A stretch of 64,000 nucleotides of DNA from a virus, in the IMG/VR virus record IMGVR_UViG_3300026290_000001; one strand, written 5' to 3'. Under the pieces are notes generated by a model. That model saw only the letters and a list, made by a program, of their open reading frames with translations, was not told the origin of the DNA and made no database searches. The number at the start of each line of letters is the position of its first letter. Within the stretch, counting starts at the first letter, position 1. Position numbers and translations under genes: made by a program. This document shows positions 1 through 64,000 of this stretch, piece after piece.

Positions 1-1
1 A

Positions 2-106
2 AACGAAATGTATAATATTTTTGGTAACAGCAGTAAGAACCAACCAGAATTATCCATAGACGAAATGAATTATCTTGAAGGTAGATGTATTAAAGACTTT
101 AATTAA
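2..106 (+). CDS. hypothetical protein, 3' end only (gene starts upstream of window)
   Basis: Open frame from window edge ending at TAA 104-106; no start inside window. Confidence 0.3.
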   Translation, partial: NEMYNIFGNSSKNQPELSIDEMNYLEGRCIKDFN

Positions 107-166
107 TACCTTGTTAAAGTGCATTAGTATAACAGACAGTTAATGCACTTTATAGAGGGTATTACC
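101..166 (+). promoter_or_regulatory. conserved upstream element copy A: AATTAATACCTTGTTA, 9-bp inverted repeat with GTATAACAGACAG loop, then TATAGAGGGTATTA
   Basis: Direct reading; same flanks and loop motif recur at 572-639 with a different stem sequence. Confidence 0.4.
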
Positions 167-200
167 TCAAAAAATATATAACAGGAAAGGAATTGATAAA

Positions 201-566
201 ATGAGTAATGACACCAAAAAAACCTTAAAAAACCTTTTCAAATTATCCCACAAAATTTCCCTATACGTCCCGACAAAGGACAAAAATAATCAAGAACTAT
301 CCCAAGAATTAATCTCTAAAATGGTTGATCTCACAGCTTCCAAATTTTCCGAAGTTAACGGCGGCGCAACTAGTACCAATGCACTAGGATATTGGAAATC
401 AGTTGCTGGAGAACTCATAAAGGAAAATGTTGTAGTAGTTTTTTCCTATTCAAATGAATTGGAAAAATCCATTGAAGCAGCTATAGAAACTGGAGAACAA
501 CTAAAAGAAATAGCTAATCAAGATGCAATAAGTTTAGAAGTGAATAACGAACTATATTTCATATAA
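201..566 (+). CDS. hypothetical protein
   Basis: Track ORF, ATG 8 nt after SD-like AGGAA/GGAATTGA region. Confidence 0.55.
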   Translation: MSNDTKKTLKNLFKLSHKISLYVPTKDKNNQELSQELISKMVDLTASKFSEVNGGATSTNALGYWKSVAGELIKENVVVVFSYSNELEKSIEAAIETGEQLKEIANQDAISLEVNNELYFI

Positions 567-571
567 CAAAA

Positions 572-639
572 AATTAATACCTTGTTAGGATATATAAGTA
601 TAACAGATTGCTTATATATCCTATAGAGGGTATTAATCC
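572..639 (+). promoter_or_regulatory. conserved upstream element copy B: AATTAATACCTTGTTA, 12-bp inverted repeat with TATAACAGATTG loop, then TATAGAGGGTATTA
   Basis: Direct reading; paired with copy A. Confidence 0.4.
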
Positions 640-674
640 AAAAAAATAAAAACTGAAAGGAAGGAATTGATAAA

Positions 675-1178
675 ATGAAAACAAAAATTAACTATTTTTC
701 CGACTGCCAAACCATAGAAGCAATAAAAAAACGTTACCGGGAACTTGCCCAAAAATATCACCCCGATCATGCAGGAGGAGACGGGGAAACCATGAAGGAA
801 ATTAATCTGCAATATGAATCTTACAAAGGTATGACATTCACCGCAACTAATCACGAAACAGGTAAAACTTATGAACAGAACTTCGATCCGTTTGATGGTT
901 ACCGGGAAATTATAACCGCACTAATAAACATACCTAACATAACAATAGAACTAATCGGATCATGGCTCTGGATCACAGGCGAAACAAAACCTATCAAAGA
1001 ATACCTCAAAGAATTAGGTTTTAAATTTTCCGGCAAAAAAATTGCATGGTACTATCACTCAGGCAAATACCGCAAAAAATCTAAAAAAAATCTAACCATA
1101 GACGAAATTAGGAACATGTATGGAAGTGAAAAGGTTAACCAGGACAAGGAAAAGGAAAATAAACAGGTTATTGCTTAG
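675..1178 (+). CDS. J-domain (DnaJ-like) protein
   Basis: IEAIKKRYRELAQKYHPDHAGGD contains the J-domain HPD signature with flanking helix pattern. Confidence 0.7.
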   Translation: MKTKINYFSDCQTIEAIKKRYRELAQKYHPDHAGGDGETMKEINLQYESYKGMTFTATNHETGKTYEQNFDPFDGYREIITALINIPNITIELIGSWLWITGETKPIKEYLKELGFKFSGKKIAWYYHSGKYRKKSKKNLTIDEIRNMYGSEKVNQDKEKENKQVIA

Positions 1179-1220
1179 CAGTATATCCTTATAAAAAAAT
1201 AATAACAGGGAGGTGGAAAA

Positions 1221-1412
1221 ATGAATTATATCAAACAATTGCAATTGGAGAATCAGGAATTAAAAAACCGTATAACAGAATCGCAAGAAGTTATAACAGA
1301 ACTTTATCGCTACTTAATGTTGCCTAAATTTGCAGAAAATAATATGGTAAACAAGCAGGATATTTTTAATAGACTTGATCCGGTAAGAATATTGCTTAAT
1401 ACTACTATATAA
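1221..1412 (+). CDS. hypothetical protein
   Basis: Track ORF with GGAGGTGG SD. Confidence 0.45.
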   Translation: MNYIKQLQLENQELKNRITESQEVITELYRYLMLPKFAENNMVNKQDIFNRLDPVRILLNTTI

Positions 1413-1535
1413 TCCTTTATCCAATAGCACTATAACCGTAAAATAAATAACAGCATATAGTGCTATTCAATAAGAGATTATAAACGATAAGAGATTATAA
1501 ACGATAAATAATCAAGGAAGGAGGTATATAGTATA

Positions 1536-1874
1536 ATGAACAACAATTATAACAGAAGGAGAAAAAACGGCAAAATGATATCAACTTTTACAATAGCAAA
1601 CAAAACATATTCTATCCGCTTGACCGCACACGCTAAGCAACGAATAACAGATCGCAATTTAGACCTATATCAAGTAACAGGTTCCATACTATCACTAGGA
1701 CAGCAAAACATAGAACAATATTCCGGCAGTAATAGAGACATATTTATCATGGACAAACAGAATAATTTTAGTATTGTATGTAATATAACATACCGCACTA
1801 TAACAATTGTAACTGTCATAGACACGACAGATTGTTGGGTAAAAAATGGAACTATTGCGGTAAGACTGAAATAA
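1536..1874 (+). CDS. hypothetical protein
   Basis: Track ORF with AAGGAGGT SD. Confidence 0.45.
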   Translation: MNNNYNRRRKNGKMISTFTIANKTYSIRLTAHAKQRITDRNLDLYQVTGSILSLGQQNIEQYSGSNRDIFIMDKQNNFSIVCNITYRTITIVTVIDTTDCWVKNGTIAVRLK

Positions 1875-1894
1875 TAAAGGGGAGGAGAAAATAT

Positions 1895-2329
1895 ATGTTA
1901 ACAAAAAATAATAAAAACCTATCTAAAAATCCTATCAATATAACATATATAGCAGAATATACGGATGAATTAGAAGTTAATTCAGACTATTCAAATATAG
2001 TAAAAATATCTAACATAACAGATTTAGATAGTTTAATTTTTACTATGCTAGAATTACGCAAGCAACAGAAAAATAATATTTCTATAGGTTATACCATAGC
2101 GGATAATAAAAATAACTGGCTTATTGAAGATTATGCCAATACCCTGGAATTTTTAACCGATTCTAAATTATCGGATAAATTGGAAACTAAAGTAAGTAAA
2201 CAATCTGAACTAATAACAGAACTGTCAAAAGAGATAGAACTATACCAGCAATTTTTAAAAAAATACAATGCTATGGATCAGTTTAACAAGTTTAAACGGG
2301 AACAGGGAGAACAGGAATTAAACCAGTAA
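1895..2329 (+). CDS. hypothetical protein
   Basis: Track ORF 1832 trimmed to in-frame ATG that follows GGGGAGGAG SD. Confidence 0.5.
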   Translation: MLTKNNKNLSKNPINITYIAEYTDELEVNSDYSNIVKISNITDLDSLIFTMLELRKQQKNNISIGYTIADNKNNWLIEDYANTLEFLTDSKLSDKLETKVSKQSELITELSKEIELYQQFLKKYNAMDQFNKFKREQGEQELNQ

Positions 2330-2344
2330 TATAAAAATTACCGC

Positions 2345-2374
2345 TTGCATATACTGTTGACAGCATGATATAAT
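2345..2374 (+). promoter_or_regulatory. sigma-A-type promoter (TTGCAT-18-TGaTATAAT)
   Basis: Direct reading of -35/-10 hexamers with extended -10 TG. Confidence 0.5.
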
Positions 2375-2406
2375 AACTAATAACAGGGTAGGAGGTGAAT
2401 AACAGC

Positions 2407-2583
2407 ATGATAACAATAAAAGTTAATCGATACGGCAATGAAGCAACTATAATAGTAGAAGGAAATTGGCGAGGAGTATCACAAGAAATTAAAAAACAAA
2501 TACGCAAAAAAGAAAATCAATTCTATTCAATTTCTCAAGCAAAACAAATCAAGCAAGAACTGGAAAAATTATTGGCAAGGTAA
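2407..2583 (+). CDS. hypothetical protein
   Basis: Track ORF 2395 trimmed to ATG after GGAGGTG SD. Confidence 0.45.
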   Translation: MITIKVNRYGNEATIIVEGNWRGVSQEIKKQIRKKENQFYSISQAKQIKQELEKLLAR

Positions 2584-2607
2584 ATAAAATAGGCAGGAGG
2601 TAATAAA

Positions 2608-2775
2608 ATGGATAGTAGAGAACAGGCGATTAAACATTATGAACAGAAGTATAACATTAGCATTATTTATGATAGCAATGAAAGAACATATACAATATAT
2701 AGTCAAAACAGACTTTATGGTTATGTGGCAAGTCTTAAAGATTTAGACGATTACATGCAATTTAAACAGGGTTAA
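2608..2775 (+). CDS. small hypothetical protein (55 aa), not in track
   Basis: ATG after GCAGGAGGT SD; fills an otherwise empty gap. Confidence 0.4.
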   Translation: MDSREQAIKHYEQKYNISIIYDSNERTYTIYSQNRLYGYVASLKDLDDYMQFKQG

Positions 2776-2868
2776 GCAAATTAAGCAAGGCCATAAAACC
2801 TTGCAGCAAGGGTAAAATACCTTTGCTAGAGGGTTTTAAGGAACAAAAAAGGAGGGAGTAATAAACAT

Positions 2869-3084
2869 ATGGAAAAACGTATGGCAAAAACCTGTATAAC
2901 CAAAAAAGTTAAAGCAGAATTAAAATATCTTATTGACACAAAAGGCTATTGGTCAAAAGAAGTGAGGGAATATATAGAACAATTTCACTATTATAAAACA
3001 AGGGAATTACACGATATGGCACATGCTTATATTAATCATAACGAAGGCGAATTAACAAAGATTAACTATAAAATAACAGTATAA
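2869..3084 (+). CDS. hypothetical protein
   Basis: Track ORF with AGGAGGGAG SD. Confidence 0.5.
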   Translation: MEKRMAKTCITKKVKAELKYLIDTKGYWSKEVREYIEQFHYYKTRELHDMAHAYINHNEGELTKINYKITV

Positions 3085-3096
3085 GGAGGTAACACT

Positions 3097-3387
3097 ATGG
3101 AAAAATCACTAAAAGAAAAAGTAGGTTATATGAATCACTTAGGAATTAAACTAGCAGATTTAATTGATGCAGGTAAAATTGACTATAACAAGTTAACCGA
3201 CAAAGAATCAGAACTGATTTATGCAGTTGCGGACGGATTATCTGAGGAATATATCATGCGAAATATTGAAGGCCGTTGCTCTATTAAATCAATGCTGGAT
3301 AATTCTTTAGAAAAACTAGAAATCTATGTGAATAACAAAATAGAAGGATTAACGGCAATATTTGAAAAATACGATATAACAGTATAA
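3097..3387 (+). CDS. hypothetical protein
   Basis: Track ORF with AAGGAGGT SD. Confidence 0.5.
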   Translation: MEKSLKEKVGYMNHLGIKLADLIDAGKIDYNKLTDKESELIYAVADGLSEEYIMRNIEGRCSIKSMLDNSLEKLEIYVNNKIEGLTAIFEKYDITV

Positions 3388-3444
3388 TAATTCACATTGC
3401 ACCAAATAACCGTTTCATGTCGTTTTAAAGGAGGTAATAACAGA

Positions 3445-3672
3445 ATGATTAAAAAGGAACAAATACTCGAAGGTTTAGAACTAACTAAGCAATACATACT
3501 TGATTCTTTAATAGTTAATGAACAGATGAAAAAAACAACAGGCCAGCAACAAGTAATAGAAGATTTAGAAAAAACTATTAAAGATATATTGGAAAACATT
3601 GAATCATTACAATCTGATGTTTATAGAAAATATTTGTTATCACAAGGATTTTTAAATAAGGAGGATAAATAA
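3445..3672 (+). CDS. hypothetical protein
   Basis: Track ORF 3397 trimmed to ATG after AAGGAGGT SD. Confidence 0.5.
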   Translation: MIKKEQILEGLELTKQYILDSLIVNEQMKKTTGQQQVIEDLEKTIKDILENIESLQSDVYRKYLLSQGFLNKEDK

Positions 3673-3676
3673 AATT

Positions 3677-4030
3677 ATGACAAATAAACAATATAACAAA
3701 ATGGTAGAACAGATAGTTAAATATGCAATATTAGCTGAACTACCAGGAATCACAAAAAAAGAAGTTAATAACAGATATAACAATGTCCTAGAATCACATG
3801 GAGTAGAAAAGGCAGATTCAGCATTGCAATATACGTTAAAACAATTTAAAGAAAGAGCAAAAGAAAGAGAAATGAAATTCTGGCAGCAAGTAAAAACTGA
3901 AACATTTGATAAATTGCATTCTTACCCATGTAGTGTTAGAGATTTAAAAAGCATGATCAAAACTGGTGAAATTGACATAACAGGATTTACAAAAGAACAG
4001 GATATAAGATTAAGACTAGAATTAATTTAA
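3677..4030 (+). CDS. hypothetical protein
   Basis: Track ORF. Confidence 0.5.
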   Translation: MTNKQYNKMVEQIVKYAILAELPGITKKEVNNRYNNVLESHGVEKADSALQYTLKQFKERAKEREMKFWQQVKTETFDKLHSYPCSVRDLKSMIKTGEIDITGFTKEQDIRLRLELI

Positions 4031-4136
4031 TACTTCTTCCGAGTGCTAAACTAAACATATAATATAAATAACAGTAACAAGTTTAGCACTTCAAAGAGGG
4101 ATTAAAAAATAATAAACAAGAGGAGGTATAACAAGC

Positions 4137-4337
4137 ATGAACAAAACATTAAAAATCCAAAATACCCTTAGAGTACAAGAAAAAATCAAAGAATTAAATC
4201 TACCTTTGCAGCGTAACAAAAAAGGCTATTTTGAATTTATGTTTGATATCAGGGATCGGAAAAACTATCAAAATAACCAGGTAAGGGAATTAGTAAAGTG
4301 GGCTGAAATTGAAGGGATTAACTGGAGCATTAGATAG
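4137..4337 (+). CDS. hypothetical protein
   Basis: Track ORF with GAGGAGGT SD. Confidence 0.5.
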   Translation: MNKTLKIQNTLRVQEKIKELNLPLQRNKKGYFEFMFDIRDRKNYQNNQVRELVKWAEIEGINWSIR

Positions 4338-4416
4338 ATAGTATAATTGGCAATTTCAACATTCGTTGAAAATCTATAACAGATTGAAAATATAATTATT
4401 AAGGAGGTAACAACAC

Positions 4417-4662
4417 ATGAAAAGATATAACGTGAACATGTATCAGAATAATATACTTGTTAGAATAATAACAATTTATTCCACCACAAATAATGGCGCA
4501 ATCATTAAGGCCAAAAGAATATTTTTTTCAGATTGGTCAAAAGAACACATAAAAAAATACAAACATACTATCTCAGTAATAGCAAAACATTCTGATCTTT
4601 ACGGTAATTCATTGCCGGAGAATATTAAAGGTTATAATTATTCAATTCCTTATATTAAATAA
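4417..4662 (+). CDS. hypothetical protein
   Basis: Track ORF with AAGGAGGT SD. Confidence 0.5.
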   Translation: MKRYNVNMYQNNILVRIITIYSTTNNGAIIKAKRIFFSDWSKEHIKKYKHTISVIAKHSDLYGNSLPENIKGYNYSIPYIK

Positions 4663-4672
4663 TCCCTCTTTT

Positions 4673-4703
4673 AACCTGCTATTCTCCAGCAGGTTATTTT
4701 CTT
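4673..4703 (+). terminator. Rho-independent terminator-like hairpin
   Basis: AACCTGCT / AGCAGGTT 8-bp stem, 7-nt loop, then ATTTTCTT, directly after stop of 4417-4662. Confidence 0.6.
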
Positions 4704-4721
4704 AATATAATAACTATCCTA

Positions 4722-4750
4722 TTGACAGTATGAATACAACCTGATAGTAT
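4722..4750 (+). promoter_or_regulatory. sigma-A-type promoter (TTGACA-17-TAGTAT)
   Basis: Direct reading. Confidence 0.55.
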
Positions 4751-4785
4751 TATATTAACAAAATAATTTTAAGGAGGTTAATTAA

Positions 4786-5331
4786 ATGGAAACTAGAACA
4801 GAATACATTAACCGCAATAGGGTAGAAATTGAAGCTGAAGGAATTGATTTTAGTGATTGTATGGCAGAAACCTTGGAAGATGAATACTATGATGAAATTG
4901 TAATCAAGCATATCAAAGCAGGTGGAATGATCTCGAATGAAGTCTATAAAGATTTAACAGACGGACAGCAATATCATTTTAATAAATTTCTTAATTGGGA
5001 TAATGATAAAATAATTAACAGTGACTATGAACAGGAAGTTAAAAGACTAAAGAAAATATCCGATGAAAAGCATAAAATATATTTGCAGGAACAGGAACAA
5101 AAACGGCAAGAACAGGAAATCAGAGAACAAATAAAAGAACAAAAAGCAAAAGATCAAATTAAACAAAAATTAACACAAGAAATAGAAATTTTAAAAAATT
5201 GCTTAGTTGATTATGATAACTTATCTATGTTTGGCAAGGGGCGTATTACCAGGTTTAATTATGAACAGATGCAGGTGGAGATTAAGAAAAAAATTGCAGT
5301 AATGGAGCAACAGATAAAAAACATAATATAA
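4786..5331 (+). CDS. hypothetical protein with Q/E/K-rich coiled-coil-like segment
   Basis: Track ORF; low-complexity QEQEQKRQEQEIREQIKEQ stretch. Confidence 0.5.
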   Translation: METRTEYINRNRVEIEAEGIDFSDCMAETLEDEYYDEIVIKHIKAGGMISNEVYKDLTDGQQYHFNKFLNWDNDKIINSDYEQEVKRLKKISDEKHKIYLQEQEQKRQEQEIREQIKEQKAKDQIKQKLTQEIEILKNCLVDYDNLSMFGKGRITRFNYEQMQVEIKKKIAVMEQQIKNII

Positions 5332-5348
5332 TAAGGAGGGATAACAAA

Positions 5349-5510
5349 ATGAAATTTAAAATAGGCTATTTAGCAGATAACAAAAAGGCGAGAAAAGTAA
5401 TGGAAATATACGGCAAAAACGAAAAAGATGCAATAAGTAAAGCGAATGCAATATTATATAGTCAAGATAAAGAGGAATTAAATAATAGGAAGGGGGAAAT
5501 CAAACCATGA
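5349..5510 (+). CDS. small hypothetical protein (53 aa), not in track
   Basis: ATG after AGGAGGG SD; stop overlaps next start (ATGA). Confidence 0.35.
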   Translation: MKFKIGYLADNKKARKVMEIYGKNEKDAISKANAILYSQDKEELNNRKGEIKP

Positions 5511-5725
5511 AAAAATCCATTTCAATTACTGTTACTTCAGGTGAACCATTCAAAATAATTAGGCCAGGAGAAGAAAAATATAGCAATATTCAGAATTTCC
5601 GATTCTCTTCAAAAATCCAAGCAATAAAACAATTAAAAAAACATTTCAACATTGATTTGACATATCAGCATTTAAAGCAAAAAGGCATAGTGAAAATTGA
5701 TGATTATCAAATCCATGTAAAATAA
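5507..5725 (+). CDS. hypothetical protein
   Basis: Track ORF. Confidence 0.45.
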   Translation: MKKSISITVTSGEPFKIIRPGEEKYSNIQNFRFSSKIQAIKQLKKHFNIDLTYQHLKQKGIVKIDDYQIHVK

Positions 5726-5843
5726 CCACTCATCACCAAAGATTGATTTTATCACGCTTTTCCGGCTCAGAAATCCCATTATATAGGGATTAAAAAATTC
5801 AAAAATATTGGAATAAAAAAATAAAATTATGCATAGAATACTA

Positions 5844-5872
5844 TTGACAATATGAATTAGATAGTTTAATAT
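5844..5872 (+). promoter_or_regulatory. sigma-A-type promoter (TTGACA-17-TAATAT)
   Basis: Direct reading. Confidence 0.5.
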
Positions 5873-6084
5873 AATAAAAAAGGAGGTGGCACAATGATAA
5901 AAGTAGAATTAAAATATAACAATATTTTATTTAAGGCACAATTTAATTCACATCAGGAATTATCAGACTTTTTAAACGAAAATCAAGGAATAGAAATAAT
6001 TAGTTTAGGTTAGCACTTTTAAGCCTGGGCATTCGCTCAGGGTTAAGGGTACTAGAAAAAAACAAAAGAGAAGGAGGAGATAGA

Positions 6085-6351
6085 ATGGAAAACCTATTAA
6101 ATAATTATTTAAAATACTTAGCAGGACAATATACCAGAGATGATATAAAAGCTGAAATAATAGAATTCAAAACTAATAACGGTAATGCTGAAGAGTTTGA
6201 AAAAATGATCATAACAGCAACCAAAGGAGTTTATAAGAAAAATTCAGCAGTAGAAGATTTTTGGAAGTATTATAATGATTATACTCCTATTCCAAAATCA
6301 AAAACTGCATACGGAACAGGGCATATGAAAGATTTTAGAAAGTATTTTTAA
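6085..6351 (+). CDS. hypothetical protein
   Basis: Track ORF with GAAGGAGGAG SD. Confidence 0.5.
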   Translation: MENLLNNYLKYLAGQYTRDDIKAEIIEFKTNNGNAEEFEKMIITATKGVYKKNSAVEDFWKYYNDYTPIPKSKTAYGTGHMKDFRKYF

Positions 6352-6392
6352 CACCAAAAGCAAATTTGGTGCAATGTGAAAGGGGTAACAGA

Positions 6393-6536
6393 ATGAAAGC
6401 TAAAACAATTAGAATGACAAGAGTATGCAGAATATGTCAATGTCCTTTTACTTATAGATCAGAGGAAAAATTGCAGGAAGGTGATAAAAACGGGCATATA
6501 TGTAACACTTGTAAAAAACAGAAGGTGAGCAAATAA
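6393..6536 (+). CDS. small Cys-rich zinc-ribbon-like protein (47 aa), not in track
   Basis: CxxC...CxxC spacing (CRICQC ... CNTC). Confidence 0.35.
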   Translation: MKAKTIRMTRVCRICQCPFTYRSEEKLQEGDKNGHICNTCKKQKVSK

Positions 6537-6584
6537 CAGAATCAAACTGGTATTCTATCATTAAATATTGAGGAGGAATCGAAA

Positions 6585-6860
6585 ATGATATTGTGGAGAG
6601 TAACAGATGGAAAATATAAAACAGATTACATTAGAGCAAACAATTTAGATGAAGCTGGAAGAATTTTTAAAGAAAAGCATAACAGGCCAGGAGTAGAATT
6701 TCAACCAACAGATGAGAAAATACAAGCGGTATATTTTACAGACAATCCGTTTGATCCTGCATATTTTAAGGGAACAATAACACAAGCTAAAAAGGGAGCA
6801 AGGTTATATATTAGACAATGGCAGTTAGATGCACAAATTGATAGAATAGTAACAATGTAA
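6585..6860 (+). CDS. hypothetical protein
   Basis: Track ORF with GAGGAGG SD. Confidence 0.5.
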   Translation: MILWRVTDGKYKTDYIRANNLDEAGRIFKEKHNRPGVEFQPTDEKIQAVYFTDNPFDPAYFKGTITQAKKGARLYIRQWQLDAQIDRIVTM

Positions 6861-6908
6861 CCAAATGACGAATTGATATACTGTAAAAATAAGGGAGGAA
6901 TAATTAAA

Positions 6909-7109
6909 ATGTTAGTTAAAACAATAACAGACGAAACAAATGGTAAAAGATGGGAAATATTCAAAAAGTCTGATAATGAATATTTTTATAAATACTATGA
7001 GTTTTTTAAACAAATAGGCTGGAAATTAACAGGAAGAGAAGGAGATCATATCAATGGATATTTAACAAAGGATTGTATTGAATGGGAATTTGACATAACA
7101 ATAATATAA
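6909..7109 (+). CDS. hypothetical protein
   Basis: Track ORF 6873 trimmed to ATG after AAGGGAGGA SD. Confidence 0.45.
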   Translation: MLVKTITDETNGKRWEIFKKSDNEYFYKYYEFFKQIGWKLTGREGDHINGYLTKDCIEWEFDITII

Positions 7110-7133
7110 ATCAGTAGCAGGTTAATTCCTGCT

Positions 7134-7165
7134 TAGTATATCAGGACTATTCCCCTGATATACTA
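7134..7165. repeat. perfect 12-bp inverted repeat TAGTATATCAGG / CCTGATATACTA with 8-nt loop
   Basis: Direct reading; preceded by a second shorter hairpin; no T-tract, so operator-like rather than clear terminator. Confidence 0.5.
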
Positions 7166-7204
7166 ACAAGGGATTAAACATACAAAATAAAAGGAGGTAA
7201 TAAA

Positions 7205-7411
7205 ATGTTAGAATATTATTGTCACGTTAAAACGGTCAATACCAGATATCCAGACGATCAAAGAATCAAATGTATTATGACTTTAACAGAATATAAAGAT
7301 GAGGATGGTAATATTTACAGAAAATCATTCTATACAAAAAACGGGAACAAACCAATAATACCGCAAAAAGCAACACATGATGAATTGATAGAACTTAAAA
7401 AACAGTTTTAG
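7205..7411 (+). CDS. hypothetical protein
   Basis: Track ORF with AAGGAGGT SD. Confidence 0.5.
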   Translation: MLEYYCHVKTVNTRYPDDQRIKCIMTLTEYKDEDGNIYRKSFYTKNGNKPIIPQKATHDELIELKKQF

Positions 7412-7438
7412 TTTTTTCTATTATTTTTACTTTTACTA

Positions 7439-7468
7439 TTGACAATATGAAACCTAACGTATATAATA
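7439..7468 (+). promoter_or_regulatory. sigma-A-type promoter (TTGACA-18-TATAAT)
   Basis: Direct reading, consensus hexamers. Confidence 0.55.
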
Positions 7469-7502
7469 ATAATATAAATACTATTAAAAAAGGAGGCCAC
7501 AA

Positions 7503-7652
7503 ATGAAAACTATTGATGAATTAAAGCAAGGCGAATGCCAGATAATCACAAAGCAAGGTAAAGTATTCAAAGGATTTTACAGCGAAGAATATGAAGCAGT
7601 ATTCTTTACAATTCCATCTAACTATGAAATTATTGGTTATATCCAAGATTAA
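7503..7652 (+). CDS. small hypothetical protein (49 aa), not in track
   Basis: ATG after AAGGAGG SD. Confidence 0.35.
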   Translation: MKTIDELKQGECQIITKQGKVFKGFYSEEYEAVFFTIPSNYEIIGYIQD

Positions 7653-7670
7653 AAAAGGAGTGTGTTACAA

Positions 7671-8759
7671 ATGGCAATTAAAAAAGCTAACATTCAATGG
7701 AGTGCTAAACAGTTAACCAAATCAATTGAAAAAGGTACTATTACCTTTGACAATGCGGTGCAAAGAGGTTATGTATGGGATCAAGATAGAAAATCCTTAC
7801 TCATTCATAGTATGCTGGAGGGTTTTCCTATACCTGCATTTTTCGCAGCAAAAGATGAAAATGGCTATAGTATGCTTGATGGAAAACAAAGATCAGAAGC
7901 AATTTCCGGCTACATAAACGGCAATTATTTCTTAACTAATTTACCAGAGGTTATGGCGGAAATCACAGTACAAAATACAGAAAATAAGAAGGAAACAATA
8001 GAAGAAGAACTTGACATTAACGGCTCTTACTTTTCAGATTTGCCCGAAGATTTACAAGACCGTATTAGAGACTATTCCCTTACCGTTTACTATTTTGATG
8101 GAATAACCGAAGAAGAGGTAAACGAAATGTTTTTCCGGCTTAACAATGGCAAACCACTTACCGCTATTGAACTGACCAGAGTGAAGGCAAAATCTTTAGA
8201 AAAATTTCAAGAAATCGGTCAGCATCAATTATTTACCTCTACACTAACCGAAAAAGCAATTTCTAAGTATACCCATGAGGATTTGGTAATAAAATCCTGG
8301 GTGATGCTTAACACAGAAAATCCAGACTTAGGAACTAAGAACATTCGTTCTATTGTAGAGGTAAAAGATATTACAAACGAACAAGCGGATAATCTAAAAA
8401 CAGTTTATGACAAGGTTTTAGAAGTCTATACCATTTTGACCGCAGGAGACAAACAGGATAAAAAAACCGCAAAGCGTATTATAACCAGAACTCATTTCCT
8501 AAGTTTACTGCCTATCATTTCCAAACAGATTGACAGTAATTCCTGGAATACAGAACAATTTACAAGCTGGGTAAGACGTTTCTTTGGTAGTGATGAAGGT
8601 ACAACGATTAATGAAGAATACAACGAACTATCTAAAAGTGGAAGCAATAAGCCAGATAACATTAGAAGAAGGTTAGAGATTATCAAGATAGATTTTAGAC
8701 AATACCTGCTCAGTAGTAAAGATATTGAAGATAGTAGTCAAGATCAAGGTGTAGCGTAA
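7671..8759 (+). CDS. DUF262 / ParB-like NTPase-domain protein
   Basis: QRGYVWDQDRKSLLIHSMLEGFPIP and LDGKQRSEAI resemble the DUF262 (GmrSD N-domain, DndB-like) signature; no HNH/DUF1524 motif seen; track ORF 7662 trimmed to ATG. Confidence 0.55.
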   Translation: MAIKKANIQWSAKQLTKSIEKGTITFDNAVQRGYVWDQDRKSLLIHSMLEGFPIPAFFAAKDENGYSMLDGKQRSEAISGYINGNYFLTNLPEVMAEITVQNTENKKETIEEELDINGSYFSDLPEDLQDRIRDYSLTVYYFDGITEEEVNEMFFRLNNGKPLTAIELTRVKAKSLEKFQEIGQHQLFTSTLTEKAISKYTHEDLVIKSWVMLNTENPDLGTKNIRSIVEVKDITNEQADNLKTVYDKVLEVYTILTAGDKQDKKTAKRIITRTHFLSLLPIISKQIDSNSWNTEQFTSWVRRFFGSDEGTTINEEYNELSKSGSNKPDNIRRRLEIIKIDFRQYLLSSKDIEDSSQDQGVA

Positions 8760-8768
8760 TTGAAAAAA

Positions 8769-8798
8769 AGGGGTGCTATATAGCATCCCTTAATAATC
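8769..8798 (+). terminator. terminator-like hairpin
   Basis: AGGGGTGCTAT / ATAGCATCCCT imperfect stem just after the DUF262 stop; weak T-tract. Confidence 0.45.
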
Positions 8799-8827
8799 TA
8801 AAAATAATTTTATTGTATCTTTTGCTA

Positions 8828-8856
8828 TTGACAGTATGAAATGTATCATGTATACT
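8828..8856 (+). promoter_or_regulatory. sigma-A-type promoter (TTGACA-17-TATACT)
   Basis: Direct reading. Confidence 0.55.
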
Positions 8857-8897
8857 ATAATCATAATATAAAATAATTAAAAAAAGGAGTGTTATAA

Positions 8898-9392
8898 ATG
8901 ACTAACGATCTATGTGTTGTTAATACTACAAATTTTTGGATTTACAATTTTGCTAGTAACCAGGAACATGCAGAAGAAGTATTGTCCAGAGCTATTGAGG
9001 CAAATAAAGAGGATATTAAAACATGGGGAAACCATTGTAAAAATTATCCTGATATTGGACAATTTAAGGTTTATCTGGAAGAAGCAAAAAATAAAAAATA
9101 TGAGATTATGCCTTATAGTGAATACATCAAACTAGAAAGGAATTACTATCTAAATAGGCCGTTAACTGAAATAACCGCAGAACGATATAACGAAATGCTA
9201 AATGTATTACCTCCTATAAAATGGTGTACTAAAAACAATGTTGAAATGTTTTGCATATCTGAAATGCTAACAGGAAATTATACATCTCAGTATATGCACA
9301 ACAAAACAACAGATAAATATTATCATAAAACAGTGGACATTACCGACCAGACAACATGGGGTTATAACTTTATAAAAAGAATGGAGGTTTAA
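8898..9392 (+). CDS. hypothetical protein
   Basis: Track ORF. Confidence 0.5.
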   Translation: MTNDLCVVNTTNFWIYNFASNQEHAEEVLSRAIEANKEDIKTWGNHCKNYPDIGQFKVYLEEAKNKKYEIMPYSEYIKLERNYYLNRPLTEITAERYNEMLNVLPPIKWCTKNNVEMFCISEMLTGNYTSQYMHNKTTDKYYHKTVDITDQTTWGYNFIKRMEV

Positions 9393-9396
9393 CAAT

Positions 9397-9777
9397 ATGA
9401 CACAAACACAAGAACAAATTAAAATAGGTGATTACAAAGACATAGCACAGCAAATTGGAGGCAATAAATTTCTAGCAATGACAGGCAGCAAATTCCAGTA
9501 TTATGGCTATGATGAGTTAGGTTATGTATACTTGATGATTAAGTTATCCAAAAACCAGTCTAAGGCTCAGTATTTAAAAATCCAGTTAAACGGATTAGAT
9601 TTATACGATCTAACCTTCAGCCAGATTAAAAAAACATTAACACCACTGGCAAAAGAATTAGGTATTAAAATCTATGATGAAGAAGTTATAACAGTTAAAG
9701 AATACAAAGACGTTTATGCCGATATGTTGCAAGACATTTTCACCTCAGTAACAGGAATGTACACAAGGTTATTCTAG
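9397..9777 (+). CDS. hypothetical protein
   Basis: Track ORF with GGAGGT SD. Confidence 0.5.
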   Translation: MTQTQEQIKIGDYKDIAQQIGGNKFLAMTGSKFQYYGYDELGYVYLMIKLSKNQSKAQYLKIQLNGLDLYDLTFSQIKKTLTPLAKELGIKIYDEEVITVKEYKDVYADMLQDIFTSVTGMYTRLF

Positions 9778-9857
9778 GTTAATATAGAGCAGTTTTAAGG
9801 TATCTGCTTTAACAAAAACCTTCATTTTTAAAATATAAATATTGGAGGTATAACAAT

Positions 9858-10163
9858 ATGAGTATAACAGTTATTAACTTATCACATCCAACAGAACAAT
9901 TAAAAACCATAACGGAAAACTGGAACGATTTACCGCAAGAATTACAGCAAATTATACTTGCAGCAGACTACTACACGCTTAAACCTCAATCCCTGCTAAT
10001 CTATAAAGATAGGCAATGTATTCTTGATTGTATGGTATCGATAGATATTTTTGAAAGTGGACAAGTGAATTGGAATAGAATAGTAATACAAAATTGCTAT
10101 AGTAAAGACGGGTTACTATATGATTATTCAGAGTGGTTTAAGACCTGGGAAGGTTTTATATAA
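9858..10163 (+). CDS. hypothetical protein
   Basis: Track ORF with GGAGGT SD. Confidence 0.5.
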   Translation: MSITVINLSHPTEQLKTITENWNDLPQELQQIILAADYYTLKPQSLLIYKDRQCILDCMVSIDIFESGQVNWNRIVIQNCYSKDGLLYDYSEWFKTWEGFI

Positions 10164-10177
10164 GGAGGCAATAACAA

Positions 10178-10372
10178 ATGAAATGGTATGTAACAATAGT
10201 ACCAATGCCAGATGACCAACTATATGTAGGTATAACCGAAGGTGACTATGGAACAGATATAACAATCAGTGAACACTACACGCAAGAACAAGCAGAATTA
10301 GCTTGTGAACAGTATTCCAGGGATCATAAAATTTCTATGTTTGGAGAATACAGGCAGGAGGTAAATAACTAA
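10178..10372 (+). CDS. hypothetical protein
   Basis: Track ORF with AAGGAGG SD. Confidence 0.45.
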   Translation: MKWYVTIVPMPDDQLYVGITEGDYGTDITISEHYTQEQAELACEQYSRDHKISMFGEYRQEVNN

Positions 10373-10539
10373 TGAATGAGGGATTGACAATATTCCTAGT
10401 GGTAGCAGGTTATTTTGTGGCAGGTTTTGCCTTGTTAGGTATATGTAGTTTAATCGTTGAATATACTTACTCACAATCAAAATATAATAATCAAAATAAA
10501 CAGGCTATAACCACTAACAAATTCAATAGAGTAGCATAA
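10372..10539 (+). CDS. small membrane protein (55 aa), not in track
   Basis: ATG overlapping upstream stop (TAATG); hydrophobic span LTIFLVVAGYFVAGFALLGICSLIV. Confidence 0.35.
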   Translation: MNEGLTIFLVVAGYFVAGFALLGICSLIVEYTYSQSKYNNQNKQAITTNKFNRVA

Positions 10540-10734
10540 GGAGGGACTAAACAAATGAAAATTATTTCAATTCAAGATCACCGCAACGATAAACGGCAAA
10601 AACAAGAATATGCTAGAAAACTATTGAAGAAGATTAACCAGGAACAGGACAGACGCAAGCAGCAAGGCCAACGATATTTGAATGAGCAGATACATAAAAT
10701 TGATATAACTATTTAAGAAAAATAAATTTAGTGC

Positions 10735-10763
10735 TTGCTTTCATATTGTGGGTATGATATACT
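10735..10763 (+). promoter_or_regulatory. sigma-A-type promoter (TTGCTT-17-TGaTATACT)
   Basis: Direct reading, extended -10. Confidence 0.45.
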
Positions 10764-10800
10764 AAGCACATAAAATAAAAACATTAAAGGAGTGCCGAGA

Positions 10801-11184
10801 ATGAGTTTTACAAAAGCAGAATTAAGAGATTACAGGGTGGAAATTGAACAGGCATTGCAAGGAATAGCGGAAAGACATAATATTAACATCAAGGCAGGGA
10901 ATATCAGTTATTCAGCGAATGACTTTAAACTAACACTAGAAGTTACACAAAAAGAAGTCAACGGCCTGTTATATGAACAAGCAGAATTTAACAAAGATTG
11001 TATACTTTACGGATTTAAACCAGAAGATTATAAAAAAGAATTCTCCATGAATGGCAAAACTTTTGCTATAACTGGTTTTAATCATAAGGCTCATAAAATG
11101 CCTATACTGGCAAAAGGGAACGATGGTAAGGGGTATAAATTCGCTTGTGATACAGTTAAAAGGTTAATAGGTGTAACAGCATAA
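10801..11184 (+). CDS. hypothetical protein
   Basis: Track ORF 10792 trimmed to ATG after AAGGAG SD. Confidence 0.5.
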   Translation: MSFTKAELRDYRVEIEQALQGIAERHNINIKAGNISYSANDFKLTLEVTQKEVNGLLYEQAEFNKDCILYGFKPEDYKKEFSMNGKTFAITGFNHKAHKMPILAKGNDGKGYKFACDTVKRLIGVTA

Positions 11185-11228
11185 CAACCAGACCAAATAA
11201 CTTTTTCATAAAGAAAGGAAGTGGAGAA

Positions 11229-11396
11229 ATGAAATGGTATATAATAAAGATTAGTAATAAAACCTATTATAAATATGGTGGAAACATAAGAGACAAACAA
11301 TTTGCCACAAAGTTTCCTGAAAGCGAATTACATATTGCTCAGAATGTAATAAAACAATTCAATTACAAAAATGCTAAGATAGAAGAAGTGGAATAA
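11229..11396 (+). CDS. small hypothetical protein (55 aa), not in track
   Basis: ATG after AAGGAAGTGGAG SD. Confidence 0.35.
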   Translation: MKWYIIKISNKTYYKYGGNIRDKQFATKFPESELHIAQNVIKQFNYKNAKIEEVE

Positions 11397-11437
11397 CAGA
11401 ACAGAATTCAGATTTTATCATAAGGAGGAATGACACA

Positions 11438-11662
11438 ATGCAGTATTTTGAAATATCGTATAGACGTACTTATCATTGGATAGATAAAAAATACGTAAAA
11501 ACTGAACTAGGTGTTACAGATGCAATTAGAAAAACGGGATTAAAAAAGACCATTACTGATGTGACAGAAATAACAGAAGAACAATACAAAGAATATAAAG
11601 CAAAACAAAAAGCATTAAAAGAAGCAAAAAAGGCAAGAGAAGCAGAAAACTTTATACAATAA
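11438..11662 (+). CDS. hypothetical protein
   Basis: Track ORF with AAGGAGG SD. Confidence 0.5.
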   Translation: MQYFEISYRRTYHWIDKKYVKTELGVTDAIRKTGLKKTITDVTEITEEQYKEYKAKQKALKEAKKAREAENFIQ

Positions 11663-11711
11663 TCAATTATCATAAAACTGACATTTTATTGAAAGTTGGG
11701 AGGTAAATAAA

Positions 11712-12098
11712 GTGAAATTAGAAAACTTAGAAAAAAGACTTCAAAAAGCAGAAGAAAATTTTGATAGATTATATAATGACGATAAAACTAGAAATATTAG
11801 TTTTGTTAGTGCTGGTTGCCTTAGTAATTCATCAAGAAAGAATTTAGATAATAACAGCAAACAGATGTTTAATGAAGCAAAAAAAATCGAATTATTAAAA
11901 TTGGCAATTAAAGTTATTAAAGAAGATCCTTTTACTCTTAGAGAAATAGATAAACTTCAAAGAGGTAGGGATAATATTATTAATGTGTATATAACTCCAG
12001 TGGGTATTATGGCAAAATTAATAAGGGATGAATTAAGTAAATTAGATAATAAATTTGCTATGAAAGCTAATATAAAAATTGACTTAGGAGAAGGGTAA
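11712..12098 (+). CDS. hypothetical protein
   Basis: Track ORF, GTG start after GGGAGGT SD. Confidence 0.5.
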   Translation: MKLENLEKRLQKAEENFDRLYNDDKTRNISFVSAGCLSNSSRKNLDNNSKQMFNEAKKIELLKLAIKVIKEDPFTLREIDKLQRGRDNIINVYITPVGIMAKLIRDELSKLDNKFAMKANIKIDLGEG

Positions 12099-12207
12099 AT
12101 TGTTGAATTAACAACCTAACACCAAATAGGTATTTGGTCGCTATTTTATGCCTTAAAAACGCCAATTTCTATGCATTTCATTTTTCTAAGTTTTTGTGAT
12201 TTTACTA

Positions 12208-12236
12208 TTGACAGCATGATTATTAACTGATAACAT
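12208..12236 (+). promoter_or_regulatory. sigma-A-type promoter (TTGACA-17-TAACAT)
   Basis: Direct reading. Confidence 0.45.
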
Positions 12237-12272
12237 TATTAATATAAAATTATTGAAAAGGAGTTGGATTAA

Positions 12273-12443
12273 ATGAATGAAACTTTAGAACAGTTCATAA
12301 GCCGGACAATGGCAGATCGGAAAACAAGAAGACAACAAGGAAGGGAACAAAAAGAAGAGCAATATAAAAAAGAAGATGAAGAACTGGAAGAGGTAATAAA
12401 GATGATAGATCAGGAAATAGAAAGGAAACAAAGAGGGGAATAA
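12273..12443 (+). CDS. small charged hypothetical protein (56 aa), not in track
   Basis: ATG after AAAGGAG SD; a perfect 8-bp hairpin AAGAGGGG/CCCCTCTT overlaps its stop. Confidence 0.35.
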   Translation: MNETLEQFISRTMADRKTRRQQGREQKEEQYKKEDEELEEVIKMIDQEIERKQRGE

Positions 12444-12469
12444 AAACCCCCTCTTAGGAGGTAAAAATT

Positions 12470-12682
12470 ATGACTTATAAAATTAGAGCAGAACTTAAAA
12501 AGCATTTCCCGAATCTAAAATTTAAGGTGAGAAATATTTGTCCTTCATGGTATGAAATTGATTTTGGTAGTCCAGTGGGAAGTATTGAACAGGCTGAAAA
12601 ATGGTTAGATACTAAAGAAGAAATTCATAATAGGATGTTTGACTTTTGTACAAAGAATCAAGTCTTTTTATCAATAGGATAA
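12470..12682 (+). CDS. hypothetical protein
   Basis: Track ORF with TAGGAGGT SD. Confidence 0.5.
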   Translation: MTYKIRAELKKHFPNLKFKVRNICPSWYEIDFGSPVGSIEQAEKWLDTKEEIHNRMFDFCTKNQVFLSIG

Positions 12683-12965
12683 TAGATTAACAAAATAAGG
12701 GAAAGGTGATAGTATGCAAGAAATGAAACGTAAAGATATTCTAATAGTAATTGATCAGTTAAATCCTTTGCCATTATATAACAATAGTTTTGAAGTAGTT
12801 TATAGACAAAATATAACATAAATAAAAGGAGGTATAACAGCATGAAACAATTAACACCAGAACAATTAATAATTCTATTCCTAGAAAAAAGAAGTGGTAA
12901 ACGGCAATTAAAAATTGTAGTAAAATAATAATAAAATAATAATAATAAAAGGAGTGAATAAACAG

Positions 12966-13286
12966 ATGGAAACCGTAACAATAAATTCAGAAAAAATTAA
13001 ACAAGCAATAAATAATTATATGCAGGATTACATACTGGAAGTGTTTGAATTTTTTATTGGAGAGCCTTTATATAACTATGCAAAAATGCTTTATAATACC
13101 AATATCATAGTGTTTGATTTAGATAAATTTGAAAAATTATTTGAATATGGGGATGATTATAAAGATTATATTGGATTGAGTTTAAAAGATTCTATTATTA
13201 AAAAATATAATCCAGTATTAGCATTATTTATTGAAGAAATAGTATGTCATAATCAGTTTATGATGATAGGAATTATAACGGAATAA
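12966..13286 (+). CDS. hypothetical protein
   Basis: Track ORF 12954 trimmed to ATG after AAGGAGTG SD. Confidence 0.5.
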   Translation: METVTINSEKIKQAINNYMQDYILEVFEFFIGEPLYNYAKMLYNTNIIVFDLDKFEKLFEYGDDYKDYIGLSLKDSIIKKYNPVLALFIEEIVCHNQFMMIGIITE

Positions 13287-13362
13287 AACTTGGGATTGGT
13301 AAAAAGTAAGTAGTGATTAGACAATAACAGTAGTTATAATATAATAAGGATGGTGAAAGAAA

Positions 13363-13632
13363 ATGATCAATAAAACATATAATCAAGCTGAAATATTAGA
13401 ATTAATAAACCAGTATAACAGCACAGACCGGAAGCTAATAAAGTTAAATTACAAGCGCATACTAAATGATTTTAACATTATGCCTAAACAAATAATGGAG
13501 TTAGGTTACGCAAAAAACAACACATACAGTTGGTCAACAAAAAGTAGTCCTAATATCCCGATGCTAGATCAGGCTCTTACAATTGCTTGTGCGTTTAATT
13601 TTGATGTGAGAGAATTTGTAAAAGAAATATGA
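13363..13632 (+). CDS. hypothetical protein, possible HTH DNA-binding
   Basis: Track ORF; helix-turn-helix-like segment is a weak by-eye impression. Confidence 0.35.
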   Translation: MINKTYNQAEILELINQYNSTDRKLIKLNYKRILNDFNIMPKQIMELGYAKNNTYSWSTKSSPNIPMLDQALTIACAFNFDVREFVKEI

Positions 13633-13640
13633 TTATCATG

Positions 13641-13669
13641 TTGACAACATAGTTAAGTTGGTCTATAAT
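13641..13669 (+). promoter_or_regulatory. sigma-A-type promoter (TTGACA-17-TATAAT)
   Basis: Direct reading, perfect consensus hexamers. Confidence 0.6.
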
Positions 13670-13702
13670 TATATTAATAAAATAATTATAGGAGGTTACA
13701 CC

Positions 13703-13909
13703 ATGATTGAAAAACTTAGAAACTTAGACAAAGAGGAATCAACTAAACTATTAAGCACTTTAACCGTTAAAGCACTTAAAGAGTTAGCAAAGGAAGCAGG
13801 GATTAGCGTGGCAGGTAGCAAAGATACAATTATTGGTCAGATAGTTAACCATTTTGGATTTAAACGCCTTAATGAAGCAATGAGAAGAAGACCAGCAATG
13901 CAAAGATAG
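13703..13909 (+). CDS. hypothetical protein with SAP/Rho-N-like motif
   Basis: LSTLTVKALKELAKEAGISVAGSKDTIIGQIV resembles the SAP / Rho_N helix-loop-helix pattern; track ORF 13658 trimmed. Confidence 0.4.
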   Translation: MIEKLRNLDKEESTKLLSTLTVKALKELAKEAGISVAGSKDTIIGQIVNHFGFKRLNEAMRRRPAMQR

Positions 13910-13923
13910 AGAGGTATTTTTTA

Positions 13924-14121
13924 ATGTTAAAAACTGAAACTATTAAATATGCAAATGGTAGAGAAACAATAGTAATAAGGGAAACATTAACAAAGGGTAG
14001 AAAATTATTGATAGCTAAAGGATACGCACAATGTCCAAATCCAATGTTTTACCAAAAAGATAATAGTATTATTCATTACAATAAAACTATGAAAGTTTGG
14101 ATAGTTGAAGAAAGTAAATAA
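13924..14121 (+). CDS. hypothetical protein
   Basis: Track ORF. Confidence 0.45.
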   Translation: MLKTETIKYANGRETIVIRETLTKGRKLLIAKGYAQCPNPMFYQKDNSIIHYNKTMKVWIVEESK

Positions 14122-14222
14122 CAATATGAAAGGTGATATTTCACCATAAAAGTATAATTTAGTTATATGAAAAAAACAGATTATATTGATTAAAAAAGGA
14201 ATATAAAAATATATAAAATAGT

Positions 14223-14252
14223 TTGCAATTCATGTAGCCAGTATGATATAAT
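14223..14252 (+). promoter_or_regulatory. sigma-A-type promoter (TTGCAA-18-TGaTATAAT)
   Basis: Direct reading, extended -10. Confidence 0.5.
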
Positions 14253-14330
14253 AAATTATAACCTAAGTTAAGTCAAAACAGGAAAACAAAGGTGAAAATT
14301 AAATGGTAAAAAGAAAGGAATGATTTAAAA

Positions 14331-15065
14331 ATGGCAGAGAAAAAGGTATTATGGTTAACAGGAGAAAAGAGTCCTTACACTAATCAATACGAAGGTGCAT
14401 TAATTAATGCTGGAGAAACATATGAAGCAGTAAATACCTATGATTATCCTATTAGAGTTTGGACGAATATTTCTGGAGATAAGGCGGAAAGTTTTAAAAT
14501 CCCTGATAAAATTAAATGGGATGATGAAGAATTTGATGCTTTTAAGGAATTAATGAATTATGATATCAATGAAACAGAAAAATTTCTTGATTTTTTAACT
14601 GGATCAGAAGGTGAAGAAATTGTAAATGAAATGTATGCTATATCTAATATATTAGTTTTTGATTATGAAAACCAAGAGTTTGACAACATTGACAATTGGA
14701 TAACAGTTAAATGTTATGATTATGTTTGCAACAGTAACTTAAAAACTATTACATTAGATACTGATAACAATTATGGTTATAATGAAGAATATGAACTTGA
14801 AATAATAGACACATACAATCTTGATTATTTAGAACGGAACAATACTAATTTTGAATATGGTGGTATGGGCAATCATGCATTACTACACAAAGTTATTATT
14901 GATGGAGATAAAGATGATAATAGGATATTATGGCATGAGTGGTCGCAATGGCAGGGATCAGAATTGGATTCTGGATGTTTAATGAGTGTTGAAGATGTTT
15001 TGGAAAGGTTAGAAAACCATCCTGAATTAGAAGAAATTAAAGAGTGGTTAGGGGTTATAGAATAA
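14331..15065 (+). CDS. highly acidic hypothetical protein
   Basis: Track ORF; strongly D/E-rich throughout. Confidence 0.55.
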   Translation: MAEKKVLWLTGEKSPYTNQYEGALINAGETYEAVNTYDYPIRVWTNISGDKAESFKIPDKIKWDDEEFDAFKELMNYDINETEKFLDFLTGSEGEEIVNEMYAISNILVFDYENQEFDNIDNWITVKCYDYVCNSNLKTITLDTDNNYGYNEEYELEIIDTYNLDYLERNNTNFEYGGMGNHALLHKVIIDGDKDDNRILWHEWSQWQGSELDSGCLMSVEDVLERLENHPELEEIKEWLGVIE

Positions 15066-15093
15066 TCAAAAGTATTAAAAAGGAGGAATTTAA

Positions 15094-15282
15094 ATGAAGG
15101 TTGTAAAGGTTAAATTAACTAGAACTATGATAAAGATCTATGAATTAAATCCAGAATATTATCCAGAAGGATTAACATATGAACAAATGATAGAGATGGA
15201 CATAAATCCAGATAACAGAGAAATGCTTTTTGAAAATGATTTAATATCAGACGAAGTTGCTTGGGAATTAATAGATGAATAA
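15094..15282 (+). CDS. small acidic hypothetical protein
   Basis: Track ORF with AAGGAGGA SD. Confidence 0.45.
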   Translation: MKVVKVKLTRTMIKIYELNPEYYPEGLTYEQMIEMDINPDNREMLFENDLISDEVAWELIDE

Positions 15283-15297
15283 AATTAATATTTATTA

Positions 15298-15326
15298 TTG
15301 ACAACACGAAACACATATATTATAAT
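15298..15326 (+). promoter_or_regulatory. sigma-A-type promoter (TTGACA-17-TATAAT)
   Basis: Direct reading, perfect consensus hexamers. Confidence 0.6.
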
Positions 15327-15363
15327 AGTAATATAAAAATAAAACATAAAGGAGTTGCATAAA

Positions 15364-15537
15364 ATGAACGAACAAAACATTTACCAAGAAAACGGTTACA
15401 AAGATCGTCAGGACTATTTAGAGTGTATAGCATTAGATTATGGAGTACCACTTGAAGTAGTTATAAGTCTCGCAGAAGTTTTAGGAGAAAATGAGGATTG
15501 GGATGGGTTAGTTTTTGCGGAAGGAATGTTTGAATAG
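15364..15537 (+). CDS. small acidic hypothetical protein
   Basis: Track ORF 15355 trimmed to ATG after AAGGAG SD. Confidence 0.4.
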   Translation: MNEQNIYQENGYKDRQDYLECIALDYGVPLEVVISLAEVLGENEDWDGLVFAEGMFE

Positions 15538-15602
15538 GTGAAAATAAGGGGAGGGGGATAGTCCCTTCCCTTAAAACAAAAATATAAAGGAGAGATATAT
15601 TA

Positions 15603-16754
15603 ATGAATATTAATGTTAATCAAAAAGATTTAAAAGAAGGTATTGAAAAAGTTGAAAGGTTGTTTCATAGAAATTCTACAAATATTCCCGTATTAGATAC
15701 TATTATGTTAACGGCTGAAACAAATGGAATAATCTTAACGGTAAATAATTTAATCTCATCATTAATTGTAGATGTTGATGGAGAAGTTATTGAACCAGGG
15801 AATATACTTATTGACAAAAGCAATTTTAAACTAATTAAAAAATTATCTGGTGTTTTGAATATAACAGATGAAGTTGAAAGTATTACAGAAGAATTAAAAG
15901 AGTATACTGTAACAATTAAAGCAAATAGAAATCTTAAATTTAATTCACTTAACCCAGATGGGTTTCCTGAAGTAGAAACGGGTATTAATGAAGAAGCATT
16001 TATTATGCCTGAGAATGTTTTTAAAGATAAACTCAAAATAAAAGCATTCGTTGCTAAAAATCATTTTAGACAAGTGTTTAATAATATACTAATATCTGCT
16101 AAAAATGATATGGTAGCATGTAATACTCATTATTTAGCAAAGTATAAAATGAATGTAGAAAATAAATGTGAAAAAGATATGATTATTCCAGTTCAATCTG
16201 TAGAAGAATTAAATAAAATTCTTGATAATAAAAGTACAAATGATTTGCAGTTTTTCTATAATATTACAAGCAATGATGAACCAGAATATTTAAAAATAGT
16301 AGGTAAAGGATTTATATATATAACAAGATTGATTGAAGGTATTTATCCCGATTATGAACAAGTTATACCACAATCTTTTTGCACTACTTTAAACATAGAA
16401 AATAAAAAATTACAAGACAGTTTGGAGTTTGTTTTAGAGATTGTAAAAGACAATAAAAGTAAACCTATAGTTTTTAGTATAACAGATCAATTTAAAGTTT
16501 ATACAATAGAAGATGATAAAAATATGAGTGAAATTATTTTTGGTGATGCAACAGGAGAAGAATTAATAGTAAGTTTTAACGCTGGATATGTAAACGATAT
16601 ATTAAAAACAATTCCTGAAGATAAAATTAGTGTAAAATTTTCAGGACAAAAATCTCCTGCTATGTTTCAAGGAGAAGATAATAATAATGATGAAATATAT
16701 GTGCTAGTACCTCTAAGATTGAAAGAATTTGAATATGAAGATATCGCGGTATAG
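15603..16754 (+). CDS. DNA polymerase III beta sliding-clamp-like protein
   Basis: N-terminus PVLDTIMLTAETNGIILTVNNLISSLIVDVDGEVIEPGNILIDKSNFKLIKKL follows the DnaN pattern; length about 380 aa fits a three-domain clamp. Confidence 0.5.
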   Translation: MNINVNQKDLKEGIEKVERLFHRNSTNIPVLDTIMLTAETNGIILTVNNLISSLIVDVDGEVIEPGNILIDKSNFKLIKKLSGVLNITDEVESITEELKEYTVTIKANRNLKFNSLNPDGFPEVETGINEEAFIMPENVFKDKLKIKAFVAKNHFRQVFNNILISAKNDMVACNTHYLAKYKMNVENKCEKDMIIPVQSVEELNKILDNKSTNDLQFFYNITSNDEPEYLKIVGKGFIYITRLIEGIYPDYEQVIPQSFCTTLNIENKKLQDSLEFVLEIVKDNKSKPIVFSITDQFKVYTIEDDKNMSEIIFGDATGEELIVSFNAGYVNDILKTIPEDKISVKFSGQKSPAMFQGEDNNNDEIYVLVPLRLKEFEYEDIAV

Positions 16755-16797
16755 GGAATAATCCCTATACCTATAACAGCAAGAGGGGGAAATTCTA

Positions 16798-17136
16798 ATG
16801 GACGAATGGATGAAAAATTGTAGGTATTGCAGATTCTTTAAAGAAGATTATTGCACCAGGGAAGTTTTTAAAATTGATCTTGATAATAACATTGAACAAA
16901 TTATTGATGATGGATTGATTGAAGAAGCAATTCGAGAAGGGTTCTCAGAGAAGATATTTGACAGTGTAAGTAAAAAGAAACAAGGAGAATTTGCAGAAGA
17001 ATTTGAACAAGCAAAAATGAATTGGGTAGAAGAAATAAGTGAACAGGTGGCTGTGATGTTAAGGAATAATTTCAGTTTTGAATATGGGGTAATACCGAAG
17101 AACAGTAGAGAATTTTATTGTAGTAAGTGGGATTAA
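16798..17136 (+). CDS. hypothetical protein
   Basis: Track ORF. Confidence 0.5.
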   Translation: MDEWMKNCRYCRFFKEDYCTREVFKIDLDNNIEQIIDDGLIEEAIREGFSEKIFDSVSKKKQGEFAEEFEQAKMNWVEEISEQVAVMLRNNFSFEYGVIPKNSREFYCSKWD

Positions 17137-17164
17137 ATATATAATAACAGGGAGGTAATAACAA

Positions 17165-17359
17165 ATGCGTAAATGTGAAATTTGTGGAGAACTCTTTGAT
17201 GAACAGTTTATAACTCAATATGAACGTGATGAAGATAAAGGGAATAATTATATAAAACACAACGTAATCCATGTGTGTATAGATTGTGATCATCCAGAAT
17301 GGGACGATGAAACAAATGATTATTATATGATTATTAATGGTGTTAAATGGATTAATTAA
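17165..17359 (+). CDS. small zinc-ribbon-like protein
   Basis: CEICG ... CIDCDH cysteine pairs. Confidence 0.45.
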   Translation: MRKCEICGELFDEQFITQYERDEDKGNNYIKHNVIHVCIDCDHPEWDDETNDYYMIINGVKWIN

Positions 17360-17560
17360 GGAGGTTAACAGATGACAAATGAACAACAAAGGTTAGCGGA
17401 AGGATTATACTATCAACTTAATGAAATATCTAAACAAGTAGAAGGAGAAGATTTACCATACTGGATTAAAAACTATATTGTTGGATATTTTTCACTTGAA
17501 GTATTTAAAGAATAATAAAACCAAAACGATATTTGGTAATAACAGGAAGGAGAATTTATT

Positions 17561-17926
17561 ATGAAAGAAGTTTTAGTGGGTGGATACAATTTTTCAGGGT
17601 ACATTATTAGAACAGATTTCAAATATAACGAAGAAGTAAGAGAAGGTATTGCCGATGCAATTTCTTATACAAAAGCGAAAGTATTAAATAATATTGATTT
17701 AAATTTATTATCTCTAAGATTATTCAATAAAATTATCGATGAATATTCAGATGAAAATCTTCTACAATATGCAAAGAGTTTATTTAAAAATGTTGACGAT
17801 ATTACTTTAGATATGTTAAACATTGAAATGATTGTACATGATTATGCAAGAGATATTTCTATTAGATATATCCGAAGTTTGCAAGAGAAGTTTGGCCAAC
17901 ATATGAAAGAATTAGAATCGTTATAA
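17561..17926 (+). CDS. hypothetical protein
   Basis: Track ORF with AAGGAGAA SD. Confidence 0.5.
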   Translation: MKEVLVGGYNFSGYIIRTDFKYNEEVREGIADAISYTKAKVLNNIDLNLLSLRLFNKIIDEYSDENLLQYAKSLFKNVDDITLDMLNIEMIVHDYARDISIRYIRSLQEKFGQHMKELESL

Positions 17927-17960
17927 AATGCAAGTTTGATTAAAAAGGAGGAAAATATCA

Positions 17961-18182
17961 ATGAAAGAAATACCAGATTGTAAACTATGTAAATTAAAAT
18001 GTCACGGATGTTCTGGTTATCATACTTGTTTAATGAGACAAGAAATTAATGGACATAGAATAACAGATTGTAAACTGATGGCAAGTAAATATTATTTATG
18101 GGATAAATACTTAGATACTTATAATATGAATTTATGTAAGTATCAAGATGAGTGTCGAAGTGCAGTTGAGGCATGGTTATAG
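17961..18182 (+). CDS. small Cys-rich protein
   Basis: CKLCKLKCHGCSGYHTC. Confidence 0.45.
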   Translation: MKEIPDCKLCKLKCHGCSGYHTCLMRQEINGHRITDCKLMASKYYLWDKYLDTYNMNLCKYQDECRSAVEAWL

Positions 18183-18207
18183 TTGCTATACCGAAAGGAA
18201 ACATAAT

Positions 18208-18351
18208 ATGAATATAAAAGAATTAAAATCACCTTATGAAATTTATCCTTTTGAAAATATGACTAAATGGGATAAATTTAAATTATGGTTAAGGGCAGAT
18301 GTGCCATATTTCTTTATGAATTTGTGGTGGAAGGTTACTAAGAAGTATTGA
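18208..18351 (+). CDS. hypothetical protein
   Basis: Track ORF 18148 trimmed to ATG after AAAGGAAA SD. Confidence 0.4.
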   Translation: MNIKELKSPYEIYPFENMTKWDKFKLWLRADVPYFFMNLWWKVTKKY

Positions 18352-18572
18352 GATGAATAATAATTATGAAATATAAATGTCCATATTGCAAAACCATACA
18401 TAATAAAGACCAATGGGAAAGTAATTCAAGATGGGAACAGGAATGGAACAAAGAAAAAGCTAATATGAGTGCTAGCAATAAGAATAAACCTGTTCGATGT
18501 CCTAAGTGTAATACAAGAGTATTGATTGGTGAGTTAATATAGAAGACATATATAATAAGGAGTTGATTTTTA

Positions 18573-19022
18573 ATGGGAGATTCAAATAGATTTATAATAT
18601 TTGCCGATTTTATTCAAAAACATTTTAATAATTGTGAAAAAATATTAGATGTGGCTGGCGGTCAAGGTGGATTAACATATGAATTAATCAAAAGAGGTTA
18701 TCAGGTAACAGTTATTGATCCAAAAATTAAAATTAAAAACAATAATGTAAGTAAAATAAAAAAGTATTATAATGATGAAATAGATATATCTGATTATGAT
18801 TTAATTGTTGGATTACATCCAGATGGAGCAACAGAATATATAGTTAAAAATGCTATTCAAAATAATAAGAGATTTGCCGTTATTCCTTGCTGTGTATTTC
18901 CGATAAATAAAAAATTAAAATTTAATTATCATCAATGGATTAATCATCTTCAACAATATAGTCCTAATATAAATAGATGGCAATTATATATGCAAGGGTG
19001 TAATATTGTATTATATAATTAA
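18573..19022 (+). CDS. class I SAM-dependent methyltransferase-like protein, substrate unknown
   Basis: ILDVAGGQGGLTYELIKRGYQVTVIDP matches the Rossmann motif I (hh(D/E)hGxGxG) with downstream acidic residue. Confidence 0.45.
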   Translation: MGDSNRFIIFADFIQKHFNNCEKILDVAGGQGGLTYELIKRGYQVTVIDPKIKIKNNNVSKIKKYYNDEIDISDYDLIVGLHPDGATEYIVKNAIQNNKRFAVIPCCVFPINKKLKFNYHQWINHLQQYSPNINRWQLYMQGCNIVLYN

Positions 19023-19060
19023 ATGATGATAAAAGAGAGATTTTATTATAAATAAAGGAA

Positions 19061-19312
19061 GTGATAAATGTGAAAAAGAAACAAAAAAATATCATAACAT
19101 TTGATTGCTATGATAGAAAAACCAATACCTGTAATGGTAGTTGTCAGGGATGTAGTGATTGTCCTATGGTAATGAAATATCAAATTCCTAGAAAGGAAAT
19201 GTGGAAGCATATGAAACAAGTGCATATTCAAAGTAAACAATGGCAAAGATTAGAGCAAAGTTTAAAAAGTGATTGGACATTTGTAAATAAATTAAAAAGT
19301 ATTTATAAATAA
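19061..19312 (+). CDS. small Cys-rich protein
   Basis: CNGSCQGCSDCP. Confidence 0.45.
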   Translation: MINVKKKQKNIITFDCYDRKTNTCNGSCQGCSDCPMVMKYQIPRKEMWKHMKQVHIQSKQWQRLEQSLKSDWTFVNKLKSIYK

Positions 19313-19327
19313 AAAACCAATTTAGTA

Positions 19328-19356
19328 TTGACATTATACTGTTATTTTAGTAATAT
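19328..19356 (+). promoter_or_regulatory. sigma-A-type promoter (TTGACA-17-TAATAT)
   Basis: Direct reading. Confidence 0.5.
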
Positions 19357-19513
19357 AAACATAGGCAAGACACTCATGACGTAGTGCAAGGTGGGGGGAG
19401 TGTAGCAGGAGTAGCGAGGGAAGTAGTAATTAAAGTTAATTCTTGAAAGGATAGTTTAATTACGAAAGGTGGGGCGAAACTGTATAATTTTATTAAAAGG
19501 AGATGTTTTAAAA

Positions 19514-19801
19514 ATGAAAATTATTATTAAAGAATCAGGAAAGCAACCATATGAAAAAGAAATTAAAAATGATTTAACAGTGTTGCAAGAAATTGTTGGT
19601 GGTTATATTGAAGTATTGCCTATAACTCAGGAAATATTAATGATATGTAATGAAGAAGGAAAATTAGAAGGATTGCCGTACAATTTTACTTTAGGTAATG
19701 ATTATATAGTTGGAACAGTATTTTTTATTGGCAATAATGAACCAGAATTCAGATCGTTAGATGATGCAGAAATTAAAGTGGTTATGAATTGGTTTAAATA
19801 A
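19514..19801 (+). CDS. hypothetical protein
   Basis: Track ORF 19469 trimmed to ATG after AAAGGAGA SD. Confidence 0.5.
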   Translation: MKIIIKESGKQPYEKEIKNDLTVLQEIVGGYIEVLPITQEILMICNEEGKLEGLPYNFTLGNDYIVGTVFFIGNNEPEFRSLDDAEIKVVMNWFK

Positions 19802-19838
19802 AACGATGTTTTGATTTGAACAAGGAGGGTTGAATAAA

Positions 19839-20039
19839 ATATTTAATAAAGAAGATATAATGAGAATTGATTATGTTGAAAAATTATCAATTTTAGAAAT
19901 AGAAAAAGTTGCTTTATATAATAAGAATAAAATAACCGAAGAAGAAGTTTTAGAAGTTATTAAGTTACATGGGATAGGTTATAATCCAAATGTTATTTTA
20001 ATTGACAAGGAACAATTTGAAAATGTTTTTGGAAGTTGA
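19839..20039 (+). CDS. hypothetical protein, probable ATA start
   Basis: Track TTG at 19830 abuts the SD (no spacer); in-frame ATA lies about 9 nt after AAGGAGGG. Confidence 0.35.
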   Translation: MFNKEDIMRIDYVEKLSILEIEKVALYNKNKITEEEVLEVIKLHGIGYNPNVILIDKEQFENVFGS

Positions 20040-20090
20040 TTTAAAATACTCATTTCATTAAAAATAAAAAACTGAAAGGAAGGAATAAAA

Positions 20091-20429
20091 ATGAATTCAA
20101 TGAGTGCTTTTATAATGGGAGAAATAAATAGAGGTAAAGAGGAAATGGTTTTTGATTGGGATAAAGCAGCTAAATTAATTAAAGATAGTGGTTTTAAAGA
20201 TGCTTCGGCAGGACTTAATGGTGATTGGGGATGTACTAGTGGTGAAATTTTCATTAATGGCAAACCTAAAATGAGTGACTATACTTATTTAGCAAGTACA
20301 TGGGCAACACCTCAAATTGAAATTGACGGTGAATATTATGATTGTTATAGAATGGAAAGTGAAACACCCAATTGGCATAGTAAAACAATGTGGCCTAATA
20401 GTGCATTAAAAATTATAAATAAAGATTAA
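20091..20429 (+). CDS. hypothetical protein
   Basis: Track ORF. Confidence 0.5.
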   Translation: MNSMSAFIMGEINRGKEEMVFDWDKAAKLIKDSGFKDASAGLNGDWGCTSGEIFINGKPKMSDYTYLASTWATPQIEIDGEYYDCYRMESETPNWHSKTMWPNSALKIINKD

Positions 20430-20657
20430 CACCAAATAATCTTTTTATAAAAAACAATTTAAGGAGGATTAATAATGTCTTGGTATAATGAACCTTGTAG
20501 TGTACATCAGTTAAATTATGCAAAAAGTTTGGCAGAGGAATTAGATATAGATTATAGGTACGAATGGATACAACAAAATTTTACTAAAGGAGAACTGTCT
20601 AATTTAATAAAAAAATTTAGAAAACAATTGGGATTAGATTAAAATCGGAGGTAGCAG

Positions 20658-21143
20658 ATGCGAAAATACATAATTACACTACTACTTATGATTTTGATAG
20701 TAGTAATAGGGATTAATCAGGCGAATTCAAATTATCAAAAGGACGTATTAAACACAGAAAATAAATATGTGGAAACAATAGACAAGCAAGAAGAAATTAC
20801 ATATAATGAAGTTAAAAATAAAACCAAACCTGAAACAAATTTTAATATTGAAGAAAATGATAATTATATAATCATGATAGCAACAGCCTATACAAAGTCT
20901 ATAGAAGAAGGAACGCATAAAGGAATTACTAGAAGTGGCACTCAGGTTTCTAGGGGTACTGTTGCGATTGATCCTAGAGTTATACCATTGGGTACTAAAA
21001 TCTATGTTGAAGGTTATGGTCATGCGGAATGTTTAGATACTGGTGGGGATATTAAGCATAATAGAATTGATTTGTATATGGATAGCAAAGAAGAGTGTTT
21101 TGAATTTGGTAGGAGAGAAGTTAAAGTTTGGATTATTGATTAA
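20658..21143 (+). CDS. secreted/membrane-anchored 3D-domain protein (MltA-like cell-wall-binding fold)
   Basis: N-terminal hydrophobic signal-like segment; TAYT ... GTVAIDPRVIPLGTKIYVEGYGHAECLDTGGDIKHNRIDLYMDS matches the 3D (Asp-Asp-Asp) domain pattern. Confidence 0.6.
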   Translation: MRKYIITLLLMILIVVIGINQANSNYQKDVLNTENKYVETIDKQEEITYNEVKNKTKPETNFNIEENDNYIIMIATAYTKSIEEGTHKGITRSGTQVSRGTVAIDPRVIPLGTKIYVEGYGHAECLDTGGDIKHNRIDLYMDSKEECFEFGRREVKVWIID

Positions 21144-21164
21144 TATCAAATGAGGTGATTAAAA

Positions 21165-21557
21165 ATAGCAAAGAAAAAAACTACATATTATTTTGCAAGT
21201 AAAGAAGATTTTAATGATAAAATTTTATATCCTAGAATCCCTTTAAGCAGAATGGAAACTGAAGATGATAAAATTGAAAGAATTTGTGTTTCTAAAAGTA
21301 TCAATGGATGTTTAAGTGCTACACAATGTTGGGATAAAGAAGACATAGTATATATTTATAAATGCGAAAGCAATAAAGTAATACAACCAACATTAAAACA
21401 AGTGCCTGATCAATGTTTTACTGGAGAAGAATGGATTTTAGAACCAGTAAGAATGCAATTATTTATGAAGGTAAAAATTGAAACAAGTGATGATTGTAAA
21501 TTATTATCAAGGAATATGAGAAATGTAGTGTATAAGTTTGATATGTTAAAAATATAA
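21165..21557 (+). CDS. hypothetical protein, probable ATA start
   Basis: Track ATG at 21252 has no SD; frame is open back to an ATA 7 nt after GAGGTG. Confidence 0.4.
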   Translation: MAKKKTTYYFASKEDFNDKILYPRIPLSRMETEDDKIERICVSKSINGCLSATQCWDKEDIVYIYKCESNKVIQPTLKQVPDQCFTGEEWILEPVRMQLFMKVKIETSDDCKLLSRNMRNVVYKFDMLKI

Positions 21558-21603
21558 TAATTAAATTGCACTTTTATTATGAGTTGAAAGGAGAAATATA
21601 AAA

Positions 21604-22002
21604 ATGAATTGGTGGAAAATAAGAAATTGGTTTAATAATTATTTAAGACCATATGCAATCATGGGCGGAATATCAAATTTAATTAAATGGTTTCCTTTAA
21701 TCTGGAAAGATCGTGATTTTGATCATGGATATCTATATGATATTTTATATTTTAAATTAGGTGAAATGCAAAAATTTTTTGAATCGGGTAATACATATTC
21801 TGAAGGAGCAGACAAATATGCAGAACAAATTAAAAAATGTAAAGAATTGCTTTATCGTATAATGAACGAATCAATTCAAGATGAAAATTGGGATGGCGAT
21901 AATTTTACCAGACCATTGAATGAAATTTATGAATTAGAAAAAGAAGAAAAGAAACTATTTTGGAATATGATGTGTGACAATATTGATGGTTGGTGGGATT
22001 AA
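21604..22002 (+). CDS. hypothetical protein
   Basis: Track ORF with AAGGAGAAA SD. Confidence 0.5.
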   Translation: MNWWKIRNWFNNYLRPYAIMGGISNLIKWFPLIWKDRDFDHGYLYDILYFKLGEMQKFFESGNTYSEGADKYAEQIKKCKELLYRIMNESIQDENWDGDNFTRPLNEIYELEKEEKKLFWNMMCDNIDGWWD

Positions 22003-22023
22003 GTTAAAGCAAGGAGAATTTAG

Positions 22024-23253
22024 ATGATTGAGTTAAAAGGTAAATACACAATAGCAAAAGTATTCACCGATAATATAGATCAAGAAACAATATCTCAAAT
22101 AATTAATCTATGTAATCAAGACTTTACTGAAAACAGTAAAATACGTATAATGAGCGATTGTCATGCTGGTAAGGGATGTGTAATTGGTTTTACTGCTGAT
22201 TTAGGTGATAAAGTAATTCCCAATCTTATAGGTGTGGATATTGGATGTGGTTGTCTTACCGCTGAATTAGGTAAAATCAATCCAGACTTACAAAAACTAA
22301 ATGATGTTATTCATAAATACATTCCTAGTGGTAGAGATATTCATGAAGGTAGGATTTTAAAATTCCCTGAATTACAGGAGTTATATTGTTATAGAGAACT
22401 AAAAGAAACTAAACGAATTGAGAAAAGTATTGGCACACTAGGTGGAGGAAATCACTTTATAGAGTTAAACCAGGATGATGAAGATAATATTTATCTAGTG
22501 ATTCATTCAGGAAGTAGAAATTTAGGCAAACAAGTAGCAGACTATTATCAAAACATTGCTATTGAATTAAGAAGTGGTAGAGAAGAATATTATCTTGAAA
22601 GAGATAAAATTATTAAAGAGTATAAAGAGCAGGGTAGAAAAAAAGAAATTCAATCAGCATTAAAGCAATTAGACAATAAGTATCAACATTCTCAACCAGA
22701 TTATCCTAAAGAATTATGTTTTTTAGAAGGAATATGGAGAGAAAGATATTTACATGATATGGAGATTTGTCAGGAATACGCTAATATAAATAGAATGGCA
22801 ATGGCTGATATAATCCTTAAAAAATGGTTGAATTTAAATATTATATCATTGATACCAAATTTCTTTCAAACTATCCATAATTACATTAACTTTAAAGATA
22901 ATATCATTCGTAAAGGCTCTATTTCTGCCTATAAAGGTGAAAAGGTATTAATCCCTATTAATATGCGTGATGGATCATTATTATGTGTTGGTAAAGGTAA
23001 TCCAGATTGGAATTATTCTGCACCACATGGGGCTGGTAGATTAATGAGTAGGGGTAAGGCGAAACAAAATATTTCAATGGAAGAATATCAAAAATCTATG
23101 GAAGGTATATTTACCACTTCAGTTAATTTATCAACTTTAGATGAAGCACCTATGGCGTATAAATCTATGGATGAGATAGTAAATAATATTGGTGATACGG
23201 TTGATATTTTAAAAGTAATTAAACCTATTTATAATTTTAAAGCAGGAGAATAA
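22024..23253 (+). CDS. rtcB: RtcB-family RNA ligase
   Basis: SDCHAGKG, GGGNHFIEL and NYSAPHGAGR motifs correspond to RtcB metal-binding / His-GMP regions. Confidence 0.7.
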   Translation: MIELKGKYTIAKVFTDNIDQETISQIINLCNQDFTENSKIRIMSDCHAGKGCVIGFTADLGDKVIPNLIGVDIGCGCLTAELGKINPDLQKLNDVIHKYIPSGRDIHEGRILKFPELQELYCYRELKETKRIEKSIGTLGGGNHFIELNQDDEDNIYLVIHSGSRNLGKQVADYYQNIAIELRSGREEYYLERDKIIKEYKEQGRKKEIQSALKQLDNKYQHSQPDYPKELCFLEGIWRERYLHDMEICQEYANINRMAMADIILKKWLNLNIISLIPNFFQTIHNYINFKDNIIRKGSISAYKGEKVLIPINMRDGSLLCVGKGNPDWNYSAPHGAGRLMSRGKAKQNISMEEYQKSMEGIFTTSVNLSTLDEAPMAYKSMDEIVNNIGDTVDILKVIKPIYNFKAGE

Positions 23254-23332
23254 AACCCAATATATAGGGGTTTATGTTGTGATAAAATCTAACTTTCATT
23301 TTAAATTTATAAAGAAAAGGAAGTGATTAAAA

Positions 23333-23629
23333 ATGATAGAAATTAATAAATTGGAATCACAAATACAAAGGTATGACACTATGTTTGGAACTAGATCAAG
23401 AATATTTCCTCCCGATATAATTTTAGTATCAACATCTTTAGATAGTTGGCAAATATTAATTACCAACAAACAAAATAAACCTATTTATTTATTACATAAA
23501 AATAAATTTGGTAGAACAAATAAATATCATATTCAGGGAAGAAAAACATGTTTATATCATGCATACGATACAATACATAAACATAAAAATCCACTAATAA
23601 ATATCTACAAAAATAAAAGTTATAAATAA
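23333..23629 (+). CDS. hypothetical protein
   Basis: Track ORF. Confidence 0.45.
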   Translation: MIEINKLESQIQRYDTMFGTRSRIFPPDIILVSTSLDSWQILITNKQNKPIYLLHKNKFGRTNKYHIQGRKTCLYHAYDTIHKHKNPLINIYKNKSYK

Positions 23630-23762
23630 TAAGAAAAATATTCTAAATTACCGTCTATAAAAATAGGACAACTCATTTGAAGAAATTATGATGATACCAT
23701 GTGTTATTACAGTTGAGAATTTATCAGTATAAATTCGGCTTTATTGAAATGGAGGAATTAAA

Positions 23763-23945
23763 ATGAAAGTAGAAGAAATTATTAACTACATTGATTCAGC
23801 AATTAATAACAGACCTCACAGTGATGCTTTTTGGATTGATGAACAAGGAAACGATCATCACGCAGATGTTGGGTATGGAGTTGAATGGTGGAAAGTCATA
23901 AAGGAAGAATTAATTAGAGTGTTTATAGATAACGAATTAAAATAG
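23763..23945 (+). CDS. hypothetical protein
   Basis: Track ORF with GGAGGAA SD. Confidence 0.45.
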   Translation: MKVEEIINYIDSAINNRPHSDAFWIDEQGNDHHADVGYGVEWWKVIKEELIRVFIDNELK

Positions 23946-23977
23946 ACATTTGATTATTTAAATATGGAGGTAAAAGT

Positions 23978-24247
23978 ATGATTACAAATACTGGATTAAA
24001 ATTATTTATTAAAAACTACTTTGAGTGTAAAGCCGGAGATAGTATTACCTTTGAAATTAATAATTCAGAAGGTAAAATCGATTGTCTTAAAAACGATCTT
24101 TTTAGAGGATCAGTATATAATACTATTAAATATTTTGATTCTTGGAAAACAGATATTGTTAGCAAAACAGGATTTACCTGCTCTGATGATGCTTTTGATT
24201 GGATTAAAGATCAATCTAAGAAATTTGGATTTGAAATAGAAATTTAA
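23978..24247 (+). CDS. hypothetical protein
   Basis: Track ORF with GGAGGT SD. Confidence 0.45.
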   Translation: MITNTGLKLFIKNYFECKAGDSITFEINNSEGKIDCLKNDLFRGSVYNTIKYFDSWKTDIVSKTGFTCSDDAFDWIKDQSKKFGFEIEI

Positions 24248-24609
24248 TATTTACGACATTTGATTATAAGGAGGCTTTTATTATAAATACACTTCATGAA
24301 ATATTTGATAGAGATAATTACTAATCTATTGAAAATTAAATAGATTTTAGATTTATTATATTAATATAAAATGGAGGTTTTGTTGTGAGTGATTATTTAA
24401 TTTATATATTAATAAGTATGTCTTTTATATCAGTAATTTGTTTAATGGTTTGTATAGGAGAAGAAAGGAAAAATAAAATTAATATTATAAATAATAAGAA
24501 GAAAGAAATTGAAAATATTTTTGAACGAATTGAAAAGGTGTTAGAAGAAAAATAAACATTATAAAAGAATCATTTTATTATTATTAAAATATAAAAGGAG
24601 GTAAATAAT

Positions 24610-24906
24610 ATGATATTAAAAGGTAAAGAAGAAGGTATTGTAAAAATTATTATTGAATGTGATTGCGGTTGCGAAGCATTGCAACTATCTAAATTTAATT
24701 GGAATGATGGAGATGTTGATTATTATCTTGAAATACTAGTCCCTGCATTTAGTGCGGAGCAAACTACATCTTGGGATAGATTTAAAGTAAGAACAAAATT
24801 TATATGGTTAATTCTGCGTGGAAAATATCACTGGCTAACATCTTTAATTTTAAAGAAAGAACAATTAGTGCAACTAAGAGATGCTTTGAATGAAATGGTT
24901 GAATAA
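24610..24906 (+). CDS. hypothetical protein
   Basis: Track ORF with AAGGAGGT SD. Confidence 0.45.
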   Translation: MILKGKEEGIVKIIIECDCGCEALQLSKFNWNDGDVDYYLEILVPAFSAEQTTSWDRFKVRTKFIWLILRGKYHWLTSLILKKEQLVQLRDALNEMVE

Positions 24907-25144
24907 AATATTGAATTGGTAACAATATTAAAGAAAGGAGAGTAATATATATGTGGGATAAACTATCCAGAGAAGAAAAACTAAGAATTGTTAATACCAG
25001 ATTAGAAGAAGTAGATATTCAAATTAAAGAACTCTGTGATATCAGAGAAATTTTAGAAGAAGAACAACTAAAATTAAGGTTGCAATAAATACAAAAAATA
25101 AATATAATATAAATGTCACCATAATGAAAAGGAGGTAAAAATAT

Positions 25145-25534
25145 TTGAGTGCAGACAATGGAATTTACATACTCAAAACCAAAGAAAATCAATATCGAGT
25201 TATTTATGCTTCAGCAATAGAAAATCTATACTGGAATCCTCTTGATCCTAATAGTTATGACAAACTAATTCCCACTAGAATAGTTGAATTATACGGCAAA
25301 TCAAAATATACATATGATAAAAACTTAGCTAGGGATATTGCTTTTAACATGGCAAGAAATACTTATCTGGAATATGGAATTAGTGAAATTGTAGTTGATA
25401 AAACATGGAGACAGATTATTAAAGAAGCAAAAGAACTTGCTCCACTTGAAATTGAAGCAATTGAATGTAGTAGTACTCATGATGGTAGATGGGATAGTAA
25501 TTTAATTAAACTAAAAGAAATTATGAATATGTAA
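25145..25534 (+). CDS. hypothetical protein
   Basis: Track ORF, TTG start after AAGGAGGT SD. Confidence 0.45.
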   Translation: MSADNGIYILKTKENQYRVIYASAIENLYWNPLDPNSYDKLIPTRIVELYGKSKYTYDKNLARDIAFNMARNTYLEYGISEIVVDKTWRQIIKEAKELAPLEIEAIECSSTHDGRWDSNLIKLKEIMNM

Positions 25535-25545
25535 GGGGAGAGATT

Positions 25546-25794
25546 ATGACAAAAATATTGGCACATTATAATTATGATGATATTATTATTGGCGCAAATA
25601 ACTTAGGTCAGATACTTGTATGGTTTAGAAACAGATATAGAAAATTAAATAAATCTCAAAAAGATAGTTTGAGATATTTATATCTTGATAATACATATAT
25701 GGGTAGTGTTATTGAACAAATTGAAAATGATATTAAGGAAGAAAAGAGAAGGAAGATAAAGGAGAAATATAATATGAACGAGGAGGATATATAA
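25546..25794 (+). CDS. hypothetical protein
   Basis: Track ORF. Confidence 0.45.
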   Translation: MTKILAHYNYDDIIIGANNLGQILVWFRNRYRKLNKSQKDSLRYLYLDNTYMGSVIEQIENDIKEEKRRKIKEKYNMNEEDI

Positions 25795-25979
25795 TGATTT
25801 GTCCATATGATAATTGTCTAGAATGTTCTGAATATGATAAATGTTTTATTAAAGATAAAGAAGAACATATTGAAGTCGAATTTACTCAAGAAGAATTAGA
25901 ATTGATATATGATTGTTTATCTAGCACAAAAAATCGTTATGATAATTTAATTTTCAAGATTGAAAGATTAATATATTAA
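25794..25979 (+). CDS. small Cys-containing hypothetical protein
   Basis: Track ORF, start overlaps upstream stop. Confidence 0.45.
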   Translation: MICPYDNCLECSEYDKCFIKDKEEHIEVEFTQEELELIYDCLSSTKNRYDNLIFKIERLIY

Positions 25980-25999
25980 AATAAAAGGAGGAAATACAT

Positions 26000-26158
26000 A
26001 TGAGTAAATCACTAAGATCAATGATTAAAGAAGGAAGAGCAAAAGCAATTGAACGTAGATTTAAAAGTCAGACTAAAAGAAATGGTTATTGGGCAGCCGT
26101 TGATGCAAAAAAGAAGATTGAAGAGAAGAGTCATGCCGTTTTACATAATCAGAATTGA
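26000..26158 (+). CDS. small basic hypothetical protein (52 aa), not in track
   Basis: ATG after AAAGGAGGAAA SD; preferred over overlapping track ORF 26049-26246, which lacks an SD. Confidence 0.35.
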   Translation: MSKSLRSMIKEGRAKAIERRFKSQTKRNGYWAAVDAKKKIEEKSHAVLHNQN

Positions 26159-26285
26159 GGATGATTTAATCCTCCCAGGGGAATTTAAAGATTATATGAG
26201 TGCAGTAGAAAATTGTGATATAAATGATGTAATGTATTTGGATTAAAAGATTAAACCAAAGAACGTTTTTGTAATGATTTTTTAT

Positions 26286-26314
26286 TTGACAAACTACTAT
26301 TAAAATAGTAATAT
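26286..26314 (+). promoter_or_regulatory. sigma-A-type promoter (TTGACA-17-TAATAT)
   Basis: Direct reading. Confidence 0.5.
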
Positions 26315-26354
26315 AAATAGGAGAAACAAAACATAAAACAAAGGAGGTATATAA

Positions 26355-27437
26355 ATGAGTAGTTTGATAGTGGAAGTGTGCAGAGTAGACGAAATAGAAA
26401 AACATCCTAATGCAGATAAACTTTCTATAGTCACAGTTAAAGGATGGAATTGCATTGTAGGGTTAGACCAGTATAAACAAGGAGATTTAGTAGTATTTGT
26501 TCCACCAGATAGCATTATTCCTGAAAATATCATTGAAAAATATAATCTTACATATTTAAAGAATGGTGGTCGAGTAGGAACTACAAAATTACGTGGATTT
26601 ATTTCTCAAGGTCTTATACTTGATTTGCCCGAAGGTAAATTTAAAGTTGGAGATGATGTATCTAAAGTTTTAGGTATAACCAAATGGGAACCACCCGTAT
26701 CGCAAAATCATCAGCAAGCCAATGTCATTTCTAAGAAAAAATTAAATCCATATTTTGATCGATATACAGAAATAGAGAATATTAAAAACTATAAGAATGT
26801 ATTTGAACCTGGGGATAAAATAGTTATTACTGAAAAAATTCATGGTTCAAATTGGAGAGCAGGGAATTTACCTATAGTAATTGATAAATCACAACCTTTA
26901 ATATATAGATTTAGAGCGTGGTTTAGTAAATTATTAGGAAATTCTCACCAATTTGTATACGGCAGTCATAATGTTCAACTACATGGCAAAAATAAAAACA
27001 ATAATTTTTACGGTGAAGACCTATGGGGTAAGATTTGCAATAAATATAATATGATAAATATAATTCCTAAAGATTATATTATATATGGTGAAGTATATGG
27101 TATTGGAGTACAAGATTTAACTTATGGGTTAAAAGATGTTGATCTAGTTGTATTTGATATTAAATATAATGGAAAATATTTGCCTTGGGACGAAGTAGTA
27201 AAGTTTTGTAGACAATATAGTTTGCCAACAGTTCCTTTATTGTATATCGGTGATTTTGAAGAAGGGATAATTGAAAAATATACAAGTGGTAAATCAACAA
27301 TTTGTCCCAATCAAATTCGTGAAGGTTGTGTAGTAAAAGACCTTTGGGAAGAGCAGGATAAGCGAATTGGAAGAAAGATTTTGAAGAGTATTAATCCAGA
27401 TTATTTACTGAGAAAGAATGGAACAGAATATAGGTAA
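26355..27437 (+). CDS. RNA ligase (Rnl2-like nucleotidyltransferase) with N-terminal tRNA-binding-like OB domain
   Basis: N-terminus VCRVDEIEKHPNADKLSIVTVKGWNCIVG resembles the Myf / tRNA_bind signature (HPNADKL); EKIHGSN matches the T4 Rnl2-type KxHGxN adenylylation motif. Confidence 0.55.
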   Translation: MSSLIVEVCRVDEIEKHPNADKLSIVTVKGWNCIVGLDQYKQGDLVVFVPPDSIIPENIIEKYNLTYLKNGGRVGTTKLRGFISQGLILDLPEGKFKVGDDVSKVLGITKWEPPVSQNHQQANVISKKKLNPYFDRYTEIENIKNYKNVFEPGDKIVITEKIHGSNWRAGNLPIVIDKSQPLIYRFRAWFSKLLGNSHQFVYGSHNVQLHGKNKNNNFYGEDLWGKICNKYNMINIIPKDYIIYGEVYGIGVQDLTYGLKDVDLVVFDIKYNGKYLPWDEVVKFCRQYSLPTVPLLYIGDFEEGIIEKYTSGKSTICPNQIREGCVVKDLWEEQDKRIGRKILKSINPDYLLRKNGTEYR

Positions 27438-27556
27438 ATCATTATAAAACTTACTTTTTATCATGATTTTAGGCTTTAGAAATGCCTAGAAAATGGGATT
27501 TGTTTTCTGGGATTTTTATTAAATATTAAATAAAAATAAAAAAGGAGGTAATTAAT

Positions 27557-27772
27557 ATTTACGAATGTAAACAATGTGGTAATAAAAAATATTTTAATGA
27601 AATAAATTACATAAAGACATTTGTAGTTTTAGATGAAGAAACAGGTGAACCACAATATACACAAGATAAATTTATAGAGTGCATAGAAGTGTTTTGTGGA
27701 GTTTGTAAAGCAAGTAGTGAAGATAAAAATATATTATCTCAAGGGGAAATATTAAATTTAAAGGAGTATTAA
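27557..27772 (+). CDS. small zinc-ribbon protein without canonical start, not in track
   Basis: Open frame with CKQCG ... CGVCK; only ATT codons lie after the AAGGAGGT SD. Confidence 0.3.
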   Translation: MYECKQCGNKKYFNEINYIKTFVVLDEETGEPQYTQDKFIECIEVFCGVCKASSEDKNILSQGEILNLKEY

Positions 27773-27776
27773 TAAA

Positions 27777-28349
27777 TTGAGTAGTACAAATAGAAGTGAT
27801 GCACGCAATTATCACATTTCAGATTATTATGTGACTCCAGTAAATAAAATTATTGATTTTATAGATGCTTTTGTAGAAATAGAAGAAGATTTTGAAGGTA
27901 AAATGCTTGATCCTTGTGCAGGAGGAGATTCTAATCATCCAATGAGTTATCCAGAGGCATTTAAGTTATGTGGGTATTTAAATATGGATACTATGGATAT
28001 AAGAGAAGATTCTTTGGCAGATATTAAAACAAATTATCTTACATATGACTGTAAAAATAAATATAATATAATAGTTACCAATCCACCTTTTGGTTTAGCA
28101 AGAGAAATAATAGAAAAAGCATTAGATGATGTTAAGGATAATGGTTTTGTAGTTATGTTATTAAGATTAAATTTTTTTGGTGGTAAGCTTAGAGAAGATT
28201 TATGGGAAAAACAAATGCCTAAATATGCTTTTGTACATAATAGAAGAATGAGTTTTACAGATGATGGAAAAACAGATTCAATTGAATATATGCATTGTGT
28301 ATGGCAGAAGGGATATTACCCTGAATTTACTATGTTAAAAGTGATATAA
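27777..28349 (+). CDS. small putative N6-adenine methyltransferase
   Basis: YYVTP, LDPCAGGDS (motif I-like) and IVTNPPFG (motif IV); TTG start. Confidence 0.5.
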   Translation: MSSTNRSDARNYHISDYYVTPVNKIIDFIDAFVEIEEDFEGKMLDPCAGGDSNHPMSYPEAFKLCGYLNMDTMDIREDSLADIKTNYLTYDCKNKYNIIVTNPPFGLAREIIEKALDDVKDNGFVVMLLRLNFFGGKLREDLWEKQMPKYAFVHNRRMSFTDDGKTDSIEYMHCVWQKGYYPEFTMLKVI

Positions 28350-28680
28350 TTTAAATATGAATATTATAATAAAGGAGCATAATATATGAATGAAATAAAT
28401 AAAATAATTAATTATTTAATTACTATTGGATACGTTATTAAAAATGGAAGTGCATATTTACCTAGCGATAAAGAATTTGAAATTCCTTATGATGTTAGAA
28501 TGACACATTTTTTACACACGAATAAAATTTGTAATTATGAAGTACATGAAATGTAAATAAAAAACATAACCAAAATTCCATTTTATCATGATTTTCAGGA
28601 TGAAGAATCCCAATATACAGGCATCTATTTTTTGATTAATTGACAAAAATATAAAATAAATATAGGAGGAATAATACATA

Positions 28681-28725
28681 TTGTTAGAATTAAATAATTT
28701 TTACATAGGTGAAAATGCGAAATAG
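28681..28725 (+). pseudogene. 15-codon remnant of a methyltransferase 5' end
   Basis: TTG LLELNNFYIGE then stop; matches the first ~30 nt of the genes at 35506 and 40520; lies at the junction with G+C-richer DNA. Confidence 0.45.
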
Positions 28726-28733
28726 ACAGACAC

Positions 28734-29534
28734 ATGGAGAGGAGGAATGACCTGGTGGCGTTACCTTTGTTGATTGCCAAAAAAGAACAGAAGTTAAAAC
28801 AAAACTTATCAATTAAACTTTCAAATGAGAGTTGTTTTGATTTTCTCAAGAGATTGGACAGTAATTCAATATCGCTCATTCTGATTGACCCTCCTTACGG
28901 AGTTTCGAGAGATACAAATTTCGCTTCTGGTGAGGAAACGGGTAAAGATACTGATAGATTTAGAGTGTCTATGGATTTCGGTGATTGGGATTATGATTTT
29001 AATGATTTAGCAGGTGTAATTAAAGAATGTTACAGAGTTCTTAAAAAAGGTGGAACGATGATTTGTTTCTATGACCTCTGGAAAATCACAACTCTTAAAC
29101 AGTATTTTGATGATGCTAAATTTAAGCAACTTAGATACATAGAATGGATTAAGACAAATCCTGTTCCACTTAATAGTAAAACTAATTATCTCACAAATTC
29201 AAGAGAGATTGCCCTTGTTGGTGTAAAAGGTGGGAAACCAACTTTCCATTCAGAATATGATAATGGTATTTATAGTTATCCAATTTGTCACGATAAAGGT
29301 AGATTCCATCCTACACAGAAGCCTTTAGCTCTTATCGAAGATTTAATTGTTAAACATTCTGATGAGGGAGACCTTATTTGTGATTGTTTCTCAGGTTCAG
29401 GCACTACTGCTGTTGCATCTTATAATACCAATCGTAATTTTGTAGGATGTGAATTATCTAAAGAATATTACGACAAATCACTTCTTCGTTTTGAAGAACG
29501 AGGTTTCGATGGAAGGAGTGGTACTGATGAGTAG
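28734..29534 (+). CDS. DNA methyltransferase, beta-class (N6A or N4C)
   Basis: LILIDPPYG (motif IV) N-terminal and FHPTQKP ... DCFSGSGTT (motif I) C-terminal; G+C visibly higher than flanks. Confidence 0.7.
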   Translation: MERRNDLVALPLLIAKKEQKLKQNLSIKLSNESCFDFLKRLDSNSISLILIDPPYGVSRDTNFASGEETGKDTDRFRVSMDFGDWDYDFNDLAGVIKECYRVLKKGGTMICFYDLWKITTLKQYFDDAKFKQLRYIEWIKTNPVPLNSKTNYLTNSREIALVGVKGGKPTFHSEYDNGIYSYPICHDKGRFHPTQKPLALIEDLIVKHSDEGDLICDCFSGSGTTAVASYNTNRNFVGCELSKEYYDKSLLRFEERGFDGRSGTDE

Positions 29535-29726
29535 TGTTGATAAAACTATTCAGGATATGATTAAACGCAGTCCAAAGAGACTGCGACGGGGAGGGGTGAT
29601 CTTATGTTAAAAAAGTGTAACAGGGGGTTGTTTAGATGAATACAGAAAATGCAATGGAGACTGCGGCAATTGTGATTATTCATCAGAGCCCACAAAAGGC
29701 TAATTATCGCAGTTCCATAAAAAGAG

Positions 29727-29755
29727 TTGACAAGCATCTTGACACAGTGTAGTAT
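29727..29755 (+). promoter_or_regulatory. sigma-A-type promoter (TTGACA-17-TAGTAT)
   Basis: Direct reading inside the G+C-richer insert. Confidence 0.45.
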
Positions 29756-29834
29756 AAATACATACCCGTATGTCTATATCCGTACAACCAAGACGGGGGC
29801 TTATTTGGTGGGAATAAAATATTGAGGTGACATA

Positions 29835-30650
29835 ATGGATAGATTTCTAAACCAAATAATTTGCGGCGACAACGTAGAAGTAATGCGACAGATGCCAGAC
29901 AACTGCATAGACCTAACGGTAACTTCACCACCATACGATAATTTGAGAACTTATAACGGATATTCATGGGAATTTGAAGCGGTCGCTAACGAATTGTACC
30001 GCATAACAAAACCGGGTGGCGTGGTTGTGTGGGTAGTCGCCGACGCGACAGTTAAAGGCAGTGAGACAGGTACATCATTTAGACAGGCTCTTTACTTTAT
30101 GGACTGCGGATTTAATTTGCATGACACTATGATTTATGCAAAAAACAGTTATATGCCATTAACGCACAACAGATATGAGCAACAATTTGAATATATGTTT
30201 GTTTTTTCAAAGGGCAAGCCCAAGACGTTTAATCCAATAAAGATTAAGTCACAGACGGCAGGAACAAAGCGAAACCGAGGTGGAAGCAAGGCAAAAGAGA
30301 TGTCATATGCCGAAAGATTAAGAAATGAAAAGACAACTGTAAACGAATACAAGCAAGCACCAAATATTTTTTGGTATGACGTTGGGAAAAACGACAAAAG
30401 CATACACAATGCACCGTTTCCAGAACAGCTCGCAAACGACCACATTATTTCATGGAGTAATGAAGGAGATATTATCTTAGACCCAATGTGTGGTTCTGGC
30501 ACTACTTGTAAAATGGCTTATTTAAACAAAAGAAATTTTATTGGTATTGATATAAGCGAAGAATACATAAATGATATTTGTATACCAAGATTAAATTCTT
30601 ATGGATGGCAACAAAAAGAAAATATAAATATAGGAGGTAAAATAAAATAG
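29835..30650 (+). CDS. DNA methyltransferase, beta-class, SPPY type (probably N4-cytosine); chimeric
   Basis: TSPPYD and DPMCGSGTT; G+C-rich 5' two-thirds, AT-rich 3' end near-identical to the 3' ends of 35506-36345 and 40520-41323. Confidence 0.7.
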   Translation: MDRFLNQIICGDNVEVMRQMPDNCIDLTVTSPPYDNLRTYNGYSWEFEAVANELYRITKPGGVVVWVVADATVKGSETGTSFRQALYFMDCGFNLHDTMIYAKNSYMPLTHNRYEQQFEYMFVFSKGKPKTFNPIKIKSQTAGTKRNRGGSKAKEMSYAERLRNEKTTVNEYKQAPNIFWYDVGKNDKSIHNAPFPEQLANDHIISWSNEGDIILDPMCGSGTTCKMAYLNKRNFIGIDISEEYINDICIPRLNSYGWQQKENINIGGKIK

Positions 30651-31471
30651 CAAAAATTGAATTAGACAAGTATTATACTCCACCTGATTTAGCACAATAC
30701 ATAGTTAATAAAACAAAAGAAATTATAGGTGAAGATAATATTACTGAATATATAGAACCATCAGCAGGAGCAGGGGTGTTTTTAGATTATTTAGATAGAG
30801 AAAATGTTCCTTATTTGGCTTATGATATTGAACCAGAGGACAATAGGATTATTAAACAAGATTTTTTAGAGTTAGAATTAGAGTATAAAAAGGGTAGGTG
30901 TGTGATTGGGAATCCACCATATGGTAAATATATGAAACTTGCTGAACAATTTTATAAAAAGTCTATAGGAATAGGAGATTATATATCATTTATTTTACCA
31001 ATTAGCCAATTTAATAATAATATTAAATTATTTGATTTTGATTTAATATTTAGTGAAAATTTAGGTATTAAAGATTATTCAAATAAAAAAATTCATTGTT
31101 GTTTTAATATTTATAAAAGACCTAGTGGTAATCTTAATAAAAAACCAAATTATAAACTTAAAGAAGTTGAAATTAAAACTTCTCATAGAAAAGCACATCC
31201 TCCAAAAACTAATTTTATAACTAGAGATATTTTTGATTATGATATTAGAATATGTGCATGGGGTTCCTCAATAGGTAAAGTTTGTGAGTATGAAGGGCAA
31301 TATTCAACAGAGATGTGTATTAAAATCAAAAATGAAAAGTATAAAAATATAATTATCGATTTAATAAAAAATGTAAAATGGATTGATGTTTATCCTATGT
31401 TTGGTGCTCCACATATAGATTTATGGCATATTTATAAATACATAAAAGAACAAATACCTGAAATAAATTAA
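30647..31471 (+). CDS. N6-adenine DNA methyltransferase, gamma-class, probable ATA start
   Basis: YYTPPDLAQYIV, EPSAGAGVF (motif I) and GNPPYGK (motif IV); conserved region begins at ATA overlapping upstream TAG (ATAG), 9 nt after AGGAGG; track starts at internal GTG 30776. Confidence 0.6.
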   Translation: MAKIELDKYYTPPDLAQYIVNKTKEIIGEDNITEYIEPSAGAGVFLDYLDRENVPYLAYDIEPEDNRIIKQDFLELELEYKKGRCVIGNPPYGKYMKLAEQFYKKSIGIGDYISFILPISQFNNNIKLFDFDLIFSENLGIKDYSNKKIHCCFNIYKRPSGNLNKKPNYKLKEVEIKTSHRKAHPPKTNFITRDIFDYDIRICAWGSSIGKVCEYEGQYSTEMCIKIKNEKYKNIIIDLIKNVKWIDVYPMFGAPHIDLWHIYKYIKEQIPEIN

Positions 31472-31548
31472 AATACAAATCCCATTCTATAGGGATTTAA
31501 ATCGTGATAAAACAATCGTTTCATGTTGATTTAGAAAGGAGAAAATAT

Positions 31549-32130
31549 TTGAATAAATATTGGGAGCATTTTAAAACAATCACAAAACATAAATGGTATG
31601 TAATGAAAGCATGTTTTAAATCTAAATTATATTGGCAGGGAATAGTACATGATTTAAGTAAGTATTCAATTACCGAGTTCTTCACAAGTGCAAAATATTT
31701 CACAGGAAACAGTTCACCCATTGATGCTGAAAAAAATAAAAATGGTTACTCTTTAGCATGGCAAAATCATAAGGCAAACAATAAACATCATTGGCAATAT
31801 TGGACTGATTTTGAAAATGGAGATTTAATAGTTTTAAAAATGCCAGCCAAGTATTTAGCGGAAATGTTGTGTGATTGGGTGGGAGCAGGTAAGGCTTATA
31901 ATAAATCTATTTGGACTATTGATACATTTAAAGCATGGTATAAAAGCAATATAGATAAAATGATATTACACACAAGTACAAAGGCGTATATTAATTTACT
32001 TATAGAACATGTAATTAACGAACAAGACTTATATGATAATTGGATTAAAATATCAAGAATTAATGAAAATTATATGCTTGATGATTTAGAAGGTTGTTCA
32101 TATCAACCATCAATAAAACTATTAAAATAA
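31549..32130 (+). CDS. hypothetical protein, possible HD-domain phosphohydrolase
   Basis: H ... GIVHDLSKY spacing resembles the HD motif; track ORF 31504 trimmed to TTG after AAGGAG SD. Confidence 0.35.
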   Translation: MNKYWEHFKTITKHKWYVMKACFKSKLYWQGIVHDLSKYSITEFFTSAKYFTGNSSPIDAEKNKNGYSLAWQNHKANNKHHWQYWTDFENGDLIVLKMPAKYLAEMLCDWVGAGKAYNKSIWTIDTFKAWYKSNIDKMILHTSTKAYINLLIEHVINEQDLYDNWIKISRINENYMLDDLEGCSYQPSIKLLK

Positions 32131-32173
32131 AATCACAGATTGGTAATGAAATTTAGAAAGGAGTAGAAATACA

Positions 32174-33475
32174 ATATTAGAAGTAATTTATAAAACAGAA
32201 AAAGGTAGACTTGTTCATGGTGATAATATTGAAGCAATGAGAAAAATTAAAGAAAATTCAGTTGATAGTTGTATATCAGATTTTCCTTATGATTTATCAT
32301 TTATGGGTAAGAAATGGGATACTACAGGAAATTTTTATGAGTGGTGTAAAGATCGAGCAGAACCATTATATAGAATAATTAAGCCGGGAGGTTATGTTTG
32401 TATCTTTGGGCATCCTAAAACTAATCACAGAATGAAGTCAGCTTTTGAAGATGTAGGGTTTAATATAGTTGAAGAAATTGATTGGGTTTATGGAACTGGT
32501 TTTCCTAAGAATCAAGATATAGGAAAATTGTTTGATAAGAAAGCAGGAGCAGAAAGAGAAATTGTTGGATATTTAGATAGAAATGATAGAAAATTACCTA
32601 GTGGCGAAGGTGGTACTCATGGTACGGCACATCAAGATTATTGTAATAATGGTAGAGAAACTATAAATTTATCAATTACTGCACCAGCTACAAATCAAGC
32701 AAAGAAATGGGATGGATGGAAAACATCAGGATTAAAACCAGCACATGAACCAATTACTGTATTTCAAAAACCATTGGAAGGTACTTATATAAATAATATA
32801 AATACATATGGTGTTGGTGGAATGAATATTAATGCTTGTAGGATAGAACATAATGAACCTATTAAAACAACAAATAGAAAACCAAGAAGTGCTACATGGA
32901 ATATGGACACTTGTGGATTTGATAGCACAAACAATACTGTTGCTAGTGCTGATCCAAATGGCAGATTCCCTGCTAATATGATATTTGATTCTTCTATGGG
33001 AGAAGTATTAGATAATCAGAGTGGAATTAGTAAGTCAACGGGTGGAAGTGGAGATAAGAGCAAAGGTGCTTTAGGGGATAGTGTTTATGGAAAATATAAA
33101 AATGAAGAATTATCAGCTAATGCAGGAGGATTAGGAGATTCAAGTGGTGCTAGTAGATATTTCTTAAAGATAGATGCAGAAGATTTTGTACCATTTTTAT
33201 ATTGTCCTAAAGCATCTAAAAAAGAAAAAGGCGAAGGGAATACTCATGTAACTGTTAAACCTAAAGAATTAATAAAATGGCTCATTAAATTAGTTACACC
33301 TATAAATGGAAAAACAATTGATATTACTGCTGGTTCTGGTACACATGGTTTGGCTTGTGAAGAACTTAATAAGAATGAAGGTTATAATCTAAGATGGATT
33401 GATATTGAATTATTAAATACAGAGAAAGAACCTTATTGTGAAATTGCAATGAATAGAATTAAAAATGTAATATAA
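32174..33475 (+). CDS. DNA methyltransferase, beta-class, variant motif IV (DFPY), probable ATA start
   Basis: N-terminal GRLVHGDNIEAM ... SVDSCISDFPYD and C-terminal DITAGSGTHG; Gly/Ser-rich central insert; frame open upstream of track ATG 32237 with no canonical start after AAAGGAG. Confidence 0.55.
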   Translation: MLEVIYKTEKGRLVHGDNIEAMRKIKENSVDSCISDFPYDLSFMGKKWDTTGNFYEWCKDRAEPLYRIIKPGGYVCIFGHPKTNHRMKSAFEDVGFNIVEEIDWVYGTGFPKNQDIGKLFDKKAGAEREIVGYLDRNDRKLPSGEGGTHGTAHQDYCNNGRETINLSITAPATNQAKKWDGWKTSGLKPAHEPITVFQKPLEGTYINNINTYGVGGMNINACRIEHNEPIKTTNRKPRSATWNMDTCGFDSTNNTVASADPNGRFPANMIFDSSMGEVLDNQSGISKSTGGSGDKSKGALGDSVYGKYKNEELSANAGGLGDSSGASRYFLKIDAEDFVPFLYCPKASKKEKGEGNTHVTVKPKELIKWLIKLVTPINGKTIDITAGSGTHGLACEELNKNEGYNLRWIDIELLNTEKEPYCEIAMNRIKNVI

Positions 33476-33606
33476 AAATATACAGAAAAATACAAATATA
33501 CATACTATATATAGTGGCATTAAGCAATTCATACCACAATATATAGAAAAATATTTGAATAAAATTCGGGTTTTGTCACAAAATTATTAAATAGAAAGGA
33601 GAATAT

Positions 33607-33867
33607 ATGAAAAAAATAAAATATTACTGTGACAAATGTAATAAAGAAATCCAAAAGGAAGATATTATTAAAAAAGAAATACCTACTATAGATAAAATTG
33701 AAGCAAGAGGTGGTAAGGGTAATCCTACCCCTGTATTATTAGTATTTGAAAACTTAGTTATGGATGAATATGAGTTATGCAAAAATTGTGCAGATTCATA
33801 TGAAATATTACATAATTATTTCTTAACTTTACTTGCAAAACAATGGTCTAAAGTAAATACCAAATAA
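33607..33867 (+). CDS. small zinc-ribbon-like protein
   Basis: CDKCNKE ... CKNC. Confidence 0.45.
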   Translation: MKKIKYYCDKCNKEIQKEDIIKKEIPTIDKIEARGGKGNPTPVLLVFENLVMDEYELCKNCADSYEILHNYFLTLLAKQWSKVNTK

Positions 33868-33905
33868 TGCTTTCATAAAAACTAAAAAATAAGGAGAATA
33901 AATAT

Positions 33906-34340
33906 ATGAAAACTTTACTATTAATCTTAGGAATTATAATTCTAATTTCAAAGAAAAAGGCTATTCCAAATATTTTTAAATCTAAAGAAGTTAAGAGAAA
34001 AATGGCAGAAAAAATGTTTGATGAATTACCAGATAAGGCAAAGGAGTTACATATTGATCTTACCACATTAAAAGGCTTGTTAATTATATTTTTAGGTCTA
34101 TTTTGCTTGTTGTATATAATTTTTTATTTATTATCAGCAATATTTATTAATACCTTCGTATTCACTGTAATATCAATTCTATTAATGTTTCTTACAGTTA
34201 AAACTTTAAGTAATTTTCTAAAAGGTTTTGATAATACCGGAAATATAAAAGTAGAAAGTGTTGCATTTAGTATATTTAATATTATTGTTGATTTAGGATA
34301 CATAGGATATGTGTTTTTCAATATATATAAGATGTGGTAA
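33906..34340 (+). CDS. integral membrane protein
   Basis: Three to four long hydrophobic segments. Confidence 0.5.
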   Translation: MKTLLLILGIIILISKKKAIPNIFKSKEVKRKMAEKMFDELPDKAKELHIDLTTLKGLLIIFLGLFCLLYIIFYLLSAIFINTFVFTVISILLMFLTVKTLSNFLKGFDNTGNIKVESVAFSIFNIIVDLGYIGYVFFNIYKMW

Positions 34341-34387
34341 AACATCATAGAATAACGGTTTGGTGCAAAGTGAGGTGAAATTATTAA

Positions 34388-34552
34388 ATGACTTTTGGAT
34401 TTACTTATTTTATCTCTAAAAGGGATAAAAGCGCAGAAAGAATAATTAATATTGAAGCAGAGTCGGAAGAACAGGCATTTGATAAATACATAAAGTTTTT
34501 AAGTGAGCATCATATGGTTATGGGTGAATCACTTGGAGAAAAGTTAAAATAA
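34388..34552 (+). CDS. small hypothetical protein (54 aa), not in track
   Basis: ATG after GAGGTGAAA SD. Confidence 0.3.
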   Translation: MTFGFTYFISKRDKSAERIINIEAESEEQAFDKYIKFLSEHHMVMGESLGEKLK

Positions 34553-34607
34553 AAACAACACAAAAAATCAATTTGGTTCAAACTTTTACAAAAAACACAA
34601 TATAAAA

Positions 34608-35378
34608 ATGAAAGGAGAATTAGTATATAAGTTGCAATTATACTATAAAGATGAATACATAAGATTATTTCAAGGTGATTGTTTAGAAGTAATGGATAGG
34701 TTAATTGAGAAAGGTGTTAAATTTGATGCAATAATTACTGATCCTCCTTACGGGACTACAGCTTGTAAATGGGATAGTATCATACCATTTGATAGTATGT
34801 GGGAAAGATTAAATAAGTTAATAAAGGATAATAGTGCAATAGTTTTATTTGGTAGTGAACCATTTAGTAGTCATTTAAGAGTAAGTAATATTAAAAATTT
34901 TAAATATGATTGGATATGGAATAAAAAGAAGGGAGGAAGTCCTTTACTTTCTAAAATACAACCAATAAAAATATTTGAAATTATATCTGTTTTTGGGAAA
35001 GGGAAAATAAATTATTATCCAGTAATGGTTGATAGAGATAAACCTAAATCAAGGGGTAAGAATAGAGGAACTATTAGTGATACAACAAATAATTGTTTTT
35101 CAGAAGATAAGATTTATACGCAATATTATCCTAAAGCAATTATAGAATTTTCAAATGCTAGTCAAAAAAATAAATTTCACCCAACTCAAAAACCAGTGGA
35201 GCTAATGGAATATCTTATTAACACATATACACAAGAGAATGAAATTATATTAGATTTTACTTGCGGTTCTGGTACAACATTATTAGCATCAAGAAATCTT
35301 AAAAGAAAATGTATCGGTATTGAATTGGAAGAAAAATATTGTGAAATAACTAAACAAAGATTAGAAAAAGCAAGTTAA
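34608..35378 (+). CDS. DNA methyltransferase, beta-class (DPPY)
   Basis: ITDPPYGT and FHPTQKP ... DFTCGSGTT; true start may be in-frame TTG near 34632 because AAAGGAG lies just after the track ATG. Confidence 0.7.
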   Translation: MKGELVYKLQLYYKDEYIRLFQGDCLEVMDRLIEKGVKFDAIITDPPYGTTACKWDSIIPFDSMWERLNKLIKDNSAIVLFGSEPFSSHLRVSNIKNFKYDWIWNKKKGGSPLLSKIQPIKIFEIISVFGKGKINYYPVMVDRDKPKSRGKNRGTISDTTNNCFSEDKIYTQYYPKAIIEFSNASQKNKFHPTQKPVELMEYLINTYTQENEIILDFTCGSGTTLLASRNLKRKCIGIELEEKYCEITKQRLEKAS

Positions 35379-35505
35379 ATATAAAAACAGCATAAAATTC
35401 TAGTTTGGTTCAAAAATAGACGCCTAAAGATTGGGATTCTTAGAGTATGGATTTTTCAAAATAATTATTAAAATAAAAATATAAATATTGGAGGTAAATA
35501 TATAA

Positions 35506-36345
35506 TTGATAGAATTAAATAATTTTTATATAGGGGAATCTGTTAATTTTATGCGTAAAAATATTCCTGATAATTTTGTAGATTTAACAGTTACAAGTCC
35601 ACCTTATGATGATTTAAGAAAATATAATGGATTTATTTTTGATTATGAAACAATTTTTAAAGAACTTTTTAGAATAACTAAAAATGGTGGAATTGTTGTA
35701 TGGATAATAGGAGATAAGACAGAAAAAGGAACGGAAAGTCTAACAAGTTTTAAACATGCTTTAAGTGCTAAAAATATAGGATTTAATGTTCATGATACAA
35801 TGATATGGTTAAAACCTAATCCAACACCAACTGATCCTAAATGTTTAAGATATTATAATGCTTTTGAATACATGTTCGTTTTTTCTAAAGGAAAACCAAA
35901 AACATGTAATTATATAAAAGAAAAATCTAAAAATACAGGTAAAGAATTTGGTTCAGCTCCAATGAAAAGAGTAGATGGAACTAACAGAGATGACAGAACT
36001 GAAAAGTTAAAGGGTATAAAAATAAAAGACTATAAAATTAAAAGTAATGTATGGGAATGTGCTATAGGTTCAGGGGTATCTAAAGATAAAATTGCTTTTA
36101 AACATCCAGCAATTTTCCCTGAAAAATTAGTTGAAGATCACATAATTTCTTGGACTAATAAAAATGATATTGTACTAGACCCTATGTGTGGTTCGGGTAC
36201 AACGTGCAAAATGGCATGGTTAAACAAGCGTAATTTTATTGGAATTGATATGAGTGAAGAATACATAAATAACATTTGTATACCAAGATTAAATACATAT
36301 GGTTGGGAACAGAATAAAGAAAACGTATTTCAAGATTGCCTATAA
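35506..36345 (+). CDS. DNA methyltransferase, beta-class, SPPY type (paralog group)
   Basis: TSPPYDD and DPMCGSGTT; TTG start; high nucleotide similarity to 40520-41323. Confidence 0.7.
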   Translation: MIELNNFYIGESVNFMRKNIPDNFVDLTVTSPPYDDLRKYNGFIFDYETIFKELFRITKNGGIVVWIIGDKTEKGTESLTSFKHALSAKNIGFNVHDTMIWLKPNPTPTDPKCLRYYNAFEYMFVFSKGKPKTCNYIKEKSKNTGKEFGSAPMKRVDGTNRDDRTEKLKGIKIKDYKIKSNVWECAIGSGVSKDKIAFKHPAIFPEKLVEDHIISWTNKNDIVLDPMCGSGTTCKMAWLNKRNFIGIDMSEEYINNICIPRLNTYGWEQNKENVFQDCL

Positions 36346-36419
36346 ATTGGGCTTTATAATCTATAAAATCATTACCAAATTTGAGTTTGGTTCAAAGTTA
36401 TAGAAAGGAGAAATTATAA

Positions 36420-37256
36420 ATTATCAATACATATTATAAAAATAAATATGCAAGGATATATCAATGTGACAATTTAGAATTATTAAAACAATTACCAAAT
36501 GAATACATAGATTTAATTTATTGTGATATTTTATACAACACTGGTAAGAAATTTAAGGATTATGATGATCAATTAGGCACAACACAAGAAGCAATTAAAT
36601 GGTATAAACCAAGATTAATAGAAATGAAAAGAGTATTAAAGGAAACAGGATCAATTTATTTACATATGGATTTTAGATTAATACATTATTTAAAAGTAAA
36701 AATGGATGAAATATTTCAATTAAATAATTTTAGAAATGAGATTATATGGGATAAAGGATTTAGGGGTACGGAGCAAAAAGAGTTTTATCAACATTCGCAT
36801 GATTCAATATTATTTTATACAAAAACTAATAACTACATATGGAATAAAGTTTTTTGTGAATATGCTGATAAAAATATGAGTAGGTATAATAAAACTGATG
36901 AAGATGGAAATAAATATGCTTTAATTAAAAGAAAAAGAACAGACGGAAGTGTTTATTATGGCAAAACATATCCACAATCAGAAGGAAAGAAAGCAGACGA
37001 TGTATTTAGAGATATAAAAACTTTTTCATCAACAGCTAAAGAAAGAATTGGTTATGATACTCAAAAACCAAAGGCATTATTAGAACGTATTATTAAAGCA
37101 TCTTCTAATGAAGGAGATATAGTAGCAGACTTCTTTATGGGATCAGGCACTACTGGCGAAGTGGCATTAGAATTAGGTCGTAAATTTATTGGTTGTGATA
37201 TTGGGGAAAGGGCATGTGAGATTACTAAAAATAGATTAGATAAAATTATAATATAA
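36420..37256 (+). CDS. methyltransferase-like protein with degenerate motif IV (DILY) and no canonical start; possible pseudogene
   Basis: [27 protein letters not shown] plus C-terminal YDTQKP ... DFFMGSGTT; only ATT/ATC codons follow AAAGGAG before track ATG 36624. Confidence 0.45.
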
Positions 37257-37308
37257 AAACATGACAAAAACTATGTTTTATTTAGATTTTAAAAGAAAGG
37301 AGAAACAT

Positions 37309-37614
37309 ATGAAATTTATTAAAGATATTTCTAATATTATAATATTGCAAAATGATCATTGTAAATTTGAAATCAGAAGTGTACAAGGATTTAATGAAGA
37401 TGAAAATAAAATAATCTTAAAATGTGCCGAAGATATATCAGAGTTTAAAAAAGGTTATGTTTGTGATATGGAATGTCATTTTCCATTAGTTGAAAATGAT
37501 GGAGTTGAAGTTGGTGAAAGAATTGATACGATTCGAGACTTGGTATTGGTTTATATCAATAAAGATATTCAAATGGAATATGCCCCTAGTTTTGAATATG
37601 TATTTTATAAATAA
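37309..37614 (+). CDS. hypothetical protein
   Basis: Track ORF 37261 trimmed to ATG after AAAGGAGAAA SD. Confidence 0.4.
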   Translation: MKFIKDISNIIILQNDHCKFEIRSVQGFNEDENKIILKCAEDISEFKKGYVCDMECHFPLVENDGVEVGERIDTIRDLVLVYINKDIQMEYAPSFEYVFYK

Positions 37615-37659
37615 TAAAACAAAATTTCGATTTTATAACGATTTTAAAAGGAGGATATT

Positions 37660-37890
37660 ATGTTTAAAAAAATTAAAGTTAGAGAATTTTTAGAAGAAGT
37701 TTGCGGAGCAAAAGTTGATTGGATTTCTGGTAATGTAATTAAAGTAAATGAACATTATATTTATTTAGATAAAAAGAAATTTATTTTAAATTATGATTGG
37801 CATTTTTATGGAACAAAAAGAGATATATTAAAAACACTAAAAGAATATGGGTTTGTGATTAAAAAGAAATTACAGTTAAATTATTATTAG
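37660..37890 (+). CDS. hypothetical protein
   Basis: Track ORF with AAGGAGGA SD. Confidence 0.45.
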   Translation: MFKKIKVREFLEEVCGAKVDWISGNVIKVNEHYIYLDKKKFILNYDWHFYGTKRDILKTLKEYGFVIKKKLQLNYY

Positions 37891-38165
37891 AAACGAAAGG
37901 AGAAATATGCATACTGAACTAACAGAGGATCAACTTAAACTAATAAAAAAGTATGGGGAAATTAATCCACCACATCATACTATTGAAGAAATTGAAGAAG
38001 CATTGAAAAAATCATCTGAAATTAAAATAAAATTACAAGAAAAATAAATATCGTGATAAAATCTCTATTTGGTGCAGAAATGGATGGCTATATATTGGGA
38101 TTTGTGGGGCTATAAATTTTGAAAATAAAAACAAAAAATAAAGATAGGAGGTAAATATATAAAAT

Positions 38166-39158
38166 TTGCTTGAATTGAATAAAATATATAATGAAGATTG
38201 TATAATCGGCATGAAAAAATTATTAAAAGATGGTTACAAAAATACTTTTGATTTTATAGAAATTGATCCACCTTATAATATAGGCAAAGATAAATGGGAT
38301 AAATTTAAAAACCATCAAACATATTTAAATTTTATTAATGAAGTTATAAGTTTATCTAATGAATTAATGAGCGATAATGGAACCTTATTTTTATGGCATA
38401 ATAATATCGAGGTGTTATCAGATTTTATTAAATTAATTAATACTACAGATTTAAAATTAATGCAATTATGTATATGGAATAAATATTATAAATATAATGA
38501 TGACGGTAATTTGAATAATCAATACGGATTTTTAAATGGATTTATTCAAAGTGATTTAAATAGGAATTATCAAAAAATGTGCGAATATATTTTATATTAC
38601 ACTAAACAAAACGAAGAATTAACTGAATATAATGAAAAAGACCCATTTAAATCACTAAAGGAATATTTTTTTAATGCCCAAAAATCTTCTGGTTTATCAA
38701 GAAATAAAATTAATCAAATATTGGGGCATAGACAATCTGAGCATACTTTTTATACTAAAACTCAATGGACTTTTCCAACAGAAGAAACATATTTAGAATT
38801 ACAAAATATAATGAATCTACCTATCCCTTATAATGATTTAAAAAATACATATGAAACAATGAGATATACATATAATTCAGAGAAAAACAATTATCGAAGT
38901 TGTATTTGGAATTACCCGATAAGTAAAGAATCAAAACACAAGACAGAGAAACCGTTACAATTGTATTATGATTTATATGAAATACATACAAAAAATAATA
39001 GTAAATGTTTATTCCCGTTTGTGGGTAGTGGTAATAATATTTTAAGTTTATTTAAAATAAATAATTTTGATGGAGGGAAACGAGAGTTTGTAGGTTTTGA
39101 AACTGACAAAACATGGTTTACTTATATAAATGAAAAAATAGATTTAAGAATCCCGTAA
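38166..39158 (+). CDS. DNA methyltransferase, beta-class (DPPY)
   Basis: IEIDPPYN and C-terminal FPFVGSGNN; TTG start; 3' end overlaps a GAATCCC/GGGATTC hairpin. Confidence 0.65.
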   Translation: MLELNKIYNEDCIIGMKKLLKDGYKNTFDFIEIDPPYNIGKDKWDKFKNHQTYLNFINEVISLSNELMSDNGTLFLWHNNIEVLSDFIKLINTTDLKLMQLCIWNKYYKYNDDGNLNNQYGFLNGFIQSDLNRNYQKMCEYILYYTKQNEELTEYNEKDPFKSLKEYFFNAQKSSGLSRNKINQILGHRQSEHTFYTKTQWTFPTEETYLELQNIMNLPIPYNDLKNTYETMRYTYNSEKNNYRSCIWNYPISKESKHKTEKPLQLYYDLYEIHTKNNSKCLFPFVGSGNNILSLFKINNFDGGKREFVGFETDKTWFTYINEKIDLRIP

Positions 39159-39232
39159 TATTGGGATTCTTAAACCCAAAAATCAACACCAAACTTCGGT
39201 TTGGTTCAAAGTTATAGGAAGGAGAAAATAAT

Positions 39233-39427
39233 ATGTTTGATTGTAGATTCGCTAAAAGTATTCTATTGGATAAAAATGAAGATGATACTTATCATATGAC
39301 AATAAAAGGAGATATTTATAATCTTGATCCTGAAGCGGAAATTGATTTTTCTAGAGTGAAAATTATTAATTTTGATATTGAGGCATTAGCAACAACTGGG
39401 ACAATATGTAAAATAAAAATAATATAA
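39233..39427 (+). CDS. hypothetical protein
   Basis: Track ORF with AAGGAGAAA SD. Confidence 0.4.
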   Translation: MFDCRFAKSILLDKNEDDTYHMTIKGDIYNLDPEAEIDFSRVKIINFDIEALATTGTICKIKII

Positions 39428-39521
39428 AATTTTTGTTTGGTTAAGAAATTTATAATTATTATAGGGATTGATTTTACCATAATTTTAATATATAATAAAA
39501 ATAAAAACGGAGGTTTTATAT

Positions 39522-39692
39522 ATGGCGATTAAATTAGAATGTGATAAAATCATTCCAAAGTGTAGTGATTGTAAATATAATAAGGATTATTCTTCTTGGC
39601 AACATAAAATTCCTTGTGGAAAACAATTCTGTGTATATGGTTGTAATGTATGTAAAAATCCATGTGATGCAAAGGAGAATATGTCTTGGTAA
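39522..39692 (+). CDS. small Cys-rich protein (56 aa), not in track
   Basis: Twelve Cys in 56 aa; ATG after ACGGAGGT SD. Confidence 0.35.
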   Translation: MAIKLECDKIIPKCSDCKYNKDYSSWQHKIPCGKQFCVYGCNVCKNPCDAKENMSW

Positions 39693-39720
39693 AAATTAAT
39701 ATTAATAAAGGAGTTATAGT

Positions 39721-40461
39721 TTGTATAAATCGCCTCTTAGATATCCAGGAGGTAAAAGCAGGGCGATAAAAATAATTATCGAGTATTTTCCGAAAAGTAT
39801 AAAAGTTATGAGTTCTCATTTTGTAGGAGGAGGATCAATTGAACTTTATTTATCTGAAAATAATAAAATAATTGCGTATGATAATTTCGATCTGCTTATT
39901 AACTTTTGGAATCAATTAAAATATAAAAATAAAAATTTACATAATACAATATTAAAATATTACCCGTTAACAAAAGAACAATTTTTAGATATACAAAAAA
40001 ATATTTATAATTCAGATGATGAAGTTGAAATGGCCGCTAAATTTTATGTTTTAAATAGATGTAGTTTTTCAGGTAGTACATTAAGCGGTGGAATGTCACT
40101 AAATCATCCAAGATTTAATATTAATTTAATACATAAACTTCAGGAAGTAAATTTAAAAAATATTGAGTTTATTTGTATGGATTTCAAAGAATCAATATTA
40201 TTACATCAAAATAATTTTAAGTATTTAGACCCACCCTATTATATTGAAAATAATTTATATGGAGTAAAAGGAGGGTTACATAAAAATTTCGATCATATTG
40301 GTTTGAATGGTATTTTAAAACAATCATCTAATTGGGTATTAAGTTACAATGATTGTGAATACATAAGAAAACTTTATGAAGGATGCAAAATAATACAAGT
40401 TGATTGGAAATACGGAATGAGTAAAGATAAAAAATCTAATGAAATTCTTATAATAAATTAG
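39721..40461 (+). CDS. Dam-like N6-adenine DNA methyltransferase (alpha-class, D12 family)
   Basis: PLRYPGGK near N-terminus and YLDPPYY later, the D12/Dam arrangement; TTG start. Confidence 0.75.
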   Translation: MYKSPLRYPGGKSRAIKIIIEYFPKSIKVMSSHFVGGGSIELYLSENNKIIAYDNFDLLINFWNQLKYKNKNLHNTILKYYPLTKEQFLDIQKNIYNSDDEVEMAAKFYVLNRCSFSGSTLSGGMSLNHPRFNINLIHKLQEVNLKNIEFICMDFKESILLHQNNFKYLDPPYYIENNLYGVKGGLHKNFDHIGLNGILKQSSNWVLSYNDCEYIRKLYEGCKIIQVDWKYGMSKDKKSNEILIIN

Positions 40462-40519
40462 TAATATAAAAACAATATAAATATTTGGTTTGGTCATGAA
40501 ATATGAAAGGAGATTATAT

Positions 40520-41323
40520 TTGATAGAATTAAATAATTTTTACATAGGCGAGTCTGTTAATTTTATGCGTTACAATATTCCAGACAACTACATTGATTTA
40601 ACTATTACTTCACCACCTTATGATGATTTAAGAAAATATAATGGATTTATATTTGATTATCAAAGTATGTTTAAGGAATTATATAGAGTTACTAAAGACG
40701 GTGGAATTGTAGTTTGGGTAGTAGGAGATAAAACTGAAAATGGTAGTGAAACATTAACAAGTTTTAAACATGCTTTATATGCTAAAGAAATCGGTTTTAA
40801 TGTTCACGATACACAAATTTATTATAAGAATAATCCTATACCAACAACAGGCAATAGATATCATCAACACTTTGAATATATGTTCGTATTTAGCAAGAAT
40901 AAACCAAGGGTATTTAATCCAATCAAGGAAGATTGTAAATATAGTGGTTTGGCTAATATGAAAAATAGAGGCAAGGATGGTTCATTAAATTATACTAAAA
41001 TTGAAAGAACTAAAGATAAAAAGGTAGGTAATGTTTTCTTTTATTCTATTGGAGGGGGTATTACTACTAAAGATAAAATTGCTTATAGTCATCCTGCGTT
41101 GTTTCCAGATAAATTAGCCGAAGATCAAATAATAACTTGGAGCAATAAAGAAGATATTATTTTTGACCCAATGTGCGGTAGTGGTACTACTTGTAAAATG
41201 GCATGGTTAAATAAAAGAAATTTTATTGGAATTGATATAAGTGAAGAATATATAAATGATATTTGTATACCTAGACTAAATATATATGGTTGGCAACAAA
41301 AGCAAAATATAAAAATATCATAA
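40520..41323 (+). CDS. DNA methyltransferase, beta-class, SPPY type (paralog group)
   Basis: TSPPYDD and DPMCGSGTT; track ORF 40490 trimmed to TTG after AAAGGAGA SD. Confidence 0.7.
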   Translation: MIELNNFYIGESVNFMRYNIPDNYIDLTITSPPYDDLRKYNGFIFDYQSMFKELYRVTKDGGIVVWVVGDKTENGSETLTSFKHALYAKEIGFNVHDTQIYYKNNPIPTTGNRYHQHFEYMFVFSKNKPRVFNPIKEDCKYSGLANMKNRGKDGSLNYTKIERTKDKKVGNVFFYSIGGGITTKDKIAYSHPALFPDKLAEDQIITWSNKEDIIFDPMCGSGTTCKMAWLNKRNFIGIDISEEYINDICIPRLNIYGWQQKQNIKIS

Positions 41324-41428
41324 AATAAAAATCCCAATTTCTAGGGATTTACAAAACTCAAAAACATGATCAAAACTTCGTTTTGTTACATCAATAAAAC
41401 AATAAAATAAATTAAGGAGGGAAATAAA

Positions 41429-41884
41429 ATAGCGGATTTTGATAACAATAGATTTGCTTCAAAAAATCAAGAGTACGCAACACCTTGGGAATTATTTAAT
41501 AAGATAAATGAAGAATTTAATTTTACCTTAGATGTGTGTGCAGATGAAAATAATCATAAAGTTGATACATATTTTACGGAAGAACAAAATGCTCTTATCC
41601 AAAATTGGAAAGGAGTATGTTGGATGAATCCACCTTATAAGGATATGAAAAAATGGGTTATAAAAGCATACGAAGAATCAGTTAAAAATGATAGTATTGT
41701 GGTTTGTTTAATTCCAGCAAGAACTAATACCAAATGGTGGCATGAGTATTGCATGAAAGGTGAAATAAGATTTATTAAAGGTAGACCAAAATTTGAAGGA
41801 TGTATTCATGGTTTACCACAACCATTAGCAATTGTTGTTTTTGGAAAAGAATATAAAAATACATATGGTTCATTAGCAATTTAG
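41429..41884 (+). CDS. phage-type Dam N6-adenine methyltransferase (PF05869-like), probable ATA start
   Basis: YATPWELF ... FTLDVCADENNHK ... WKGVCWMNPPYKD; conserved region begins at ATA 7 nt after AAGGAGGG; track starts at internal GTG 41534. Confidence 0.6.
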   Translation: MADFDNNRFASKNQEYATPWELFNKINEEFNFTLDVCADENNHKVDTYFTEEQNALIQNWKGVCWMNPPYKDMKKWVIKAYEESVKNDSIVVCLIPARTNTKWWHEYCMKGEIRFIKGRPKFEGCIHGLPQPLAIVVFGKEYKNTYGSLAI

Positions 41885-42014
41885 TAAAAATATCAAGCAA
41901 ACAATGATATATAGGCATTTTCAACTTATCACAAATGCCTATATATTGGGCTTTTACAAAAATCATTACCAAAATATCATTTTATATTAATTAGAAAGGA
42001 GAAACAAAATATAA

Positions 42015-42584
42015 TTGAGTAAAAAATATAACATTATATATGCTGACCCACCTTGGAAACCTACTGAGAGTGGTACAGGAGTTAGAGGTACGGCAGATTT
42101 AAAAAAACGATATCAAGGTGTAATGAGTATAGAAGAAATATGTGCTTTACCAGTAAAAGATATATGTGAAGATACATGCATACTGTTTTTATGGGTTACA
42201 TTTCCAAGATTACAAGAAGGAATGAAAACTATTGAAGCGTGGGGATTTCAATATTATGGGTTGGGATTTGATTGGATTAAAACTAATCTTAAAAGTGGAA
42301 CTCCATTTTGGGGAATGGGTTATTATACTAGACAAAATTCAGAAATATGCTTAATAGGAGTAAAAAAGGATAAAAATAAAAGAATTAAACCACAAGTTAA
42401 AAATATTTTATCTGTAGTTCATTCACCAAGAAGAGAACATAGTCAAAAACCTGATGAAATAAGAGATTACATAGTTAAAATTTGTGGTGATTTACCTAGA
42501 ATAGAATTATTTGCTAGACAAAAAGTTGAAGGTTGGGACGCATGGGGCAATGAAATTGAAAATGATATTATATTAAATACATAA
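42015..42584 (+). CDS. MT-A70-family N6-adenine methyltransferase
   Basis: IIYADPPW (DPPW motif) with downstream FLWV and QKP; TTG start. Confidence 0.7.
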   Translation: MSKKYNIIYADPPWKPTESGTGVRGTADLKKRYQGVMSIEEICALPVKDICEDTCILFLWVTFPRLQEGMKTIEAWGFQYYGLGFDWIKTNLKSGTPFWGMGYYTRQNSEICLIGVKKDKNKRIKPQVKNILSVVHSPRREHSQKPDEIRDYIVKICGDLPRIELFARQKVEGWDAWGNEIENDIILNT

Positions 42585-42667
42585 AATAAAAATTATCATA
42601 AAAGTCTGAATTGGTTTAGAGTTAATAAAAATGAAAAATAAAAATAGGGAGGTATCTAATACATAAA

Positions 42668-43438
42668 TTGATTGAATTGAATACTATTTATAATGAAGAT
42701 TGTATTAACTTTATGAAGAAACTACCTAATGAATCTATTGATTTAATAATTGCCGATCCACCTTATTTTGAAATATGCGGAGAGTTTGATTTTATATGGA
42801 AATCATTAGATGACTATTTAAATTGGTCTAAAGAATGGATTTTACAATGTTATAATATTTTAAAACCATCAGGCAGTATTTATATATGGGGTAAAATTGG
42901 ATTTGGTAAGGGGTATTCTTTATTTAAAATTGCAGATTGGATAGAGAATGAAAAACTGTTTATTATAAAAAATTGGATTACTCAACGTAATACAAGAGGG
43001 AGAGGAACAAAGAAAGGGTATATAGAGGCAAGAGAAGAACTTCTGTTTTGCGTAAAGTCTAATCAATGTACTTGGAATATTGCTTATACCGAAGAAAAAT
43101 CTAATAGAAAAGATTTAGGATTTGATGGCAAACCTAGAAAAAATGAGTTTAAAAGATGCTCTGATGTATGGATTGATATAGCTGAAGCAAGTCAATCAAG
43201 TAATGAAAGATTTAAAACATTTAATGGTAAAACTTTTCCAACAGTTAAAGCACAAAAATTATGTAATAGAATTATTTTGGCAAGTTCTAATGAAAATGAT
43301 TTAGTTTATATTCCCTTTGCTGGTTCTGGAAGTGAAATTGAATCTTGTATAAAAAATAAAAGAAATTGGATTGCGACAGAAATTAATAATCAATACATAA
43401 ATGAAATCATTGAACCTAGAATTAAACGTATAATATAA
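42668..43438 (+). CDS. DNA methyltransferase, beta-class (DPPY)
   Basis: IIADPPYFE and C-terminal IPFAGSGSE; TTG start with conserved 5' end. Confidence 0.7.
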   Translation: MIELNTIYNEDCINFMKKLPNESIDLIIADPPYFEICGEFDFIWKSLDDYLNWSKEWILQCYNILKPSGSIYIWGKIGFGKGYSLFKIADWIENEKLFIIKNWITQRNTRGRGTKKGYIEAREELLFCVKSNQCTWNIAYTEEKSNRKDLGFDGKPRKNEFKRCSDVWIDIAEASQSSNERFKTFNGKTFPTVKAQKLCNRIILASSNENDLVYIPFAGSGSEIESCIKNKRNWIATEINNQYINEIIEPRIKRII

Positions 43439-43665
43439 AAAATAAAAATCATGATAAAATAAGTGTTTTATCATAATATTGCAGAAATCAGTATTTTGGT
43501 AGGTTATCAACAAATACACACAACAAAGCCCTAAATGGTGGGAATGAAAAGGTATTTTAAGTGGATTAACTCTACCAAAGTAAAAAATATTTGAACCAAA
43601 TGCGTCTTTTATTCAAAGTTTATTAAAAACATAAAATAAATATAAAGAAAAGAGGATTATATATA

Positions 43666-44370
43666 TTGAAACATATTTTAAGTTTTAGTGGCGGCAAAGA
43701 TTCAACCGCAATGTTACTCATAATGTTAGAGAGAGAATATCCAATAGATGAAATTATATTTTGCGATACTGGTAAAGAATTTCCTGCTTTATATAGACAT
43801 ATTGATAAAGTTGAAGAATACATAAACCAACCTATAACTAGGCTTAAAGGAGAAAAAACTTTTGATTATTGGATGTTCGAACATGAAAAAACCAAAGGTA
43901 AACATTTAGGTAAAAAGGGTTATGGTTGGGCAGACACCAGAGCAAGATGGTGTACAGCATATTTTAAGCGTGAAATTATGAATAAATACATAAAAGAAAA
44001 ATATAATAATGAATATAAAGAGTATGTAGGTATTGCTTATGATGAGTTTAAAAGATATGAGAAAACACAAAATGGTCATAAAAAATATCCTTTAATTGAA
44101 TGGAAAATAACTGAAGGTATGGCTCTAAAATATTGCTATGATAAAGGATTTGATTGGGAAGGAGTATACACACATTTTGAACGGGTATCTTGCTGGTGCT
44201 GCCCTTTAAAAAATCAGAGAGAATTATATATGCTTTATTCTTTCTATCCTGAATTATGGGCAGAACTCAAAGATATGGATAGTAGAGCATGGAACCAGTT
44301 TAAAAGAGATTACAGTGTTCAGGATTTAGAAGATAAATTTAGGGGATGGCAAGACATAATAAAAATATAA
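43666..44370 (+). CDS. PAPS-reductase-family PP-loop ATPase-like protein
   Basis: ILSFSGGKDSTAML PP-loop near N-terminus and C-terminal CWCCP cysteine cluster. Confidence 0.6.
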   Translation: MKHILSFSGGKDSTAMLLIMLEREYPIDEIIFCDTGKEFPALYRHIDKVEEYINQPITRLKGEKTFDYWMFEHEKTKGKHLGKKGYGWADTRARWCTAYFKREIMNKYIKEKYNNEYKEYVGIAYDEFKRYEKTQNGHKKYPLIEWKITEGMALKYCYDKGFDWEGVYTHFERVSCWCCPLKNQRELYMLYSFYPELWAELKDMDSRAWNQFKRDYSVQDLEDKFRGWQDIIKI

Positions 44371-44434
44371 ATATTTACTTTCTTTATAGTATGGTGTATA
44401 ATAAATATATCATATCTATATAGGAGGTTAAATT

Positions 44435-44644
44435 ATGAAAACATATAAAACTGAATCAGGAGAAGAATGGTTATATTTTGATGAATGGTTAGTAGAAAAC
44501 AGTTATTATAAATGGAAAAAACAATATGATATTTTAGCAAGTACGGGGACAGATGAAGAAGAAATAGATAGGATTAAAGACGATTTATTAAAACAATTCT
44601 ATGATTTTTGTGAAGAATATGGGTATGTTGGTCAGGAAGTATAA
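44435..44644 (+). CDS. hypothetical protein
   Basis: Track ORF with TAGGAGGT SD. Confidence 0.45.
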   Translation: MKTYKTESGEEWLYFDEWLVENSYYKWKKQYDILASTGTDEEEIDRIKDDLLKQFYDFCEEYGYVGQEV

Positions 44645-44764
44645 TTTATAATTTTTGTGTTTTACGAACCCCTAAATAATGGGGTTTGTGAAACCAAAAA
44701 TCATGATAAAACTCATCTTTTGTGTTGATATTAAAATTTAAATATAAGGAGGTAATATTATTAA

Positions 44765-45517
44765 TTGTTTGAATTAAATAAAATATATTGTGTTGATTGT
44801 TTAGAAGGGATTAAAAATATAGAAAGTGGCAGTATTGATATGGTATTTTTTGATCCTCCTTTCAATTTAAACAAAGATTATGGAATTAAAATTAATGATA
44901 ATTTAATAAAAGAAAAATATTTAAACTGGCAGTATGAAATATTAAAAGAATCTATTAGAGTGCTATGTGATAATGGGGCAATAATTTATCATACTATCCC
45001 AAAATGGGCATTTAAAATAGCTAATTATCTTGATGAACAAGGAATGGTTTTTCAAAATTGGATTTGTTGGAATGAATCAGGATCAACACCTACCCCTTCA
45101 AGATTATATCCTAAACATTATCCTATTCTTTGGTTTTCTAAGAATAAACTCAAAACTTTTAATAAACAATATATTCCCATAGAAAGATGCAGAAAGTGCA
45201 ATACTACTATAAAAGATTATGGTGGCAAATTTAAAGATTTAAAAGAAATAGATGGTGAAAAAGTAACTGTTTTAAGTGATGTATGGGACGATATACATAG
45301 AATAAGACATAATAAAAATAAAAATAGAAAATCAAATGAACTTCCCGAAATTTTAATGGAAAGAATAATTAACTTATATTCTAAAGAAAATGATATAATT
45401 TTAGACCCATTTTCAGGTAGTGGGACAACATGTAAAATAGCAAAGAAACTAAATAGACAATATATTGGATTTGAAATTAATCCTGAATACATAAAAATCT
45501 CAAAAGAACGTATTTAA
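44765..45517 (+). CDS. DNA methyltransferase, beta-class (DPPF)
   Basis: VFFDPPFN and DPFSGSGTT; TTG start. Confidence 0.7.
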   Translation: MFELNKIYCVDCLEGIKNIESGSIDMVFFDPPFNLNKDYGIKINDNLIKEKYLNWQYEILKESIRVLCDNGAIIYHTIPKWAFKIANYLDEQGMVFQNWICWNESGSTPTPSRLYPKHYPILWFSKNKLKTFNKQYIPIERCRKCNTTIKDYGGKFKDLKEIDGEKVTVLSDVWDDIHRIRHNKNKNRKSNELPEILMERIINLYSKENDIILDPFSGSGTTCKIAKKLNRQYIGFEINPEYIKISKERI

Positions 45518-45544
45518 AACAACAAAATAATATTATTGACGTTG

Positions 45545-45573
45545 TTGACTTTGTTTGTGAAAATTGATATAAT
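45545..45573 (+). promoter_or_regulatory. sigma-A-type promoter (TTGACT-17-TGaTATAAT)
   Basis: Direct reading, extended -10. Confidence 0.5.
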
Positions 45574-45598
45574 TAATAAAAATGTAGGAGGTATATTT

Positions 45599-45859
45599 AT
45601 GGCAGTACGCAGACAAAGGGCAACAACTAGTGCAGAAATAATGGATAAAGATATTAAAATAGTAATTAAAAAATCAAAAGTTCGCTATAGAAGTGTAGAA
45701 TCAAAATCTCATGGTTTTGTTAATGAATTTTGGATTGAAAAAATTGATGATTTATTTTTTTCAGGAGGTAAAATAAGTGAAGAAAGAATTTATCAACATT
45801 GGAAATTCAACTTTGATAAAAATAAGTGGGAGTGTATAGAAGACAAATCTAAAAATTAA
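45599..45859 (+). CDS. hypothetical protein
   Basis: Track ORF 45536 trimmed to ATG after TAGGAGGT SD. Confidence 0.4.
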   Translation: MAVRRQRATTSAEIMDKDIKIVIKKSKVRYRSVESKSHGFVNEFWIEKIDDLFFSGGKISEERIYQHWKFNFDKNKWECIEDKSKN

Positions 45860-45972
45860 TTTAATAAGAAAAATACAAATCCCATTATATCGGACTTCAT
45901 TTTTATAAAAATCATGATAAAACTTGTCTTTTGTCATGATATTAAAACAAAAATAAATATGGAGGTTAAAAT

Positions 45973-47394
45973 ATAATTAAATTAAATAAGTTTGCATTAG
46001 TACAATTAACTCCAAAAGATATGCGAAGCCAAGATAGTATAAATTTAGGATTAGAAATTATATCTGAAATAGTTAAAAAACAAGGTTGGCAATTAGATAC
46101 ATATAAATTCGGAGATAAAATTCAAGATGTTAATTCATATGATATTATAGGGTTTAGTTTATTCTATTTTACACAAATGTTAAATTTAGTTCCATTCCTA
46201 AAGAGTAATAATATTAAACCATTAAGTAGTAAAAGAAACAATCAACCACTATTATTAGCTGGCGGTCAAGGTATTCAAAATCCTAAACCAATTAGTAAAT
46301 TTATTGATGTATTTTGTATGGGTGAGGGTGAGGGGGTTTTGGAATATATCTTAGAAAATTATAAAAATAAAAATATTTTATCAAACCATAAGTCTTTGTA
46401 TATACCAAATATAAATGATAATTTTATATTCAACTCAATAAAAGATGTTGATTCTAAACCTATAATTTATGGTAAAAATAGCATGATAGAATTAACGAGG
46501 GGATGTAAAAATAGATGTAAGTTTTGTCAGTATGGATGGACAAATGGTAAATATCGAGAAAAAAACATCGAACTAGTAAAACAACAAATATTAGAGGTTA
46601 AAGATAAAGGCATTAAAAATATTAACTTGTTAAGTTGTAATTTGGGTGGTTATTCTAAGATAAATGAAGTTCTTGATTTTTGTATAGAAGAAAATATTAG
46701 ATTAATGAATACCGATATGAGAATTGACGAATATAGTGAAGAAATAGCTATAAAATTAGACCTACTAAAAGTGAGAACTCTAAAAGTTGGAGTAGAAAGC
46801 TTTTCTGATCAAACACGAATTGGTATTAATAAGAATATTTCAAAAATACAATTAGATACTTTTATTGACAGAGCTTTGAAGCATAATATATCAAATTTAC
46901 ATTTTTATTTAATATACGGACTTCCAAACGAAGAAAACTATAATGAATGGTTTAATTATATGGAATACATAAAAAATAGAATAAAATCTGTTGATAGAAA
47001 TATAAGAATTGAATTTAGTATTACTAATTTTGAACCAGCAATATATACACCCTTTGAAAAAAGTCCTTTAATTAATTTCCAAGACAAGCATAAATTTATG
47101 AGAGAATATTTAATAAAACAAGAAGAATTGGGTTATATAAAACAACCCGCACAAACAAAAGATTATAAAAATAGTCATGGAAGATTAGGCAGAAAAGAAC
47201 GAAGTTATAATATTGGAATGTGGTTACTACATGGGGACGAAACTGTAGGGGATGTGTTATATGAATTAAACATTAAAGGAATAGGTAGGAGTATAAATGA
47301 AAAGATTTATAATCAAATTTATAAAATATGCCAATCAAAAACTGATGTTTATCAAATAAGAAACATTCAAGATTTAAATGAAAATATATGGTGA
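45973..47394 (+). CDS. radical SAM protein with N-terminal B12-binding-like domain, probable ATA start
   Basis: TRGCKNRCKFCQYGW (CxxxCxxC); N-terminal FALVQLTP ... LGLEIISEIVKKQGW fits the cobalamin-binding-domain pattern; track ATG 46021 has no SD, ATA lies 7 nt after GGAGGTT. Confidence 0.55.
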   Translation: MIKLNKFALVQLTPKDMRSQDSINLGLEIISEIVKKQGWQLDTYKFGDKIQDVNSYDIIGFSLFYFTQMLNLVPFLKSNNIKPLSSKRNNQPLLLAGGQGIQNPKPISKFIDVFCMGEGEGVLEYILENYKNKNILSNHKSLYIPNINDNFIFNSIKDVDSKPIIYGKNSMIELTRGCKNRCKFCQYGWTNGKYREKNIELVKQQILEVKDKGIKNINLLSCNLGGYSKINEVLDFCIEENIRLMNTDMRIDEYSEEIAIKLDLLKVRTLKVGVESFSDQTRIGINKNISKIQLDTFIDRALKHNISNLHFYLIYGLPNEENYNEWFNYMEYIKNRIKSVDRNIRIEFSITNFEPAIYTPFEKSPLINFQDKHKFMREYLIKQEELGYIKQPAQTKDYKNSHGRLGRKERSYNIGMWLLHGDETVGDVLYELNIKGIGRSINEKIYNQIYKICQSKTDVYQIRNIQDLNENIW

Positions 47395-47470
47395 TGTCCA
47401 TGCCTATAAATTGGGATTCTCAACACTCAAAAACATGATAAAACTAGTTTTTGGTCATGAAATTAAATGC

Positions 47471-47499
47471 TTGACAAATATTAATTAAAATAGTAATAT
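47471..47499 (+). promoter_or_regulatory. sigma-A-type promoter (TTGACA-17-TAATAT)
   Basis: Direct reading. Confidence 0.5.
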
Positions 47500-47525
47500 A
47501 AAGATACTGCGAAGGGAGGAAGGTT

Positions 47526-49397
47526 ATGAGTGAAATAGAAAATCTCAAACAACAATTAGATTACCATGATGATTTGTATTACAATCAAGACGATCCTGAA
47601 TTATCTGATGTGGAATATGATGCTTTAAAACAAGAATATCTTAATTCAGTTAATCAACAAGAATACAACTATATACCTGGGCAAGCACAATTTAAAAAAT
47701 TCACACACACATTCCCTATTAAATCATTGGGGAAAATAAATACTATTGAACAAGCAAGAAAAGAAATTGAAAGGTTATATCCAGTAGTTATTGAACCTAA
47801 ATATGATGGATTAACCTTAGTGTTATATGGTGAAGGGAAAGTAGTAACTAGAGGTAGTGGTCAAATCGGAGAAGATGTTACTGCAAATGCTTCTAGATTT
47901 ATGCGTACTTATAATCCATATGGTTTACCTATTCGTGGCGAAGCAATTATGCCTATATCAGTGTTCCATGAAATTAACAAACAAAGGGATGTAGAAGGTA
48001 AGGAATTATTTAAAAATCCAAGAAATGCAATAGCAGGTATTCTTAGAAATAAAGATAATAGTAATATCCCTAAAGGGTTAAGATTTATTGCTTATGAAAT
48101 CGTAGGATCAGCAGAATCCCATATTCAACAATTATTAGAACTTAAAAAATACTATGATATACCTGAAGCAGATACTATTTGGAATTATAGTGAAATTGAT
48201 GATGCAGTAAAATTCATAGAAAACTTTGATCGTTCTAAATTAGATTATGAAATTGATGGATTAGTTATTAAATCTAATAAGACAAATGCATTAGATATTT
48301 TTGGTGAAACTGAACATCATCCGAACCATAGTGTTGCCTACAAGTTTCCTTCTCAGGGAGAATGGACTGTATTAAAATCTATAACTTGGCAAACTGGTCG
48401 CACGGGCAGAATTACCCCTGTGGCAGAATTGGAACCAGTAGATATTATGGGAAGTACAATCGAACGTGCTACATTGCATAATATAGGGTATATTAGTGGT
48501 TTAGATTTACAGCTATATGATAAGGTGTTTTTAGTGAAAAGTAATGATATTATTCCCGCTGTGATTAAATGTGAGCATACTAAAAATAGTAAACCTATTG
48601 AAATTATAAACAAGTGTCCTTCATGTGGAAGTGAATTAAAAATTATCAATGATCAATTATTCTGTATTAATGATGATTGTTTGGCAAAATTATTATATAG
48701 AACTTCTCATATGGTTAGTCGAGATGCCCTTAATATAGATGGTCTTAGTGAGCAAACCATTTTAAAAATGATTGAAGCAGGATATATTAATAAACCTTGG
48801 GATATATTTGATGTTACTGAAACAGAAATATTAAAATTAGATGGTTTTGCAAAGAAATCTGCCAAAAAAATATATGAAAATATTCAAAATGCAAGAAATT
48901 GTGATTTTGATAGAGCAATTTACGCTTGTGGAATTGAACTGATAGGCAGAAAGGTTAGTAAAGATATTGCAAAAGAATTTGAGACTATTGATAATTTGTT
49001 ATATTGTTTAAGACGTGATGATGCTAGAAGTATATTAGGTATGATTGATGGTATTGGTAATACCACTATAGATAGTTTATTGAATAACGTTAATATTTTA
49101 GAAAATATGGTGGATTATTTAAGTATTAGTAGTGTTGAAAAGAAAGAAACAACTTTTAAATCTCTTGAAAATATTACATTTGTAGTTACCGGAAATGTAG
49201 AAACATTTAAAAACCGTAAAGAGTTAGAAGAATTGATCACTTCTCTTGGTGGTAAGTTAAGTGGATCAGTTTCAAGTAAAACTAATTATTTAATCAACAA
49301 CGATATTACCTCCAATTCTGGTAAGAATAAAAAGGCAAACGAATTAGGGGTAGAAATTATTAGTGAAATACGATTTAATGAAATGATAGGTAGGTAA
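47526..49397 (+). CDS. ligA: NAD-dependent DNA ligase
   Basis: N-terminal LDYHDDLYYNQDDPELSDVEYDALKQEY, adenylylation motif EPKYDGL, Cys4 zinc finger CPSCGSEL...CINDDC, C-terminal BRCT-like VVTGNVETF. Confidence 0.85.
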   Translation: MSEIENLKQQLDYHDDLYYNQDDPELSDVEYDALKQEYLNSVNQQEYNYIPGQAQFKKFTHTFPIKSLGKINTIEQARKEIERLYPVVIEPKYDGLTLVLYGEGKVVTRGSGQIGEDVTANASRFMRTYNPYGLPIRGEAIMPISVFHEINKQRDVEGKELFKNPRNAIAGILRNKDNSNIPKGLRFIAYEIVGSAESHIQQLLELKKYYDIPEADTIWNYSEIDDAVKFIENFDRSKLDYEIDGLVIKSNKTNALDIFGETEHHPNHSVAYKFPSQGEWTVLKSITWQTGRTGRITPVAELEPVDIMGSTIERATLHNIGYISGLDLQLYDKVFLVKSNDIIPAVIKCEHTKNSKPIEIINKCPSCGSELKIINDQLFCINDDCLAKLLYRTSHMVSRDALNIDGLSEQTILKMIEAGYINKPWDIFDVTETEILKLDGFAKKSAKKIYENIQNARNCDFDRAIYACGIELIGRKVSKDIAKEFETIDNLLYCLRRDDARSILGMIDGIGNTTIDSLLNNVNILENMVDYLSISSVEKKETTFKSLENITFVVTGNVETFKNRKELEELITSLGGKLSGSVSSKTNYLINNDITSNSGKNKKANELGVEIISEIRFNEMIGR

Positions 49398-49400
49398 AAT

Positions 49401-49640
49401 ATGAACGATAAAATCTATATTATACCTAGAGAAGATAAACCAATAAAATTCATTATTGAAGAATTACCATGTCCTATCTGTTCACAAATTGGATATGATT
49501 TTAGATGTGAACATGCCAAAAGTAGTTTTAAAGATTTAATATATACAATATCTTGTACTAATTTTAATCATTGTGAAAATGCAGAGAATATATCATTGAA
49601 ATTCAATGAGTTAATACAAGATGAGTTGTTAACCACTTGA
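49401..49640 (+). CDS. small zinc-finger-like protein
   Basis: CPICSQ ... CEH. Confidence 0.45.
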   Translation: MNDKIYIIPREDKPIKFIIEELPCPICSQIGYDFRCEHAKSSFKDLIYTISCTNFNHCENAENISLKFNELIQDELLTT

Positions 49641-49950
49641 CAGATTAGTAAAATAAATATATAATAAAATTACAACAAAATATCAAAAATATCAATTTTA
49701 CAAATCCCAATATATAGCCATTCTTGAAGGTGAAAATCAACACCAAATCTGCGTTTTGTCACAACTTTTATGAATGCTAATATACAGGGCTTGAGAATTG
49801 CTATTTTAAGCGAAAATACGGTAAAATCAATGGTTTTAAGTAATTACTAAAATTAGCTTTACATAAAGTCCAATATATAGGCGTTTATAATTCTAAAAAT
49901 CGTGACAAAAGTGTCATTTTGTTTAGAAATTATAGAAAGGGGAATTAAAT

Positions 49951-50136
49951 ATGGATAAAAATTTTTTATTGCTTTGTTCATATGAGAATATGGAAGGAAT
50001 GCTAGAAAGAGATTTTGAATGGTATCAAACAGAAGAAAACATGAGAGAAAGCATTGAAGATAAAAAAGAATTTATAAAAGATTTTACGGTCAATAAAGCA
50101 ATAGAAATATTACAAGTTAGAAATATAGAAATATAA
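49951..50136 (+). CDS. hypothetical protein
   Basis: Track ORF with AAAGGGGAA SD. Confidence 0.4.
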   Translation: MDKNFLLLCSYENMEGMLERDFEWYQTEENMRESIEDKKEFIKDFTVNKAIEILQVRNIEI

Positions 50137-50192
50137 TTTAAATAATAAACCTTAGTAATAAAAACATTAAAAGGAGATGAATTATACATAAT

Positions 50193-50951
50193 TTGATTGA
50201 ATTGAATAAAATTTATAATGAAGATTGTATAGGTGGAAGGGGTATGTGTTTAATCCCAAATGAATCAATCGATATGATTTTATGTGATCTTCCGTATGGA
50301 ACTACGATGGCGAAATGGGATAAGATTATCAACCAAGAAGAATTGTGGACGCAGTATAGAAGGATAATTAAACCCAGAGGGGCAATTGTACTAACTTCTA
50401 GTCAGCCATTTTCAAGTGCTTTAATATATAAAAACCTAGACATTTATAGGCATTCATGGGTTTGGGAAAAGAACAATTCTGCAGATTATGCCAATGCAAA
50501 TTGTAGACCAATGAAAATACATGAGGAAGTATTGGTATTTTCATTCGCACATGATGTTGCTCCTGCTAAAGTAAAGATGATTTATAATCCACAGGGGCTA
50601 ATACCAGTTAATAAGCCCAATCGGAGAGGTAGACATAGTGAAACAACAGGTCATTTTAGAGAGAATGAGTACATACAAAAATACACAAACTATCCTACTA
50701 CAATATTGAGGTTTGCTTCAGATAAAGATAAAATTCACTCTACACAAAAACCTGTGGCGTTGTTTGAATATCTTATAGAAACATATAGTAATGAAGGTGA
50801 TTTGGTTTTAGATAATTGTATAGGCTCAGGCACAACAGCGATTGCGTGTATAAACATCAAACGTAAATTTATAGGGTTTGAAAATGACAATACATATTTT
50901 GAGTTAGCAAACAAAAGAATAGAAGAACATAAATGTAAAATAAATATTTGA
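50193..50951 (+). CDS. DNA methyltransferase, beta-class, variant motif IV (DLPY)
   Basis: ILCDLPYGT and HSTQKP ... DNCIGSGTT; TTG start; 5' 40 nt near-identical to 38166 and 42668. Confidence 0.65.
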   Translation: MIELNKIYNEDCIGGRGMCLIPNESIDMILCDLPYGTTMAKWDKIINQEELWTQYRRIIKPRGAIVLTSSQPFSSALIYKNLDIYRHSWVWEKNNSADYANANCRPMKIHEEVLVFSFAHDVAPAKVKMIYNPQGLIPVNKPNRRGRHSETTGHFRENEYIQKYTNYPTTILRFASDKDKIHSTQKPVALFEYLIETYSNEGDLVLDNCIGSGTTAIACINIKRKFIGFENDNTYFELANKRIEEHKCKINI

Positions 50952-51212
50952 CATTTAACCACAAACAGTATATAATAAAATTACCAGCAATATGCATCAA
51001 AAATATTAAAAATTTGCTTTTTACAAATTCCATTATATAGGTATTTATCAATACCCACAAAGCCCGATATATTGGGATTTTTACAAAAACATTACCAAAA
51101 ACAAATTTGGTCATGATTTTAAATTTGTCTTATATAAATTCAATATATAAGAATTTATTTTAAAATAAATTGCTGAGTTGAAATACGAAAGAAAGGAGGA
51201 AATACATAAAGT

Positions 51213-51473
51213 ATGATTAATGTTTTAGAAACACCCTATAAGTCAATTCAAGTAGAAACTAAAGAGAATGGTATTCAGACTATTTCCGAAGGTAATAAAA
51301 TAAGTTTTACTACCGAAAATGGTGAATTAAAAGAAGGTACTATTACTGGATTTGTAGGATCAAAACCTGAAAAAGTTGAAATTGAAATAATTCCTAGTGG
51401 CGAAAATCATAAAGAAATTTGGAAAGTTATTGATATGATCGAAGGAAGTTTAAAGTTGGTCGAAGATGAATAA
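51213..51473 (+). CDS. hypothetical protein
   Basis: Track ORF with AAGGAGGAAA SD. Confidence 0.45.
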   Translation: MINVLETPYKSIQVETKENGIQTISEGNKISFTTENGELKEGTITGFVGSKPEKVEIEIIPSGENHKEIWKVIDMIEGSLKLVEDE

Positions 51474-51530
51474 ATTTTTATTTATTAATAAGTAAAATAG
51501 AAAAATAAAAATGGAGGTATAGTTATACAT

Positions 51531-52589
51531 ATGGCAAAAGAAACAAAGGGGAAAAACAAAGGACTAGAATTACCCCAAACTAGAGGAAATTTCCAGATTA
51601 AAGGTATTGTAACTGGCACACAAAAAGACAATTTTTATAAGGAAACTCAAACCAAGACGCAAAAACCTTGGAGAATTCTTAATTTTGGAGTAAAAAACAA
51701 TAAAGATTCTACTATTTATGTTACTCTTTCTGATGGTGAAAAAGATAAGGTATATTTTTATAAGAGCGAAACTGTTGATGGAAAAAGAAAAACTGATGTT
51801 CAAGATGTTTCTTGGAAGGATAGGTTTAAATTTAATAAAGAAGGTTATCGTCTTATAGGTGTTAATACTGGTGTTTCTAAAATTACAGACAGTAAGGGTA
51901 ATGAAGTTAATGATAAGAAAATGCTTACCGGATATGATGCTTGTAAGGAAATCAGCGATAATTTAGTTGATGATCAAAGTGTATTTATTCGTGGTGCTAT
52001 TGATTATAGTCATTATGAAGTTAATGGTGAAACAAGAAGAGTAGTTAAATTTGTTCCCAATCAAGTATCACTTTGTAAAGATGTGGATTTTGATGAAGAA
52101 GATTATGTACCTACTGCTGATTTTACACAGATTATAGTTTTTACTGGAATTGAACCTGAAGATGAAGAAAAGAAGCGTTTTGTAGTATCTGCAAAAATAG
52201 TTAATTACAATTCTATTGAAGATGCAGAATTTATTGTTGAGAAAAAGGATTTGGCAACTACCCTTAAAAAGAATCTTAAACCTTATACTGCTATTAAAGT
52301 GTGGGGAAATATTTCTGTTTTAAAAGATGTTGAAGAAGTAGAAGTTTCCGATGCATGGGGAGAAGAAAATAAAATGGATAAAATAAATTCTCCTACTAAA
52401 AGAGAATTGATTATTACTGGTGCAGACCCCAAAACGATTGATGAAGAAACTTATGCCGAAGAAGTTATAGAAAATGCTTTGGCAAAAATCAAGGCAAGCA
52501 AGGAAGCAGAAAATGAGTTTGGTGTATCTGACGAGTGGGGTAGTGTTAGTAGTGATAGTTCTTCTGATGAAGACGATGAAGCATGGTAG
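51531..52589 (+). CDS. hypothetical protein with acidic C-terminal tail, possible ssDNA-binding/annealing protein
   Basis: C-terminus SSDSSSDEDDEAW resembles an SSB-type acidic tail; first gene of replication block; no fold-level evidence. Confidence 0.35.
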   Translation: MAKETKGKNKGLELPQTRGNFQIKGIVTGTQKDNFYKETQTKTQKPWRILNFGVKNNKDSTIYVTLSDGEKDKVYFYKSETVDGKRKTDVQDVSWKDRFKFNKEGYRLIGVNTGVSKITDSKGNEVNDKKMLTGYDACKEISDNLVDDQSVFIRGAIDYSHYEVNGETRRVVKFVPNQVSLCKDVDFDEEDYVPTADFTQIIVFTGIEPEDEEKKRFVVSAKIVNYNSIEDAEFIVEKKDLATTLKKNLKPYTAIKVWGNISVLKDVEEVEVSDAWGEENKMDKINSPTKRELIITGADPKTIDEETYAEEVIENALAKIKASKEAENEFGVSDEWGSVSSDSSSDEDDEAW

Positions 52590-52597
52590 AATTTATA

Positions 52598-52619
52598 AGG
52601 GAGTATTAATTTACTCCCT
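52598..52619 (+). terminator. terminator-like hairpin
   Basis: AGGGAGTA / TACTCCCT perfect 8-bp stem after stop of 51531-52589; no clear T-tract. Confidence 0.4.
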
Positions 52620-52663
52620 GTAAATTACTATCAAAATAAAAATATAGGAGGAATAAAACACAT

Positions 52664-53827
52664 ATGGCTACTGGTCGTGGAGGTAGTAAAGTTAGAACAA
52701 ATTTAGCTTTTTTACTTTATGGAGAACAGGGAACTTGGAAATCTTCTTTGTGTTTAGAATTTATGAAATTTAAAAGAGAAGATGGAAAACCTTTTAGAGT
52801 TTTATATATTGATCCAGAGCAGGGAAGTATTGATAGTTATTTAGAAAACTATGAAAACGAAGGTTATGATTTAAGAAATATTTATATTATATACACTCAA
52901 TCTATTTCAGAAGTTAAAGAATATATTAAACGTGCAAAAGATAATGAAGATTTTTATGAATTTGATGAAGATGGCAATGAAACAGATCAAGTATATTTAG
53001 ATGCAGAAGGATTACCATTTAGACCTGATGCAATAGTAGTTGACGGTGTTACCTTGCTTTATGTAGCTAAACAACAGAGTATGTTGAATTTTAGTAAAAA
53101 GAGAGCAACCGTAAGGGCAAAGAAAAATGAATTAATTGGTATGGAAAAAGAAGTTGCAATTGATGGGGCTGGTATCGAAATAAAGGATTACCAGACACTA
53201 AGATTTGAAGGACAGGATTTAATTCTTGATTTACTTGCTTGTGGAAAGCATTTTGCTGTTACTTGTCGGGAAGAAGATGAAAAAGAATCATATAGAGACA
53301 AAGATGGTTCAATTAAGGCAATGGCAACAGGTAGAAAACAACCAAGTGGATTTAAAGACGTAAGATATAATGTTAAAACAGTCCTTCGTACTTTCAAAGA
53401 TGATGATGGAATAATTAAAGCAATGGTTGAAAATAAAGACAGAACTCGTGTGCATGAACAAGATGAAGTTCTTGTTGAACCTACTCTATTAGATTGGCAA
53501 GTAATTATTGATAAAAATAAAGGTAAGAAGGATTTTACTATTGCTAATAATTTAAACGAATCTGTTGATAAAGAAATGAAAACAATTGAAAAAGAAAATG
53601 CTAAGTTTGATGAAGAATGGGATAATTCCAAATCAAACAATTCTGAAACAGAATTAAAAACTGCCGAAGATTATCATGATGCAATTAAAACTACCATTAC
53701 TAAATTATCTGCCAAGGACAAATCTTTAAAACAAGCAAAAATTGCTGAAGCAGGACTTCCAAAGGCATATCAAAAACTCAAAGATATTGAACAACTTAAA
53801 ACATATCTTAATATTGTAAGTAACTAA
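52664..53827 (+). CDS. P-loop ATPase (RecA-like / AAA_24-like), putative recombination or replication ATPase
   Basis: Walker A-like FLLYGEQGTWKSS and Walker B-like IVVDGVTLLY. Confidence 0.4.
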   Translation: MATGRGGSKVRTNLAFLLYGEQGTWKSSLCLEFMKFKREDGKPFRVLYIDPEQGSIDSYLENYENEGYDLRNIYIIYTQSISEVKEYIKRAKDNEDFYEFDEDGNETDQVYLDAEGLPFRPDAIVVDGVTLLYVAKQQSMLNFSKKRATVRAKKNELIGMEKEVAIDGAGIEIKDYQTLRFEGQDLILDLLACGKHFAVTCREEDEKESYRDKDGSIKAMATGRKQPSGFKDVRYNVKTVLRTFKDDDGIIKAMVENKDRTRVHEQDEVLVEPTLLDWQVIIDKNKGKKDFTIANNLNESVDKEMKTIEKENAKFDEEWDNSKSNNSETELKTAEDYHDAIKTTITKLSAKDKSLKQAKIAEAGLPKAYQKLKDIEQLKTYLNIVSN

Positions 53828-53892
53828 ATAATTGAATAATAAGGGAGGTTTTATAACTTCCCTTATTGTATAAAAAGTAGGTGATAAATTTA

Positions 53893-54543
53893 ATGAACAA
53901 TATAAATATCACTCGCAAATGTAAACATTGCAAAGAATATCTTAATATAGAAAAAGATAATTTTATTTATTATAAAAAAAGATATTATCATTTTGATTGT
54001 GCAGTAAATGAGCAACTAATTAGAAAAAACAATAAGTTATCTATAGAACAATGTATTGATAAATTTACACAACTACAAAATGAAACTCAAGAAGAAATTA
54101 ATAATATTATTAGTAAAGAAAGATTATACAAATGGTTGCAAATTACATACAATACAGTTGTTTTACCTAGTTATTTTTATATAAAAATGGATGAAATATT
54201 TTCTGGCATATATAAAGGGTTATCTAAGGAGATATCACCTGAAGATTTGCTTGATATGTGGACACGAAAGAAAAATGAATTAGATAGAATAAATGATTCA
54301 AATAGTAGGAAGGGTAAAAATTTAATTGGAGTTGCTAGAATAAATTATGATCTGGCAATATTGTTAAATAAATATGATAGTTATTTGAAATGGAAGGAAA
54401 AACAGAGAATTATTGAACAAGAACGCCAACAAGTTAAAGATGATTTTAAAAATAAAATAGAGTTTAATAAAATAAATATCACGAATAAACCAAATACCAA
54501 TTCAAATAATTTTAATATATCAGATATAATTGATGAAATATAG
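53893..54543 (+). CDS. hypothetical protein with N-terminal Cys/His motif
   Basis: CKHCKEY ... HFDC; track ORF 53881 trimmed to ATG. Confidence 0.45.
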   Translation: MNNINITRKCKHCKEYLNIEKDNFIYYKKRYYHFDCAVNEQLIRKNNKLSIEQCIDKFTQLQNETQEEINNIISKERLYKWLQITYNTVVLPSYFYIKMDEIFSGIYKGLSKEISPEDLLDMWTRKKNELDRINDSNSRKGKNLIGVARINYDLAILLNKYDSYLKWKEKQRIIEQERQQVKDDFKNKIEFNKINITNKPNTNSNNFNISDIIDEI

Positions 54544-54552
54544 GAGTTGTTT

Positions 54553-56097
54553 ATGGCAGAAAAAATAGATAAGTCAGAAATTGTTAATATCCAAAATGAA
54601 ATTATGTTAACAGGATGTATCTATAAGAAACCAGATATATTTGTAGAATATGGTCAACATATTAAAAGTAAATATGACTTTGCAGATGATGTTACTAAAT
54701 TCTTTTATGATAATGCTGAAATTATATATCAAAAAAGAACACAAACCTTTAATCAAAATGCTATAAATGCTTATATGACTGAAGATAAAGAACGATTAGC
54801 AATATATAAAAAATATGGAGGTTGGAAAACATTACAATCATGGATAGACCTTGCGGTAGTAGATGATTTTAAAAATTATTTTGACATATTAAAAAAATAT
54901 TCGTTGTTAAGAGAATATGATCGTAATGGATTTAATGTTCAAAAAATAATAAAACATCCCAAATTTGAATTATTTAATGCTGTTGATATATATAGATTAA
55001 TTAGAAGTAAAGCGGATAGAATACATACGGTTATTTTAACTAACAATGAGAGTGAAATTTTAAATGAAAAAATGTGCATGTTGATTGATACATGTTTAGA
55101 GAAACCAGATGTTGGATTATCCCTGCCATTCCCCATTATGAATGATTTATTTAGGGGAATAAGGACTGGTACTATGATGGCAAATGGTGCTTTATCTAAC
55201 AGTGGTAAATCAAGATATTTGTTTAAAATAGTTGCTTATATAGCACTTATTTTAAAACAAAAAGTGTGTGTATTGCTAAATGAAATGTCAATTGATGATA
55301 TGAGACTAGCATTATTAACTACAGTTATAAATAATCCAGAGTTTGCTCAATTGCATGGGTTTAAAATTACAAAAAATGAACGAGAAATAGCATTGGGATT
55401 ATATAAAGATAAAGATGGTAATTTTATTTATAGAAAAATAGATGATTCAGGAAATTATCTTGAAACACTAGACGAGTATAGGAATAAATTAATTGAACAA
55501 TCAGATGAATATAAAATAATTTATCAAATAGGCAATTGGATCGAAAGGGAAATGGACGGATTAATATATGCAAAAGATGTTAGTGATGGATATGATGACA
55601 AAAGTTTGTCATATGAAATAAGAAAACATAATTTAATTTATGGAGTTAAATATTATTTTTATGACACTTTAAAAAATGAACAAAGCACTATTGGAGATTG
55701 GTCGGCACTTAAAAGAACTGTAACAAAGTTATCCGAATTAACTACTCAATTAGATGTTTTTGTTTTTGGAAGCATACAACTTACTGATGATGTAAATCAC
55801 ATTGAACCATTAATGATGAGTTCAAGTAATATTGCAGAATGTAAGGCTGTTAAACATGTTTTAGATTCATTAACTATGTTCAAACATCTAAGAAAAGATG
55901 AATATAATAAATATTATTATATTACTACATCTGATTGGGGAGAACCAGAAGAAAGAGATTTGGATTTTAATAAACGATATTGTATTTTTGTTGTGGATAA
56001 AAACAGGACGGGAAGAAAAACTACCATGTTATTTGAAATTGATCTTGATAAAAACATATGGATAGAATGTGGGGAAGTTTTTAGAAAAGAAAAATAA
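54553..56097 (+). CDS. putative replicative helicase-like P-loop NTPase
   Basis: Walker A-like GALSNSGKS and acidic Walker B-like stretch; position between ATPase and primase; track ORF 54547 trimmed to ATG. Confidence 0.4.
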   Translation: MAEKIDKSEIVNIQNEIMLTGCIYKKPDIFVEYGQHIKSKYDFADDVTKFFYDNAEIIYQKRTQTFNQNAINAYMTEDKERLAIYKKYGGWKTLQSWIDLAVVDDFKNYFDILKKYSLLREYDRNGFNVQKIIKHPKFELFNAVDIYRLIRSKADRIHTVILTNNESEILNEKMCMLIDTCLEKPDVGLSLPFPIMNDLFRGIRTGTMMANGALSNSGKSRYLFKIVAYIALILKQKVCVLLNEMSIDDMRLALLTTVINNPEFAQLHGFKITKNEREIALGLYKDKDGNFIYRKIDDSGNYLETLDEYRNKLIEQSDEYKIIYQIGNWIEREMDGLIYAKDVSDGYDDKSLSYEIRKHNLIYGVKYYFYDTLKNEQSTIGDWSALKRTVTKLSELTTQLDVFVFGSIQLTDDVNHIEPLMMSSSNIAECKAVKHVLDSLTMFKHLRKDEYNKYYYITTSDWGEPEERDLDFNKRYCIFVVDKNRTGRKTTMLFEIDLDKNIWIECGEVFRKEK

Positions 56098-56112
56098 AGT
56101 GAGTGAATATCT

Positions 56113-57126
56113 TTGGATATTAAATTATTAAAAGAATACATATATGAAAACAATAGAATAGAAGATATTCTCCAACAAATAGGATGCCATTCAATAAAAT
56201 ATCATTCTTCAGGTTATTATACTTGTGGTAATATTGATGGTGACAATAAACAATCTGTTACTGTTTATAAAAATGAAAATTTAAATTGTATTAACTATAC
56301 AAGAGATATTGGCAATCCTTCTGATTTAATATCTTTAGTATGTTATAATACAAAATTATCTTTTTTTGATGCGTTAAAATATTTATGTAATCTATTAGGA
56401 ATTTCATATTACCATGATTTTGAAGAAGAAATACCAGAAAGTCTTCGTATTACCAAACTAATTTATGAAATGCAACAGGGAGAATATCAAAAAGAAGAAA
56501 GACCATTAAAACCAATTTCCGAAAAAATACTTTCATATTATAAACCATATTTAAACGATATGTTTTTAAATGATGGTATTTCTTATGAAACACAGCAAGA
56601 ATTCGAGATAGGATATGACGAACTGACCAATAGAATTACCATTCCTATAAGGTCAGAGATACATGATTTAATAGGGATAAAAGGTAGGTTATTTAAAGAA
56701 CATATAGACGAATGGGAACAAAAATATATCTATTTAGAACCTTGTGCCAGATCAAAAATATTATATGGACTACATAAAACATATCCATATATAAAACAAG
56801 AAGGTAAAGTTTTTATTACAGAATCAGAAAAAGGCTGTTTGCAACTTTGGTCTATGGGATATTGTAATTCTGTTGGAATAGGTGGTAAGAAAATATCATC
56901 TCAACAAATAGAAAAACTTACTCGTTTAGGAGTAGATTTAATTTTTTGCTTTGATAAAGATGTTACAAAGAAAGAAATAGAAAATATAGCAGATAGATTT
57001 GTTGATGGTGTAAATATTTTTTACTTATTTGACGATAAAGATATTTTGGAAGAAAAAGAATCACCGTCTGATAATCAAGAAAAATTTAAATACTTACTAA
57101 ACAACTGTTTATATAAAATAAAATAA
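56113..57126 (+). CDS. DnaG-like DNA primase (Toprim)
   Basis: N-terminal CHSIKYHSSGYYTCGN zinc-binding-like; Toprim glutamate ITESEKGCLQLW and acidic DLIFCFDKD; TTG start. Confidence 0.55.
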   Translation: MDIKLLKEYIYENNRIEDILQQIGCHSIKYHSSGYYTCGNIDGDNKQSVTVYKNENLNCINYTRDIGNPSDLISLVCYNTKLSFFDALKYLCNLLGISYYHDFEEEIPESLRITKLIYEMQQGEYQKEERPLKPISEKILSYYKPYLNDMFLNDGISYETQQEFEIGYDELTNRITIPIRSEIHDLIGIKGRLFKEHIDEWEQKYIYLEPCARSKILYGLHKTYPYIKQEGKVFITESEKGCLQLWSMGYCNSVGIGGKKISSQQIEKLTRLGVDLIFCFDKDVTKKEIENIADRFVDGVNIFYLFDDKDILEEKESPSDNQEKFKYLLNNCLYKIK

Positions 57127-57146
57127 AGGAGAAACAATAAGATATA

Positions 57147-58880
57147 ATGCAGTATAAATTAATAAACAATAGTTTAAATGATATTTATAATCCTAAAGAA
57201 ACTGTTCTTAGAAATAGAGGGATTGAAGACGTAGACGCATATTTGAATTTAGATGATAGTGTGCTAATACATTATAGTGAGTTGGACAATATAGGTAAAG
57301 CAGTTCAATGTTTGTTAAAACATTTAGAGAATGATAGTGAAATACATATTTTAGTTGATCCAGATGCTGATGGTCAGACTTCATCTGCAATAATGTATAG
57401 ATATTTAAAATTAATAAAACCAGATGTAAAGTTAACATATTCTATACATACTGGCAAGCAACATGGATTATCTAGGGATGTTGAAATGCCTGAAAATATA
57501 GATTTGTTAATAATGCCCGATAGTGGAAGTAATGATATAGAAAAATGTCAAGAACTTAAAGAAAATGATATTGATATACTTATATTGGATCACCATGAAA
57601 TTAATAACCCTAATCCTTATGCAATAGTAGTTAATCCACAAAACTGCAATTATGCCAACAAAAGCATTTCAGGAGTAGCAGTAGTTTATAAATTCCTTCA
57701 AGCACTTGATGAAGAATTGTGGAATGATTATGCTGATAACTTTCTTGATTTAGTTGCGCTTGGGTTAATAGGTGATTCTATGGATATCAAACAATTAGAA
57801 ACTAAAAGACTTATAGATAAGGGTTTATCTAAAATAAGAAGTAAACTATTCAAGGCACTTATTGATAAACAATCATATTCTATGAATAATATTATAAATA
57901 TAAATAATGTCCAATTTTATATAGTACCATTAATCAATGGTTTAATACGTGCAGGTGACTATGACGAAAAAGATTTATTGTTTAGGGGATTTATTGAAAC
58001 GGATGAAGTGTTTAAATACAAACCTAGAAGAAAATCAAAAAATGATCCAGAACCAGAAGAAATTGACGAGGATATATATACTAGGGTAGCAAGGTTATGC
58101 AGTAATGCTAGACAAAGACAAAATAATTCTAAAGATAAAGATGTTGAAAAACTGCTTGAATATATAGATGAAAAAGAATATAATAATAATAAAATAATAT
58201 TTGTTAATGTTACAGATAAATTAAATGAAAATTTAACTGGACTTGTTGCAATGAATATTGCGACAAAATACAATAAACCCTGTTTGTTATTAAGGAAAGT
58301 TAAAAATAAACCAGATTATTATGCAGGAAGTGCTAGAAATATTAATAGATCACCACTTCCAAACTTAAAGGATTATTTGGAAGAAACAAATATGTTTGAA
58401 TACTGTCAAGGTCATCAAGGTGCATTTGGTGTGGAAATACATAAAGATAATATACCAAAAGCAATTGAATTAATTAATGAGCAATTGAAAAATGTTGATT
58501 TTGCTTCATACTATGAAGTTGATTTTATTATTGATATTGATGATTTAGACATTAGTTTTATTAAAACAATGGATGAATTAAAAGATTTTTATGGACAGGG
58601 TATTGGAGAAGCATTAGTTTATATTAGTAATATAAAAGTAAGTAGAAATGATATTAATTTTATGGGTAAAGATAATAGTACTATTAAATTTGTATATAAC
58701 GATGAAATAACTTTTATAAAGTTTAGAATTGGAGAGAATGATCCAATTTATAAATGGTTAAATGATTGGGAAAATGATGATGATTTTATTGTTATTAATG
58801 TGATAGGTAAAGTAGGACTGAATAATTACAAAGGCATTTTAACACCACAGGTGATAATTGAAGATTATCAGGTAATATAA
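57147..58880 (+). CDS. DHH-family phosphoesterase (RecJ-like exonuclease)
   Basis: HILVDPDADGQTSSA (motif I/II) and LILDHHE (DHH motif III). Confidence 0.6.
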   Translation: MQYKLINNSLNDIYNPKETVLRNRGIEDVDAYLNLDDSVLIHYSELDNIGKAVQCLLKHLENDSEIHILVDPDADGQTSSAIMYRYLKLIKPDVKLTYSIHTGKQHGLSRDVEMPENIDLLIMPDSGSNDIEKCQELKENDIDILILDHHEINNPNPYAIVVNPQNCNYANKSISGVAVVYKFLQALDEELWNDYADNFLDLVALGLIGDSMDIKQLETKRLIDKGLSKIRSKLFKALIDKQSYSMNNIININNVQFYIVPLINGLIRAGDYDEKDLLFRGFIETDEVFKYKPRRKSKNDPEPEEIDEDIYTRVARLCSNARQRQNNSKDKDVEKLLEYIDEKEYNNNKIIFVNVTDKLNENLTGLVAMNIATKYNKPCLLLRKVKNKPDYYAGSARNINRSPLPNLKDYLEETNMFEYCQGHQGAFGVEIHKDNIPKAIELINEQLKNVDFASYYEVDFIIDIDDLDISFIKTMDELKDFYGQGIGEALVYISNIKVSRNDINFMGKDNSTIKFVYNDEITFIKFRIGENDPIYKWLNDWENDDDFIVINVIGKVGLNNYKGILTPQVIIEDYQVI

Positions 58881-58892
58881 AGGGGAATAGAT

Positions 58893-59732
58893 ATGAGTTA
58901 TATAATAGATTTATACACCCAAGGCAATTCTGCGTTAAAAATTTCTAAACAAGAAAATATTCCTGTTCATCAAATATACAAAATATTGGAAAAAAACAAT
59001 ATTCCAAGAAGAAGCAATCGAATAAATAATAAAAAATATAGTTGCAATGAAGATTATTTTGAGAATATAAATACGTCAGAAAAAGCATATTGGTTAGGTT
59101 TTTTATACGCTGATGGCTTTGTTTCAAAAAATGAAAAATTTTATAATAGAGGATCGTTAGGAATATCTTTGGCAATAGAAGACAAAGAACATTTAGAAAC
59201 ATTAAATAAAGATTTAAATTCAAATTATCCTATAAACATATATAGTGTAGTTAATGGTTATAAAATTGGTATTCAATATGCAAGAATAATTATTAAAAGT
59301 GAAAAAATATTTAATGATTTGATTGATAAGGGTTTAAGTGAAAGAAAATCAGAGATTAAAAAACGTCCAAAAAAAATACCAGAAGAATTAATTAAATATT
59401 TTATACTTGGATATTTTGATGGGAATGGTTGTATTTCAATACATAGAAGAAAAAATAATGATAAGTTGGATTTTAAATTTAGAATTACAAGTACAGATGA
59501 TGTATTATATTTTATTACAGATTATTTATATAACAATAAATTAATATACAATAAAAGAAAATTAGACAAACGACACATATACGATATTGTCTCTAATTTA
59601 GAATACGGAGGAAATAGGCAAGTATATAAAATTATGCACCATCTGTATCAAAATACACCCAGATTTTTAAAAAGAAAACATGAAAGATATTTAATATTAA
59701 AAAATCAACTTATGAAAGAAGGGGAAATATGA
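58893..59732 (+). CDS. LAGLIDADG homing endonuclease
   Basis: Two LAGLIDADG-type motifs (YWLGFLYADGF and FILGYFDGNGC) about 100 aa apart; stop overlaps next start (ATGA). Confidence 0.6.
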   Translation: MSYIIDLYTQGNSALKISKQENIPVHQIYKILEKNNIPRRSNRINNKKYSCNEDYFENINTSEKAYWLGFLYADGFVSKNEKFYNRGSLGISLAIEDKEHLETLNKDLNSNYPINIYSVVNGYKIGIQYARIIIKSEKIFNDLIDKGLSERKSEIKKRPKKIPEELIKYFILGYFDGNGCISIHRRKNNDKLDFKFRITSTDDVLYFITDYLYNNKLIYNKRKLDKRHIYDIVSNLEYGGNRQVYKIMHHLYQNTPRFLKRKHERYLILKNQLMKEGEI

Positions 59733-62700
59733 TTAATTTACATGTTCATGATGCAAAAGGTTCATTGTTGGATTCTATTGCAACAGTTGATAAAATAGTT
59801 GAATTTGCAAAAAAAAATAATCAAACTGCGATAGCATTAACCAATCATGGACTTATGACTTCATTTGTTGATTTTGTGAAAGAATGTAATAAAAATGATA
59901 TTAAACCTATCATTGGATGTGAAATTTATGAAACTGATGACATGCATGAGAAGCAAGACACTAGAGATTATCAACAACCAAGATATCATTTAATATTATT
60001 GGCAAAAAATAAGATTGGTTTGCAAAACTTATTTAAAATAGTATCTATTTCCAATACAGAAGGTTTTTATAAAAAACCAAGAGTATCCTTAGATTGGATT
60101 GAAAAAAATAATTGTGGGAAAGGAATTATATGTTTAACTGCTTGTCAAGCAGGTAGATTAAGTAAGTATTTAATTAATGATAAAGAATTAGAAGCAATAC
60201 AATTTGTTAAACAATTGCAATCTATATTTGATTATGTGTCATGTGAGATACAATCCCATAAAACGATTGATCAGCACAATGCAAATAAAAAAATATATGA
60301 ATTTTCACAAAAATATAATTTGCCTTATGTTATTACCACTGATGCTCATATGATAAATAAAAATGAAATTGACACTCATACAATTTTTGTTGAAATCGGA
60401 GAAGGAAGAGAAGTAGGAGAGAGTTATGTTGATTGTTATTTACAAACAGATTCAGATGTTTACAATATTTTAGAAAAACAATTTTCAAAAGAAATTATAA
60501 AAGAGGGTATTAATGAAACTATTTTAATTTCAAATATGATTGAAAATATTGATATTGGTTTAAATAATGGTGTTATAATGCCTAAAATACCTGTGCAAGA
60601 AGGATTTAATTCAAATAAAGAATATTTGAGACATTTAGTTTTCAAAGATTTTGAAAAAAAGTTTTCTCATTTATTAGCAGAAGATCAACAAATAAGAAAA
60701 GATAGACTTGAAATGGAATTGCCTATTTTATATGAGTTAAATTATACAGATTATTTTATTATGTTATATATGTTGGTAGAAGAAGCAAAAAAGAGGGATA
60801 TCCCAAGAGGGTATTCTAGAGGTTCAGGAGCAAATTGTTTATGTCTTTATATGTTAGGTGTAACTCAAATAGACAGCATTAGATGGGACTTAGATTTTTC
60901 AAGATTTGCTAATTTGGGTAGAAAATCAATTGCTGATTTTGATTTTGATATTTCCAAAAATAGACGAAAAGAATTTATTGAAATATCGGAAGAACTTTTT
61001 GGGAAAGAGAATGTTGCACCAATTGCTACATTTAATACTTTAAGTACAAAAGTAGCAATAAGAGACGTTGGTAAAGTATTAGATGAAAAATCAGAAGAGT
61101 ATAAAGGTAAGATACCTTATAAATTACGTGATGAAGTGGCAAAGATGATACCTACTATTAATACTATAAATGATTTAGGTGAGGAAGAAGAAAAAGAAGT
61201 ATTATTAAGAGATGTGTTGTTTAAAAACGAAAGATTAAAAGAAATATATGAGCAATATCCCTTGTGGTTTAAGTATGTTATGGAATTAGAAGGTTTGCCT
61301 AAAAGCATGGGTAGACATGCAGCAGGAACTATAATAACTCCCAATCCAGTTGTTGAATATTGTCCTATTTGTTATGATTCTGAAGATAATATTATGATTC
61401 AATTAGAAATGCATTCAGCAATGGATGATTTAGGTTTAACTAAAATGGATTATCTTGGACTTGAAACAGTAGACATTGTAGATGACACATTAAGAATGGC
61501 AGGATTAACTTGGGATGATGTAAATATAGATCACTTAAACCTTGAGGATTCAGAAGTATATGAAAAAGTTTATAAAAGTGGCAATACCATTGGAATATTT
61601 CAAATGGAATCTGCTGAGGCAAGAAGAATGTGTATAGAGGCAGAAGTTGATAATGTAGAAGATATAATAGTCATTAATGCAGCAAACCGACCAGGAACAA
61701 AAGACAATTTCCCTGATTATTGTAAAAACAAAAAATATCCCAATGAAATTGAAGTGTTGCATGAGGATTTGAAGAAAATATTTAATAAAACTCAATATGT
61801 TTTACTTTATCAGGAGCAAGCATTACAGTTATTTAGATACGCTGGTTTTCCTGAAGAAGAGGTAGATTCTGCGAGAAGAGCAATTGGGAAAAAATTGAAA
61901 GATGAAATGGAAAAATTAGAGATTAAGTTTAAAGAGGGATTGTTAAACAAAAATTGGAATGAAGATCAGATTAATGAAATATGGGGACTAATGCTTAAGC
62001 AAGCCGATTATTCGTTTAATCGAGGGCATGCCGTAGCATATGGTTTACTTAGTTATCTTACAGCATATTTAAAAACGCATTATCCTTTAGAATTTATGAC
62101 AGCATGTTTAACCGCTAAGAGTGATAATATGTCAAAATTAAGTATCTTTATTAATGAATGTCACAGGTTAAATATTCAAGTTGCACCACCAAACATTAAT
62201 TTATCAGAACGAAATTTTACTGCAATAAAAAATAAAAATAAAATATTATTTGGATTATATGCAATTAAAGGCATAGGAGATGCAGTAGTAAATACAATCA
62301 TAGAAAATAGAAGATATGAAGGGTTTGATGACTTTTTATCTAAAACAAAGGAGTCTGGAAAGATAACCAAAGGAACAATTATCAAGTTGGCAAAAAGTGG
62401 TTGTTTTCCAACAAAAAATAAAAGAAATTTTTTGCTTAGATATGCAAATAAATTATTTGAAAATGATTATAAAAATGAAATTTTTGAAGAAAGAAAAACT
62501 TTTAAATCAGTTAAGGAATTAAAAGAAGTATGGGGAATTGATACTGATACAATCAAAAATAAGCAAGAGAGACTTAAATTATTCAATCAAAAAAGAAAAG
62601 AAAAATTTGACAATGAAGAAGTAGATAGAACATTCAAAAAAGAAGATGCCCGACAAAAATATATTAAAGAATTTTCGTCAAAATATTTACAAGAAGAATT

Positions 62701-63061
62701 TATGTGGGAGTTTGAAACTTTATCAATGTTTATTACATATAACCCATTAAAAGAAGCATATAAATATGTTACTCCTTGGGACGAAGTAGACGATGGAGAA
62801 AAAGCAGTTGCTATCTGTGTAGTTGTAGACATTAAAAGAAAAAAAGATAAAAACAACAATACTTTTGCCTATTTAGACTTATATACTCCTTATGGGATAA
62901 TTGAAGCTACTTGTTGGGCAAGGCAATATAAAAACTTTAATGATTTAATTAAAAAAGGGAATAGTCTTGCAATTTTAGGACGGAAAAGAGATGGACAGTT
63001 TTTTGTTGAGTCAATGAAAACCTATCAGCAATGGTTAAAAGATAGAAATATAAACAACTAG
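59729..63061 (+). CDS. dnaE: DNA polymerase III alpha subunit (DnaE-type, PHP domain)
   Basis: N-terminal INLHVHDAKGSLLDS PHP motif, RGYSRGSGANCLCLYMLG palm-region motif, 1110 aa. Confidence 0.8.
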   Translation: MINLHVHDAKGSLLDSIATVDKIVEFAKKNNQTAIALTNHGLMTSFVDFVKECNKNDIKPIIGCEIYETDDMHEKQDTRDYQQPRYHLILLAKNKIGLQNLFKIVSISNTEGFYKKPRVSLDWIEKNNCGKGIICLTACQAGRLSKYLINDKELEAIQFVKQLQSIFDYVSCEIQSHKTIDQHNANKKIYEFSQKYNLPYVITTDAHMINKNEIDTHTIFVEIGEGREVGESYVDCYLQTDSDVYNILEKQFSKEIIKEGINETILISNMIENIDIGLNNGVIMPKIPVQEGFNSNKEYLRHLVFKDFEKKFSHLLAEDQQIRKDRLEMELPILYELNYTDYFIMLYMLVEEAKKRDIPRGYSRGSGANCLCLYMLGVTQIDSIRWDLDFSRFANLGRKSIADFDFDISKNRRKEFIEISEELFGKENVAPIATFNTLSTKVAIRDVGKVLDEKSEEYKGKIPYKLRDEVAKMIPTINTINDLGEEEEKEVLLRDVLFKNERLKEIYEQYPLWFKYVMELEGLPKSMGRHAAGTIITPNPVVEYCPICYDSEDNIMIQLEMHSAMDDLGLTKMDYLGLETVDIVDDTLRMAGLTWDDVNIDHLNLEDSEVYEKVYKSGNTIGIFQMESAEARRMCIEAEVDNVEDIIVINAANRPGTKDNFPDYCKNKKYPNEIEVLHEDLKKIFNKTQYVLLYQEQALQLFRYAGFPEEEVDSARRAIGKKLKDEMEKLEIKFKEGLLNKNWNEDQINEIWGLMLKQADYSFNRGHAVAYGLLSYLTAYLKTHYPLEFMTACLTAKSDNMSKLSIFINECHRLNIQVAPPNINLSERNFTAIKNKNKILFGLYAIKGIGDAVVNTIIENRRYEGFDDFLSKTKESGKITKGTIIKLAKSGCFPTKNKRNFLLRYANKLFENDYKNEIFEERKTFKSVKELKEVWGIDTDTIKNKQERLKLFNQKRKEKFDNEEVDRTFKKEDARQKYIKEFSSKYLQEEFMWEFETLSMFITYNPLKEAYKYVTPWDEVDDGEKAVAICVVVDIKRKKDKNNNTFAYLDLYTPYGIIEATCWARQYKNFNDLIKKGNSLAILGRKRDGQFFVESMKTYQQWLKDRNINN

Positions 63062-63072
63062 GAGATAAACAA

Positions 63073-64000
63073 ATGAATCAAACCACTAACCAAATATATG
63101 AATTTAAAGCAACACCGATATTTGAAAGGTATTATAATGACGAAACAAATTGGGGAGTATATAACTTCACCACTACAGATGATATTCCCCATTGTAATGA
63201 TTATAATGATCCTTTTCAAGAAAACTATACTGATAATATTAAACAAAGTACTTTAGTGGGTAAGTGTCAACAACTTTTTCTTGGTTCTGAATACATAGTA
63301 AATGCTAAACTTGAATACAATTCAAAATATAAAAAACACCAGTATGTACCTATTAATGTTACTGCAATTGTTCCTAAATCCGAACAATCACAAAGAGCAT
63401 TTTTAGAAGCAATAATTACCAAAAAACAAGCAGATATATTACTTGAAGTATATCCTAATATTGTTGAAGATACTATCAATGGGAATACGGACAATATTGA
63501 TTTGTCAAAAACTAAAGGTATTAAAGATTATACTTGGAATTATATTAAGGAAAGAATTATTAATAATTATGTAATATCAGATATTATTACATTGCTTCAA
63601 CCTATTGGTGTTACTTATTCAATGATTAAAAAACTATTAATGCACTATGGCAATCCTACTTTACTTAAAAATGATTTGTTAGACAATCCATATATTTTAA
63701 CTAAGATTTATGGATTGGGTTTTAAAAGAGTAGATGGATTGGCATTAAAATTAAAACCAGAATTAAAAGTATCAAATAAAAGGACTTATGCTTTTTTAAA
63801 TTATTATCTAAGAGAAATAGGAGAATCAAACGGTCATACATGGGTTACTTTTGATTTTCTTGAGAATGCAGTTCGTGACAATATTATTGAATGTGAAGAA
63901 TTGTATTATAAAATTTTAGATGTTGAAAGAGATACACAAGCATTATTATATATTGATGATGAAAAAAATAGAATTGGGTTAAAATATTATAGAGATATTG
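63073..64000 (+). CDS. hypothetical protein, 5' part only; possible RecD-like helicase N-terminal region
   Basis: Open to window end; HhH-like segment ILTKIYGLGFKRVDGLALKL; no ATPase motif within window. Confidence 0.3.
   Translation, partial: MNQTTNQIYEFKATPIFERYYNDETNWGVYNFTTTDDIPHCNDYNDPFQENYTDNIKQSTLVGKCQQLFLGSEYIVNAKLEYNSKYKKHQYVPINVTAIVPKSEQSQRAFLEAIITKKQADILLEVYPNIVEDTINGNTDNIDLSKTKGIKDYTWNYIKERIINNYVISDIITLLQPIGVTYSMIKKLLMHYGNPTLLKNDLLDNPYILTKIYGLGFKRVDGLALKLKPELKVSNKRTYAFLNYYLREIGESNGHTWVTFDFLENAVRDNIIECEELYYKILDVERDTQALLYIDDEKNRIGLKYYRDI

What the first reader, a model, noticed from the sequence alone, without database searches (positions are those of the whole stretch)
28681..30650. 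G+C-richer foreign cassette has replaced the 5' part of a resident methyltransferase, leaving a stub and a chimeric gene
At 28681 a TTG-initiated reading frame encodes LLELNNFYIGE and then stops; these about 30 nt match the 5' ends of the paralogs at 35506 and 40520. Immediately downstream the DNA becomes visibly G+C-richer (by eye, not computed) and carries a complete DPPY methyltransferase (28734-29534), a promoter and the 5' two-thirds of the SPPY methyltransferase at 29835. Near 30430-30470 composition drops back and the 3' end of that gene (DPMCGSGTTCKMA ... EEYINDICIPRLN) becomes near-identical to the 3' ends of the 35506 and 40520 paralogs. This is a recombination footprint giving a hybrid methyltransferase whose target-recognition region is likely foreign.
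Basis: seen in the sequence. Interest (0 to 1): 0.7.

Follow-up and report, generated by a model that had tools for sequence, protein, structure and literature searches.

The report
Patchwork methyltransferase locus in a phage
In a large AT-rich phage from anaerobic digesters, foreign DNA from at least three sources has recombined into one gene of a long array of DNA-methyltransferase genes. It left an 11-codon stub, a methyltransferase that has lost its restriction-enzyme partner, and a hybrid methyltransferase. This is a clear but not unusual example of how phages reshuffle their anti-restriction genes.

Summary
The stub, the G+C step and the hybrid gene are all confirmed by computation and by related sequences.

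- **Stub.** Positions 28681-28713 are the 5' end of a resident "R-frame" beta-class methyltransferase (MTase). A distant relative (L039/L195) carries the intact gene behind the same leader.
- **Insert.** It is a patchwork, not one cassette:
  - the last 12 codons of a "P-frame" MTase plus the start of its downstream gene (28714-28789);
  - a DPPY MTase, 96% identical to one in a T4-like phage, with a replaced N-terminus;
  - 19 codons of that MTase's IceA/NlaIII-type endonuclease partner;
  - 239 nt of unknown origin;
  - the 5' 600 nt of a P-frame MTase.
- **Crossover.** The switch back to resident sequence lies between 30437 and 30449, in the conserved HIISWSN block.
- **Target-recognition block.** Positions 30105-30430 are 98.5-100% identical to six P-frame contigs of 44-48% G+C, although the flanks within the same genes are only 57-90% identical to the window. 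The mirror case also exists: the AT-rich recognition block of the R-frame gene sits inside GC-rich P-frame genes.
- **Order of pieces.** R5'-P3'-insert-P5'-R3' suggests single-crossover integration of a circular molecule followed by a deletion. This step is inferred.

Swapping of phage MTase genes and recognition domains is a known kind of event. Interest is moderate.

The parts
28547..28680 (+). Resident intergenic leader of the disrupted gene, with Shine-Dalgarno AGGAGG at 28664-28669.
   Evidence: 89% identical to L039 1595-1758, which precedes an intact R-frame gene. The 34-nt leader at 28643-28676 recurs at 30611-30644 (85%), and similar leaders precede other MTase genes of the array.
28681..28713 (+). 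Stub: the first 11 codons (TTG start) of the resident R-frame methyltransferase. The mini-ORF runs on to the TAG at 28723-28725.
   Evidence: 30 of 33 nt match paralogs B and C, with no match in 100 shuffles. L039 also matches 30 of 33 and continues as a full gene.
28714..28789 (+). The last 12 codons and TGA (28748-28750) of a P-frame methyltransferase, plus about the first 40 nt of its downstream 86-aa gene, including AGGAGG at 28740-28745.
   Evidence: 97.5% identical over 79 nt to L005 1290-1367, L036 and L052.
28755..29534 (+). DPPY beta-class DNA methyltransferase, now without an endonuclease partner. The probable start is GTG 28755, 9 nt after AGGAGG; ATG 28734 is the alternative. The L006-like sequence begins at about 28783.
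   Evidence: PF01555 match, E = 5e-38. 95.9% nucleotide identity to L006 3503-4278. 23 synonymous against 6 non-synonymous codon differences. DPPY and FSGSGTT motifs are present.
29509..29565 (+). Remnant (19 codons, MEGVVLMSSVDKTIQDMIK) of the IceA/NlaIII-type restriction endonuclease gene that follows this methyltransferase in L006. The frame runs on to a stop at 29608-29610.
   Evidence: The L006 protein matches Pfam PF05315 (ICEA) at 33.3 bits, above the cut-off of 24. The same gene pair occurs in L101 and L102 and, in the opposite order, in L113 and L115-L120.
29566..29804 (.). Segment X: 239 nt of about 40% G+C and unknown origin. It contains a TTGACA-17-TAGTAT promoter-like match at 29727-29755.
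   Evidence: No match in Rfam, viral contigs, phage or plasmid records or any fetched locus. The promoter scan is not above chance.
29805..29834 (+). 30 nt identical to the DNA just upstream of P-frame genes. In L005 this is the 3' end of another methyltransferase gene together with the ribosome-binding site.
   Evidence: 100% identical to L005, L036 and L052.
29835..30650 (+). Chimeric SPPY beta-class methyltransferase (gene A, 271 aa).
   Evidence: PF01555 match, E = 1e-42. The same sequence is present in assemblies from at least seven samples.
29835..30077 (+). P-frame N-terminal (catalytic, SPPY) module of gene A. It is itself a patchwork relative to known P-frame alleles.
   Evidence: 75-80% identical overall to P-frame contigs, with 97-100% patches to L051 (29865-29924) and L005 (30045-30074). 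GC3 is 0.41.
30078..30433 (+). Target-recognition block 'alpha' plus most of motif X (the conserved helix just before the AdoMet-binding motif I), shared almost unchanged by many P-frame genes.
   Evidence: Exact runs of 326-356 nt with L005, L036, L051 and L052. Identity is 98.5-100% in all pairs, while the flanks are 57-94% identical in nearly all pairs.
30438..30448 (+). Crossover interval from P-frame to R-frame sequence, inside the conserved HIISWSN coding block.
   Evidence: Last P-specific site at 30437, first R-specific site at 30449.
30449..30622 (+). Resident R-frame C-terminal (AdoMet-binding, DPMCGSGTT) module of gene A.
   Evidence: 81-85% nucleotide identity to B, C, L039 and L023 and 85-90% amino-acid identity. 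GC3 is 0.17.
35506..36345 (+). Paralog B: an R-frame methyltransferase with a different recognition block.
40520..41323 (+). Paralog C: an R-frame methyltransferase with a third recognition block.
   Evidence: An ortholog with 84% amino-acid identity lies in L023.

Best explanation
**What it is.** The window belongs to a phage of about 135-138 kb and 28% G+C. Between 27.7 and 45.5 kb it carries an array of about 15 DNA-methyltransferase genes without endonucleases. One resident gene of that array, an 'R-frame' beta-class SPPY methyltransferase paralogous to 35506 and 40520, was disrupted by recombination with foreign phage DNA.

**Junctions.** The right-hand junction is a crossover within about 20 nt of homology, in the conserved motif-X coding block (HIISWSN, 30438-30448). 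The left-hand junction (28713/28714) is illegitimate, with 2-3 nt of microhomology.

**Result.**
- An 11-codon stub that still carries the resident leader, ribosome-binding site and TTG start.
- A DPPY methyltransferase taken from an R-M gene pair of a T4-like phage. Its endonuclease gene is reduced to 19 codons, and its start was rebuilt from the ribosome-binding site of an unrelated gene.
- A hybrid methyltransferase with the catalytic module and recognition block of a 'P-frame' gene from GC-richer phages, and the AdoMet-binding module of the resident gene.

**Likely function (inferred).** Both enzymes probably methylate the phage's own DNA and so extend its protection against host restriction systems.

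**Likely path (inferred, about 35-40% confidence).** The order R5' - P3'end - other DNA - P5' - R3' is what a single Campbell-type crossover produces when a circular molecule carrying a P-frame gene integrates into the R gene. A later deletion of about 750 nt would have removed most of the left-hand reciprocal hybrid and fixed the insertion in place.

**Wider pattern.** The event is one instance of recurrent exchange of the roughly 330-nt recognition block, and of whole genes, between methyltransferase genes of co-occurring phages. The conserved motif-coding stretches and the shared gene leaders serve as the homology for this exchange.
For: **Shown by tool results.**
- Stub and leader are orthologous to an intact gene in L039/L195.
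- Segment-by-segment matches: 97.5% to L005/L036/L052, 95.9% to L006, and 100% for the 30-nt flank and the recognition block.
- A sharp P-to-R switch at 30437/30449, p = 3e-21.
- GC3 of 0.41 in the P part against 0.17 in the R part of one gene.
- The locus is variable among relatives with 94% nucleotide identity. L029 has a different, also G+C-richer methyltransferase behind the same leader, and L038 has none.
- R-frame genes A, B, C and L039 share their N- and C-terminal modules (82-90% amino-acid identity) but differ in the recognition block (44-55%).
- The reciprocal case exists. The AT-rich (24% G+C) block of L039 lies, 95% identical, inside the GC-rich P-frame genes L194 and L196.
- Among P-frame alleles, L052 combines the 5' part of L005 with the 3' part of L036.
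- The IceA partner is documented in L006, L101 and L102, and its 19-codon remnant is in the window.
- The DPPY gene is under purifying selection, with 23 synonymous and 6 non-synonymous differences.
- Both ORFs are intact and have motifs IV and I.
- The sequence is identical in assemblies from at least seven samples, so it is not an assembly artefact.

**From the literature.** Orphan methyltransferases are the most frequent annotated genes in variable islands of phage genomes and protect against host R-M systems (PMC7468147).
Against: - No relative with the immediate pre-insertion state, or with the undeleted left-hand hybrid, was found. The order of events, and the Campbell step in particular, therefore remains an inference.
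- The 3' R-type part of A is no closer to the positional ortholog L039 (81%) than to paralogs B and C (82-85%). Later gene conversion from a paralog cannot be excluded.
- Positions 29855-30070 match no known P-frame allele better than 75-80%, and segment X has no known source. No single donor carrying the whole insert was found.
- Neither methyltransferase activity nor specificity was tested.
- DPPYG replaces the DPPYE seen in the four close relatives read.
- The AlphaFold model of the hybrid has low confidence (mean pLDDT 59).
Confidence: 0.8

Rival explanations
1. Gene conversion in the opposite direction. A complete foreign P-frame gene arrived with the insert, and its 3' 200 nt were later overwritten by conversion from paralog B or C. 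On this view the R-type 3' end is not a leftover of the gene that once sat here.
For: The 3' part of A is slightly closer to C (84.6%) and B (82.1%) than to the positional ortholog L039 (80.8%). Paralogs with long homology arms lie 5-10 kb away (D1-D3).
Against: The stub and leader show that an R-frame gene did sit here. The differences of 81-85% are within noise for 156 nt. The separate P 3'-end fragment sits to the left of the insert rather than at the end of gene A, which conversion alone does not explain.
Confidence: 0.12
2. One double-crossover replacement from a donor that already carried the whole mosaic (3' end of one P gene, DPPY gene, X, 5' part of a second P gene). No circular intermediate and no later deletion would be needed.
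For: Methyltransferase arrays with several paralogs exist, this window among them. In L005 another methyltransferase gene lies directly upstream of the P gene. The P 3' fragment is 97.5% identical to L005, whereas the N-terminal part of A is only about 78% identical. The two P pieces could therefore come from two different genes.
Against: No such donor was found among 50 P-type and 80 DPPY-type viral loci. The internal junctions at 28789, 29565 and 29804 would still need to be explained within the donor.
Confidence: 0.3
3. Step-by-step build-up in place. The DPPY gene, X and the P-frame pieces arrived in separate recombination events at a hot spot, rather than as one insert.
For: The segments have different sources and G+C contents: L006 is 27% G+C and L005 is 48%. 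The locus differs among three relatives with 94% nucleotide identity. P-frame alleles are themselves patchworks.
Against: Every copy of this phage found, from at least seven samples, has the same final structure with no intermediates.
Confidence: 0.25
4. There was no recombination. The stub is only the leader and N-terminal motif common to these genes, the G+C rise reflects amino-acid composition, or the contig is an assembly chimera.
For: LELN-type N-termini and similar leaders precede several methyltransferase genes in the array. One assembly (ERZ795066) breaks inside gene A.
Against: 166 nt are 89% identical to L039 up to the exact end of the stub. There are exact runs of 326-356 nt with foreign contigs. 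The GC3 contrast lies within a single ORF. Independent assemblies give identical sequence. The ERZ795066 break lies at the edge of the shared block, as expected for a repeat.
Confidence: 0.02

Closest known systems
Phage orphan DNA methyltransferases and variable anti-restriction islands (Murphy et al. 2013, cited in PMC7468147; Bellas et al. 2020, PMC7468147)
   Same: These are methyltransferase genes without endonucleases in a phage genome. They sit in a region that differs between near-identical phages, and they are thought to protect phage DNA from host R-M systems.
   Different: Here the array is unusually long, with about 15 methyltransferase-like genes in 18 kb. The recombination footprint can be resolved to the junction, including a stub, a permuted gene fragment and an endonuclease remnant.
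IceA1/HpyI and NlaIII-type R-M systems (CATG; my own knowledge of Helicobacter iceA1-hpyIM, with Pfam PF05315 as the tested link)
   Same: In L006, L101 and L102 the closest relatives of the DPPY gene are directly followed by an ICEA-family endonuclease gene.
   Different: In the window the endonuclease is cut to 19 codons. The methyltransferase is a 259-aa beta-class enzyme whose CATG specificity is only guessed. The Pfam match of the partner is modest (33 bits).
Recognition-domain swapping in DNA methyltransferases: multispecific Bacillus phage C5 methyltransferases, Type I HsdS and Type III Mod allele shuffling, and 'domain movement' in Helicobacter (my own knowledge)
   Same: A variable recognition module is flanked by conserved sequence and exchanged by homologous recombination between otherwise divergent genes. 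This gives new combinations of frame and recognition domain.
   Different: Here it concerns single-domain beta-class (N6A/N4C) Type II-like orphan enzymes of phages. The exchange crosses a gap of 20 percentage points in G+C, and it runs in both directions.
Campbell-type single-crossover integration of a circular DNA (lambda, suicide plasmids; my own knowledge)
   Same: The order of fragments, resident 5' - incoming 3' - rest of insert - incoming 5' - resident 3', is the signature of such an event.
   Different: No integrase or attachment site is present. The homology is a short conserved coding motif. One of the two reciprocal hybrids is almost entirely deleted, so the signature is only partial.
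Solved beta-class methyltransferases (M.MboIIA 1g60, M1.HpyAVI 5hek, M.RsrI 1eg2, CcrM 6pbd, N4C methyltransferase 8s9n, TTHA0409 2zie)
   Same: The motif order is the same (IV ... recognition domain ... X, I), and sequence matches reach E = 1e-20 to 1e-29.
   Different: None is a close relative, and the recognition blocks do not align. The target base (N6-adenine or N4-cytosine) and the target sequence therefore stay unknown.

Membership tests
Beta-class N6-adenine/N4-cytosine DNA methyltransferase (Pfam PF01555) | Pfam N6_N4_Mtase match above the gathering score. | tested here: met
   DPPY gene 131.7 bits, gene A 147.1, B 149.1, C 135.0; the cut-off is 26.7.
Beta-class N6-adenine/N4-cytosine DNA methyltransferase (Pfam PF01555) | Motif IV ((D/S)PPY) lies N-terminal to motif I (FxGxG-type), with the variable region between them. 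| tested here: met
   DPPY at residue 45 and DCFSGSGTT at 210 in the DPPY enzyme. SPPY at 31 and DPMCGSGTT at 216 in gene A.
Beta-class N6-adenine/N4-cytosine DNA methyltransferase (Pfam PF01555) | Methyltransferase activity on a defined DNA sequence. | not testable with these tools
   This needs expression and methylome sequencing.
Complete Type II restriction-modification system | A cognate restriction endonuclease gene lies next to the methyltransferase. | tested here: not met
   Only 19 codons of the IceA-type gene remain (29509-29565), followed by a stop. No other IceA-like sequence occurs in the 64 kb.
IceA/NlaIII-type (CATG) R-M pair, methyltransferase component | The closest homologs are genetically linked to an ICEA-family endonuclease. 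| tested here: met
   L006-L008 (95.9% nucleotide identity) and L101/L102 have the ICEA gene directly downstream.
IceA/NlaIII-type (CATG) R-M pair, methyltransferase component | Methylation of CATG. | not testable with these tools
   There is only an indirect hint. CATG has an observed/expected ratio of 1.01 in the window, while most 4-nt palindromes with G or C (GATC, AGCT, GTAC, TGCA, ACGT, GCGC and others) are at 0.24-0.83.
Phage orphan-methyltransferase anti-restriction island | Several methyltransferase genes without endonucleases in a phage genome, in a region that varies between close relatives. | tested here: met
   About 15 methyltransferase-like ORFs lie between 27.7 and 45.5 kb. The contig neighbours include RtcB and RNA ligase genes, and the sequence is listed among IMG/VR viral contigs. 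L029 and L038 differ at this locus.
Phage orphan-methyltransferase anti-restriction island | Protection of phage DNA from host restriction. | not testable with these tools
Campbell-type (single-crossover) integration product | Fragment order: resident 5' - incoming 3' - insert - incoming 5' - resident 3'. | tested here: met
   Stub 28681-28713, P 3' end 28714-28750, insert, P 5' part 29835-30437, R 3' part 30449-30622.
Campbell-type (single-crossover) integration product | Both reciprocal hybrids share the same crossover point. | not testable with these tools
   The left hybrid is deleted except for 11 plus 12 codons.
Transposon, IS element, integron cassette or homing-endonuclease-borne insertion | Terminal inverted repeats, target-site duplication, attC site, or a transposase, integrase or homing-endonuclease gene. 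| tested here: not met
   No significant inverted repeats bound the insert. The only flanking direct repeat is the gene leader shared across the array. No such gene appears among the ORFs.

The most novel reading that the evidence does not exclude
The methyltransferase array may be a cassette-exchange system rather than a passive mosaic. On this reading, the shared 34-45-nt gene leaders (AAATAAATATAGGAGG...TTG.T.GAATTAAAT) and the two conserved motif-coding arms (GFNLHDT and FP..LA.DHI..WSN) act as preferred recombination sites, perhaps for a phage recombinase working on short homology. Whole methyltransferase genes and 330-nt recognition blocks would then be swapped at high rate between co-infecting phages of very different G+C content. 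That would give phage populations a fast way to change their methylation repertoire.

The data show the exchanges, including an identical block in at least six sequence contexts and transfer in both directions. They do not show any dedicated mechanism.
Probability: 0.12. Interest if true: 0.65.

Novelty: new member of a known kind. Interest (0 to 1): 0.42.

Why it matters
**A junction-level record.** The locus shows how a phage rebuilds its anti-restriction repertoire.
- An R-M gene pair is captured and loses its endonuclease.
- A new start is improvised from an unrelated ribosome-binding site.
- A hybrid enzyme is made by crossing over in a conserved motif.

**A natural 2 x 2 experiment.** Together with the relatives found here, there are two frames and two recognition blocks, and all four combinations exist in nature:
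- L039/L195 (R-frame with block beta);
- L194/L196 (P-frame with block beta);
- L005-type (P-frame with block alpha);
- window gene A (P-frame N-terminal module and block alpha, with the R-frame C-terminal module).

This set could be used directly to test whether the roughly 110-aa central block alone sets the specificity of beta-class methyltransferases.

**Evidence of recent exchange.** A block that is 98.5-100% identical in nucleotides sits in genes whose flanks differ by 10-40%, on contigs from several separate digester and wastewater assemblies. This indicates very recent and frequent genetic exchange between phages of unlike composition.

Tried and rejected
- **Isolate phage records.** Megablast of 27.5-31.6 kb found only a 75% match to the phiCD211-group methyltransferase, with no close relative. 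The distant mode found only generic methyltransferase similarity.
- **Flanking genes in viral contigs.** Searches with MT27777, MT30776 and the RNA ligase found either the same phage or relatives too distant to keep synteny.
- **Segment X (29566-29804).** There was no Rfam family, no exact match in viral contigs, no plasmid match and no match in about 190 fetched loci. Six-frame translation gave only a weak V.G.C.DE resemblance to the IceA N-terminus. Its origin is unresolved.
- **Representative bacterial genomes.** An exact 44-mer from the recognition block was absent. The protein-guided scan gave only relatives of 61% identity or less in metagenome-assembled genomes. The donors therefore appear to be phages not represented in those genomes.
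- **Search for the undeleted reciprocal hybrid.** A synthetic query (R-frame N-terminal part with block beta, fused to a P-frame C-terminus) did not find it. It did reveal the mirror-image chimeras P0043 and P0068.
- **AlphaFold model of gene A.** Confidence was too low (pLDDT 59) to use beyond secondary structure at the junction. No fold search was run.
- **Mobile-element vehicle.** No inverted repeats or transposase were found.
- **Promoter claim.** It is not above chance.
Full report
**Setting.** The window is part of a phage genome of about 135-138 kb and 28% G+C. Virtually identical copies (99.99-100%) were recovered in assemblies of at least seven metagenome samples from JGI, ENA and Logan. 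Its only link to isolate phages is a 75% match of one methyltransferase gene to the large Clostridioides phages phiCD211 and phiCDIF1296T. From 27.7 to 45.5 kb the + strand carries about 15 ORFs with DNA-methyltransferase motifs or Pfam matches and no endonuclease. Three of them are paralogs of one 'R-frame': gene A (29835), B (35506) and C (40520). They share a 5' arm of about 300 nt (B against C 82%) and a 3' arm of about 235 nt, and they differ in the middle.

**Checking the observation.**
- The 33-nt stub at 28681-28713 matches the starts of B and C with three mismatches each. No match occurred in 100 shuffles.
- Positions 28726-30470 have 37.6% G+C. This is the highest 1.75-kb value in the window, whose mean is 27.9% with sd 2.3%.
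- Codon third positions separate the two parts of gene A: GC3 is 0.41 for 29835-30440 and 0.17 for 30441-30650, against 0.19 +/- 0.06 for the phage's other ORFs.
- At sites that distinguish four P-frame genes from four R-frame genes, A is P-type at 92 of 99 sites up to 30437 and R-type at 30 of 32 sites from 30449 on (Fisher p = 3e-21).

The stub, the compositional step and the hybrid gene are therefore all real.

**A relative without the insert.** The single metagenome scan with the upstream methyltransferase MT27777 returned L039. The later protein look-up of P0099 returned L195, a longer contig that is 100% identical to L039 across the gene. In this more distant phage, the MT27777 homolog (67% amino-acid identity) is followed by 166 nt that are 89% identical to window 28547-28712. 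This stretch covers the leader and the first 11 codons. The reading frame then continues as a complete 270-aa R-frame methyltransferase. The similarity to the window ends exactly where the stub ends.

Two relatives that are 94% identical to the window over the upstream genes differ again at this spot. L029 has a different, also G+C-richer (37%) methyltransferase (LLELNKIYNEDC...DLPYGTTACKWD) behind the same ribosome-binding site. L038 has small unrelated genes. The locus is a hot spot for replacement.

**Anatomy of the insert.** The insert is a patchwork.
1. 28714-28789 is 97.5% identical to the last 40 nt of a P-frame methyltransferase gene (...KMRNRQTHGEEE, stop at 28748-28750) plus about the first 40 nt of the 86-aa gene that follows it. 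The matching phage contigs are L005, L036 and L052, at 47-48% G+C.
2. From about 28783 to 29565 the sequence is 95.9% identical to L006-L008, contigs of 27-30% G+C that carry a T4-type portal gene. This covers a DPPY methyltransferase without its own first roughly 10 codons, and the first 19 codons of the overlapping downstream gene.
   - In L006 that downstream gene encodes a 162-aa protein that matches Pfam ICEA (33 bits against a cut-off of 24).
   - The same pair of genes occurs in other large viral contigs.
   - In the window the endonuclease frame diverges after MEGVVLMSSVDKTIQDMIK and stops at 29608-29610.
   - The methyltransferase ORF now starts in P-derived DNA, most plausibly at GTG 28755, 9 nt after the AGGAGG that served the 86-aa gene. 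One gene caller chose 28755 and another chose ATG 28734.
   - Its divergence from L006 is mainly synonymous, with 23 synonymous and 6 non-synonymous codon differences. It has therefore stayed under selection.
3. 29566-29804 (segment X, about 40% G+C) matches nothing I could search.
4. 29805-29834 is 100% identical to the 30 nt upstream of the P-frame gene in L005, L036 and L052.
5. 29835-30437 is the 5' 600 nt of a P-frame gene.

**The hybrid gene and the recognition block.** Protein alignment shows that A follows the P-frame family through ...NAPFPEQLANDHIISWSN. It then switches to the R-frame C-terminus (EGDIILDPMCGSGTTCKMAYLNKRNFIGIDISEEYINDICIPRLN), where P-frame proteins read PGDLVFDPFLGSGTTAKMAYLNGRNYCGIDISEEYCEIARRRVE. 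In beta-class enzymes this point lies after the recognition region and the motif-X helix and before motif I. A low-confidence AlphaFold model places it between helix 195-207 and strand 213-216.

At the nucleotide level, 30105-30430 is 98.5-100% identical between the window and six P-frame contigs, with exact runs of 326-356 nt for four of them. In the same genes the 5' parts are 75-80% and the 3' parts 57-71% identical to the window. Among the P-frame contigs themselves these parts are 75-90% and 61-94% identical in most pairs. P-frame alleles are recombinants of each other: L052 has the 5' part of L005 and the 3' part of L036. In the protein database, 9 of the 120 best clusters have this block at 97% identity or more, and five of those have N-terminal modules below 80% identity.

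**The mirror case.** The intact gene of L039/L195 carries a homologous but distinct block ('beta', 63% amino-acid identity to 'alpha', with the same indel pattern). A search with a synthetic hybrid query found P0043 and P0068. These are P-frame proteins whose central block is identical in amino acids to that of L039. On their contigs L194 and L196 the block has 24% G+C and is 95% identical in nucleotides to L039. Their N- and C-terminal modules have 40% and 49% G+C and are only 57-63% identical to L039. Two frames and two blocks therefore occur in all four combinations, and blocks have moved in both directions between AT-rich and GC-richer phage genes. The boundaries of the blocks coincide with the two best-conserved coding stretches, GFNLHDTMIY and FP..LA.DHI..WSN. 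The second of these is also where the window's crossover lies.

**How it most likely happened.**
- *Shown:* the junction positions; the sources of four of the five segments; the existence of an uninterrupted ortholog; and the recurrent exchange of blocks.
- *Inferred:* the fragment order R5' (stub) - P3' end - other DNA - P5' - R3' is the order produced when a circular DNA carrying a P-frame gene integrates by one crossover into the R gene. The crossover would lie in the motif-X homology. An illegitimate deletion (junction GGTGAA|AATGCG, 2-3 nt of microhomology) would then remove about 750 nt of the left reciprocal hybrid. Such a deletion would also remove the direct repeat that could loop the insert out again.

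I give this path about 35-40%. The alternatives are a single double crossover with a donor that already had two P-type genes flanking the DPPY gene, or stepwise build-up at a hot spot. Neither the undeleted hybrid nor such a donor was found. Later conversion of the 3' end of A from B or C cannot be excluded, because A's 3' module is 81-85% identical to all R-frame genes alike.

**What it does (inference).** Both ORFs are intact, keep motifs IV and I, and are conserved in all copies of the phage. By analogy with phage orphan methyltransferases (PMC7468147 and the Murphy et al. 2013 review cited there), they should methylate phage DNA and blunt host restriction.

The retained resident leader, ribosome-binding site and TTG start would translate a 14-codon mini-ORF. 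It ends 8 nt before ATG 28734 and 29 nt before GTG 28755, which may couple expression of the DPPY gene to the resident signals. The DPPY enzyme's link to an IceA/NlaIII-type endonuclease suggests CATG as its target. CATG is not depleted in the window (observed/expected 1.01), while the other G- or C-containing four-base palindromes tested are at 0.24-0.83. This is only a hint. The SPPY motif of A, B and C leaves open whether they modify N4-cytosine or N6-adenine.

**Comparison and novelty.** Everything here belongs to known kinds: beta-class Type II-like methyltransferases (PF01555), orphan methyltransferases in variable phage islands, loss of the endonuclease from a captured R-M pair, and exchange of recognition domains by recombination in conserved flanks. 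The last is well known for Type I, Type III and multispecific phage C5 enzymes (my own knowledge).

What is particular to this case:
- the completeness of the footprint;
- the permuted P-gene fragments;
- the demonstration, within one family of phage beta-class enzymes, of a nearly invariant 330-nt block in many sequence contexts, with the reciprocal chimera also present.

I rate it a new member of a known kind, with moderate interest.

Noticed in passing
window 30632-30720; L015 about 7825-7945: The methyltransferase downstream of gene A has no ATG, GTG or TTG near its conserved N-terminus; the ORF listing starts it at GTG 30776. Homologs align from about residue 3 of the frame that opens at 30641. 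After AGGAGG (30632-30637) come ATA (30647) GCA AAA ATT (30656) GAA TTA GAC. The same context, AGGAGGTAAAA.AAATAGCAAAAATTGAATTAGA, is conserved in the distant relative L015, while L017 has ATG and L016 has GTG there. An ATA or ATT start is likely.
   Followed up: partly
window 34546-34586, 35378-35418, 36360-36400, 39410-39450, 40463-40503: A 41-nt intergenic motif, AAAATAAAAACA..ATAAAAT....TTTGGTTCAAA, is repeated five times between methyltransferase genes. It may be a phage-specific transcription signal (D4/D5).
   Followed up: no
window 28643-28676 and 30611-30644; also upstream of 35506, 38166 and 42668 (the leader of 40520 is less similar and lacks the AGGAGG): A shared gene leader (AAATAAATATAGGAGG, a short spacer, TTG, then .T.GAATT(A/G)AAT) precedes several methyltransferase genes. 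The L029 replacement starts right after the AGGAGG. These leaders may serve as homology for whole-gene swaps.
   Followed up: partly
whole window: Four-base palindromes that contain G or C are mostly under-represented (AGCT 0.44, GCGC 0.38, CGCG 0.24, GATC 0.71, GTAC 0.68, TGCA 0.70). CATG, TTAA and AATT are not (1.01, 1.00, 0.93).
   Followed up: no
window 30379-30433 (L027 end, L032 start): The ERZ795066 assembly splits this phage exactly at the right edge of the shared recognition block, with a 55-nt overlap. This is expected if other carriers of the same block were present in that sample.
   Followed up: no
window 28887-28901 (DPPYG): The residue after the catalytic DPPY is Gly in this phage. 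It is Glu in the four closest relatives read (P0121-P0123, P0128). The effect on activity is unknown.
   Followed up: no
window 29580-29700, frame +2: Segment X contains a Cys-rich reading frame fragment (GGCLDEYRKCNGDCGNCDYSSEPTKG) and a 38-aa ORF (29636-29752), neither with any detectable relative. V.G.C.DE weakly resembles the conserved YVKGNC(R/Q)DE of IceA-like N-termini.
   Followed up: partly
L195 1052-1843: In the relative with the intact gene, the methyltransferase is followed by a 263-aa protein with a weak HNH match rather than by the window's next methyltransferase. Gene order downstream of the locus therefore also differs.
   Followed up: no
window 22024-23253 and 26355-27437: RtcB-type and Rnl-type RNA ligase genes lie just upstream of the methyltransferase array (Pfam families listed). 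This suggests an RNA-repair, anti-defence neighbourhood.
   Followed up: no

Follow-up and report, generated by a model that had tools for sequence, protein, structure and literature searches.

A dif-like 36-bp palindromic element punctuates the accessory region of a Clostridium-type phage and suggests exchange of gene cassettes

The accessory region of a Clostridium-type phage of ~135 kb can be read, with moderate confidence, as a gene-cassette array whose members are set apart by a dif-like recombination site, H2. This region covers about 26-51 kb of the window, i.e. the whole 64,000-nt stretch of DNA that was analysed (81% coding), and weaker copies of the site lie further left. Gene swaps at H2 sites in related phages suggest a built-in cassette-exchange system. 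A first-pass annotation had described four families of short boundary motifs, (a) to (d), in this DNA; we refer to motif (a) as H1 and to motif (c) as H2. Its observation was partly confirmed, as the repeats exist and greatly exceed chance expectation whereas their description needed correction, and its interpretation is partly supported overall.

H2 is a 36-bp element composed of two inverted 15-bp arms and a variable 6-bp spacer between them, with a half-site of about AAAWYRTNAYMAAA. A scan with a 40-nt position-weight matrix (PWM) for motif (c) gave 34 matches on the + strand at a cut-off of ≥8 bits, compared with 0.2 in local shuffles, and all 34 are intergenic despite the high coding share. 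The bare pattern AYMAAA-N6-TTTKRT-N3-RA matched 47 times (0.43 expected). About 40 copies are present in the window (41 were used for spacer and folding counts), and 23 of the 30 intergenic gaps between 26.2 and 51.3 kb contain H2. Information is found only in columns 1-36, with dyad symmetry column by column, a spacing fixed at 6 bp and no indels; the AAA and TTT adjoining the spacer are invariant. The left arm frequently includes the stop codon of the upstream gene, and the right arm ends 8-25 nt 5' of the downstream start codon. H1 is a 26-28 bp palindrome with TATA at its centre, detected at 20-23 sites (about 1 expected), all of them intergenic or overlapping a stop codon. The sequences listed in the first-pass annotation were present at all of its positions, and both elements exceed chance expectation. 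The other two motifs did not hold as separate families. Motif (b), TTTTACAAAAA, has three exact copies and, with up to one mismatch, 21 matches against 19.6 expected; it is the mere junction of the H1 flank with the A-run of H2. Motif (d) is the right arm of the H2 variant ACACCAAAC-TTCG-GTTTGGTTCAAAG. The four motifs thus become two dyad-symmetric DNA elements.

PWM scans combined with spacing revealed H1-H2 modules, given here without strand, whose centres are 38 or 28 bp apart, a difference of one helical turn. H1 lies on either side of H2, first in 16 pairs and second in 6, and many H2 copies have no H1, which does not agree with the fixed motif order described earlier. Modules starting with H2 were found at 5726-5795 (H2 5726-5761, H1 5768-5795, 38 bp), 27435-27504 (H2 27435-27470, its first bases including the RNA ligase stop codon; H1 27477-27504), 28560-28629 (H2 28560-28595, H1 28602-28629), 35383-35442 (H2 35383-35418, H1 35415-35442, 28 bp) and 38047-38106 (H2 38047-38082, H1 38079-38106, 28 bp). 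H1 comes first at 23249-23308 (H1 23249-23276, weak H2 23273-23308, 28 bp), 31474-31533 (H1 31474-31501, H2 31498-31533, 28 bp), 36331-36400 (H1 36331-36358, containing a methyltransferase stop codon; H2 36365-36400), 39145-39214 (H1 39145-39172, containing a stop codon; H2 39179-39214), 41326-41395 (H1 41326-41353, H2 41360-41395), 44663-44732 (H1 variant AACCCC..GGGGTT 44663-44690, H2 44697-44732), 45874-45943 (H1 45874-45901, H2 45908-45943, the most perfect palindrome), 47395-47464 (H1 47395-47422, H2 47429-47464, then a promoter-like TTGACA-N17-TAATAT) and 49862-49931 (H1 49862-49889, H2 49896-49931). More complex arrangements were seen at 41907-41994 (an inverted H1-core pair with perfect 14-bp arms at 41907-41946, H1 41930-41957 and H2 41959-41994, centres 33 bp apart), 43445-43621 (H2 43445-43480, weak H1-like core 43522-43549, weak H2 43586-43621), 49699-49796 (H1 49699-49726, H2 49733-49768, H1 49769-49796) and 51022-51120 (H1 51022-51049, H1 51056-51083, H2 51085-51120), the last module before the conserved replication genes.

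H2 copies outside modules include 26246-26281, a lone copy directly followed by a promoter-like TTGACA-N17-TAATAT, lone copies at 37255-37290 and 37610-37645 (predicted folding energy about 0) that each occupy the gap from stop codon to Shine-Dalgarno sequence (SD), one between two methyltransferase genes (40468-40503) and one at 42589-42624. Further copies are located at 34551-34586, the right arm of which is motif (d) at 34575, and at 39415-39450, and weak ones at 33550-33585 and 34338-34373, the latter again filling a stop-to-SD gap. Weaker copies in the left part are exemplified by 11663-11698 and start also at 3392, 6532, 12112, 17511, 19020, 21551, 24357 and 24552. The elements are therefore not restricted to a methyltransferase island at 31478-51150, as had been proposed: strong H2 copies extend from 27435 to 51120, weaker ones begin at 3392, and RNA ligase, DUF5662, PAPS-reductase, radical-SAM and DNA-ligase genes and small ORFs are flanked as well.

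Neither H1 nor H2 behaves as a hairpin. The palindromic hairpins of the first-pass annotation stand as inverted repeats at the consensus level, but not as conserved hairpins. No covariation between the arms was detected in 99 H2 or 21 H1 copies; over the 99 H2 sites 65.5% of the cells pair, compared with 66.7 +/- 0.8% in shuffles, and C-A and A-G combinations occur at the frequency expected by chance. Such independent variation would be expected if arms were reassorted and recognised as DNA. Consensus hairpins are formed by 11 of the 41 H2 copies, the mean folding energy is -3.4 kcal/mol (mean z -0.85), and several top-scoring copies are unfolded. The asymmetric H1 core occurs in both orientations although all genes lie on one strand, a lenient terminator scan accepted only 2-3 H1 copies on the gene strand, and no Rfam match was obtained. 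Stable folding is predicted for a few copies (-11.6 kcal/mol at 45908), a T-run closes many H2 copies, and perfect 11-19-bp hairpins lie 1-4 nt before H2 in L044, L050 and L007. With these data it is highly improbable that the elements are RNA or single-strand DNA hairpins serving as weak intrinsic terminators, a role suggested earlier, as mRNA stabilisers or as RNase III-type intercistronic processing sites.

The H1-H2 composite itself is found in both orientations, and whole modules of 88-90 nt are common to unrelated gene contexts with 70-76% identity (D13, at 36331-36400 and 39145-39214; D14, at 41907-41994 and 51022-51120). Together with the extragenic position and palindromic consensus, this would suit selfish miniature REP- or MITE-like elements spreading through intergenic DNA. 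We consider such an origin unlikely: transposase and RAYT families are missing from the window, target-site duplications were not observed, positions are tightly bound to stop codon and SD, invariant columns beside random ones indicate function rather than decay, and 36 bp is far under MITE size.

The same H1/H2 punctuation recurs in at least 10 related contigs, where most of the flanked genes are unrelated, in line with the cassette array envisaged by the first-pass annotation; the elements were not found in 1.24 Mb of Clostridia DNA or in more distant phages. Cassette junctions in relatives coincide with the elements at eight homology breakpoints, all inside H2 and adjoining the 6-bp spacer. 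The spacer stays intact with one arm, so that hybrid sites are left; all eight events are in register and none falls in an outer arm or the flanks. The apparent junction windows are columns 10-15 and 22-24, a resolution limited by the invariant AAA/TTT, which could equally be microhomology. A 767-bp block with 99.87% identity starts in column 10 of one H2 and stops in column 24 of the following copy, and at junction E homology to L042, L251, L252 and L247 begins at ~column 13 of H2 47429-47464. The position orthologous to the 51022-51120 module is occupied in L007 and L050 and holds a promoter-like site instead in L006. H2 makes up 2.1% of the sequence and contains 8 of 32 homology-block ends, a small sample (n=8 events) with five events from one genome trio. 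Against cassette exchange, roughly half of the block ends map to other places, either genes or further intergenic sequence, and no cassette polymorphism was detected among ~15 strain-level copies of the phage.

Exchange at H2 could also be ordinary homologous or microhomology-mediated recombination at conserved boundaries, PeSL-like and without a dedicated site-specific enzyme, H2 being kept for another, regulatory reason. PeSLs of T4-like phages are a precedent (PMC2839356, PMC4122927), the best microhomology, in the invariant AAA/TTT and AYMAAA blocks, falls in the junction windows, the recombination genes of the phage encode an AAA_24 (Sak4-like) protein and RecJ, and further breakpoints lie within paralogous methyltransferase genes. 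Certain junction identity, however, amounts to only 3-6 bp next to strongly different non-homologous arms, and the register of all eight events, the intact spacers and the absence of events in outer arms or flanks speak against this explanation, to which we give a rather low probability. No two of the 41 window copies share a spacer. A requirement for spacer homology is thus not contradicted, but by our estimate chance would predict about 0.3 such pairs, so the finding gives no positive support.

A candidate enzyme is encoded 3.3 kb upstream of the window, a Xer-family tyrosine recombinase of 292 aa with best matches to XerA, XerD and XerC and with its catalytic residues R, K, HxxR, H and Y all intact. 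The L042 phage, another carrier of H2, encodes a homologue with 52% identity at the corresponding position. In relatives with 53% identity the gene lies beside FtsK-like and actin-like partition genes, so the enzyme may primarily resolve multimers or integrate at a single other site; no H2 was found within 2 kb of the recombinase gene, which counts against a link between enzyme and H2. The geometry of H2 matches the core sites of simple tyrosine recombinases. In the cassette array, H2 would act as double-stranded DNA, its left arm belonging to the upstream and its right arm to the downstream gene. H2 sites of related phages would recombine in register beside the spacer, whole cassettes would be swapped and hybrid sites left behind. 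We infer that this exchange is site-specific rather than homology-driven, most likely through the phage's own recombinase as a single-recombinase system on symmetric arms, and H1 would most likely be bound by an accessory or architectural factor.

A shared operator, as also proposed in the first-pass annotation, is a possible rival or additional role. A dimeric DNA-binding protein (phage repressor or temporal regulator, possibly the recombinase-fold protein of the phage itself) would then bind H2 at every gene junction and silence or time transcription of the accessory block by roadblock, like stoperators and SPBRE/MrpR, the breakpoints being a by-product. Perfect dyad symmetry, fixed spacing without pairing constraint, confinement to one genome region and the 38/28-bp phasing of H1 agree with this. 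H2 moreover sits between stop codon and SD without room for a promoter, and a promoter-like TTGACA-N17-TATAAT site follows some copies at a distance of 0-8 nt. Precedents are L5-type stoperators (PMC9283540) and the repressor MrpR, which has a recombinase fold and binds SPBRE (PMC10516654); the phage recombinase gives a weak MrpR_C_cat Pfam match, but retains all catalytic residues, which MrpR does not. HTH, sigma and repressor families are absent among the 116 window proteins, and an operator alone does not account for exchange points that lie at the spacer edges and have unrelated arms to one side. We regard it as a less probable explanation, yet the strongest of the alternatives; operator and recombination roles could coexist.

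Integrons hold promoterless single-gene cassettes in one orientation, with an imperfect palindromic site from or just past the stop codon and one defined exchange point. The H2 array shares these features. attC, however, is 57-141 bp long, its folded single-strand structure is conserved rather than its sequence, and IntI acts beside attI and the Pc promoter, whereas H2 is sequence-conserved and unfolded. Cluster A mycobacteriophages (stoperators) and SPbeta (SPBRE/MrpR) place 10 to >20 copies of one protein-binding motif in short intergenic spaces (PMC9283540, PMC10516654). Stoperators are 13 bp, asymmetric and oriented with transcription (PMC9283540); about 10 promoter regions carry the 15-bp SPBRE motif, and its repressor MrpR is a tyrosine-recombinase-fold protein that has lost its catalytic residues (PMC10516654). 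H2 differs in being a symmetric element of 36 bp, and the active site of the phage recombinase is intact. PeSLs, ~50 composite intergenic motifs per T4-like genome, lie between stop codon and SD, are concentrated in hyperplastic regions next to variable genes, and mark the ends of indels that distinguish relatives (PMC2839356, PMC4122927). H2 likewise lies between stop codon and SD and flanks variable genes, but PeSLs combine a sigma-70 promoter with a GC-rich terminator hairpin and recombine by homology, whereas H1/H2 have no sigma-A promoter or conserved hairpin and show breakpoints at spacer edges.

Single-recombinase Xer sites have imperfect inverted arms and a 6-11-bp centre, e.g. AGTTATGAAAA and TTTCCGAAAA, and in difH and difSL the arms finish with GAAAA beside the central region (PMC5357621). 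XerA dif is 11+6+11. H2 shares this layout, including (G)AAAA at the inner ends of its arms. These systems (archaeal XerA dif, Helicobacter difH, streptococcal difSL) use one recombinase of ~290-360 aa, comparable to the 292 aa of the phage protein. They resolve dimers at a single site in each replicon, mostly next to the recombinase gene, in contrast to ~40 sites here with none beside it; the 15-bp arms of H2 compared with 11 bp in classical dif also count against cassette exchange. In pdif/dif modules of Acinetobacter plasmids (XerC/XerD), accessory modules lie between two-armed sites with a variable 6-bp spacer, hybrid sites occur and module sets differ (PMC13141974, PMC6449649). H2 similarly separates accessory genes, with variable 6-bp spacers and arms of mixed origin. 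pdif is 28 bp with two different arms and depends on host enzymes, and since its arms differ (XerC, XerD) the modules alternate in orientation; H2, at 36 bp, has arms of one kind and separates cassettes that all face one way, and it belongs to a tailed-phage genome with its own single Xer-like gene and with H1 phased to H2.

Repeat finding in the window recovered the same intergenic families as the first-pass annotation, and all positions listed there carry the sequences ascribed to them. Its four motif families reduce to two elements, H1 (its motif a), a 26-28-bp TATA-centred palindrome, and H2 (its motif c), a 36-bp two-armed intergenic element. Motif (d), TTTGGTTCAAAGTTATAG, listed as a family of its own, is actually the right arm of an H2 variant, ACACCAAAC-TTCG-GTTTGGTTCAAAG, and motif (b), TTTTACAAAAA, occurs at chance level (3 exact copies; 21 against 19.6 expected with one mismatch) and is a mere seam of the motif (a) flank and the H2 A-run. 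Enrichment of H1 and H2 goes beyond chance. A structure-free weight matrix found 34 H2 sites on the + strand against 0.2 in local shuffles, all 34 of them intergenic in a window that is 81% coding; the pattern AYMAAA-N6-TTTKRT-N3-RA had 47 matches against 0.43 expected, and H1 had 20-23 sites against about 1 expected. H2 is tied neither to methyltransferase genes nor to 31478-51150. The elements had been described as standing in fixed order; H1 lies before H2 in 16 pairs and after it in 6. The original observation is real, and its description is wrong in parts.

The information in H2 is limited to 36 columns, with arms in columns 1-15 and 22-36 and a 6-bp spacer. The conserved blocks of the arm (A2, A4-T5-Y6 and A10-Y11-M12-A13-A14-A15) are exactly mirrored in the other arm, and frequencies at conserved pairs of the dyad-symmetric columns differ by 0.05 at most. 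The spacer is near-random in sequence and constant in length, without indels in any copy, and the 41 H2 copies of the window all have different spacers. Inverted arms around a central region of fixed length are the geometry of a simple tyrosine-recombinase site. Core sites of the Xer/dif type have two inverted recombinase-binding arms of about 11-13 bp and a 6-8-bp central region; the 15-bp arms of H2 are somewhat longer.

When gaps of 40 nt or more are counted, H2 is present in 11 of the 44 that lie from 1 to 26.2 kb, in 23 of the 30 from there to 51.3 kb and in none of the 5 from 51.3 to 64 kb; it is almost missing from the 9 kb next beyond the window. In the phage and its relatives, 30 of 77 H2 sites start within 8 nt of a stop codon (23 of those overlap or abut the stop) and 32 of 77 finish 8-25 nt ahead of a start codon, so that H2 typically occupies the gap between stop codon and SD sequence. 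Of 32 H1-H2 pairs at 11 loci, 21 have their centres 38 bp apart, 7 have them 28 bp apart and 3 have them 33 bp apart, the difference between 38 and 28 bp being one helical turn. H1 is found on either side of H2 at these set distances, and the module is present in both orientations. From this we infer that H1 is an accessory or architectural site, working in either orientation.

The window (27% G+C) has all genes on the + strand, each preceded by a strong GGAGG-type ribosome-binding site. Its left part encodes many small proteins, followed by a beta clamp, RtcB and an RNA ligase. The middle holds about 16 DNA methyltransferase genes or fragments (N6_N4_Mtase, D12, Dam, MT-A70), among which DUF5662, PAPS-reductase, radical-SAM and NAD-ligase genes are scattered, and the replication block comprises a DnaB-like helicase, RecJ, a LAGLIDADG endonuclease and a DnaE-type polymerase. 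The LAGLIDADG homing-endonuclease gene (58893-59732) is located between the RecJ-like and DnaE polymerase genes. Truncated-looking methyltransferase frames at 27777-28349, 30776-31471, 36624-37256 and 41534-41884 match their family profiles in part, for instance over positions 34-123 of 169 in Dam and 198-370 of 458 in phrog_799, and could be cassettes that are decaying or have been split. An apparent TTG start behind a good SD is found in many methyltransferase genes and in the PAPS-reductase gene (27777, 35506, 38166, 39721, 40490, 42015, 42668, 43666, 44765, 50193). Several of these TTG-start genes share the N-terminus LIELNKIYNEDC and the upstream leader at the DNA level (repeat families D7, D9, D16), which suggests paralogue expansion and possibly low translation initiation.

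The left and middle thirds of the window differ in intergenic punctuation, since a strong early-type promoter family, with an extended -35 region TATTGACARYATGA and then a TATAAT-like box, is confined to 2-15 kb (4720, 5842, 7437, 8826 and 12206; near-copies at 2355 and 15296). The heptamer ATAACAG has 43 copies against 14.4 expected, 41 of them on the + strand; all lie in the left 24 kb (1-24000) and none in the H2-rich region. They are found in hairpin loops or just 5' of SD sequences, and also inside genes (for example at 129, 178, 600, 1202, 2380, 3437, 6533 and 17539). Two 87-nt direct repeats (101-187 and 572-658; family D15), 72% identical and flanked by AATTAATACC...GGGTATTA, both form a nested hairpin whose loop contains ATAACAG. 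At 19313-19513 and 29535-29834 there are two long non-coding stretches of unusually high G+C content, each downstream of a strong TTGACA-type promoter; they could be leaders or small RNAs and have no Rfam match.

The first-pass annotation had described hairpins with a candidate role as weak terminators, which the following results do not support. No covariation between the H2 arms emerged from a covariance model or from pair counts on 16, 79 and 99 copies. Real arms paired at 65.5% compared with 66.7 +/- 0.8% for shuffled partners (99 copies, phage and relatives), and 477 of 500 shuffles paired at least as well. At two variable inner positions all combinations occurred at chance frequency (T-G 24, C-A 19, T-A 19 and C-G 17 at the first; A-T 22, A-G 16, C-T 15 and C-G 10 at the second). 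A consensus stem of at least 8 consensus pairs is formed by just 11 of the 41 window copies; the mean folding energy is -3.4 kcal/mol (mean z -0.85), and several top-scoring copies are unfolded. H1 likewise showed no covariation (60% paired, 67% in shuffles). Its core, ATGCCTATATATTGGGAT, is slightly asymmetric and occurs about equally in both orientations, despite all genes running in one direction; only 2-3 copies passed a lenient terminator scan on the gene strand, where few T-tracts follow H1. Intrinsic terminators have a G+C-rich stem, kept by compensatory changes, and then a U-tract on the transcribed strand; this reading was rejected for want of compensatory stem changes, for weak folding and for the scarcity of T-tracts. 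An RNase III intercistronic processing site, as in T7 and SP82, is a double-stranded RNA stem of about 20 bp, and was rejected on the stem count and mean energy. A REP/MITE, a hairpin-forming extragenic palindrome with a cognate RAYT or transposase, was rejected because there is no pairing constraint and the window encodes no transposase family. No Rfam family or tRNA matched; with the missing pairing constraint and the poor folding, this identifies H1 and H2 as sequence motifs of double-stranded DNA.

A sigma-A or phage-sigma promoter inside H2 was rejected because the conserved columns misfit -35/-10 boxes (column 23 is an invariant T where a TTGACA/TATAAT fit would need -11A) and many copies abut the SD. 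Promoter-like sites were not enriched, and a separate promoter lies beside only a few modules. To our knowledge, H2 fits none of the CodY, Fur/Zur, Rex, ComK and Spo0A boxes. With a single H2 site in 1.24 Mb of Clostridia DNA and this misfit to known regulator boxes, a host regulator site was rejected as well. Both elements were essentially absent from three control sets, namely the 1.24 Mb of Clostridia genome fragments, phages with 55-60% identical DnaE, and phage Amboise (at most 1-2 weak H2 sites and at most 1 H1 per set; neither element in Amboise). Pfam and PHROGs scans of 116 proteins detected no regulator or recombinase in the window; no HTH family was found among its proteins, and the 352-aa protein at 51531 had no PDB relative.

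Several metagenomes from anaerobic digesters and fermentations independently yielded this phage of about 135 kb, in contigs of 134.8-138.1 kb with differing start points. There is no close relative among deposited phages; in the nearest isolate, Clostridium phage Amboise, DnaE is 48% identical. The 70% identity of RtcB to Clostridium proteins indicates a Clostridium-type host. H2 is present in at least 10 related viral contigs (L007, L006, L042, L044, L050, L196/L147, L198, L202, L247-L253) with protein identities of 68-85% for DnaE, ligase or RtcB, and in newly found related contigs 21 of 21 H2 sites were intergenic. The window-type H1 with its 38/28-bp phasing is common to L042, L251 and L247-L253; L044, L050 and L007 have instead perfect 11-19-bp inverted repeats (core CTAYATATAG) 1-4 nt before H2. 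The genes between elements are mostly unrelated across relatives; upstream of the ligase, about 5 of some 25 L042 genes have a window homologue.

Alignment of these relatives revealed eight homology breakpoints inside H2 at base resolution, at columns 12-16 or 21-25, in a small sample that comes chiefly from one trio of genomes and in which the invariant AAA/TTT beside the spacer blur the exact crossover point. In this trio (L042, L251 and L252, from different samples, the L042 contig being assembled three times) blocks of 92-99.9% identity have unrelated DNA between them. At all eight breakpoints the 6-nt spacer stays intact with one arm. The spacer, right arm and downstream gene are common, and the left arm and upstream DNA different, at junction A (L042 7308 / L251 5674), junction C (9292 in L042 and L251), junction D (L252 1350 against L042 8398 / L251 8240) and a degenerate H2 (L042 ~3485 / L251 ~1459). 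Junction E (window 47429 against L042, L251 and L252 and against L247) has the same common part with three different left arms. Conversely, upstream DNA, left arm and spacer are common, and right arm and downstream DNA different, at junctions B (L042 9150 / L251 8992), F (L042 4597 / L251 2571) and G (L050 13043 / L196 2666). Among nine genome pairs, 8 of 32 internal block ends lie in H2, whose share is 2.1% of the sequence and 11.7% of the intergenic DNA; all starts in H2 fall at columns 4-13 and all ends at column 24. One L042-L252 block of 99.87% identity begins at column 10 of an H2 and stops at column 24 of the following one; bounded by two H2 centres, it is a single-gene cassette. All sequences are metagenomic, and we consider assembly chimeras unlikely at the junctions, since the shared identity is far below typical assembly k-mers. 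The check proposed earlier had asked whether cassette junctions in relatives coincide with the elements, and these eight do coincide with H2; together with the differing genes between elements, these breakpoints support and sharpen the idea of a cassette array.

Cre, Flp and Xer cleave one strand at each border of the overlap region. If H2 is a simple tyrosine-recombinase core site, its arms being alike, as suits a single recombinase, and its overlap region 6 bp long, a recombinant compared with either parent would lose homology at one or the other overlap border, with the overlap region in common. The H2 breakpoints are compatible with this pattern, and from the sequence we read the H2-bounded region as a putative array of cassettes separated by dif-like sites. 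The arms would not covary because they are reassorted between sites. The invariant AAA/TTT could themselves be the microhomology used for exchange; on our reading, exchange at H2 would be site-specific rather than microhomology-driven. At the strain level, about 15 contigs of this phage showed no cassette polymorphism, and their identical cassette order indicates that exchange is not frequent. The sole strain difference found lies upstream of the window, with its break inside a methyltransferase gene and not at H2. There, a second methyltransferase cluster on the opposite strand (1-2264 of the upstream contigs L260/L261, 7.5-9.8 kb upstream of window position 1) differs between two strains that are otherwise 99.98% identical; this cluster is without H2. 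A G/T-rich non-coding stretch of about 400 nt (L260 7400-7780, 2.0-2.4 kb upstream of window position 1) separates leftward from rightward gene blocks and could be an origin, packaging site or genome end.

A candidate enzyme, a 292-aa Xer-family tyrosine recombinase, is encoded on the opposite strand 3.3-4.2 kb upstream of window position 1. Its Pfam domains are Phage_int_SAM_4, Phage_int_SAM_1 and Phage_integrase; among NCBIfam models it scores best with XerA-type (193 bits), XerD (184) and XerC (181), full-length and below each cut-off, and its nearest solved structures are XerA and XerD. The R-K-H-R-H/W-Y active site of tyrosine recombinases is complete, as all catalytic residues align: R (GLRISE), K (GKGSKQR), HxxR (HSLRH), H (LGHGS) and Y (TQIYLH). 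The L042 phage, itself a carrier of H2, has a homologue with 52% identity at the same divergent position, and contig L267 encodes one with 85% identity. We take the phage Xer-like enzyme to be the probable agent of exchange at H2. No H2 or dif-like site was seen beside its gene, and scanning viral contigs with a peptide pattern for the recombinase gave no match. In relatives with a 53% identical recombinase the gene adjoins FtsK-like and actin-like partition genes, so that it may mainly resolve multimers of a plasmid-like prophage or serve in integration.

Some relatives encode a protein of about 860-890 aa with a weak RdRP (PF05183) match (L263 16334-18913, L276 17028-19712), possibly a YonO-like single-subunit RNA polymerase, and also carry, as SPbeta does, YonJ-like and CoiA-like genes. 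In more distant relatives the recombinase has actin-like (ALP_N) and FtsK/SpoIIIE genes next to it (L274 5945-8315); with the SPbeta-like genes, these hint at a plasmid-like prophage state. In the L042 phage a perfect palindrome of the H1 core (AATGCCTATA/TATAGGCATT) lies at L263 9011-9030, within a 1.5-kb non-coding gap adjoining the recombinase gene, and an H1-like site is present at L260 8126.

Taken as a whole, we tentatively propose for this clade of ~135-kb Clostridium-type phages a self-encoded cassette system resembling integrons and dif modules, to which we give less than even credence: a single Xer-like recombinase would excise single-gene circles and insert them at about 40 H2 sites, which would pair by their 6-bp spacers, with H1 as an accessory-factor site, and would thereby reshuffle the anti-restriction repertoire. 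If true, more than 15 orphan DNA methyltransferases could be rapidly reshuffled, along with further accessory genes, and this would explain how large anti-restriction methyltransferase arsenals are assembled. Whether phage mosaicism arises by illegitimate, homologous or boundary-sequence recombination is a long-standing question. Here a boundary sequence is built like a recombinase site, exchange points map to its centre and the phage encodes a candidate enzyme, which makes the question testable with one protein and a 36-bp oligonucleotide.

H2 differs from integron attC, a site of 57-141 bp conserved in folded structure and not in sequence, since it is 36 bp long, conserved in sequence and free of pairing constraint. 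The pdif sites of Acinetobacter plasmids are 28 bp long with variable 6-bp spacers, bound dif modules and form hybrid sites (PMC13141974, PMC6449649). They share with H2 the site-bounded modules, the variable 6-bp spacers and, apparently, the hybrid sites; in contrast to H2, they have two different arms, use host enzymes and reside on plasmids, not in a phage. The PeSLs of T4-like phages are intergenic composite motifs that mediate shuffling in hyperplastic regions (PMC2839356, PMC4122927). Like H2, they cluster in hyperplastic regions, flank variable genes and mark indels between relatives, whereas their sigma-70 early promoter and stable terminator stem-loop are missing from H1 and H2; perfect hairpins adjoin H2 in L044, L050 and L007. 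Single-recombinase Xer sites have inverted arms ending in (G)AAAA beside the central region (PMC5357621), as H2 does, but occur once per replicon. The stoperators of cluster A mycobacteriophages resemble H2 in their many copies in short intergenic spaces, and are bound by an immunity repressor with HTH and stoperator domains. They are asymmetric 13-bp sequences in such spaces (PMC9283540), and their orientation follows transcription, whereas H2 is a symmetric 36-bp element whose module occurs both ways round. SPBRE of SPbeta is a repeated 15-bp intergenic motif bound by MrpR, a catalytically dead protein of recombinase fold (PMC10516654). By description the two are set apart, SPBRE lying in promoter regions and H2 mostly where no promoter fits, and the active site of the phage recombinase, unlike that of MrpR, is intact. 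In the literature searched, with its incomplete coverage, we found no description of a similar arrangement. H2 is best classed as a new form of recombination-site-bounded gene modules, in a tailed phage; if confirmed, site-specific cassette exchange in such a phage would be the counterpart of integrons and plasmid dif modules.

What the first reader, a model, noticed from the sequence alone, without database searches (positions are those of the whole stretch)
38166..50232. Near-identical TTG-initiated 5' ends shared by otherwise divergent methyltransferase genes
The genes at 38166, 42668 and 50193 begin with nearly the same ~40 nt (TTG ATT/CTT GAA TTG AAT AAA AT(A/T) TAT AAT GAA GAT TGT ATA, protein MIELNKIYNEDC) and then diverge. 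The genes at 35506, 40520 and the stub at 28681 share a second version (TTG ATA/TTA GAA TTA AAT AAT TTT TA(C/T) ATA GG). Most island methyltransferases use TTG. Conserved 5' ends on diverged bodies fit either a shared translation-initiation module with a deliberately weak start or recombination-mediated exchange of gene bodies.
Basis: seen in the sequence. Interest (0 to 1): 0.45.

Follow-up and report, generated by a model that had tools for sequence, protein, structure and literature searches.

The report
Shared heads of phage methyltransferase genes
Several otherwise unrelated DNA-methyltransferase genes in this AT-rich phage begin with almost the same 40 bases because they encode a family-wide N-terminal protein motif in a genome with very few codon choices; related phages show that these identical stretches serve as crossover points for swapping gene bodies, and nearly all of the island's modification genes start with weak non-ATG codons.

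Summary
The first 39 nt of the genes at 38166, 42668 and 50193 are 87-95% identical, against 43-47% nt and 20-26% aa in the bodies. No such match is expected by chance.

The cause is mostly ordinary. The heads encode M(I/L)ELNKIYNEDC, the widespread N-terminus of beta-class N6/N4 DNA methyltransferases. It aligns to residue 1 of crystallised M.MboIIA and occurs in hundreds of unrelated viral contigs with other codons, mostly with ATG. With about 27% GC, codon bias turns an identical peptide into nearly identical DNA. No conserved RNA structure or Rfam element was found.

The recombination idea gains independent support:
- One related contig joins the 38166 upstream region and head to a 42668-type body.
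- Another carries the exact 42668 head on a 34608/50193-type body.
- A third is an allele of 50193 with identical ends and a replaced middle.
- The stub at 28681 is what remains after a GC-richer 1.8-kb segment replaced a resident gene body.

The weak-start idea also holds, for the start codons rather than the 40 nt. 17 of 18 modification genes use TTG, ATA, ATT or GTG, while other genes almost all use ATG (p about 1e-9). Orthologues in relatives keep this pattern.

This is a new variant of known mechanisms, of moderate interest.

The parts
38166..38204 (+). Head copy 1: TTG CTT GAA TTG AAT AAA ATA TAT AAT GAA GAT TGT ATA (LLELNKIYNEDCI), the 5' end of the 330-aa PF01555 methyltransferase 38166-39158.
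   Evidence: An in-frame TAA lies one codon upstream (38160-38162; the intervening codon 38163-38165 is AAT, not a start codon), so TTG is the only possible start if the head is translated.
42668..42706 (+). Head copy 2: TTG ATT GAA TTG AAT ACT ATT TAT AAT GAA GAT TGT ATT (LIELNTIYNEDCI), the 5' end of the 256-aa PF01555 methyltransferase 42668-43438. An in-frame ATA at 42659 is an alternative start.
   Evidence: The identical 39 nt sits on a different gene body in related contig L099.
50193..50231 (+). Head copy 3: TTG ATT GAA TTG AAT AAA ATT TAT AAT GAA GAT TGT ATA (LIELNKIYNEDCI), the 5' end of the 252-aa PF01555 methyltransferase 50193-50951. An in-frame ATA at 50184 is an alternative start.
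   Evidence: An allele with identical ends and a replaced middle exists in L081.
44765..44803 (+). Diverged head: TTG TTT GAA TTA AAT AAA ATA TAT TGT GTT GAT TGT TTA (LFELNKIYCVDCL), of the PF01555 methyltransferase 44765-45517.
   Evidence: (28-32/39 to group 1), family D8.
35506..36345 (+). Group-2 methyltransferase (TTG start, head LIELNNFYIGES). It is a paralogue of 40520 over its whole length.
   Evidence: 66% aa and 71% nt identity to 40520 over the body.
40520..41323 (+). Group-2 methyltransferase (TTG start, head LIELNNFYIGES).
28681..28725 (+). Stub: the group-2 upstream region, Shine-Dalgarno sequence, TTG and about 31 nt of head, then divergence and a TAG stop. It is the remnant of a resident 35506/40520-type gene.
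   Evidence: (family D17: 28628-28713 versus 35453-35538, 73%). It is present in a second independent assembly that is 100% identical to the window.
28712..30500 (+). GC-richer segment (36-45% GC against 22-25% in the flanks). It carries methyltransferase 28734/28755-29534 and the first 220 or so codons of methyltransferase 29835-30650. The right junction lies inside the conserved 3' part of 29835, where identity to 40520 rises to 86-90% nt.
   Evidence: (fine GC profile and windowed identity).
30647..31471 (+). Gamma-type methyltransferase-like gene with an ATA start. The TPPDLA and EPSAGAG motifs lie upstream of the first GTG, and the open frame has no canonical start.
   Evidence: The orthologue in L099 (66% aa) also starts at ATA with the same Shine-Dalgarno spacing.
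32174..33475 (+). PF01555 methyltransferase with a probable ATA start. The head ILEVIYK...LVHGDNIEAM lies upstream of the first ATG.
   Evidence: The orthologue in L057 (59% aa) also lacks a canonical start at its head.
36420..37256 (+). PF01555 methyltransferase with an ATT (or ATC) start directly after a TAA.
   Evidence: Extending the ORF upstream raises the Pfam score from 159 to 186 bits and the profile coverage from 39-220 to 1-220. There is no ATG, GTG or TTG in the extension. The orthologue in L088/L095 (90% aa) starts at ATA.
41429..41884 (+). PF05869 Dam-type methyltransferase with an ATA start.
   Evidence: Extending the ORF upstream raises the Pfam score from 83 to 112 bits and the profile start from position 34 to 8. 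There is no canonical start upstream.
27777..28349 (+). Methyltransferase-like gene (weak Eco57I-type hit, NPPF motif) with a TTG start.
34632..35378 (+). PF01555 methyltransferase. The start is probably TTG at 34632 (Shine-Dalgarno AAAGGAG, spacing 13) rather than the ATG at 34608, which has no Shine-Dalgarno sequence.
   Evidence: The orthologue in L095 has the same TTG arrangement.
39721..40461 (+). D12-class Dam methyltransferase with a TTG start and an unrelated 5' end.
42015..42584 (+). MT-A70 family methyltransferase with a TTG start directly after a TAA and an unrelated 5' end.
43666..44370 (+). PAPS-reductase-domain gene with a TTG start.
45973..47394 (+). Radical SAM gene with a probable ATA or ATT start (Shine-Dalgarno GGAGGT). 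The ATG at 46021 has no Shine-Dalgarno sequence.
38045..38110 (+). One copy of the repeated intergenic module (hairpin plus inverted repeat) found upstream of island cassettes. About 20 copies lie between 27.4 and 51.1 kb.
   Evidence: The homologous module precedes the chimeric genes in L088 and L099.

Best explanation
The shared 5' ends are the coding sequence of a conserved N-terminal motif of beta-class N6/N4 DNA methyltransferases, (M)-[IL]-E-L-N-K-I-Y-N-E-D-C. This motif precedes the DPPY catalytic motif. In a genome of about 27% GC, most of these residues have one dominant codon (GAA, AAT, AAA, TAT, GAT, TGT each 82-87%). An identical peptide therefore becomes nearly identical DNA, while the bodies have diverged to 20-26% aa identity. 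This step is shown.

The resulting 40-120-nt tracts of identity lie in direct orientation in a tandem array of paralogues. Together with similar tracts over the C-terminal AdoMet-binding motifs, they serve as substrates for homologous recombination. That recombination reassorts upstream regions and heads with different bodies, replaces bodies, and deletes or inserts cassettes. This step is inferred from natural mosaics in related contigs and from a fossil stub in the window.

Separately, nearly every DNA-modification gene of the island starts with a weak codon (UUG, AUA, AUU or GUG) behind a strong Shine-Dalgarno sequence. UUG is often at an over-long spacing of 11-15 nt. Other genes use AUG at 7-9 nt. 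The most likely meaning is selection to keep translation of many methyltransferases low. That meaning is inferred, not shown.
For: Motif and codon bias:
- The N-termini of 120 homologues of 50193 from bacteria and phages mostly read M(I)ELNKIYNEDC.
- About 90 homologous genes in 80 viral loci keep the peptide with varied synonymous codons (GAG, CTG, AAC, TAC, GAC, TGC) and mostly ATG.
- The head aligns to residue 1 of M.MboIIA, PDB 1G60, which begins MLEINKIHQMNC.
- Codon usage and expected codon identity: observed 8, 10 and 10 against expected 6.5, 7.2 and 6.9.

Recombination:
- L081 is 100% identical to the window over 120 nt, from the Shine-Dalgarno sequence to codon 32 of 50193. It is about 50% identical in the middle and about 95% over the last 150 nt or so, including the downstream promoter.
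- L088/L095 has the upstream 130 nt and head of 38166 (35/36) joined to a 42668-type body (78% nt).
- L099 has the 42668 head (39/39) and its proximal upstream region on a body only 27% aa identical to 42668 and 52% to 34608. Given the same peptide, chance codon identity is about 0.002 by my own calculation from the frequencies.
- The stub at 28681 is followed by a GC jump, and the 3' end of 29835 is 86-90% nt identical to 40520. The same arrangement is present in a second assembly.

Weak starts:
- 17/18 modification genes are non-ATG, against at most 16/86 other genes. Fisher p = 1.3e-9, and the count for other genes is an upper bound.
- Pfam coverage shows that coding sequence extends upstream of any canonical start for 36420 and 41429.
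- Non-canonical starts are conserved in orthologues in L095, L099 and L057.
- Median spacing is 12 for TTG methyltransferase genes and 8 for ATG genes, p = 0.009.
Against: - All comparison sequences are metagenomic contigs. A chimeric assembly across a 39-nt repeat cannot be excluded for L088 and L099. It is unlikely for L081, which has two junctions, and for the stub, which two assemblies share.
- The directions and dates of the exchanges are unknown.
- The rare Leu codon TTG (13% of Leu codons) at codon 4 in all three heads, and the NEDC head on 38166 whose orthologues mostly have KQDC, hint at some nucleotide-level shared ancestry or gene conversion beyond motif plus codon bias.
- For 42668 and 50193 the true start could be an in-frame ATA three codons upstream.
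- Start sites are predictions; there are no proteomic or ribosome-profiling data.
- That weak starts are selected, rather than merely tolerated, is inferred from the skew and its conservation alone.
Confidence: 0.7

Rival explanations
1. Conserved motif plus codon bias only. The identical heads have no recombinational or regulatory role, and the apparent mosaics are coincidence or assembly artefacts.
For: Codon identity, given the identical peptide, is within 1-2 SD of expectation. The peptide is ubiquitous. All mosaics come from short-read metagenome assemblies.
Against: L088 also shares 130 nt of non-coding upstream sequence with 38166 and none with 42668. L099 shares 39/39 nt, including the rare TTG and ACT codons, plus the proximal upstream sequence. 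L081 has two clean junctions. The stub with its GC discontinuity lies in the window itself and in a second, 100% identical assembly.
Confidence: 0.15
2. A dedicated nucleotide-level translation-initiation or operator module. The roughly 40 nt would be selected as RNA or DNA, for example as the binding site of a RegA-like translational repressor or as a structure that tunes initiation at UUG.
For: Identity begins about 10 nt upstream of the start (ATACATAA). All three heads use the rare TTG Leu codon at codon 4. The starts are weak and the spacers long. A weak 7-bp pairing brackets the start in 42668 and 50193.
Against: - Folding z-scores range from -2.1 to +0.6 with no common structure, and there is no Rfam hit.
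- Orthologues of 50193 (L003, L004) and of 38166 and 42668 (L083/84, L089, L090) change the head at synonymous and non-synonymous sites about as fast as the body, and some use ATG.
- Other non-AUG island genes (Dam, MT-A70, PAPS reductase, radical SAM, 30647, 36420) have unrelated 5' ends.
Confidence: 0.08
3. Concerted evolution. Gene conversion among paralogues within one genome actively homogenises the heads, so that heads resemble each other more within a phage than between orthologues.
For: 38166 has NEDC like its genome-mates, while 14 orthologues of its subfamily have KQDC, QQDC, NMDC or NINC. In the other lineage both the 38166 and 42668 orthologues have NI[ND]C. The TTG Leu codon is shared.
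Against: The difference is only two residues, which fits ordinary divergence at 60-73% identity towards the family consensus. There are few genomes and a short tract, so no statistical test was possible. This rival overlaps with the favoured recombination explanation rather than excluding it.
Confidence: 0.2

Closest known systems
Movement of target-recognition domains between non-orthologous methyltransferase genes, by homologous recombination at DNA that encodes conserved motifs (Helicobacter pylori Type III mod genes; Furuta & Kobayashi 2012, PMC3467074; also PMC3077401, PMC3983042)
   Same: The mosaics are of the same kind. Segments that encode conserved methyltransferase motifs are near-identical and flank a replaced variable region (L081). 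Exchange also occurs between non-orthologous paralogues (L088, L099).
   Different: - Here the genes are orphan beta-class (PF01555) methyltransferases in a tandem phage island, not chromosomal Type III systems.
- The 5' junction can lie in the very first 13 codons, so the promoter, Shine-Dalgarno sequence and start codon travel with the head.
- The identity is created largely by extreme AT codon bias.
- The evidence is comparative only.
PeSL mobile regulatory cassettes (promoter-early stem-loops) that mediate modular shuffling in hyperplastic regions of T4-type phages (Arbiol et al. 2010, PMC2839356; PMC4122927)
   Same: A repeated intergenic module of about 85 nt (hairpin plus inverted repeat, followed by an A-rich stretch and a Shine-Dalgarno sequence) bounds almost every cassette of the island, with about 20 copies. 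The gene content of the island differs greatly between relatives.
   Different: - The sequence and the host group (Firmicutes-type phage) are unrelated to the T4-type examples.
- Promoter and terminator activity was not tested.
- The junctions I could map lie in the coding heads and motifs, not in the intergenic modules.
- Mini-circles were not testable.
Beta-class N6-adenine/N4-cytosine DNA methyltransferases (Pfam PF01555; M.MboIIA 1G60, DpnA 5HEK, CcrM 6PBD, M.RsrI 1EG2)
   Same: The domain, the motif order (N-terminal head, DPPY..., FxGSGTT) and an N-terminus that aligns from residue 1 of M.MboIIA.
   Different: Nothing unusual in the proteins themselves. What is unusual is their number (11 PF01555 genes and about 7 other modification genes in 24 kb) and their start codons.
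Autoregulated or low-level expression through non-AUG starts (infC AUU, discriminated by IF3; measured weak initiation from UUG, AUA and AUU in E. coli). Cited from my own knowledge, not checked in the library.
   Same: Near-cognate start codons sit behind strong Shine-Dalgarno sequences.
   Different: Here a whole functional class of about 17 phage genes uses them. No feedback loop or factor has been identified.

Membership tests
Beta-class N6/N4 DNA methyltransferase (PF01555) | Significant match to the PF01555 profile above the gathering score | tested here: met
   38166 scores 73 bits, 42668 117, 50193 103, 35506 149, 40520 135 and 44765 182, against a cut-off of 26.7.
Beta-class N6/N4 DNA methyltransferase (PF01555) | Motif order: catalytic (D/S)PP(Y/F) near the N-terminus and the AdoMet-binding FxGSG motif near the C-terminus | tested here: met
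   The alignment shows DPPY, DLPY, SPPY or DPPF at residues 30-40 or so, and GSGTT, GSGSE or GSGNN near the C-terminus.
Beta-class N6/N4 DNA methyltransferase (PF01555) | The N-terminal head belongs to the family fold and is not a local addition | tested here: met
   The head aligns from residue 1 of M.MboIIA (1G60). The same peptide is found in 100 or more homologues.
Beta-class N6/N4 DNA methyltransferase (PF01555) | Methyltransferase activity and recognition sequence | not testable with these tools
   This needs a methylome (SMRT or ONT sequencing) or biochemistry.
Motif-mediated domain/body exchange between methyltransferase genes (Furuta-Kobayashi type) | Mosaic identity profile with breakpoints inside DNA that encodes conserved motifs | tested here: met
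   L081 against the window: 100%, then about 50%, then about 95%. In 29835 against 40520, identity rises to 86-90% in the last 50 codons, with a GC shift.
Motif-mediated domain/body exchange between methyltransferase genes (Furuta-Kobayashi type) | Exchange between non-orthologous genes at different loci | tested here: met
   L088: 38166 upstream region and head on a 42668-type body. L099: 42668 head on a 34608/50193-type body. Caveat: these are metagenomic assemblies.
Motif-mediated domain/body exchange between methyltransferase genes (Furuta-Kobayashi type) | Phylogenetic incongruence between the exchanged and retained regions across many genomes | tested here: inconclusive
   Only pairwise identity profiles were possible. 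There are too few complete related genomes to build trees.
PeSL-like mobile regulatory cassettes | Repeated intergenic motif concentrated in a variable (hyperplastic) region | tested here: met
   An nhmmer profile finds about 20 copies between 27.4 and 51.1 kb, and only 2 elsewhere in the 64 kb.
PeSL-like mobile regulatory cassettes | The motif combines a strong sigma-70 promoter with a stem-loop terminator | tested here: inconclusive
   Hairpins are present, and some are called terminator-like (41329-41350, 36338-36352, 51063-51076). Perfect promoters occur at 49637 and 50948 but not in every module, and promoter-like matches are not enriched over shuffles.
PeSL-like mobile regulatory cassettes | Recombination between the motifs generates indels or mini-circles | not testable with these tools
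   This needs PCR or long reads. The mapped junctions lie in coding heads, not in the modules.
Structured translational operator / known cis-regulatory RNA | Conserved secondary structure or an Rfam family match at the shared 5' ends | tested here: not met
   Folding z-scores run from -2.1 to +0.6 with different structures. There are 0 Rfam matches in the window.

The most novel reading that the evidence does not exclude
A lineage of large AT-rich Firmicutes-type phages encodes its whole anti-restriction DNA-modification arsenal (about 17 genes here, and the same in relatives L095, L099 and L057) with near-cognate start codons: UUG, AUA, AUU or AUC behind strong Shine-Dalgarno sequences. This would be a selected, regulon-wide translational control. 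It could be a throttle that keeps many potentially harmful methyltransferases at catalytic levels. It could also be a switch whose output depends on initiation fidelity (for example IF3 availability) during infection. In the same lineage, the codon-bias-homogenised heads would let promoter, start codon and head recombine onto new enzyme bodies.
Probability: 0.35. Interest if true: 0.7.

Novelty: new variant of a known kind. Interest (0 to 1): 0.5.

Why it matters
The finding shows how a phage can keep and reshuffle a large arsenal of orphan methyltransferases. Conserved protein motifs, written in a nearly codon-free AT-rich dialect, become recombination handles. Specificity-determining bodies can then be swapped, lost or imported while the regulatory context stays in place.

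The stub at 28681 and three natural mosaics make this directly testable by PCR or long reads.

The class-specific use of UUG, AUA and AUU starts has two consequences if it is confirmed:
- It would be a clear natural example of start-codon choice used to set the expression of a functional gene class in a phage.
- It warns that standard gene callers truncate or miss such genes. Five island genes here are mis-started by an ATG/GTG/TTG-only ORF finder.

Tried and rejected
- **Stop-codon reassignment** as the reason some ORFs lack canonical starts. Rejected: the Shine-Dalgarno sequence lies between the upstream stop and the proposed ATA or ATT, and the stub is out of frame with 28734.
- **RNA structure or riboswitch at the heads.** No significant or shared fold and no Rfam hit.
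- **A phage tRNA that might read unusual starts.** There are none in the window.
- **A close cultured relative for annotation.** There is no nucleotide match in INPHARED. The nearest is Clostridium phage Amboise, at 48% aa identity in PolIII-alpha. The first 50 kb of its record list no annotated methyltransferase, so it gave no test.
- **Literature.** Searches for weak or non-canonical start codons in phage methyltransferases found nothing relevant. This is absence in the searched library only.
- **Head-biased homologue retrieval.** The first locus search used NKIYNEDC as a pattern. I therefore repeated the searches with head-less queries for 38166 and 42668.
- **ATA-TAA mini-ORFs** directly upstream of TTG in 35506, 38166 and 42015. 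I noted them but did not pursue them. In a 27% GC genome they may be chance.

Full report
**Context**

The window is AT-rich (25-32% GC) and all of its genes are on the + strand. It matches 100% two IMG/VR contigs from different samples: 3300009671_000358 (99.6 kb) and 3300009647_000134 (64.9 kb). It has no close relative among deposited phages. The nearest is Clostridium phage Amboise, at 48% aa identity in the PolIII-alpha polymerase.

The flanks encode replication and repair functions: clamp, RtcB, RNA ligase, LigA, DnaB, primase, RecJ and PolIII-alpha.

Between about 27.7 and 51 kb lie about 18 DNA-modification genes:
- 11 PF01555 beta-class methyltransferases;
- a D12 Dam;
- a PF05869 Dam;
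- an MT-A70;
- two weak Eco57I/gamma-like genes;
- a PAPS-reductase-domain gene;
- a radical SAM gene.

**The observation**

The first 39 nt of 38166, 42668 and 50193 are 34-37/39 identical. Their codon-aligned bodies are 43-47% nt and 20-26% aa identical. The 39-mer at up to 3 mismatches hits only these three sites, with none expected in shuffles. Gene 44765 has a looser copy.

The second version (35506, 40520 and the stub at 28681) is also real. But 35506 and 40520 are simply paralogues, 66% aa and 71% nt identical throughout. Only the stub is a head without its body.

**Why the heads are identical**

The heads encode (M)[IL]ELN[KT]IYNEDCI.
- Among 120 database homologues of 50193, from Bacillus, Staphylococcus, Geobacillus phage and many metagenomes, most N-termini read M(I)ELNKIYNEDC.
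- In 80 viral loci the same peptide is written with many synonymous codons (GAG, CTG/CTA, AAC, AAG, TAC, GAC, TGC) and mostly starts with ATG. That search used the peptide as one of its patterns, so I repeated the searches with head-less queries.
- The head aligns from residue 1 of crystallised M.MboIIA (1G60), which begins MLEINKIHQMNC.

The head is therefore a translated, family-level N-terminal motif.

In this genome GAA, AAT, AAA, TAT, GAT and TGT each make up 82-87% of their codon families. Given the identical residues, the expected number of identical codons is 6.5-7.2, against 8-10 observed, which is only 1-2 SD above expectation. The one odd synonymous feature is TTG (13% of Leu codons) at codon 4 in all three heads.

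Orthologues do not conserve the head better than the body:
- The 50193 orthologues in L003 and L004 (78% and 75% aa) read MLEINKIYNNDC and MLKINQVYNENC, and start with ATG.
- The 38166 orthologues mostly have ..NKIYKQDC...
- The 42668 orthologues have ..NKIYNIDC...

RNA folding of the region from -35 to +45 gives z-scores from -2.1 to +0.6 with no shared structure, and Rfam finds nothing. A nucleotide-level 'initiation module' is therefore not supported.

**Recombination**

Four independent footprints show that these identity tracts are used as crossover points.

(i) L081, a 967-bp JGI contig encoding P0017:
- It is 100% identical to the window for 120 nt, from the Shine-Dalgarno sequence to codon 32 of 50193.
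- It is about 50% identical through the middle.
- It is about 95% identical again over the last 150 nt or so, including the downstream promoter.
- It is an allele with a replaced body.

(ii) L088/L095, a 10.2-kb contig whose 36420 and 37261 orthologues are 90-93% aa identical to the window's:
- It carries a gene whose 130-nt upstream region and head match 38166 (head 35/36, including the rare CTT and TTG codons).
- From codon 13 onward the gene follows 42668 (78% nt).
- The upstream region of the window's own 42668 is unrelated to it.
- This is the product expected from recombination between the 38166 and 42668 heads.

(iii) L099, from a 139-kb relative whose LigA is 75% aa identical:
- It has the 42668 head at 39/39 nt plus the proximal upstream sequence.
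- Its body is only 27% aa identical to 42668 and 52% to 34608.
- Given the same peptide, the chance of complete codon identity is about 0.002 by my own calculation from the frequencies.

(iv) In the window itself, the stub at 28681:
- It keeps the group-2 upstream region, TTG and about 31 nt of head.
- GC then jumps from 0.22-0.25 to 0.36-0.45 until about 30,450.
- The last 50 codons or so of 29835 are again AT-rich and 86-90% nt identical to 40520.
- So a foreign segment of about 1.8 kb, carrying one whole methyltransferase and most of a second, replaced the body of a resident 40520-type gene. The right crossover lies in the conserved C-terminal motif region.
- The same arrangement is present in an independent assembly.

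The closest described mechanism is TRD movement between non-orthologous mod genes of H. pylori. It works by homologous recombination at DNA that encodes conserved methyltransferase motifs (PMC3467074).

Caveat: L081, L088 and L099 are short-read metagenomic assemblies, so chimeric assembly across a 39-nt repeat cannot be formally excluded for L088 and L099.

**Start codons**

An ATG/GTG/TTG-only ORF finder truncates five island genes. For each, conserved N-terminal sequence continues upstream to an ATA or ATT that sits 7-9 nt after a strong Shine-Dalgarno sequence, with no canonical start in the frame. The sites are 30647, 32174, 36420, 41429 and 45973. Extending 36420 and 41429 raises their Pfam scores (159 to 186 bits and 83 to 112 bits) and completes the profile coverage.

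With a uniform rule, 17 of 18 modification genes start with non-ATG codons: 11 TTG, 4 ATA, 1 ATT and 1 GTG. At most 16 of 86 other ORFs do so, and several of those 16 are artefacts of the rule. The odds ratio is 74 and Fisher p is 1.3e-9. Non-methyltransferase genes inside the island use ATG, so the effect follows gene function and not location.

TTG-started methyltransferase genes also have long spacers, with a median of 12 nt against 8 nt for ATG genes (p = 0.009).

The pattern recurs in relatives:
- ATA in the L099 orthologue of 30647;
- ATA in the L095 orthologue of 36420;
- TTG in the L095 orthologue of 34608;
- four of four methyltransferase genes without a canonical head start in L057, where the other 18 or so genes use ATG.

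The pattern is not general to the family, since most homologues elsewhere use ATG. I read it as selection for low translation of many methyltransferases in this phage lineage. That reading is an inference. My literature searches found no prior description.

**Other anatomy**

A repeated intergenic module of about 85 nt bounds almost every island cassette. It consists of a hairpin like AAATCCCAATATATTGGGATTT followed by an inverted repeat like ATCATGAYAAAAC...GTTTTGTCATGA. About 20 copies lie between 27.4 and 51.1 kb, and only two elsewhere. It resembles the PeSL cassettes of T4-type phages (PMC2839356). Its promoter and terminator function is untested, and the junctions I mapped lie in the coding heads and motifs, not in the modules.

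**Verdict**

The near-identity is explained by a conserved protein motif plus extreme codon bias. It is not a dedicated initiation module.

The weak-start idea is supported as a class-wide start-codon regime.

The mechanisms have precedents, so this is a new variant of known kinds. The start-codon regime is the least expected element.

Noticed in passing
window 27436-51133 (e.g. 36331-36415, 39144-39230, 41326-41402, 44662-44739, 45874-45957, 47395-47479, 49698-49783, 49862-49946, 51056-51133): A repeated intergenic module of about 85 nt: a hairpin like AAATCCCAATATATTGGGATTT followed by an inverted repeat like ATCATGAYAAAAC-N-GTTTTGTCATGA. About 20 copies bound nearly every island cassette, and only two copies (5768, 23252) lie elsewhere in the 64 kb. 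It resembles PeSL cassettes, or it could be an operator. The other phage lineage (L083/L084/L089) has a different repeated upstream module.
   Followed up: partly
window 30647, 32174, 36420, 41429, 45973 (also candidates 19839, 21165, 27557 outside the island): Genes whose conserved coding sequence extends upstream of any ATG, GTG or TTG to an ATA or ATT codon placed 7-9 nt after a strong Shine-Dalgarno sequence. Standard ORF calling truncates them (30776, 32237, 36624, 41534, 46021).
   Followed up: yes
window 28712-30500: A GC-richer block (36-45% GC against about 23%) with two methyltransferase genes that use GC-rich codons. It is probably a recent import from a different genome. The intergenic stretch 29535-29834 is unusually GC-rich (about 40%) and I did not examine it.
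   Followed up: partly
window 35497-35508, 38157-38168, 42006-42017: An in-frame ATA-TAA 'start-stop' pair lies upstream of the TTG start in 35506, 38166 and 42015: directly abutting it in 35506 and 42015, and one codon (AAT) before it in 38166. It sits between the Shine-Dalgarno sequence and the TTG. This could be chance in AT-rich sequence or a tiny upstream ORF.
   Followed up: no
window 43666-44370, 45973-47394, 31549-32130: A PAPS-reductase-domain gene, a radical SAM gene (with a Radical_SAM_N2 domain) and a DUF5662 gene sit among the methyltransferases and also use TTG or ATA starts. This suggests further DNA-modification chemistry beyond methylation.
   Followed up: no
window 49637-49665 and 50948-50976; 45545-45573: Perfect TTGACA-N17-TATAAT promoters, the second starting inside the stop codon of 50193 (its first three bases, TTG, are the last base of the preceding ATT codon plus the TG of the TGA stop) and conserved in L081. 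There is also a TTGACT-N17(TG)-TATAAT inside the mis-called ORF 45536; the real start there is probably ATG 45599.
   Followed up: no
L057 (IMGVR_UViG_3300042922_000836) 9983-17880: A more distant AT-rich phage of 137 kb has four methyltransferase genes whose heads all lack ATG (ATC/ATA, ATA, ATA, GTG/ATA), while its neighbouring genes use ATG. One of them is a 59% orthologue of window gene 32174.
   Followed up: partly
L095 (IMGVR_UViG_3300002168_000082) versus window 34.5-43.5 kb: Island content differs sharply between relatives. L095 keeps orthologues of 34608, 36420, 37261 and 42668 but lacks 35506, the 38166 body, 39721, 40520, 41429 and 42015, and has about 1 kb of unrelated sequence in their place.
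   Followed up: partly
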